From assembly GCF_004010195.1 (NCBI RefSeq), contig NC_057749.1:5510584-5543626 (forward strand): a stretch of DNA of 33,043 nucleotides, in the 5' to 3' direction. The notes beneath the pieces are model-generated. The model was not told where the DNA came from, made no database searches, and saw only the letters and a program-made list of their open reading frames with translations. This stretch comes from Chiloscyllium plagiosum. Lineage: Eukaryota. The translations under genes were made by a program, and so were the position numbers. Shown here piece after piece: positions 1 to 33,043 of this stretch (positions within the stretch are counted from its first letter, which is position 1; each line of letters starts with the position of its first letter).

Positions 1-24
1 CCTGGGTCCCACCCCCCCACCTTA

Positions 25-558
25 CTAGTTTAAATCCTCCCAAGCAGCTCTAGCAAATCTCTCTGCCAGTATATTAGTCCCCTTCCAATTTAGGTGCAAT
101 CCGTCCTTCTTGTACAGGTCACTTCGACCCCAAAAGAGATTCCAATGATCCAAAAATGAGAATCCTTCACCCATACACCAGCTCCTCAGCCATGCATTCA
201 TCTGCTCTATCCTCCTATTCCTGCCCTCACTAGCTCGTAGCACTGAAAGTAATCCAGATATTACTACCCTTGAGGACCTCCTTTTTAAATTTCTGCCTGA
301 CTCTCTGTAATCTCCCTTCAGAATCTCAACCTTTTCCCTTCCTATATCGTTGGTTCCAATGTGGACAATGACCTCCTGCTGGCCCTTCTCTCCCGTGAGA
401 ACATTCTGCACCCTCTCTGAGACATCCTTGATCCTGGCACCAGGGAAACAACACACCATTCTGCTTTTTCTCTGCTGGCCACAGAAACGTCTGTCTGTAC
501 CTCGGACTACAGAATCCCCTAACACAATTGATCTCTTGGAAGCCGACGTACCCCTCAT
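25..558 (-). CDS. CR1-clade LINE ORF1, C-terminal SGNH/GDSL esterase domain (5'-truncated near 579; element continues off the left edge)
   Basis: Uninterrupted 177-aa ORF with SGNH blocks IVLGDS, CFPGA, HIGTND and DGLHLN, the architecture of CR1 ORF1 esterases; TAG TAA stops on the minus strand at 22-27. Confidence 0.9.
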   Translation of the reverse strand: MRGTSASKRSIVLGDSVVRGTDRRFCGQQRKSRMVCCFPGARIKDVSERVQNVLTGEKGQQEVIVHIGTNDIGREKVEILKGDYRESGRNLKRRSSRVVISGLLSVLRASEGRNRRIEQMNAWLRSWCMGEGFSFLDHWNLFWGRSDLYKKDGLHLNWKGTNILAERFARAAWEDLN

Positions 559-869
559 TGCATTAGAGCCAGTCTCAATATCAGATTCAATTCAATCAGA
601 ACTATAATGCCTTATCAGAGATCAGTGAGCAGTCATATCAAATGAAAACACTGGGACACAGTAGGATATAAAAACCCTCCACAGAGAGGGCCCTGAAATG
701 CTTCGAGATACGAAGCCTTCCCAGAAAAACCTCTAGGTGGACTTCTACGATATTGTACACTAAGCCACACAAACCTTGTTACACATTTGGATCTTGTGAC
801 TGTAGTAGCAACACATTTCCTTGCCCACAGCACCCTCGGCCCCAAGCAGGAATGAAATACGATATTTAA

Positions 870-1282
870 GATTAAGTTGTGAGGAGAGATTATACAGATT
901 AGGCTTGTTTTCTCAAGGATCAGGAAAAAGTAAGGAATGCAGACACCAGAGTCAGAGTCGGAAAGTGTGATGCTGGAAAAGCACAGCAGGTCAGGCAACA
1001 TCCGAGGAGCAAGAGAGTCGATGTTATGGGCATAATTCCTAATGACTCCTGATGAAGGGCTGATGCTCAAACCGTCAACTCTCCTATTCCTCGGATCCTG
1101 CCTGACCTGCTGTGCTTTTTCTAGCACTATGCCTTTCTTCTCTAGAATTTAGAATGTTAAGGGATGACCTGAGTTAAGTCTTCAAGGTATTAACAGGAAA
1201 AGACAGGGTAGATGAAGATGAACTGTTTCATTAGTTGGGGAATTTGGAACCAGGGAGCATAGATTAAGTATTAGGGCCAGGC
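870..1282 (+). mobile_element. Old CR1 ORF2 C-terminal fragment split by a PLE fold-back insert
   Basis: EERLYRLGLFS (~882-914) resumes as LEFRMLRDDL..VFKVLTGKDRVD (~1142-1213). Confidence 0.7.
915..1130. mobile_element. PLE-derived fold-back mini-element with degenerate hammerhead
   Basis: Inverted arms ~971-1023 and ~1073-1126; CTGATGAAGGGC at 1049-1060; same sequence family as the PLE end at 32640-32723. Confidence 0.8.
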
Positions 1283-1635
1283 TCTGTCATCACAAGGGGT
1301 GCTACCACATCCAACCCATTGTCAGCCACTAATAGTCCACATTGGCAGCTATCGATTCTCCCAGGCTGACCTTTACCTATTCCTTTGTCTGTCCAACCTG
1401 TTTTCTCTTTGTCTGAGCTCCATCTCCACATATCATTTCCTCCTACCCCCCCATCCCGCCTTCAGTATATATGCCAACACTTTCCTTGCTACAATCAGTT
1501 CTGAAAAATTGTCGCTGGACCTGAAACGTTAACTCTGCTTTCTTTCCACAGATACTGCCAGACCTGCTGAGTTTCTCCGGCAACCTCTGCTTTTCTTTCA
1601 GATTTGTGTGCATCCACAGTTCATTGGCTTTTTAA
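1283..1635 (+). mobile_element. PLE 3' terminal repeat fragment with mutated hammerhead (1497-1534)
   Basis: Pyrimidine-rich tract then AGTT-CTGAAAA...GAAACGTT-AACT (perfect stem I; core G8>A), followed by the ...tgccagacctgctgagtttctcc tail shared with 7732-7862 and 20400-20547. Confidence 0.7.
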
Positions 1636-2529
1636 AAGATTTCTCCTCATCTCTGTTTTAAATCTGGTTAGCAGCATAATAGTGGAACTGGTTCAATGGA
1701 CCAAGTGGCCCATTCCTGCTCTTACTTTCTACCTTCTGATGCATTACATGCAATTGTGTTATTGCAATCTAGTCAAAGAACCAGCACATGTATGATGCAC
1801 CAAATGGCCTCCTTATGTATTTTAACACATTACAATTCTGACTGAGATTGATATTCAGGTCCGAGGATTTATTGAAGTGAGAAAAATGCTGGATTCTAAT
1901 GGATATAAAGTGGCATATCACACAAATAATTCAAGCTGCTGTACTTTCATTCCAAACATCATTTATTATCGTTTATTATTTGCCAGATGGATATTAAATA
2001 TTTAATGTGCATAACTGTGCATGGACCACGAAACTTACTTGCCTTCCGATGAACTGCTGAATTAAAGTTTCAGGATTCAAAGGAGCTGCTTGTTTGGGTA
2101 ACGGTTTTAGTCTGACTCAGTTCTGTATTCCTATCTGTGCTGTCGCAGTCTGAAAAAGGCATAAACTGTAAAATAATGCTGTCCTGCTGCAAGATTGTTT
2201 GTGAGATCTTTTCCATGCCAGCTTAGCTTCTTCTATTTGATTGTAAGGACACTTTTGAGTCAGATGCAGAATGACCACAGTATGTTCTGCTTAAAGTTTT
2301 TTCCACTGATGGCTTGGTAACAGTTAAGTCAATTGTCAGCCATGGATCCAAGCCATGGTCGTTGTGTCTCTTTGTCGTATAATGCTGTAATCTGCTCGCT
2401 TAATCACGCCAGGCAGAATATTTATTCAAAGTTCTATTAAAGACAAAAGCTTTTTCCTTTGGTCAGTTGAGGTATGTAAGATTTTAAAAGGAATGGGCAC
2501 AGAATTGTGTTACTTTAAGAAGTGATTGA

Positions 2530-3141
2530 ACATAGAAATATTTTTTAAAAAGGAGCACTCTGATTGTGGCTGATCATCCAACTCAATAGTCTGTTCCTGC
2601 TGTTCGACAATACCTTTTGATCCCTTTCACCCCCAAGTGCTATATTCTACTCTTTCTTGAAATCATATGATGTTTCACTCTTGACCTCTTGCTATGGTAG
2701 CGAAATCCACAGACTTACCACTCTCTGGGTGAAGAAATGTCACCTCATCTCAGTCCTGAATGGTTTGCCCATCTCCTTCGACTGTAATCCTAGTTCTGGG
2801 CTCCTTGGTCATTGGGAACATCCTTCCCAAATCAATCCTATTGAGCCCTGTTAAAAGTTTGTAGGTTTCTAGGAGATCTCCCTTCATTCTTCTCAACTCA
2901 GTGAATATAAACCTGCCCTCATGCATCAGTCCTGCCACTGCAGCGATCAGTTTAAGCCTTCGCTGCACTCCCTCTACAGCAAGAACATCCTTCTCCAGAT
3001 AAGAAGACCAAAACTGCACGCAATATTCCTGGTGTGGTCTCGCCAATGCCCTGTATGATGGCAGTAAGCCATCCCTGCTCCTGTACTTGAATCCTCTTGC
3101 CATGAAGGGCAACATGCTATTTGTCTTTTTGACTGCCAATG
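2530..3141 (-). mobile_element. CR1 LINE 3' fragment
   Basis: ORF 2750-3139 encodes YRALARPHQEYCVQFWS...ELRRMKGDLLETYK (CR1 RT C-terminus), followed by a CR1-type 3' UTR. Confidence 0.9.
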
Positions 3142-3835
3142 TTCATAGGTTCCTTGAAATTGGATTCGCACGTAGACAGGGTAGTGAAGAAGGCATTTGG
3201 TATGCTTGCCTTTAATGGTCAGTGCATTGAATGTAGAAGTTGGGAGGTCATGTTGCGGCTGGACAGGACATTAGTTAGGCCACTTTTGGAATACTGTGTT
3301 CAATTCTAGCCTCCCTGCTTTCAGAAGGATGTTTTTAAACTTGAAAGGGTTCAGAAAAAAATTTACAAAGATATTGCTGGGTTTGGGGGGGTTTGAACTA
3401 TAGGGAGAGGCCAAATAGGCTGAGGTACTTCCCCTGGAGCATCAGAGGCTGAGGCGTGACATGAAAGAGGTTCATAAAATCATGAGGGGCATGGATAGGG
3501 TGAATAGTCGAGATCTTTTCCACAGGGAAGGGGAGAGTCCAAAATTAGTGAGTATAGTTTTAAGGTGAGAGGGGAAACATTTACAAAGGACCTAAGGGGC
3601 AACATTTTCATGCAGTGGGTGGTGTCTGTAAGGAATGAGCTGCCAGAGGAAGTGGTGAAGACTGGTACAATTGCAACATTTAAAAGGCATCAGGATGGGT
3701 ATATGAATAAGAAGGGCTTGGATGGATATGGGCCAAATGCCGGCAAATGGGACTAGATTAATTTAGGATATCTGCTGGTTATGGACGAGTTAGACTGAAG
3801 AGTCTGTTTCTGTGCCATACAGCTCTATGACTCTA
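3141..3835 (+). mobile_element. CR1 LINE 3' fragment (HER1-like subfamily)
   Basis: RPLLEYCVQF motif, ORF 3565-3756 (NELPEEVV..GTIATFKRH), tail ctctatgactctac. Confidence 0.9.
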
Positions 3836-4509
3836 CGTCACAAGTGCATTCTTACCTTCAGAGAATGGCGTACAAAGACTCTCAGGTTTCGTTGCATATT
3901 CCTGTCTTTCAATTTACCGCAAATCAGATAACAATCTTCGTGTTGTTGCTGCCTTAGTGGAGACATTTATCCACATTATAGTGCATCTTCCATTGGAATG
4001 GGAATAATTCTACTTACTGTGCATCATCAACTCAAACACTGGGATAACAACTAATGTAATAACTAATGTAGCTGTAATTTGGTCAAATTCTGCAGAGTAA
4101 ATGAGCCACAGCAAACTGAGTTCCAATGGAGTGTGTTAATTAAATATTAGGTTTAAATTGTTTGCTGAATCTTACCTTTTGAAATGTCACCAATATTAAG
4201 ATCTCAAGAGATGGATTTAATTGGTTCTTTTCAAATTGTCCATGTTAGAGTGAGTCTGCTTTAAAATTGCAAAACTCTGCAGAGACAAACATTGAAAAAA
4301 ACGAATGATTTATATTTCAGTTGGCTGAACTGAAATGAAAATCTGGTGAATGAACTGCAAATGAAAAACTCATTCAAAGTATTTTTCATTCATACTTTTT
4401 GTGTTCACTCCAGGTTATTTTAGCACTTCCCAAGATCTACCCTTTACGATGCCTCATATTTCCTAACAGAGTCAAAATCTGACTGAGGTCAGGCATAGAC
4501 ATAATGAAG

Positions 4510-4659
4510 TAGAGAGTGTGGTGCTAGAAAAGCACAACAAATCAGGCAGCATCCGGGGAGCCAGAGAATCGACGTTTCAGGCAAAAGCCCTTCATCTCCT
4601 GCTTTTCCAACACCACACTCTTGACTCTGATCTCCAGCATCTGCAGTCCTCACTTTCTC
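4510..4659. mobile_element. PLE-derived fold-back mini-element
   Basis: gtgtggtgctagaaaagca ... tgcttttccaacaccacac inverted arms; minus-strand GATGAAGGGCTTTTGCCTGAAACGTC; degenerate TSD 4494-4509/4660-4675 (13 of 16 match). Confidence 0.8.
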
Positions 4660-4702
4660 CATTGACTTAAGGAAGCCCATTCTTCAATGAGGGCCATTGT
4701 GA

Positions 4703-5046
4703 ATCATAGAATCCCTACAGTCTGGAAGAAGGCCATTTGGCCCATCAAATCCACATCACCCCTCCAAAGAGCATCCCACCCAGACCCACCCCACTACCTT
4801 ATCCCTGCAACCCCACATTTACCATGGCTAATCCACATACTCTAAACAAGTTGGATGCTATGGGTAATTTCCCATGGCCAATCCATTCAATCTGCACATC
4901 TTTGGACTGTTGGAGTAAACCGGAGCATCCAGAGTAAACCCATGCAGGCACGGGGAGAATGTTCAAACTCCACACAGACAGTCGACCAAAGTTGGAATCA
5001 AACCCGGGTCCCTGTGAGGCAAAAGTATTAACCACTGAACCACTGC
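4703..5046 (-). mobile_element. HE1-type tRNA-derived V-SINE
   Basis: tRNA-like head with A/B boxes, central gtggagtttg...ttctccccgtg domain, CR1-like tail ...ctgtagggattctatgat. Confidence 0.85.
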
Positions 5047-5119
5047 AGGCAAAAATTCAATCCAAGTTTTCCAAGTGTCTCTAGCCTGCTTCTCCTGTGT
5101 CTGTTTGTGCATTTCCACA

Positions 5120-5221
5120 AAGTCATACATTGAGTACAGGAATTGGGAGGTCATGTTGCAGCTGTGCAGGATATTGATTAGGCCACTTTTGGAATACCGC
5201 ATTCAATTCTGGTCTCCCTGC
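5120..5221 (+). mobile_element. Short internal CR1 RT fragment
   Basis: YIEYRNWEVMLQLCRILIRPLLEYRIQFWSPC. Confidence 0.8.
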
Positions 5222-5276
5222 ATTGGTTTGATTGGTAGACCATTTACTTTGGTAGGAGATGAGTGCATGAATGTAT

Positions 5277-5587
5277 TTAGATTAGATTCCCTACAGTGTG
5301 GAAACAGGCCTTTCGGCCCAACCAGTCCACACCGACCCTCCCAAGAGTAACCCACCCAAACCCACTTCCCTCTGACTAATGCACCTAACACTATGGGCAA
5401 TTTAGCATGGCCAATTCACCTGACCTGCACATCTATGGACTGTGGGAGGAAACCGGAGCACCCGGAGGAAACCCACGCAGACACGGGGAGAATGTGCAAA
5501 CTCCACACAGATAGCCGCCCGAGGCTGGAATCAAACCTGGGACCCTGGTGCTGTGAGGCAGCAGTGCTAACCACTGAGCCACTGTGC
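5277..5587 (-). mobile_element. HE1-type V-SINE, near full length
   Basis: Minus strand reads gcacagtggctcagtggttagcactgctgcctcacagc ... ccacactgtagggaatctaatcta. Confidence 0.9.
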
Positions 5588-5593
5588 AGCCCC

Positions 5594-5890
5594 CCTCACA
5601 CTACTAGGGACCTGGGTTCGATTCCAGCCTTGGGCCATTGTGTATGTGGAGTTTGCATATTCTCTCCATATCTGAATGGGTTTCTTTCAACAGTTCAAAG
5701 ATGTGCAGCTTAGGTGAACTTGTCGTACTAAATTGCCCATAGTGCTCATGGTTGTGTAGGTTAGGTGCATTAGTCAGGGGTAAATGTTGGAGTGATAGGG
5801 TTGGGGAATGGGTCTGGGTGGGTTGCCTCTCGGAGGGTTGGTGTGGACTTGTTTGGCCATTTGGCCTGTTTCTGCATTGTAGAGATTCTT
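5594..5890 (+). mobile_element. HE1-type V-SINE lacking the A-box end
   Basis: B box gggttcgattcc at 5614-5625, central domain and tail. Confidence 0.85.
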
Positions 5891-6149
5891 CTTCTATTTA
5901 GGCTGAGTGTAAGCCTGTGTGCACAGATTAGAGAGAATATTGGCAGTATCCAAGTCAATGTTTATCCCTCAACCAACATCACTATAAAAACTTTAGACAA
6001 AATTGTATATAAATTAGTTAAGTATCACTTTTCACAGAGCCTTTCCCTCCATTAAAAAAAAATGGGAATCGGAATCAAAAACCACAATTTTATGCCTTAG
6101 GGGTGGAAGTGCACCCAACTCATCACATACCAAAAGATTCAAACACAGT

Positions 6150-6358
6150 TTCTTCCTTGCTGTTATTAGCATTCTCAAATTTTAAATGTTGATCTCGCTC
6201 TCTGTGCACCTTCTCTGCAGCCATTACATTGCATTCCTCGCTCTGTTCTATTACCCTAACACACTTTGACTGATATAGTCTGCCTGTACTTCTGCAAAAC
6301 AGAAACTTTTCACTGTACCAAGGTACATGTGACAATAATAAATCAAATCAAACCAAAA
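6150..6358 (+). mobile_element. L2-type LINE 3' end
   Basis: actttttcactgtaccaaggtacatgtgacaataataa followed by an (atcaa)n-like tail. Confidence 0.6.
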
Positions 6359-7483
6359 CCATTTAATAGGTGCCATAGGAAACTGGGAGGTGGAGAGTGA
6401 CTTTTGCCATGGTTGGGCTTGCAAGTGGCAACAAGTGGCTATGTTCAACAGGTCAAATGGGACAATCAGTTATGTCACTGTGCACCCAGATCCTTGTCTT
6501 TTATTGAACAACCTTGTCTGGGCTCCTACAACAAGAATCAAGGAAAAAGAAGCCAAAGCAAATCATTACCAATTTAGCCTGTAAATGTGAAGAAATTAAT
6601 TTTCATTGCAATGTTCAGATGCAATAGTTCAACTTTGAGCTCATTTGTATCATCTCACAATGTGCGTGAGGTCTATGCATATAGCAATCTGGCTTCTTCT
6701 TACACAGAAAGGCTTAGATATTTGATTCCAACCCACCAGTGTTTATTGTTATCATCTTATCTTCCAGCTCCCAGAGACCAATGCTAGATCTGCAATAACA
6801 TAAGTAAATAGTGCGTTTAATTACTAATGGATCTTTGACTCGGCAAATCATTTAAAAACTGAATCGCTTTCAGGTATTTAAATTGTATCATTGCTTGGCT
6901 CCATCACATAACATTTCCCGGAGAGCTCTTTGGTAAAAGTATATAATCAGATTCCTTGGTGCAAAATTGAATCTTCAAGCTTTGCTACCTTCTCTGTCAT
7001 ACTGAAACTAATGGAGCAGCCAGTGTGTGAGGACCATTGGTGAATTTCTTCATGACGTATGAGGTTATTGCTTTAACAACTTCTTTTTGACCTCAGGAAA
7101 GATTTTAGTTTATTGAAGTAGTCCATTTTTACTGAAATGAATAACTGCTTTCTGACGTGACCATTTGATCTGAACGAGGATGCTGTCCAATTGATTTCCA
7201 TCCTGCCCTCTAGCATCTGCTGGTCTCCTTTATTTTATTTGCCAACCTTCCCTTATCAGGATGCCTTAGTGGTAGTTCTCTCACTGCTGCAGAGTTGAAG
7301 GTCTCATTCCAGTTTCCAGCCCCTAGTATAGGCTGGCACTTTGTTGTTACATACAGGAAGCGCCACATTATTGGAAGTGCTGCTTTTTGGATGAGACGTG
7401 ACACTGAGGCCTTGGCTGCTTATTTGGGTGAATGCAGCAGGTCCTGCACAATCTTTCCCATGGAAAGAATGCAAGGCAACATT

Positions 7484-7641
7484 GATAGAATCATAGAATC
7501 CCTACAGTGTGGAAACAGGCTATTTGGCCCAACAAGTCCATACCGACCCTTCAAAGAGTAACCCACCCAGATCCACTCCCCTACCCTATTACTCTACATT
7601 TACCCCGACTAATGCACCTAACCTATGGGGCAATTTAGCAT
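7484..7641 (-). mobile_element. HE1-type SINE 3' fragment
   Basis: atagaatcatagaatccctacagtgtggaaacaggc...gcaatttagca. Confidence 0.85.
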
Positions 7642-7731
7642 TTACCCCTCATCCCCTGCCCCCACCATCTCCCCATCATCCACCCCTCCATCAACACCAC
7701 CAGCAAAATGGATCAATAGGCCTCTTATTTA

Positions 7732-7862
7732 GGTGCTGAGGAAGGGTCACTGAAATGTTAACTCTGATTTATCTTCACAGATGCTGCCAGACCTGCCGAG
7801 CTTTTCCAGCAACTTCTGTTTCTGTTTCTGATTGACAGCGTCCATAGTTCTTTCGGCTTCCA
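7732..7862 (+). mobile_element. Single-arm PLE hammerhead mini-element
   Basis: CTGAGGAAGGGTC at 7736 onward, GAAATGTTAACT; TSD CTTATTTA at 7724-7731 and 7863-7870. Confidence 0.8.
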
Positions 7863-7905
7863 CTTATTTAACTGCTTGTTGTGGGATTTTGCCGAGCACA
7901 AATTA

Positions 7906-8245
7906 AGGGGAGGTGATGGCCTAACACTGGACTGTTAATCTAGAGATCCAGGTAATGTCCTGGAGACCCCGGTTCAAATCCTGTTAAGGCAGATGGTAGA
8001 ATTTAAATTCAATACACACCTGGAATTAAGAATCTAATGATGACCAGGAATCCAATGCTGACTGTTAGAAAAACCCATCTGGTTCACTAATATCCTTTAG
8101 GGAAGGAAAGTACCATCCTTACCTGGTCCGGCCTACATGTGACTCCAGATCCACAGCAATGTGGTTGACTCTTAACAACCCTCTTGGCAATTAGGGATGG
8201 GCAACAAATGCTGGCCTTCATCCTGTGAATGAATGAATAAAAAAC
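7906..8245 (+). mobile_element. Second tRNA-headed SINE family (here called SINE-B), full length
   Basis: B box ggttcaaatcc at 7971; body aaaacccatctggttcactaa...ccttacctggtc; tail gcaattagggatgggcaacaaatgctggcc...gaatgaataaaa; four further copies in the window. Confidence 0.8.
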
Positions 8246-8457
8246 AGGGCTGTTGATTTTGCCAAAACGTTGCATCAGTAACTACAATTCAGAAGTGATA
8301 CATTTACAGGGGAAATACCCGAGGATGTAAAAGGTGTGATATAAACGCTAGTACTTTTAATAGAGATGACGCTGATTAGAAATGTCTAAATTAGATGTTT
8401 ATATCCACCTGAAAGGAAACACAAATGGTACATGATATCTTGCCAGGAAAAGAGGCA

Positions 8458-8667
8458 CATCCAATAACGTGCAGGCAGGTTAAATGGTTTGGCCTTTAAA
8501 CTTGCATTGTGGTGCCTGGGTGATGTGCAGGCTAGGTGAGTTAGCCATTGTAAATGTGTGGCTATATGGATAGGGTGGGAGCTGGTCTGAGTGGAATGCA
8601 CTTAGAGGGTCAGTGTGGGACTCCGTAGGCTGTGAATGGCCTCTTGCTGAACTCCAGCGATTCTATC
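8458..8667 (+). mobile_element. Diverged HE1-type SINE 3' half
   Basis: gatgtgcaggctaggtgagttagccat...gagggtcagtgtgg...gattctat. Confidence 0.65.
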
Positions 8668-8739
8668 AATCTGCTCCATGGCAATATTACAGCCTGGGAT
8701 AACTTGCTTTTTCTTGAATTTAAACAAAATTGTTGAGGG

Positions 8740-8920
8740 GAGTGGGATAACTGTTCCCTGATACAATCTCCATGGCAATGCCTCAACCAATCAGATTCCA
8801 CATGCCAACCTTTTCTCATACAGCGTAAGTTGTTGTTCCCATTGAAGAGTGGCATTCTTGCATCTGTCCTGATGAATGCAAAATGGAAAGCTTCAACAAC
8901 ATGCCTCTTTTTCCAACAAT
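8740..8920 (+). mobile_element. Probable PLE terminal-repeat remnant of a distinct family with hammerhead-like motif (8865-8898)
   Basis: ccaatcag box, then TGTC-CTGATGA-atgcaaaatg-GAAAGCTTC-AACA. Confidence 0.5.
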
Positions 8921-9630
8921 AATTATGTTCAGTAAGTTATATCTTTTCTCTCATTCACAACTGAAGTTATTTAACAATCAAGCCTCTGTTGAGTGAGCCT
9001 TCAGTTTCATGGTATTTCTTTGGAACTTAAAGAGACCAGTTGTTTAGTCCTGACAAGGGTAGACCAGAGGTTTGGCTCTGAAATCTGCATCAGTATTCAA
9101 GAGAATATTTGCCCAAATGAAGATGGGAACCACCCCCTGTTCTCTCACCATTGTCTGAGCTTTAAGAGTCCATTAATCCCTTCAGCCATATGTGCCTGAC
9201 TGCCTATATAAAATCTGTCATATCCGTAGGAATGGGTTCCCGTCATGGCCTGTCAAACTGTTATTCGGTCTCCAAATGTTTCTCCTAGGAATGAGTGTGG
9301 AAACACCAAACAACCTTTGTGCCACTGGAAATTCATCAAACCTGCTTCCAGACCAGCAATAATACAAGGGATCACCTTCTGTGATCTTCCACTGTGAGGG
9401 AGGCATGTTATAGTTCACTCAGGGAGTCCACTTTTTTGCGGTACCATGTGATTTTACAGGTGCACTATAATCTGGAGCAATCGATAGTGATGATAGAGAC
9501 TTTACTTCTCTTTCCATCGCCCAGCTGACCATAGGAATGCCTCCCCTGACACTGGCAAATGTTGAAAGGATGTACATGCCAAAGAACTAGTAGGCCACTC
9601 AGCCCCTTGAGCTCTCCTATTCAATAAGAT

Positions 9631-9925
9631 GCTCAGTGGTTAGCACTGCTGCCTCACAACGCAGGGACCTGGGTTTGATTCCAGCCTCAGGCGACTGTGT
9701 GGAGTTTGCACGTTCTCCCCGTGTCTGCGTGGGTTTCCTCCGGGTGCTCTGGTTTCCTCCCACAGTCCAAAGATGTGCAGGTTAGGTGAATTGGCCACGG
9801 TTAATTGCCCATAGTGTTAGGTGCATTAGTCAGAGGGAAGTGGGTTATGGGTGGGTTACTCTTCAGAGGGTTGGTATGGATTTGTTGAGCCAAAGGACCT
9901 GTTACCACACTGTAGAGAATCTAAT
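9631..9925 (+). mobile_element. HE1-type V-SINE
   Basis: gctcagtggttagcactgctgcctcac...ccacactgtagagaatctaat; short AAGAT duplication at the flanks. Confidence 0.9.
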
Positions 9926-10015
9926 AAAAAGATTATGGCTGATCTACTTGTAACCCCAAAGCAACATCCTCACCTCTCCCTGATATTCCTCTCCATTCTC
10001 TTGATTACCAAGAAA

Positions 10016-10350
10016 GGGCAGTACGGTGGCTCAGTGGTTAGCACTGCTACCTCACAGAACCAGGGACTTGGGTTCACTTCCACCCTCAGGCAACTGTCTG
10101 CGTGGAGCTTACACATTATGGCTGTGTCTGCATGGGTTTCCTCCGGGTGCTCCTGTTTCCTCCCACAATCCAAGATGTGCAGGTTAGATGGATTGGCCAT
10201 GCTAAGTTGTCTGTAGAGTCCAGGGTTGTGTAGGCTAGGTGGATTAGCCATGGGAAATTCTAGGATGGGGGCAGGGACACTCTTCGGAGTGTAGGTGTGG
10301 AATCAATGGGCTAAATGGCCTGCTTCCACACTGTGCGAATTCTATGATTG
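10016..10350 (+). mobile_element. HE1-type V-SINE, full length
   Basis: gggcagtacggtggctcagtggttagcactgc...ccacactgtgcgaattctatgatt. Confidence 0.9.
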
Positions 10351-10387
10351 TACAAAACCATCAACGTTTGCCTTAAAAATACTCAAC

Positions 10388-10757
10388 GACTTTATAGAGG
10401 TTAATAAGATCATGAAGGGCATTGATAGAGTAAATAGACAAGGTCTTTTTCCCAGGGTAGGGGAGTCCAAAACTAGAGGGCATAGGTTTAAGGTGAGGGG
10501 GAAAGATTTAAAAAGGACGAAAGGGGCAATTTTTTCACACAGAGGGTGGTGTGTGTATGGAATGAGCTGCCAGGGGAAGTGGTGGAGGCCGGTACGATGA
10601 CAACGTTTAAAAGGTATATGAATAGGAAGGGTTTAGAAGGATATGGGCCAAAAGCTGGCAAATGGGACTAGATTAATTTAGGATATCTGGTCAGCATGGA
10701 CGAGTTGGACCAAAGTATCTGCTTCCGCGCTGTACGTCTCCATGACTCTATGATTCT
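10388..10757 (+). mobile_element. CR1 3' fragment (HER1-like)
   Basis: DFIEVNKIMKGIDRVNRQGLFPRVGESKTRGHRFKVRG; tail ctccatgactctatgattct. Confidence 0.9.
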
Positions 10758-11778
10758 ACTGCCACCTTTTTTTTTATATATAGAAGGGAGCCCCAAATAT
10801 TTAAAACACTCAAAAGAGAAAAAATAAACTAGCCTCATCTCTGCCTCAAATGGGCTACCACTTATTAATTAACAGCGTTCTCTAGTTCTGGATTTTCCCA
10901 CAAGAGGAAACGTCACCTCCATGTTCATTCTGTCAAGACTTTTCAAGATCTTATATGTTTTATTCAAGTCACCTCATACTCTGCTGGCCTCCAGCAGATA
11001 AAAGCTAAACTGGCTCGGCTGTCTTATGATCATCTCTGGCCATTGAAACCCAAAAAGGGACCCAAACCCCGGGCTTCTAGGCCAGAGTTGGGGAAGTTAC
11101 CCACCGTGCCACAAATATCTCTGTGGGGTAATACCTTTTGCCAATCACAATCTCCTCCTGATGGCACATTAAGCATTTTTAATGAATGGGCTATCTATCC
11201 CAGCAAGCCACCAGTCACCTTTTAAGGTACAAAGTCTCTGCAGCCACATGTGACAGGCCAACACAAAGAGTAGGCCAAGGACCAGATACCGTCAGCACTG
11301 TGGAAGCAGGCTCTGTGCAATCCTAGAATCAGACTGTAGTAGGCAGGACCAAAAACAGGAAGACAGATTATCTGAATGGCAATAGCTTGGGAAGAGGGAA
11401 GATGCAACAAGACTTGGGTATCTTTGCCCACCGGTCACTGAAAGGAAGCAAACTGTATGTTGACCTTCATAGTGAGAGGACAGGAGCAGGGGTGTCTTAT
11501 TGAAATTGGACAGGGCCTTAGTGACACCACACCTGAAATGTCGTGTGTAATTTTGGTCTCCTTACCTGAGAAAGGATGCTCTGCCTATAAACGGTGTGCA
11601 ATAGTGGCTTACCAGACTTATGGGATATATGAAGAGAGATTAGATCAGTTAGGACTAGATTCACTGAAGTTTATAAGAATAAAGGGAGGTCTCAGAGAAA
11701 CCTATACAGTACAAGATGGGTAACACAGGAAAGATGTTCCTGATAACCAGGGAGTCCAGAACCGTGGTCACAGTCTAA

Positions 11779-12058
11779 AGAGGAAAGAAGGAGGTAGTGA
11801 GGACTGCTGATGCTGGAGATTCAGAGTAGTTAGAGTGTGGAGTTGGTCAGGCAGCATCTGAGGAGCAGAGGAGCTGATGCTTTGGGCAGGACCATTCATC
11901 AGGACTGGCTTCAGACCCAGTCAGAGCTTCATCAGAGCCATCTACACTTGAAATGTCAGCTTGTTCTCTCTCCATGAATGCTGCCTGACCCACTATGATC
12001 TCCAGCATTTGTTGCTTTCAGTACAGATTCCAGAATTTGCAGTAACTGGCTCCTGCTC
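11779..12058. mobile_element. Chimeric PLE fold-back insert with two hammerhead-core remnants
   Basis: TSD TCACAGTCTAA at 11768-11778 and 12059-12069; TCATCAG (antisense core) at 11896-11902 and 11929-11935. Confidence 0.75.
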
Positions 12059-12092
12059 TCACAGTCTAAGGATACACGGGTCAGCCATTTAG

Positions 12093-12184
12093 AGCATAGA
12101 ACATAGAAATTACAGCGCAGTACAGGCTCTTCGGCCCTCAATGTTGTGCCGACCCGTGGATCCAATCTGAAGCCCATCTATCCC
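12093..12184 (-). mobile_element. Short antisense CR1-type 3' tail inserted in the CR1 host
   Basis: catagaacatagaaattacagcgcagtacaggctcttcggccc; interrupts host gccattt|aggactgag. Confidence 0.75.
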
Positions 12185-12499
12185 AGGACTGAGATGAGAA
12201 GAAATTTCATCACCCAGAGAGTAGTGACGCTGTGGAAATTGGTCTCAGGAAGCAGTTGAGGCCATAACATTGAATGTTTTCAAGAAGGAGATAGTTATAG
12301 TTCTTAAGGATAAAGGGATCAAAGGGCATATAGTGAAAGCACAAACAGACTACTGGGTTAGATGAGCAGCAGTGACCATATTCAATAGTGGAGGAGAATC
12401 ATAGGGCCAAACAATCTACTCCTGTTCCTATTTCCTATATTTCTGTGGTTCAGGAATCAAGCCATTTATTACATTGTGTTTGTGCTGTCTCCTCTACAG

Positions 12500-12910
12500 T
12501 GATATCTAATTATTTTCATTCCCTTAATCTTTCTCTACAGCCTGCAGGCTTTTCATATTCATGTATACATTTAATTGCTTGTTGTAAGCTGCTAATATTC
12601 TCATGTACTTAAAATATGTTGCTGGAAAAGCGCAGCAGGTCAGGCAGCATCCAAGGAGCAGGAGAATCGATGTTTTGGGCATGAGCCCTTCTTCAGGAAT
12701 ATTCTCATGTCGCCTTCCAGGTCATAGCAAGATGCTGCATTAAAAAAAACCTGTCCAGTTTCTGCTCTGGTTCTTTTGCCAATTACCTTGCATCTGTATC
12801 TGCACTTACTAAACTATCCTGATTGTTTAAACAATGTGTCTCTTTATCTGTTCCAGAAAGACCACTAGTAATCTTGAATTCCTCCAGTAAATATTCTCTT
12901 AACCTATTGA
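12500..12910 (-). mobile_element. Highly diverged CR1 3' fragment
   Basis: ctggttcttttgccaattaccttgcatctgt...taatcttgaattcctccagtaaatattctcttaacct resembles an antisense CR1 ORF2 end. Confidence 0.5.
12607..12697 (-). mobile_element. 91-nt single-arm PLE hammerhead mini-element
   Basis: Minus strand CCTGAAGAAGGGCTCATGCCCAAAACATCGATT; TSD AATATTCTCATGT at 12594-12606 and 12698-12710. Confidence 0.85.
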
Positions 12911-14419
12911 AAGGTGCTTGATCCTGAAAGAATTAACGTTGATATTGCATTAGACTCCACCCAGTCCGATAATGTCACACACTGCTGGGTAAGACCTCTA
13001 TGGAGACAGAGACATCACCTCTGGCTCCTGATAGTAATTATGCTTAGCTGGTTGAAGTAACTTGGAGCTATTGACATTATGCAATAAACTACATTTTGTT
13101 ATTAAGGCACTTTCCTCTTCTTGTTAAGACTCAAGAGCAGCATATCCTCTGTCACTACTAATTAGATAGACCCTTAGACTGAGCACAAAAAGAGAGGGTT
13201 AGTGGCAACACTCGATCCTGAACTCAAGCAACCAATCGTTGGGAAAACATATAAACATGGCGATCAGCGATTGCATAAATTCCATGGCTAGCAATGATGG
13301 GAAAAATAATCTGTTCAACCATGGCAAAACATTTTCAGAGTTAAGGTGAGTTTACCAATTGTAGAACATTACCATTTTAAGTTGGTACAATCAGTGATCA
13401 ACTGAAAATGCATAAAAGAGCAAAAGGTCAGGCAAGTGAACATGTGAGATGCAGTATGGCAAAAGGCAACACACCCATCGGGTAATGAGGCAATGTTTAT
13501 AATAATGGCACAAAGGTATAGATCAGGAAGGGTAGATGGGGAAAAGCATTTTCTCTTTGAAACAAGCATCGCAGAAGCAGGCCACATGAGATTTGACAAC
13601 AGATGATAAAGCAGTAACCTAATGATGATGCACTTCTCAAGCTTCCACCCTAAGCATACTAAAACAGCCATCCCCTACAGATAAGCCCTATGCATACACA
13701 GGATCTGCTCAGATGAGGGGGAACGCAATGGACACCTGAAGATGTTTAAGGATGCACTCATAAGAACAGAATACAATGCTCAGCTCATCGATCGCCAATT
13801 CCATTGTGCTACAACGAAAAACTGTAATATCCTCCTCAGGAGACAGACATGAGATATGACCGATAGGATACCCTTCACATTCCAGTACTTCCCTGGAAAT
13901 TACTACGCCATGCTCTTCACAGCCTTCAACACATCATCGAAGATGATGAATACCTCGCCCTGATCTTCCCTACCCCTCCACTTCTCATCTTCAAATAACC
14001 GCCAAACCTGAAACAGAGCATTGTTTGCAGCAAACTACCCAGCCTTCAGGACAACATTGACCACAACACCACACAACTTTGCCACAGCAACCTATGCAAG
14101 ACCTGGCAGATCATCGACCTGGATACTACCATCACACGTGGGAACATCACCCACCACATACACCCCCACTATGACAATGACTAAATGGACACTGCACAAT
14201 GAACAACACACAGGAGGCATTCCCTCCCAGTGGGGGAACATTTCGGCGATCCAAGACATTCAGCCTCTGATCTTCGGATAAGCATCTTCCAAGGCGGACT
14301 TCAAGGTATGCAACAATGCGAAATCGCTGAGCACAGGCTGACAGCTAAGTTCCATACCCAAGATCAACCATGATCTTGGGTTCATGTCACACTACAGGTA
14401 ATCCCACCACACTATATAT

Positions 14420-14668
14420 TCCCACACACAGTTTCTCTCACACACACTCGCACACTTACACAGACCCACTCCCATACACATACATGCACTTGCACTGTCT
14501 CAAATACATATACGTGCAAACACTCTCTCACTCTCTGAAATGCACACACACAACTCTTTCTCACACATGCATGCATATACACTCCCTCTCTCACACATTC
14601 ACACATTCTCTCTCTCGCGCACACGCACACACACACACACACTCTCTCTCTCACACACACACGCTCTC
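14420..14668. repeat. Degenerate (CA)n/(CT)n microsatellite within the PLE
   Basis: cacacaca and ctctctct runs. Confidence 0.9.
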
Positions 14669-14970
14669 TGGGGCGAATTATTTCATTCAAGATTCTTTTC
14701 TGTCAAAAAATAAAACTAGACCTCAGCTTAAAACATAGATTTGATGCAGGACCTCACACCTAAAATGCATTGTCTAACCTGAGATGTCATCTCTTGTGCA
14801 TTGATAAAAACTTTAATTATCTAAGGACAATGTCTTCAAAGCAATCTGGATTTTGCGTTTGAATCAGCAGTCTACCTCCTAACTGATTAAAAGATTCAAC
14901 AAGGGCAGAAGGTTTAAAGTTGCTACCTTTTTGCTTATAAACACTATGTCTAATACCTCTCGATCATACC

Positions 14971-15006
14971 ACACCTGAGGAAGGAGCTGAGCTCTGAAAG
15001 CTTGCA
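14971..15006 (+). ncRNA. Minimal type-I hammerhead ribozyme motif
   Basis: CTGAGGA (14975-14981), A, GGAGC-tga-GCTCT stem II, GAAA (14996-14999), GCTT; stem I weak. Confidence 0.65.
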
Positions 15007-15177
15007 ATTTCATATAAACCTGTTGGACGATAACCTGATGTTTGATTTTTGACTTTGTCGAACTCAGTCCAACTTGGGCATCTCCACATCATAGATTTCA
15101 TGTCAGAGATAAACCAAACAAAACATATGATTGGAAACTTTGAGAAAACAATTCACAAGATACAAAGCTCCTTTAAC

Positions 15178-15280
15178 ACATTAGCTTGATCCCTCTCCGT
15201 GGATGTTGTCTGACCTGCTGTGGTCTCTAGCATTTATTGTTTTCAGTACAGATTCTAGCATCTGCAGTAATTTGTTCCTT
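15178..15280 (+). mobile_element. PLE 3' tail fragment (same subfamily as the right arm of 11779-12058)
   Basis: ctctccgtggatgttgtctgacctgctgtggtctctagcatttattgttttcagtacagattctagcatctgcagtaat. Confidence 0.7.
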
Positions 15281-15639
15281 CAAAATTAAACCCTAAATCT
15301 CAAATTGAGCAAATATATCATATTATTCAGTAGGACCTTCAGCAGATGATGTGGTAAATCTCCAAAGTATAAAAGCACAAATACTGTATGAAGTTACAAC
15401 AACTTGCAATGATAACAAATAATACATAAAACAAAGAAAGAAATGTTTATTTATTGAGAAGAAAAGGCCTGGAAAGAGACTGAAATAATAGATAAGTTCA
15501 ATATCAACATATTTCTTACATAACACCATTATTGACCTCTACAGATTAGTGGAAAACTCTTGATGATGAAGCTTTGAAATTAGAATACATAAGAGACAAG
15601 TTTGTTGTTGAAATTATTGCTGAGTCTGTCAGACTTATT

Positions 15640-15812
15640 AAAGCTCAAGGAACGTATGAGTTTGGAGAGAGCTATTCATATTGTGTCAGAAGTTGGAGTC
15701 AGAAATACAGGACGATGTGAGTTTTTAGGTCATCTATGATTATATTGAATGGTGGAACAGGCTCAAGGGACCGAATGGACTACTCCTGTTCCTATTTCTT
15801 ATGGTTTTATGG
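15640..15812 (+). mobile_element. CR1 3' UTR fragment
   Basis: attgaatggtggaacaggctcaagggaccgaatggactactcctgttcctatttcttatgg. Confidence 0.75.
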
Positions 15813-15927
15813 TGTTAAATCCTAAGAGGAGAAGAACACCCTTACTACAGAATAGAACCTATCCATTTCATAAGGTGCACATCTCTATAGGTAAACAAGA
15901 CAAGCCAAAACAAAGAGTAGAACTAAA

Positions 15928-16097
15928 GGTTAAACACAGGCAGGTTCGACAGCATCTGAGGAGCAGGAAAGTCCATGTTTAACTGGAAGCATTGACTGTC
16001 CTGCTCCTTGGGTGCTGTGTGACCTACCTACCTGTGCGTTTCCAGCTTCACATCTATTGACCCTGGCTTCCAGCATCTGCAATCCTTACTGTCTCCA
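15928..16097. mobile_element. PLE fold-back mini-element
   Basis: cagcatctgaggagcaggaaagtc ... gactgtcctgctccttgggtgctg inverted arms; TSD AGAACTAAA at 15919-15927 and 16098-16106. Confidence 0.75.
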
Positions 16098-16159
16098 AGA
16101 ACTAAATGTCACCTCCTGAAAATGCGCGGCCATGCAAGATATAGTTTCAGAGCAGCAAA

Positions 16160-16585
16160 AGATTGTCAGAAAAATCCATCTGGTTCACCAGTGTCATTCA
16201 GGGAAGGAAACTGCCATCCTTACCTGGTCTGAGACAAAAAAAGCTGCAGATGCTAGAATCCAAGGTAGAGAAGCAGGAGGCTGGAAGAACACAGCAAGCC
16301 AGGCAGCATCAGGAGTTGGAGAAGTCAACATTTCGGGTGTAACCCTTCTTCAGGATCAAAGAATGGTTACACCTGAAATGTTGACTTCTCCACCTCCTGA
16401 TGCTGCCTGACTTGTTGTCTTCTTCCAGCCTCCTGCTTGTTGTCCTTACCTGGTCTGGCCTACACGTGACTCCAGGCCCATAGCAATATGGTTGACTCTT
16501 AACTGCCCTCTGGGCAATTAGGGATGGGTAATAAAAGCTGGCCTAGCCAGTGACGTCCTCTTCCTGTGAATGAATAAAGAAAAAC
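16160..16585 (+). mobile_element. SINE-B 3' portion interrupted by a PLE fold-back
   Basis: Colinear with 8060-8245 once 16232-16442 and one TSD copy are removed. Confidence 0.8.
16232..16442. mobile_element. PLE fold-back mini-element with near-intact minus-strand hammerhead (16322-16357)
   Basis: ~74-bp inverted arms 16271-16344 and 16365-16438; CTGAAGA-A-GGGT-tac-ACCC-GAAA-TGTT-GACT; 15-bp TSD TCCTTACCTGGTCTG at 16217-16231 and 16443-16457. Confidence 0.9.
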
Positions 16586-18035
16586 AGACACTTACACATC
16601 CAAAGAGGATATGCAGTAGAAGGTCCTTGTTTCAAAATAAAATCTCTGCATTAGTCAATGAACCTGTATTTGAAAAGGTATCTGAAAATTTCCTGGGAGA
16701 ACTGGTGATCTAATTGATTTGAGATTTATAATATTCATGCATGTCACTTTTAAGTGTTAAGCACCTGTTAATTTTAAGTGTGATATGGGTGCAAGTGACA
16801 TGGTCCTGTCAGATCAAATACAATGGTTGCAGTAACAGAAGCTACCGCCTACAGAGATGAAACAAAATTGTACAAAAATAATTCCTTCATTGAACAAGGA
16901 AAGTGCTATGCAAATGCAAGTCATTCTTATGTTTCTCATCAACATAAAAATATTAGCATAGCTGCAAGCCACATTCTGTGGCAGTAGCTTACAATCTGCC
17001 AAGTCTTACCTAAAACAAAATAGCTCCCTGTACAACGATAACATCTAAAAGCTATCATTTAAAATCCTTTATTTGCTGTACCAACCTTGCTGAACCCACA
17101 CCCCCTGAAACTGTTCATTACAGTCCCTTGTTAGTTCTATTGAAAGACTGACAGCTGGCTTCTATTTGAACAGAAACAAAGTGTGGGAGTTAGTGGGAAC
17201 CTATTTAATAATTTCCCATGTTAAATATTATAATTTCCATACAAATTTAGCCGCATTGAGAGGTATAATTTACTATTTGTTCCCAAATACCCTTACCAAA
17301 AAAAAATCCTCTCCAGTTTAATTACACCAAGTGAGTGTTTAGTTCAGGCTATTAAACATATAATCTACTCACTATGGAATTCCCAATTTCACTTTTTTTA
17401 TTAAATCTATTTTTCTGTTCTACAAGAAATAATTGTCTGTAATTTTTCAGCGAAATCAACCTCACTATTTGGTCATTATGTATAATTACATCCCTCAGAG
17501 AGGCCAAGAAAAAAAAGACTTCAGCACTATATCTCCCAGATTCTGATTATCACCTTTTTAAATGTCACTTACAAAATCAACCTCACTTTCGAAAACACAT
17601 AGGCAATTGAGTTCCTACTGCATTCTTGCATCAAACTATCAGTTTAGTTAAATTAAGTTGTTATTAAAATTTTGCTCATTGCATAAAATATCAACTAGTG
17701 TGCTCATGACAGTAAGAGAAGGTTAATATTGGCAGATTGAATACTTGGTCAGTGTGGATTTAAAGCTATTTAAAGAAGGTGCATTGAATTTACAGGAAAT
17801 CTCCTTTTCTCTCTGCCTAAAAACATGAACTCCCAAAATGTTAGTCATGGTTCAGTTATATCACTGCATTCATTGAGGTACTCAAGAGGGCACTGGATGG
17901 TTTTTTGGATAGCAATGGTGTGCAGAGATATGGATAAAAGGCTGGACATTGGCACTGGATAATAGAATCAGACTCAAAGATTGAGCCAGAATAGATAATG
18001 AAGTTCGACTAAATAACTGCAGGTTCTATTATCAC

Positions 18036-18354
18036 AGGGGAGGCCCTGGCTTCATGGCATTATCACTGGAAACTTGGTTAAAGACTCAAGTTTGAATCCC
18101 ACCATGGCAAATGGTGGAATTTGAATTCAATAATGAATCTGGAATCAAGGATCTAATGATGACCATGAAGCCATTGTCAATCGTCATAAAAACCCATCTG
18201 GTTCACTGATCTCCTTTAGGGAAGAAAATCTGCCATCCTTACCTGCTCTGGCCTACCTGTGACCCACAACAACGTGGTTGACTCTTAACTGTCCTGTAGC
18301 CAATTAGGGATGGGTAGTAAATGATGGACTAGTCAGTGACACCGACATCCCATG
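18036..18354 (+). mobile_element. SINE-B, full length
   Basis: Colinear with 7906-8245 (tttgaatcccaccatggc...aaaacccatctggttcact...caattagggatggg...catcccatga). Confidence 0.8.
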
Positions 18355-19206
18355 ATTGATGGGCCAAATAGCCTCCTCCTGAGTCATAATGATTCTGTGA
18401 AATTGTGGGCTCAAAGCTCACTCCAGAAACTACAGCATATAACTTACGGGAAAAAACTCCAGATGTAAGTATTTACAAGGGGTGGTGCTAGGTTCTGGAT
18501 GAGCTGTTAAAGTGAGGCACAGCTTGTTGTAATGATCACATTTCTTTTTTAAAATCATTAATTTTCAATTGTGAATCAAAATGGAAAAATGATACTACCT
18601 TCAACACATGAAACTGTGGATAAGGATGTTGAAGTTTTAAAACAAGTGACTGAAACTCATTGCCAGTTGTATTTACGCAGTTCTTTGTTCAAGCAGTGCA
18701 GGGGAGTGGTGATTGGTGGGGAGATGGTGAACACTGATTGGCGCAATGGGTGAGTATTCAGAACAGTTTTGCCCAGCAACAGACTGGTGATTGGTTTTCA
18801 GTCAAAACAGTTGTGTAGGTCATGTGTCAACAGCATAGTAACACCTCTCTGATTGGCTCCTGGGCAGGTGTACTGTTTGTGTACTGAAATACAGCAATAG
18901 AAAGCATTCAGGCTATGGAAACATCTCTTTATTTTTGCAGGGAAGTGACAAAGAATTGGAAATATCCTCACTCACCATTTGCTTATTAGCTGCTACGTTT
19001 AACCAGTGACTGAAACACTGAGCAATGAGTGTGCTGACTGCCTTGCGTCTGCAGTAAAGAACTGAATGGACTTGGAAAGAAGTGAAAGAAAATTGGAGAT
19101 CAGAAGGATTCAGAAGAAGCAAATGGAAACCTCATTGAATTCTGTGGACTGGTGCTATTGAACTGTATTTCCCTAATATTTTCTTTTCAACCCATAACCC
19201 ATAAGC

Positions 19207-19549
19207 AGGCAGTACGGTGGCTCTATGGTTAGCACTGCAGCCTCACAGCATGAGGGACCTAAGTTGAATTCTAGCCTCAGGCGACTGTCTGTGTGGAGTT
19301 TGCACATTCTCCCTGTGTCTGCATTGGTTGTCTCCAGGTGCTCCGATTTCCTCCCACAATCCAAAGACGTGCATGTTAGATGAATTGGCCATGCTAAATT
19401 GCCTGTAGTGTTCAGGGATGTGTAGATTTGGTGCATTAGTCAGGGGTAAATGTAGGGTAGGGAGAATGGGTCTGGGTGGGTTAGTCTTCAGAGGGTTGGT
19501 GTGGACTTGTTGGGCCAAAGGGCCGGTTTCCACACTGTAGGGATTCTAC
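19207..19549 (+). mobile_element. HE1-type V-SINE, full length
   Basis: ggcagtacggtggctctatggttagcactgc...ccacactgtagggattcta. Confidence 0.9.
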
Positions 19550-19699
19550 AATTCAAATTAACACATCATGCAAATTGGTTACTGTGTTTCCTACCTTACA
19601 AAATTGACTATATTATAAGAAGTATGTATTTGGCTGCAACACATTTTGGGAAGTCATGGAAATTGCTATGTAAATTTAATTTCTTTCACTTTTTTTCAC

Positions 19700-19862
19700 C
19701 ACTCTGACTTGGAAGTATGTCATTGTTCCTTCAGTGTCATTAGTTCACAATCCTGGATTTCCCTTCCGAATTGCATTGTGGGTCAACCTACAGCTCACCC
19801 CACCTCCTCAAGGCCAAGTAGAGTTGGATAAAAAGTGCCCACATCCCATGAACGAATAAAAA
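19700..19862 (+). mobile_element. LINE 3' end of the family sharing its tail with SINE-B
   Basis: ctgacttggaagtatgtcattgttccttcagtgtc...ctcaaggccaagtagag...gcccacatcccatgaacgaataaa. Confidence 0.65.
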
Positions 19863-20224
19863 TGAATTCTGATTTTGATTTGATTCCAATGGCTGCTATG
19901 GTATCACTGTACTTTATATCACTAATAGATAATGCAATGGAACAATCAGACAAGAATTGTTAGCCCTGTTCCACCTTCCAAAACACTGCCACTTAACTCT
20001 AAATCTAGTGTGTGTCACCATAACGTAAGGATAGGATTGGGATCATCTGTGGTAACATTTATAAGTCAAATGTCCTTCTAAACTCAGACTAGTGAGCCGT
20101 ACAATGACCAGTTGAACAAGATACAATACAGTTGATTTTGAAGCTGTATCGAAATCCATTGTCTCATGTGTAGGTTCAATCCAAATGGATTTGTTTCTTC
20201 ATGGAAACAGGGAGGAACCTTTTT

Positions 20225-20690
20225 TTTGCCCATCCTGGAACTGACAGGCCTGCTAAGCCATTCCAGACAGCAGCTGAGTCAACCACATTTCTGTGGATAT
20301 GGAATCACATGTAGATCAGACCAGATAAGGATAGCATATTTCTTCCTTTCAAAGACACTAGTGAACCACATGAGTTTTAACAACAATCAATGATAGTTTT
20401 CCAATTAAAACAGAAGGTGCTGGAGAAACTCAGCAGGTATGGCAGTATGGACACCGACAGAAGCAGGAGGTAATGTTTCAAGTCTGATATGACTCTTCTT
20501 CAGAACTGAAAAAGCAATGGCATTTATGTTGTTGGGAAAGAGAGCATTGATAGTTTGATCATCATTATTAATGAGACTAGCTTTCCATTCTAGAGATTTT
20601 ATTCATTAAATTGAAATTCCATGCACTCCTGAACTGGAGCTTGAACCTATGACCCAATGATACAAGCCTGGCCCTCTGGATTGCCAATAC
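20225..20690 (-). mobile_element. Diverged SINE-B split by a PLE insert
   Basis: ttgcccatcctg...gagtcaaccacat...agaccagataaggatagca...agtgaacca; resumes after 20556. Confidence 0.65.
20400..20547 (-). mobile_element. Single-arm PLE hammerhead mini-element
   Basis: Minus strand AGTT-CTGAAGA-A-GAGTC-atatca-GACTT-GAAACATT; TSD TGATAGTTT at 20391-20399 and 20548-20556. Confidence 0.8.
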
Positions 20691-21392
20691 ATCATGAGCA
20701 CGTGCTTAGGTCATCCCAATATACTTTATAGGCAATTAAATGCCTTTAGAAGTGTGGTCCGTATTGTAATGCAGGAAACCACTGCTGTATGAAAGCAGCA
20801 CTTGGTCCATTACATTGTTTCCTTACTTTATAAAAGCAATCACCCTATGTTCAGTTAAAGAAGACAGAAGCAAATTAATAGTCCCTCATGTAATGCACAC
20901 TATCCTTTTCCAAAAACCTATTATCTCAATTCAAAGAACAAGCATGGCTTTAATTAAATTAGCAAGGTTCCACTACATTACTAGCATTGAGGACTGAGTG
21001 CATCATTTGATTTTAATAAGTAAACATTCTTCACAGCATGGGAGCTCTGCTTATTATATTAGTCATGCAAAACTAGCCACAAGGGACAATCATTAGAAGT
21101 CAGAGCAAAATCCCTTTAGCTGCCTCCTCCTAGATAAAAGATTCTCTTACCTGTCTTAATTATAATTGTTCAATGAATTTGCATTTCATGTACTTCAAGT
21201 CAAAGTGATTAACAACTCAAATTGTATTAACACCACAATAAACTGTCAATGGAAACACCTCAAGTAGCCCATTCAGTCCCTCAAGCTTGTTCTGCTCTTC
21301 AGTGGGATCATTGTCAATGTGTATCGCCACTCCATTATTGTATTACCATCCATCATTATTATTCTAGGTCTTGTTAAATAAGCAACTGTTTT

Positions 21393-22682
21393 AGAGTCAT
21401 AGAAATATACAACATGGAAACCAACCCTTCAGTCTAACTCACCTATGCTGATCAGATAACCTAATTTAATCTAGTTCCATCTGCTAGCATTTGGCCCACA
21501 TTCCTCTAAACCCTTTGTATTCATATACCCATCCAAATGCCTTTTAGAGTCATAAGTCATAGAGGGATGTACAGCACGAACACAGACCTTTCGGTCTAAC
21601 TCATCCATGCCGAACAGATATCCTGAGTAAATGTAATCCCACTTGCCAGCATTTGGCCCATATCCCCATAAACTCTTCCTATTCATATACCCATCCAGAT
21701 GCCTTTCAAATGTTGCAATTGTATCAGCCTCCACCACTTCCTCTGGCAGCTCATTCCATACATGTACCTCTGCATGAAAAAGTTGCCCCTTAGGTCCCTT
21801 TTAAATCTTTTCCCTCTCACATTAAACGTGTGCCTTCTACCCTATCCATGCCCCTCATGATTTTATAAACATCTACAATGTCACCACTCAGCCTCTGATG
21901 CTCCAGGAAAAACAGCACCAGCCTATTCAGCCACTCCCTATCGCTCAAAACACCCCAACTCTGGCAACATGCTTGTAACACGTTTCACAACATCCTTCCT
22001 ATAGCAGGGAGACCGGAACTAAAAACAGTATTCCAATAGTGGCCTAACCAATGTCCTGTACAGCTGTAACATGACCTCCCAACTCCTTCACACAATACAC
22101 TGACCAATAAAGGAAAGCATACCGAACAACGTCTTCACTATCCTATCTACCTGTGTTGTAATTGTACCAATTTCTACCACTTCCTCTGGCAGTTCATTCC
22201 ATACACGCACCACTCTCTACATAATAAAGCTGTCCCTTAGGTCCCTTTTATATCTTCCCCCTCTCACTTTAAAACCTAGGCTCTCTAGTTTTCCCTGGGA
22301 AAAAAAAGACTTTGTCTATTTATTCTATCCATGCCCCTCATGATTTTATAAACCTCTATAAGGTCACCCCTCAGCCTCCGACGCGCCAGGGAAAACAGCC
22401 CCAGCCTGTTCAGCCTCTCCCCTCAAACCCTCTAACCCTGGCAACATCCTTGTAAATCTTTTTTGAACCCTTTCAAGTTTCACAACATCTTTCCTATGGT
22501 AGGGAGACCGAACTGAATACAGTATTCCAATAGTGGCCTAACCAATGTTCTGTACAGTCACAACATGACCTCCCAACTCCTATATTCAATGCAACGACCA
22601 ATGAAAGCAAACATACTAAATGCCTTCTTCACTATCCTGTCTACCTGCGACTCTACTTTCAAGGAACTATGAACTTGCACCG
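21393..22682 (-). mobile_element. CR1 (HER1-like) 3' fragment, host copy
   Basis: Pieces 21393-21545 and 22154-22682 join at atgcctttt|..tgttgtaattgtacc; VQVHSSLKVESQVDRIVKKAFSMFAF. Confidence 0.85.
21545..22153 (-). mobile_element. Second CR1 of the same family nested in the first
   Basis: Own tagagtcataagtcatagag tail; duplicates the host RT-end region. Confidence 0.85.
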
Positions 22683-22689
22683 CAATCGT

Positions 22690-22952
22690 ACTGGGTTCTG
22701 TAATGAAGGTGAGGAATTCCAGGACAGTAATCACAGAAAAACAGGGAGTCACCCCAGTGTTCAGTCCAACATTCTTCCATCAGTCAAAGAAGCAGAATAA
22801 CTGGACATCCAATCCACTGCAGGTTTGGGATCTTGCTGTACTCAATGCATGTGTGTTGCATTTCCTCACAAAACAATCTCTGCATTTATGGGAGATCGCT
22901 GCCAGTTGTAGGAGGCTATTTATAGTTCTATATAAATGCAAATGCTTCTTTC
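22690..22952 (+). mobile_element. Diverged Deu-domain SINE 3' part
   Basis: aacagggagtcaccccagtgttc...tttgggatcttgctgtactcaa...ctatataaatgcaaatgcttctttc. Confidence 0.55.
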
Positions 22953-23456
22953 ATGCTGTATTAGCTCCACAGTGACAATATCATTGATTTTTCTTTACCT
23001 CTGCTTTGTTACACCTACACACATCTAAACCATCCATCCAAGATAAATAGATGATCAAAGAGCCTTGAAGGAAAGCAGAGGATAAATACTGAGCAGGCTG
23101 ATTAACATTTACTACTGTGTTCTCCAGCTCGCCCTGGAGCCCTTGCATGCAATGGAATCATCCCTGCCTCTGAGTCAGGAACCCCAAGTTCACTCCTACC
23201 TGTGAACAGGTTGAGGTTTTTTTTAAAAGTCTAACCCCGATCCAATAAATACCTGCTGTGATAATTGGGAGCAGTAAAGATTCCATGCCTAGTTAATAAG
23301 TTGTAGCTCTTGTTGTTGTTTTGCTTTCAAGCACTGACCTTTGCGGGCCCATTTTGATTTTTGTTGTCATCAACATGATCATTATCACCATCGAGAGCAG
23401 CAGGTCGCTAGGTATTCCCAGTGCTGTTGGTGATTTCTCTCCAAAGCACAGAATAC

Positions 23457-23800
23457 ATGGTGGCACAGTGATTAGCATTGCTACCTCACAGCATCAGGGA
23501 CCTGGGTTCGGTTCCAGCCTTTGGTGACTGTCTGAGTGGAGGGAGTTTGCACATTCTCTGCATGGATTTCCTCCTGGTTCTCCGGTTTCCTACCATAGTC
23601 CAAAGATGTGCAGGTGAAATGGATTGGCCATGCTAAATTGCCCATTGTGTCCAGGGAGATGCAGGCTAGGTGGGTTGGCCATGGAAAATGTGGGGTTAAG
23701 TGGATATGGTGGGTCTGGGTGGGATGCTGCTCGGAAGTTCAGCGCAGACTTGATGGGCTGAATGACCTCTTCCTACATGTTATAGCTTCTATGATATGAT
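23457..23800 (+). mobile_element. HE1-type V-SINE
   Basis: ggtggcacagtgattagcattgctacctcacagc...gggttcggttcc...ttctatgat. Confidence 0.85.
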
Positions 23801-24224
23801 TCAATGCCAGGGCTCAGCACAGAGAGAATTAGGGTATATCAGGGCCAAACAATTTGGGCCTGGAACCCTTCTAGGTCCATTGTGCTCGGGTCAAAGGTGA
23901 GGCCTCTGCTTGGGGGTCAAGGGCCGGATCCTCTGCTCCAGCCAGGAGTCACTGTGCTGTCTGCTCTGGGGTCCAGGCCAGGTTCAGAACTGGCACCCGT
24001 GATTTCTCTCCCTGTCCTGACTGTTAGCCGTCCATACACCACTGCGCAATGTCACAGAGGACTAAATAAGGCAAAGCTTTGCTCTGTAAGTATGGAAGAA
24101 TGATACCCAAAAGTAGGACATCATCTGCCAATGGCCCATCCATTGACAAGGCTCAATCTTGCTTGTGTTAGTTTCTTTCTGACCTCTTTTCCATGGACAT
24201 GGATATCACTGTGTGCGTGAGTAC

Positions 24225-24440
24225 TTGTTTCCCTCCAAGCCAAACACTCCATCCTGATTGGAACAACATTACTGCTCCTTCACTGTCACTGCATGGAAGT
24301 TCTGAAACTTCCTCTGTTCTGGGTATTCCTCTTTCACAGGGAATGTAACGCTTCAAGAAGGTGGCTCACCATCATCTCCTTAAGGGCAGTTAGTGATGAG
24401 CATTAAATGCTGGCCCATCTGGCAACACCCACATCCTGAA
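24225..24440 (+). mobile_element. LINE 3' end (SINE-B partner family)
   Basis: ttcaagaaggtggctcaccatcatctccttaagggcagttagtgatgagcattaaatgctggcc...cccacatcc. Confidence 0.7.
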
Positions 24441-24474
24441 GTTGTTGTTCATCGCTGGTTGTTCTTTAGAGCGT

Positions 24475-25510
24475 GGTGTTGAGCTGCTTTCTTAACCTTC
24501 TGCATTCCTTTTGTGTGTGTGCGTAGACCCACAGTGCTGTTAAGGGAGCTCTAGCATTTTACCCCAGTAAATGTGAAGGAATGATGATATATTTCCAAGT
24601 TAGGATGGAGCATGACTTGAAGGGGAACTTGCATGTGGTGATGTTCACCTGCCCTTGTCCTTCTAGATGTAAGTTTGCTATCAAAGGAGTCCTGGAGCAC
24701 CTTGTACATGGGACGCACTGCTGCCTCTGTTCTGCTCTGTTCTTTTTCCTTTCCCTCTCTTTGGTTTTCTTCTTCTCTCCCCTCAGCACCAGAGCAAATA
24801 CTAGCATAGGGCAGGTGCCAGTAGCAAGGACCTAGAGCAGCAGCGTGGGGAAACAGCGCTGGAACATGGTGCAGCCAGCGAGTCCCAACCGGAGACGGGG
24901 ACAGCGGAGGCGGTCCTGAAACTTACCTCGGAGCAGCTGAGTGCCGGGGCAGAGCGGGTCTGAGGCTTGGAGTGGAGGAGGGGCGGCTATTGGACTAGAA
25001 TCTGGTGCAGGCGGTCAGACCATGTGCGGAGGCCCTGTGCTGAGCTGTTACAATGTAATGGCTACTTGAAATTTCCTACCTCACTGTAATGTCAATCCAT
25101 TAATGCTGTCCTACTTTTAACTTATGTTTTTAATTCCATTAGTGACACAGCTACTTTTTAATTCCTCTGTTGTATCCAAGAATCATACCTAGGTACTTGT
25201 ACCTAAAGATATCACCATAAGAAGGCAGACATTGTAAAAGCTTTTCACTGCACTCCTATGATGGAGCACACGTGACAATAACAGGCCATGTATATGACAG
25301 TGATAGGGAGAGTGAAAGGTGGGTAAACTGGATGATAGTGTACTGACCAAGCAGACGGACTTGCCCTAGCTTGTGTTGAGCGTCTGAAGTGCTGTTGGAG
25401 CTGTATGCTTTCAGGACAATGTTCCATCATGCTACTGACTTGTGGATAGGAGACAGGGTTTGGCAAGGTGGGAGATGAGTTACTCACCTGGGAATTCCCA
25501 AACTGTTTGA
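24475..25510 (-). mobile_element. Same LINE family, antisense, split by 24726-25282
   Basis: ORF 24559-24807 ends TTCKFPFKSCSILTWKYII.P; host appears to resume at ~25295. Confidence 0.6.
24726..25282 (+). mobile_element. GC-rich non-coding insert with L2-type 3' tail
   Basis: Ends aagcttttcactgcactcc...cacgtgacaataa, similar to 6305-6340; interrupts a LINE. Confidence 0.55.
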
Positions 25511-26074
25511 ACAGTAAAGTAAGTGGAGAAAGATTCAGTTTACCTTTTAGAACTGGTGGCCTGTGCACCAAATTTGTATTTACTTTTCTGAAAGAACAGC
25601 ACAGATGATCAAATCACTGCAACCTGATTGGTTGCGTAATATTACAGTTTTGTTACATGAACAACCAAGTTGTGTGTAATCGTTTAATGAAGCAGTCATT
25701 GTAAAGTGGGTCATACTGAAACTTGAGCTTTTGATGGGCTTTACAAAGAGGCATACAAAGTTTTGCTAAATCTATATAAAACTTTCCGATCCCACTGTAG
25801 CCATGGTTCCCAATTCTTGGCACCCAAATGATGTAAAGGGGAGAGTTAAAGTGTGGCTGGAGTATGTTTGGGGCAGTTAGAACTTGACCGCAGGCTTTGT
25901 GGTCAGTCAGTGTCATTACCATTGCAAACTGGGCCCCCTATTGAATCACTGTCTGAGGAGAATAATATTCATGCTTTCAAAGTCTATTTGCATAAAACTC
26001 CTCCAAAACACAAAGCATTTGAGTGATCATTTCTTTTCCATTAGATACTTGATATTGCTGTCCTCATTAATGCA

Positions 26075-26450
26075 CTGGGTGGCTCAGGGATTAGCACTGC
26101 CGCCTCACAGTGCCAGGGACCCAGGCTTGATTTGAACCTCAGGCAACTGTCTGTGTGGAGTTTACACATTCTCCCCATGTTTGTTTGGGTTTGCTCTGGT
26201 TGCCTCCCACAATCCAAAGATTGTAATTTTCCATGGCCAATCCACCTAACCCACAATCCAAAGATTGTGGGTTAGGTGGATTGGCCATGGAAAATTGTCC
26301 CATAGTATTCAGAGATGTGGAGGTTACGTACATTAGTCAGGGCTAAGTATAGGTTAGGGGAATGGGTCTGGGTGGATTACTCTTCGGAGGGTTGGTGTGG
26401 ACTTGTTGGGCCGAAGGGCCTGTTTCCATACTGCAGGGATTCTATGATTC
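26075..26450 (+). mobile_element. HE1-type V-SINE with internal inverted duplication
   Basis: ggtggctcagggattagcactgccgcctcacag...ccatactgcagggattctatgatt. Confidence 0.9.
26225..26296. repeat. Perfect 34-bp inverted repeat with 4-nt loop
   Basis: AATTTTCCATGGCCAATCCACCTAACCCACAATC-caaa-GATTGTGGGTTAGGTGGATTGGCCATGGAAAATT. Confidence 0.95.
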
Positions 26451-27034
26451 TTTGTTTACATGGAAATCAGATACGTACATTTTCTAGATGTCCTGTTACA
26501 AGGCTTTAATTAATGATCATTAAATTACATTGCTCATTTTGGATGCCTGTTCCATCTCACTCACTCATCATCGTCAACAGCTGGGACTGCTACTACCACA
26601 ACAAACAAACATTATTATTGATGTTTCAGCCCTATTTATTGATCCTGTTTCATTAGCCACCAGCAACAGCAGTTAATAAAAGATAACCGAAAACTCCAGT
26701 CACATTTTTCACTAAACATGCTCTGATATTTTAGTCGAGCCCAGGAGCAGTGGAACTATGACAATAAGGCCATTTTTGGCAGACTTTTTTCTTTTTACAG
26801 AATATCACTGACAGGAGCCTTTGAGCACATCGCTTTCCTCCCAAGCTGGAGATTATGCATGAAGATTCGAGGAGGACGCTGACAGAAGGGCACTAAAATA
26901 CACAGATAAAAAAAAGTTGTACACAACAGCAGAAGCATTTTAACCACGACTTAATGATTTTCAGAAAAGAGTCTTTGGAACAAGAACAGAAATTGGTGAG
27001 CAGATGGGTGGCCAGAGAGATGTTTACCTTTATC

Positions 27035-27380
27035 TTTATTCATTCACAGAAAGAGAACGCTATTGGCTGGACCGGGCCAACATTTATTGCCCATCCTTAA
27101 TTGCCCAAAGGGCAGTTAATAGTCAACCCCAGTGAGTCTAGAGTCACGTGTAGGCCAGACCAAGTATGCATGGCAGATTCTTTCTCTAAAGGGAATTAGT
27201 GAACCAGATGTGTTTTTCCAATAATTGGCAATGGATTCATAGTCATCATTAGATCCTTAATTCCAGGTATTTATTGAATTCAAATTGTCCCGTCTGCCGT
27301 GATGAGATTCGAACCCAGCTCCCCAGAATGTTATGTGGGTCTCTAGATTAACAGCCCAGCGATAATATCACTATGCCACC
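27035..27380 (-). mobile_element. SINE-B, full length
   Basis: tttattcattcac...catttattgcccatccttaattgccc...gattcgaaccc...gataatatcactatgcca. Confidence 0.8.
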
Positions 27381-28157
27381 ACAAGACAAGGGGATTATTA
27401 ATATCAGGCCAGCACAGAAGAGAAGCTGAATAAATGATAATTAGTGCTGAGTGCAGAAGAGAATGGCTGTGCTGAAAGCAACTAATGTCATGACAGTACC
27501 AGAGTCTGGGGACAGTAAAGAACATGGAAGGATGGAGTCAGACTCTATTGGACTTGATGCAGAGTCCTAGAAGTCGTACTGTCCCCAAGTGGAATACTGT
27601 AGTAGGCCGACGCCAGAAATGTTGGTGTAGGAGTACGGTGGTGTGTTAAAGTCATGTATCCAGAACCTCGGGAGAGTCTTTGGCACCATTCAGTTTTTTG
27701 GACAAATGTCAAGGCCCCTTTGATCCTCTGAACATGCTAGGATCCTACGATACATTGTGTACTCCATCACCTTACTTGCACTCCTAAAATCCATCACCTC
27801 TCACTTTTCAGGACTAAACTCCATTTACCATTGTTCCAGCCCATCAAGGCTTTCCTCCTGGTTATTTACCACACCACCAATTTTTCCATCAATGGTTATC
27901 TGTGATAGGATCCATGTTTGCAGCCATCTACCTACAATGTGAGTCACAAACGAGACAGAGAAATCATAGAATCCCTACAGTGTGGAAGCAGGCCATTCCA
28001 CCCATCGAGTCCACACTGACCCACCAAAGATCATCCTACCCAGACCCACCCTCTATCCTATCCTGTAACCCTGCACTTCCCATGGCTTATCCACCTACCC
28101 TCGCATCCCTGAGCATTATGGGCAATTTAGCATGCCCAATTCACCGAACGTGCACAT

Positions 28158-29829
28158 AGTAGTTAGCAAGCTTAGCTCTCACAAATTAAAGGGAGAACTA
28201 GCCATTTGGATACAGAACTGGCTCAATGGTAGAAGACAGAGGGTGGTGGTGGTGGAGAGTTGCTGTTCAGACAGGAGGACTGTGACCAGTGGAGTGCCAC
28301 AAGGATCGGTGCTGGGTCCACTACTTTTTGTCATTCATATAAATAACTTGGACGCAAGCATAAAAGGTATAGTTAGTAAGTTTGCAGATGACACCAAAAT
28401 TGGAGGTGTAGTGGACAGCAAAGTAGTTTGCCTCAGATTACAATAGGATCTTGATCAGATCAGCCAATGGGCTGAGAAGTGGCAGATGGAGTTTAATTCA
28501 GATAAATGCGAGGTACTGCAGTTTGGGAAAGCAAATCTTAGCAGGGCTTATACACTTCATGGTAAGGTCCTTGGGAATGTTGCTGAACAAAGAGACCTTG
28601 GAGTGCAGGTTCATAACTCCTTGAAAGTGGAGTCGCAGGTAATTGGATAGTGAAGACGACATTTGGTTTGCTTTCCTTTATTGGTCAGAGTATTAAGTAC
28701 AGGAGGTCGGAGGTTATGCTGTGACCGTACAGGACATTGGTTAGGCCATTGTTGGAATATTGCATGCAATTCTGGTCTCCTTCCTGTCGGAAATACGTTG
28801 CAAAACTTGGAAGGGTTCAGAAAAGATTTACAAGGATATTGTCAGGGTTGCAGGATTTGAGCTATAGGGAGAGGCTGAACAGGCTGTCAGGAAAAGAAGT
28901 GGGTGGCACAGTGGCTAGCACTGCTGCTTCACAGCGCCAAAGACCCGGGTTCAAGTCCCGCCTCAGGCGATTGACTGTGTAGAGTTTACACATTCTCCCA
29001 CTGCCTGCGTGGGTTTCCTCCTGGTGCTCCGGTTTCCTCCCACAGTCCAAAAATGTGCAGATTAGGTGAATTGGCTATGCTAAATTGCCAGTAGTGTTAG
29101 GTGTAGGGGAATTGTCAGGAAAAGAAGTGGGTGGTACGGTGGCACAGTGGTTAGCACTGCTGCTTCACAGCGCCAGAGACCCGGGTTCAAGTCCCGCCTC
29201 AGGCGATTGACTGTGTGGAGTTTACACATTCTCCCACTGCCTGCGTAGGTTTCCTCCTGGTGCTCCGGTTTCCTCCCACAGTCCAAAAATGTGCAGATTA
29301 GGTGAATTGGCTATGCTAAATTGCCAGTAGTGTTAGGTGTAGGGGAATGGGTCTGGGTGGGTTGCGCTTCAGCGGATTGGTGTGGACTTGTTAGGCCGAA
29401 GGGCCTGTTTCCACACTAAGTAATCTAATGAGGCTGGGGCTATTTTCTCTGGAGCGTCGGAGGCTGAGGGGTGACCTTATAGAGGTTTACAAAATTATGA
29501 GGGGCATGGATAGGATAAATAGACAAGTCTTTTCCCTGGGGTCAGGGAGTCCAGAACTAGAGAGCATAGGTTTAGGGTGAGAGGGGAAAGGTATAAAAGA
29601 GACCCAAGGGTCAACCTTTTCACACAGAGGGTGGTACGTGTACGGAATGAGCTGCGAGAGGAAGTGTTGGAGGCTGGTACAATTGCAACATTTAAAAGGC
29701 ATTTGGATGGGTATATGAATAGGAAGGGTTTGGAGGGATATGGGCAACTGGGACTAGATTGGGTTGGGATATCTGGTCGGCGTGGACAAGTTGGACCGAA
29801 GGGTTCGTTTCCATGCTGTACATCTCTAT
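28158..29829 (+). mobile_element. CR1 (HER1-like) ORF2 RT core to 3' end, pseudogenised
   Basis: WIQNWL..RRQRVVV, SGVPQGSVLGPLLF, KFADDTKIGG; premature TAG at 28444-28446; tail ctgtacatctctat. Confidence 0.95.
28887..29430 (+). mobile_element. Tandem (partial plus full) HE1 SINE dimer inserted in the CR1
   Basis: AGGCTG duplication at 28881-28886 and 29431-29436; units start at 28885 and 29113. Confidence 0.9.
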
Positions 29830-30054
29830 CACTGGACTGCGGGAGGAAACCGGAGCATTCGGAGTAAACCCACACAGAACAGGGAGTATATGCTAACTCC
29901 ACACAGACAGATGCCCGGGGTGGAATCAAAGCCAGGTCCCTAGTGCTGTGAAGCACATTTTGCTAACTTCTGATCAGACGTGTATAAATCAAAATAGGGG
30001 AAATTCAAAAATTAAAAATACCCAGAGCAAGTCTCACAGACCTACCAGTTGTAA

Positions 30055-30172
30055 TCATAGAATGGTAACAGGGCAGGAGGCTACTTGGCCCATTGTGCCC
30101 TCCCTGGCTCTCTGAAGGTGCAACTCATCGGTCTTTTTTGTTCCATTAGCCCTGCACATTCATCCTCTTCCA
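30055..30172 (-). mobile_element. Old CR1 3' tail
   Basis: tcatagaatggtaacagggcaggaggctacttggcccattgtg. Confidence 0.6.
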
Positions 30173-31199
30173 ATCATAATGGCCGGAAGACATCAAGTAG
30201 CAGATTTCCTAGGTGTACTTTATATTACAGCAACTGTGCTAGATAGATGACTGTGTAGTGAGGCAAGCCTTTGAAAGGAAATATTTTGGAAAACAATGTG
30301 TGTGAAGATTATGCATTACCTGGACAACTCATTTCTACATTTCTCTCTTCTGACACAGGAAAATGAATTGCATCTAACTTACCATAACCTTCCATTACTG
30401 CATATTAGGGATTGAAAATCTACACATTGAAATGGAGTTATTATTGTAACAGACCAGAAAACATAGGTCAGGTCCAAGCTGCCTAGGAATAGTTACTTCC
30501 AAAGCGAAAACCTTATGACTTTGTATAGTATCTTTTCGAACATCCTTCGATTGCAGCTCTCATTCAAAAGAAAGTTAATGTGCCAATGGCTGCCACTGTA
30601 GTGTATTGAAAATTGCAATGTTCATATACACATGTACCAGTAGAGAAATTCTGAGAGGAAAAGTATATGATAACTTCAAAAACCTCTGGCTGAGTAGTTC
30701 TACCCAAAGTTCTTCACTCCCCTTCTTGACAATGTATCAACTGACAGACAATCTCAGGTGTGGTCAATGTTCATTTAATGACATAGAACACATCTACCTT
30801 TGGGCTCCCCAGTCATCTTATCCACTATCAAGAAGCAAGCAGCAAAAATAATCCTACATTAATTTTGCTGCTTACTTCTTTTCTGGGCAGTAAATAACCT
30901 GTGGTCATAAGTACAGGATAGCCACTAAATATTGAATAGGGGATTCAAGAGGAATGGCTGCAGCCAGAGAGTGGTTAGAAAGTGAAGCCTGCTATATCTG
31001 AGTACATGGAATGAATGACATCAACACACTGAAGGGGACATATAATTAGAAACAGGAGTAGCTCTGCTACTCAGAGATAGGTGCCCAATAAAGACTAGGC
31101 CCGAATCCACAACGCCAGATCTACTGGCTTACCGGTTAATGTGTCCCTCCCCACCTCATGGCTGCTGCTGTTCCAAGGTAAGCACCCTGTAAAGGCTAA

Positions 31200-31371
31200 C
31201 AGATGTGGCAGATGCAGGTACAGTTACATTTAAAATAAATTTTGACAAGTGCATGAATAGGAAAAGGTTTGGAGAGATATTGGCTAAAATACAGGCACGT
31301 GGGACTAGAAGTTTGGAAACATGGTCAACGTGGACTAGTTGGCCTGAAGGGTCTGTTTCCATGCTCTGACA
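31200..31371 (+). mobile_element. CR1 3' fragment
   Basis: gatgcaggtacagttacatttaaaa...atgaataggaaaaggtttggagagatat...gaagggtctgtttccatgct. Confidence 0.8.
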
Positions 31372-32102
31372 CTGGAGAGAGTGAAGTATAAACACCAGTT
31401 TGTACAATCAGCTTCCTTCTATTCTGTAAATTCCAGGCATCTTTACATCCATGTAATTGTTTTGCAAGAGTCTATAAAATAGCTTTAGTGTAGTTGTCAA
31501 TTCTTTTAGGAGGAGTAAATAGCTGTTAAAATAAAGCATAAATACATTTTATTCATTAAGACTGTTTGATAGTTATGTGCTGTATCTGTTAAATTGGCAA
31601 TCTACAGGCTATGGTTGTAACCATCTCTGGCTCTAATCAGAAAAAAAAAACATCTTGAGCCATTGCAGAATAAATGCAGGAAAAAAAAAGCACATAAAAG
31701 ATCCAACTCCCACAACAACCAGCAGCCTCCAATCTTATATTAGTATGTCTATGAAAGAAATATATGTGCAAAGTAATGGGATTAAATAATAGTAAAAACT
31801 GAGATGGTGGAAGATTGAACAGTAATATAAAGAATTTGTTTAAGAAAAGGCTTCAAAAGGTTCCTATTTTCCAACAGGAGATTTAGATTTAGAAATAACA
31901 AATGATGCTGCAGGAGGAGGATAAAGAGATCACTTAAAGCAATTGGTCCATTTCAGAACATTTGTCATTTTGTGGGTCATTTTTGCACTGGTCTGTTATG
32001 CAATCAGCAGCTGCTGGACAGAAGCAGTTCGGTAATTTGATGGAAAGAGTCATTTTTCGGAATCATCTGAACAAGACACTGTTGGAGGTGCTAAACTCCA
32101 AT

Positions 32103-32104
<2 letters not shown>

Positions 32105-32141
<37 letters not shown>

Positions 32142-32147
32142 GGGGGG
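32105..32147 (+). repeat. Poly-G tract (G36-T-G6)
   Basis: Direct read of the sequence. Confidence 0.9.
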
Positions 32148-32464
32148 CAGTGCGGGGTAGTGGGGGAGAACGGTGGAGCCAGGCACCAAAGTTGGGTACC
32201 AGTTAACCTTTCTACTTTACTTCGCAAAAAACAATTTTAAGAAATGCTTGGTGTCAAAAATACAGAGTCACTGGAGAACATTCATACAGTAAATTCAAAA
32301 TGAAGGATATTTTCAACCCCACCCCACCAACTTTGCTTGGATTGGAGTGTCCCAATAGGAACATGACTGGTTTGAATAGAGCATGTGCACATGCAAAGAG
32401 GACACCAATATCATCGTCGAGTTACGAAAAGCATCAACCAGTTTCAAAGAGGAAAAATGATCCA

Positions 32465-32627
32465 AATGTGTAGTTTAGGGTGAACTGGCCATGCTAAAAT
32501 TGCCCATAGTGTTCAGCGATGTGTAAGTTAGGTGCATTAGTCAGGGGTAAATGTAGAGTAATAGGGTAGGGGGACAGGTCTGGGTGGGTTACTCATTGGA
32601 CAGTCAGGGTGGACATGTTGGGCCAAA
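32465..32627 (+). mobile_element. HE1 SINE 3' half, interrupted by a PLE
   Basis: ggtgaactggccatgctaaaattgcccatagtg...ggacatgttgggccaaa then an abrupt switch to PLE sequence. Confidence 0.8.
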
Positions 32628-32974
32628 TACTGGATCAGTGGTGCTGGAAGAGCACAGCAATTCAGGCAGCATCCGAGGACAGGCAAAAATCGGCGTTTCG
32701 GGCAAAAGCCCTTCATCAGGAATAAAGGCAGAGAGCCTGAAGCGTGGAGAGATAAGCTAGAGTAGCATAGAGTACAATAGGTCAGTGGGGAAGGAGATAA
32801 AGGTGATAGGTCAGGGAGGAGAGGGTGGAGTGGATAGGTGGAAAAGGAGCTGGGCAGGTCGGACAAGTCCGGAGAAGTCAGGGGATCGTGTTGGAGGTTA
32901 GAAACTAGAATGAGGTGGGGGAAGGGGAAATGAGGAAACTGTTGAAATCCACATTGATGCCCTGGGGTTGAAGT
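32628..32974 (-). mobile_element. Inverted PLE 3' terminal repeat (ORF C-terminus, pyrimidine tract, hammerhead 32687-32723)
   Basis: Minus strand LQPQGINVDFNSFLISPSPTSF*; ATTC-CTGATGA-A-GGGC-tttt-GCCC-GAAACGCC-GATT. Confidence 0.85.
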
Positions 32975-33043
32975 GACCTCTACATCGCTGAAGCCAAACG
33001 CCAACTCGAGGACACCTCTTCCTACCGCCCCCTTGCCCATGTC
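32975..33043 (+). mobile_element. PLE ORF N-terminal RT region, continuing off the right edge
   Basis: Open frame DLYIAEAKRQLEDTSSYRPLAHV, resembling the Y..EA.RQL.D...Y segment recalled from PLE RTs. Confidence 0.75.

Follow-up and report, generated by a model that had tools for sequence, protein, structure and literature searches.

Short hammerhead-end inserts in a Chiloscyllium plagiosum contig are separately integrated end-pieces of several Penelope-like elements

Results

Features of the locus

The window, i.e. the whole analysed stretch of 33,043 nt from Chiloscyllium plagiosum contig NC_057749.1 (positions 5,510,584–5,543,626), contained eight short inserts together with longer copies of Penelope-like elements (PLEs) and further pieces of the same terminal module (Table 1). 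The inserts represented the last 55–130 nt of PLE units: a minimal hammerhead with the region downstream of it, with or without a tail of about 40 nt. Five of the eight were two-armed, all of them head-to-head, with the tail confined to one arm in four cases and present on both arms in 11779–12058. Pairwise scores distinguished at least four sequence families, and the eight inserts had eight different layouts. The majority of the arms (nine of 13) began between about -13 and +8 relative to the hammerhead core, while the remaining four were two arms starting at about +20, one consisting of the tail only and one starting at -35 to -44. The starts near +20 formed a small second group of three pieces, i.e. 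both arms of 15928–16097 and the piece at 15175.

Table 1. Inserts, module pieces and longer PLE copies in the window. Chance levels (p) of the duplications were estimated with 1500 random site pairs, allowing a slack of ±8 nt.
Feature	Position	Strand	Details	Flanking duplication
Head-to-head insert, family A	915–1130	.	left arm minus, about 915–1045, long tail, decayed core
915–1130, right arm	about 1045–1130	+	core at 1049, short end
Further family-B module	1495–1635	+	decayed core at 1501, CT-rich tract before it	looked for, not found
Insert 4510–4659 with duplication	4494–4675	.	two arms	imperfect (4494–4509, 4660–4675), 13/16, p about 0.005 with 3 mismatches allowed
4510–4659, left arm	4510–4596	-	starts inside core (+2), short end
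4510–4659, right arm	4597–4659	+	tail only
Single-arm insert 7732–7862, family B	7724–7870	+		7724–7731/7863–7870, 8 nt exact, p = 0.010
Chimeric head-to-head insert 11779–12058	11768–12069	.	inside CR1/L2-like host repeat	11 nt exact, p = 0.003
Minimal single-arm insert 12607–12697 (91 nt), family A	12594–12710	-	core at 12696, short end	13 nt exact, p = 0.001
Decayed long PLE, CxxC linker	13600–15090	+	(CA)n UTR, own intact minimal hammerhead at 14975
Further family-E piece	15175–15283	+	begins near GAAA, long tail	looked for, not found
Head-to-head insert 15928–16097, A-like	15919–16106	.		9 nt exact, p = 0.005
Head-to-head insert 16232–16442, family C	16217–16457	.	arms 93% alike	15 nt exact, p = 0.001
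Single-arm insert 20400–20547, B-like	20391–20556	-	core at 20503, short end	9 nt exact, p = 0.005
3' end of long family-A PLE copy	32623–32975	-	endonuclease C-terminus-like frame, CT-rich UTR, hammerhead
Inverted piece of same PLE insertion	32976–33043	+	RT N-terminal region

The single-arm insert 7732–7862 had its core at 7736, a shortened stem II and a long tail, and matched 1517–1635 at 79%. For a possible start about 60 nt further upstream, in the UTR, the comparison gave p 0.09, and the upstream flank had an equally weak resemblance to another repeat at 5966–5990; the 8-nt duplication was retained. In the minimal insert 12607–12697 the last three letters of the duplication were also the element's own upstream letters, i.e. 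a microhomology. The left arm of 16232–16442, on the minus strand, included a long tail and an intact minimal hammerhead (16353–16327), while the right arm began inside the core and had a short end. The preliminary description, according to which the inserts consisted exclusively of a hammerhead motif or its remnant and the PLE 3' tail, did not apply to three of them. Insert 11779–12058 joined two families inside one duplication: a minus-strand, A-like left arm (core at 11902, long tail) and a plus-strand family-E right arm (80% to 15175–15283, long tail), with a hairpin spacer of about 20 nt between them. In 15928–16097 both arms began near GAAA, the core was absent, CUGANGA and stem II were missing from both arms, the left arm was very short and the right one had a long tail. 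Finally, 20400–20547 was without the long tail and had 44 nt upstream of the core, possibly UTR, between the core and the duplication; the similarity of this stretch to 1440–1500 was not significant (p 0.12).

The module of the inserts also terminated the long family-A copy at 32623–32975, in which the hammerhead (32719–32692) was followed by the start of the tail region and which served as the reference for the read profile. The inverted piece next to it had a weak match to the PLE protein P0026 (9 of 18 residues identical, pairwise E 0.001). BLASTP did not align the endonuclease end to this protein, and a 168-aa frame at 32537–33040, having no homologues, was taken as a non-coding reading. 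The decayed copy at 13600–15090 matched P0026 at 61% over 46 aa (E 6e-17); it belonged to a family different from that of the stubs and would be Neptune-like, judging from its CxxC linker (13.6–14.4 kb). None of the four PLE fragments of the window had a Pfam match, and among five homologues the only Pfam domain was RVT_1, in one. For the family-B module at 1495–1635, a link with an endonuclease end found no confirmation at either the DNA (p 0.33) or the protein level (no match), and within the window no coding link was found for families B, C and E. The pieces at 1495–1635, 15175–15283 and 32623–32975, as well as hammerhead cores of other families at 8869 and 14975, are additional to those listed previously. 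The family-A motif had no matching locus in either viral or metagenome contigs.

Target-site duplications and empty sites

Seven of the eight inserts were flanked by target-site duplications beyond chance, six exact (8–15 nt) and one imperfect, confirming the coordinates and flanking repeats proposed earlier: six exact repeats were found at the very edges given and 4510–4659 at 13/16. The decayed duplication proposed for 915–1130 was not recovered, since the best candidates were not convincing (p 0.04–0.26). The 81 duplicated letters contained 69% AT compared to 57% for the window. Empty sites were present for two inserts: four uninterrupted paralogous host-repeat loci in the window for 16232–16442 and one for 11779–12058, both flanks of which aligned to one continuous paralogue (2690–2900, minus). 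The duplications flush with both ends and the empty paralogous sites support the proposal that the units were integrated at their present size by the PLE machinery. The density of roughly one insert per 4 kb was correct as an average (eight in 33 kb, one per 4.1 kb), but all of them were located within the first 20.6 kb. The short inserts are, thus, real, separately integrated end-pieces of several PLEs.

A formation by decay, in which long PLE insertions later lost their bodies through deletion or recombination between terminal repeats, is very unlikely. The copies are indeed old, with arms 65–90% alike, and solo pLTRs of a rotifer were ascribed to deletion (PMC3846280). Nevertheless, random deletion would neither leave single arms flush with the duplication at both ends (12607, 7732) nor, across three organisms and many thousands of loci, repeatedly halt in one zone, and recombination between direct repeats cannot produce head-to-head arms.

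Hammerhead motifs

With a strict minimal-hammerhead descriptor, two sites were detected in the window, at 16353 (minus, in insert 16232–16442) and at 14975, compared to a mean of 0.02 under a Markov null (maximum 1 in 300). The designation of the inserts as hammerhead-bearing was, therefore, literally correct for one of the eight; the motif was degenerate in the others, which carry mostly remnants. In an alignment of nine sequences (one row misaligned by one column) stems I and II were paired in 74.6% of cases compared to at most 47% when slid, with three pairs changed on both sides, a score equaled by 39 of 500 shuffles. The hammerhead family was absent among 10 Rfam matches up to E 5. The best Rfam matches, to microRNAs, were below the gathering score and reflected long hairpins, and were rejected.

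Ends of copies in genomic reads

Genomic reads were profiled against the family-A reference copy 32623–32975 (approximately 91,000–94,000 reads per run). In run X19 the summed depth dropped by 62% just upstream of the core, from 30.4k over the core to 11.6k at 32725, and, among the positions listed for this run, 6105 reads left the alignment at 32723, with a consensus agreement of 0.39. Contigs of two other organisms departed at the same position in 468 and 389 cases, with a median loose length of 255 and 243, respectively. The step at 32723 was inflated, as other subfamilies carry a different UTR from there on; the loose-end consensus kept about nine shared letters in contigs and 30 in reads. 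Because the subfamily UTRs differ upstream and the depth climbed again to 24k at the endonuclease end (32926–32941), the true share of family-A copies ending at the hammerhead could be anywhere from about 20% to 62%. For this one family about 47,000–79,000 copies were estimated, assuming a genome of 3–5 Gb.

The fold-back joints accumulated where the depth dropped, also in two related species, and were spread over several bases. Among the nine strand-switch classes listed, 488 of 521 reads had one side at 32719–32724, and exactly symmetric joints (32723/32723) recurred in 59 and 45 reads and in 7 and 5 contigs among those listed; such recurrence would also be expected from a copied palindromic master. 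The alternative of a smooth truncation curve with exclusively unique junctions was not observed: the depth changed in steps, the ends piled up genome-wide and joints recurred, which is in line with integration at the present size.

No depth step was present at the predicted cut site (32692/32691) in run X19, with 28.5k at 32689 and 28.8k at 32693, although the reference copy has an indel at 32679–32689, which could mask a small group with ends at this site. This argues against a retrozyme cycle, in which hammerhead self-cleavage would give monomeric or circular RNAs, from which cDNA would be copied and inserted. Such a cycle would agree with the conserved minimal hammerhead architecture: U16.1, mutated in the reference copy, was intact in 95% of the reads (27363 of 28844 at 32693), and stem II paired in 83% of the cells of the nine-sequence alignment. 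However, in the inserts the sequences flanking the cut site on either side are still arranged as in the genomic element, and tandem head-to-tail units were absent, none of the five tandem rows in a window-level test involving the module. Furthermore, unprocessed RNA was the main in vitro substrate in anole, where reads terminating at the cut site were absent (PMC11167929). Altogether, a retrozyme cycle is very improbable.

Discussion

Probable abortive integration of PLE copies

With a probability of about 0.7, several coding PLEs gave rise to the inserts as very short integration products, which were dead on arrival and probably represent copies that ran off at the RNA 5' end. Their duplications span 8–16 nt, and their 5' ends cluster at -13 to +8 of the core, away from the cut site. 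For an anole PLE, cleavage and extension at both strands and two adjacent internal RT start sites were shown in vitro (PMC11167929). By analogy with the published PLE biochemistry, the PLE protein would nick both strands of AT-rich DNA and reverse transcription would begin at either of two internal RNA sites, resulting in a short end or a long tail. Both nicks may act as primers, so that two arms, even from two different RNAs, would meet in the middle and be joined by microhomology or repair. The least certain step is the last one: the copy would halt before the hammerhead for lack of further template, the RNA beginning at that point, and the fixed stopping zone may, accordingly, mark the start of the copied RNA. 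An initiation site in the 5' repeat, approximately 90–130 nt from the RNA 5' end, would let the enzyme run off with a strong-stop-like product, while full-length copies would require the downstream site or a template jump. In Drosophila Penelope the start site lies upstream of the intron end abutting helix I, at a distance of about 120 nt (PMC2377424, PMC4209133); therefore, RNAs of PLEs do not generally start at the edge of the hammerhead.

The stop might also be imposed on the protein or DNA side, with the RT stalling or disengaging after unfolding the hammerhead, or with the endonuclease trimming the new copy at an AT-rich position within the element's repeat. In family A, positions 32723–32721 are exactly ATT, the motif preferred by the anole enzyme, for which a 5'-ATT-3' preference and cleavage within its own repeat were reported (PMC11167929), and the spread of ends from -13 to +8 with a small group near +20 fits pausing at a structure. 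On the other hand, the starts of families B and C fall in this zone although no ATT is present there, and some arms begin inside the single-stranded core, which makes such a stop a somewhat unlikely, albeit serious, candidate. It would yield the same abortive PLE copies, differing from the run-off reading in the cause of the stop alone.

A third possibility, that some of the stubs are dedicated SINE-like elements with an internal promoter, RNA start and RT-binding site, re-copied in trans by PLE proteins, appears improbable. It would account for the tight size class per arm (85–130 nt), the clustered ends and the recurring symmetric joints, and precedents exist: the internal promoter of Drosophila Penelope (PMC2377424), pLTRs mobilisable alone in trans (PMC3846280) and non-autonomous PLE derivatives, such as MRC1 and others (PMC8557442) and the non-LTR retrozymes (bioRxiv 10.64898/2026.07.22.740005). 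However, no stub-specific sequence was seen, the joints are spread across several bases and the intact hammerhead is lost in seven of the eight inserts. A common length, junction and diagnostic sequence inherited from few masters was not found in this small sample, although the symmetric joints leave room for minor masters. The inserts do not represent one SINE, because they derive from at least four families, no layout occurs twice and two families are combined in one of them. The SINE- or retrozyme-like non-autonomous class suggested in the preliminary description was, consequently, not supported: in addition to this diversity, tandem arrays are lacking, the ends are off the cut site, the ribozymes are mostly dead and the module also terminates long PLE copies.

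Implications

These stubs bear on how PLEs complete their insertion and on what role their hammerhead plays. Tens of thousands of stubs ending before the ribozyme lead to the prediction of RNA 5' ends at -13 to -4, while their stop before the ribozyme, off the cut site, indicates a template whose limits are not set by self-cleavage. Insert 11779–12058, composed of two families, agrees with priming at both nicks, of which it would be a natural record. In annotation, such repeats should be regarded as PLE ends and neither as microRNA hairpins, despite the best Rfam matches, nor as a new SINE.

A more speculative and, at present, doubtful extension is that a stub of about 90–130 nt is a complete minimal retroelement, having the RNA start, internal promoter, hammerhead and RT-binding/initiation site. 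If so, the strong-stop-like product would itself integrate, be transcribed and be re-copied, each PLE family would give rise to a ribozyme-headed SINE of its own, and palindromes would result where both nicks of a site prime such a cDNA, even across families as in 11779–12058.

Comparison with known systems

The element class has already been described; neither a pile-up of ends at the hammerhead front nor PLE stubs of sharks were found described in the open literature examined, subscription papers, Repbase and Dfam aside. Non-LTR retrozymes (PMC7761336; bioRxiv 10.64898/2026.07.22.740005) resemble the inserts in being non-coding, related to PLE pseudo-LTRs and equipped with a type I hammerhead, occur also as dispersed monomers, and were proposed to use PLE enzymes. 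They are defined by tandem head-to-tail hammerhead units and circular RNAs, in contrast to the units found here, which are head-to-head or single, form no tandems and do not begin at the cut site. MRC1 of Chlamydomonas (PMC8557442) is likewise non-coding with a 3' end common with an autonomous family, but MRC1-type PLEs form discrete families with their own bodies and pseudo-LTRs, while no stub-specific body or master was evident in our case.

The minimal hammerheads (min-HHR) of metazoan PLE pseudo-LTRs (Cervera and De la Pena, 2014; PMC4209133) are close to the present ones. They are dispersed, for the most part as single motifs, and were attributed to truncated PLEs. Features in common are CUGANGA, an extra base, a G-C-closed stem II, GAAA, a palindromic 15.2–16.2, stem I of 4–5 bp, dual motifs on opposite strands 100–700 bp apart and several families per genome; sharks are not named in the parts consulted. 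The 4,000–9,000 descriptor matches reported for coelacanth and frog are exceeded by the 47,000–79,000 copies estimated here for one family, albeit by a different method.

The closest counterparts are the insertions of endonuclease-bearing PLEs (Penelope/Poseidon, Neptune), for which 5' truncation, an adjacent inverted copy and a one-sided tail of 30–40 nt are described (PMC8557442; PMC3846280; PMC11167929). The inserts have in common with them the head-to-head arms, the tail on one arm, microhomology at the 5' joint and AT-rich targets. Continuity of the module with a coding PLE (family A, weak match), an inverted copy, a tail and a short variable duplication were all found in the window, the duplications being 8–16 nt compared to the reported 8–10 nt. 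The difference is that most of the copies in the window are reduced to the terminal ~100 nt, with their 5' ends piled up before the hammerhead.

Insert boundaries and anatomy

The eight short end-pieces of Penelope-like elements (PLEs) reported in the preliminary description were found at the positions given there, with part of their flanking duplications: exact direct repeats border six of them (p<=0.01 each against 1500 random site pairs), the imperfect repeat at 4510 also stands (p ~0.005), while the decayed one proposed at 915 was not convincing in the same test. Uninterrupted paralogues of the host repeat are present inside the window for two inserts. The repeat hosting 16232 is continuous at four window loci, with both flanks aligned and the duplicated stretch single-copy, and both flanks of 11779 match one continuous copy at 2690–2900 with an overlap equal to the duplication length; the same host repeat as for 16232 was aligned well by the left flank of 20400 and weakly by the right. 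The duplications together with the uninterrupted paralogues demonstrate that the inserts are genuine insertions with well-defined bounds, delimited by their own duplications. One host repeat family has five copies (8060–8215, 16132–16542, 18180–18327, 20263–20399 and 27076–27225), two of which carry stubs (16232, 20400) at differing positions. No stub was found within the 12 kb of 20600–32600; the first 20.6 kb contains all eight and several further pieces.

Features of PLE origin, with families by pairwise scores (letters coined in this analysis) and hammerheads by the strict descriptor
Position	Feature	Family	Flanking repeat	Minimal hammerhead
915–1130	insert	A	none convincing	
4510–4659	insert	A	13/16	
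7732–7862	insert	B	8 nt	
11779–12058	insert	A (left arm), E (right arm)	11 nt	
12607–12697	insert	A	13 nt	
15928–16097	insert	A	9 nt	
16232–16442	insert	C	15 nt	16353
20400–20547	insert	B	9 nt	
1495–1635	further piece	B		
15175–15283	further piece	E		
8860–8915	core	further family	none found	
13600–15090	second long PLE	another family		14975 (end)
32623–32975 (minus)	3' end of long PLE	A		

All sense-oriented arms (single module copies) align to one module, which consists of a hammerhead core CUGANGA, one extra base, stem II and GAAA, followed by a four-base palindromic remnant of stem III, a pyrimidine tract and a conserved 19-nt block, and terminates either in a short end ~80–85 nt past the core or in an extra tail of ~40 nt. 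At least four families are represented among the arms. The inserts comprise three single arms and five pairs arranged head to head; in four of the pairs a long tail on one arm is combined with a short end on the other, and the eight layouts are all distinct. Insert 11779 has two tails from two families, its arms being joined via a small hairpin spacer (score 17 between the arms; 59 between the right arm and 15175–15283). Nine of 13 arms start about -13 to +8 from the first core base, two at ~+20, one is tail-only and one has 44 nt upstream; these starts were assigned partly by eye because a longer in-window reference exists for families A and B only.

Hammerhead motif

The strict descriptor detected two sites in the window, where an average of 0.02 was expected under the null, and Rfam gave no hammerhead match there. 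The 'hammerhead motif or its remnant' previously ascribed to every insert is thus intact in one of eight, the cores of the other seven being damaged. Stem cells were paired in 74.6% of cases in nine aligned motifs (<=47% when slid); the stem covariation is suggestive only, its score being matched by 39 of 500 shuffles with one of the nine rows misaligned. The base restoring U16.1 at 32693 was present in 27363 of 28844 reads, indicating that the motif is intact in the family consensus and that the window copies decayed after insertion. The core at 8860–8915 (CUGAUGA...GAAAGCUU) has a damaged stem II.

Coding elements and surrounding repeats

The family-A module at 32623–32975 runs on into a CT-rich UTR and then a frame resembling, by eye, the end of a GIY-YIG domain, which adjoins an inverted piece of the RT N-terminal region. 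The latter matched the PLE protein P0026, which carries RVT_1 (9/18 identical, pairwise E 0.001), while the endonuclease end gave no alignment to it. The second long PLE (61% over 46 aa to P0026, with its own terminal hammerhead) is decayed, with a CxxC linker and a (CA)n-rich UTR; its family is represented by none of the eight inserts. No coding link was found within the window for families B, C and E.

The window is repeat-rich cartilaginous-fish DNA. A retroelement fragment at 13999–14181 had 53 homologues among 57 candidates, the four named ones being from the shark Heptranchias. Within a 188-aa open frame at 25–591 (minus), Pfam identified a GDSL/SGNH esterase domain (E 2.8e-13), and the frame presumably resembles ORF1 of CR1/L2-type LINEs. 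A near-perfect 72-nt hairpin at 26225–26296, a local inversion within a SINE copy, had Rfam microRNA matches under the gathering score. A 236-nt SINE unit is present twice in tandem at 28902–29348 (98% alike) within a LINE RT fragment (RVT_1 at 28069–28443), possibly a recent duplication or an assembly artefact, and a 43-nt G run at 32105–32147 is possibly a sequencing artefact.

Genome-wide read profile

Public reads (1934 Mb from each of the raw runs X19 and X20) and contigs of two related species, B and C, were compared with 32590–33043 at 80% likeness, giving 93566 and 91379 matching reads in X19 and X20. The summed X19 depth was 41.5k at 32654–69 and 29–30k over 32670–32717, dropped by 62% within ~8 nt just before the core (11.6k at 32725; 6–10k in the UTR), recovered to 24k at 32926–41, indicating that long copies are also common, and was 1.9k at the RT piece. 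No step occurred at the predicted cut (32692/32691; 28.5k vs 28.8k), where an indel at 32679–32689 could mask a minor group of ends.

Among the loose ends listed (1744 further rows exist), 6105 reads departed at 32723 with low agreement (0.39), as did 468 (B) and 389 (C) contigs with long loose parts (medians 255 and 243), whose agreement of 0.32–0.33 is that expected from unique flanks; 8452 reads running beyond 32975 shared one common sequence (0.93). Among the nine strand-switch joints listed (521 reads; 271 further rows exist), 488 reads had a side at 32719–32724, 293 of them at 32723. The drop is partly inflated by other subfamilies, whose UTR differs from 32723 onward, and the ~9 letters shared past this point in the contig consensus place the actual stop zone at about -4 to -13. 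The share of copies ending at the hammerhead lies between about 20% and 62%. Depth, with the genome assumed to be 3–5 Gb, corresponds to ~47,000–79,000 family-A hammerheads and 3,000–5,000 copies extending to the RT N-terminus. The smooth truncation curve with every joint unique, named in the preliminary description as speaking against its reading, was absent from this profile; what recurs is a zone, not a single junction.

Origin of the inserts

We consider the inserts to be abortive products of coding PLEs (probability about 0.7). In published work on an anole PLE (PMC11167929), AT-rich sites are cleaved on both strands by the element's protein, which extends both strands and initiates reverse transcription at two neighbouring internal positions; these positions set the tail. 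A template with a shortened 5' end yields shorter products, and hammerhead cleavage is not required. By analogy, starting at the short or the long site would produce the two kinds of 3' end, and priming of both nicks would give two outward-facing arms meeting head to head, those of 11779 possibly coming from two RNAs. Alternatively, 11779 could have arisen by nested insertion into an older stub, although no inner duplication is evident. A template 5' end just before the hammerhead would generate run-off copies of 90–130 nt; if the inserts are abortive products, such an RNA start is the somewhat favored cause of the stop, with stalling or endonuclease trimming a less probable one.

Comparison with known systems

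Truncated copies in inverted orientation and tails at one end only belong to the standard architecture of PLEs (PMC8557442; PMC3846280), and thousands of dispersed single minimal hammerheads, as well as opposite-strand pairs, have been reported and ascribed to truncated PLEs (PMC4209133). A SINE-like nature of the stubs is kept alive by the internal promoter described for Drosophila Penelope (PMC2377424). Non-LTR retrozymes have been proposed as PLE derivatives that carry hammerheads but are non-autonomous, their defining characters being tandem units and circular RNA (PMC7761336; bioRxiv 10.64898/2026.07.22.740005); the inserts differ from them in having neither tandems nor ends at the cut site. 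In the literature outside Repbase, Dfam and subscription papers, no account was found of ends piling up at the hammerhead front. The inserts are a new, very abundant instance of an already known class of element, in which the stop zone is an under-described, testable feature and the 11779 chimera is informative.
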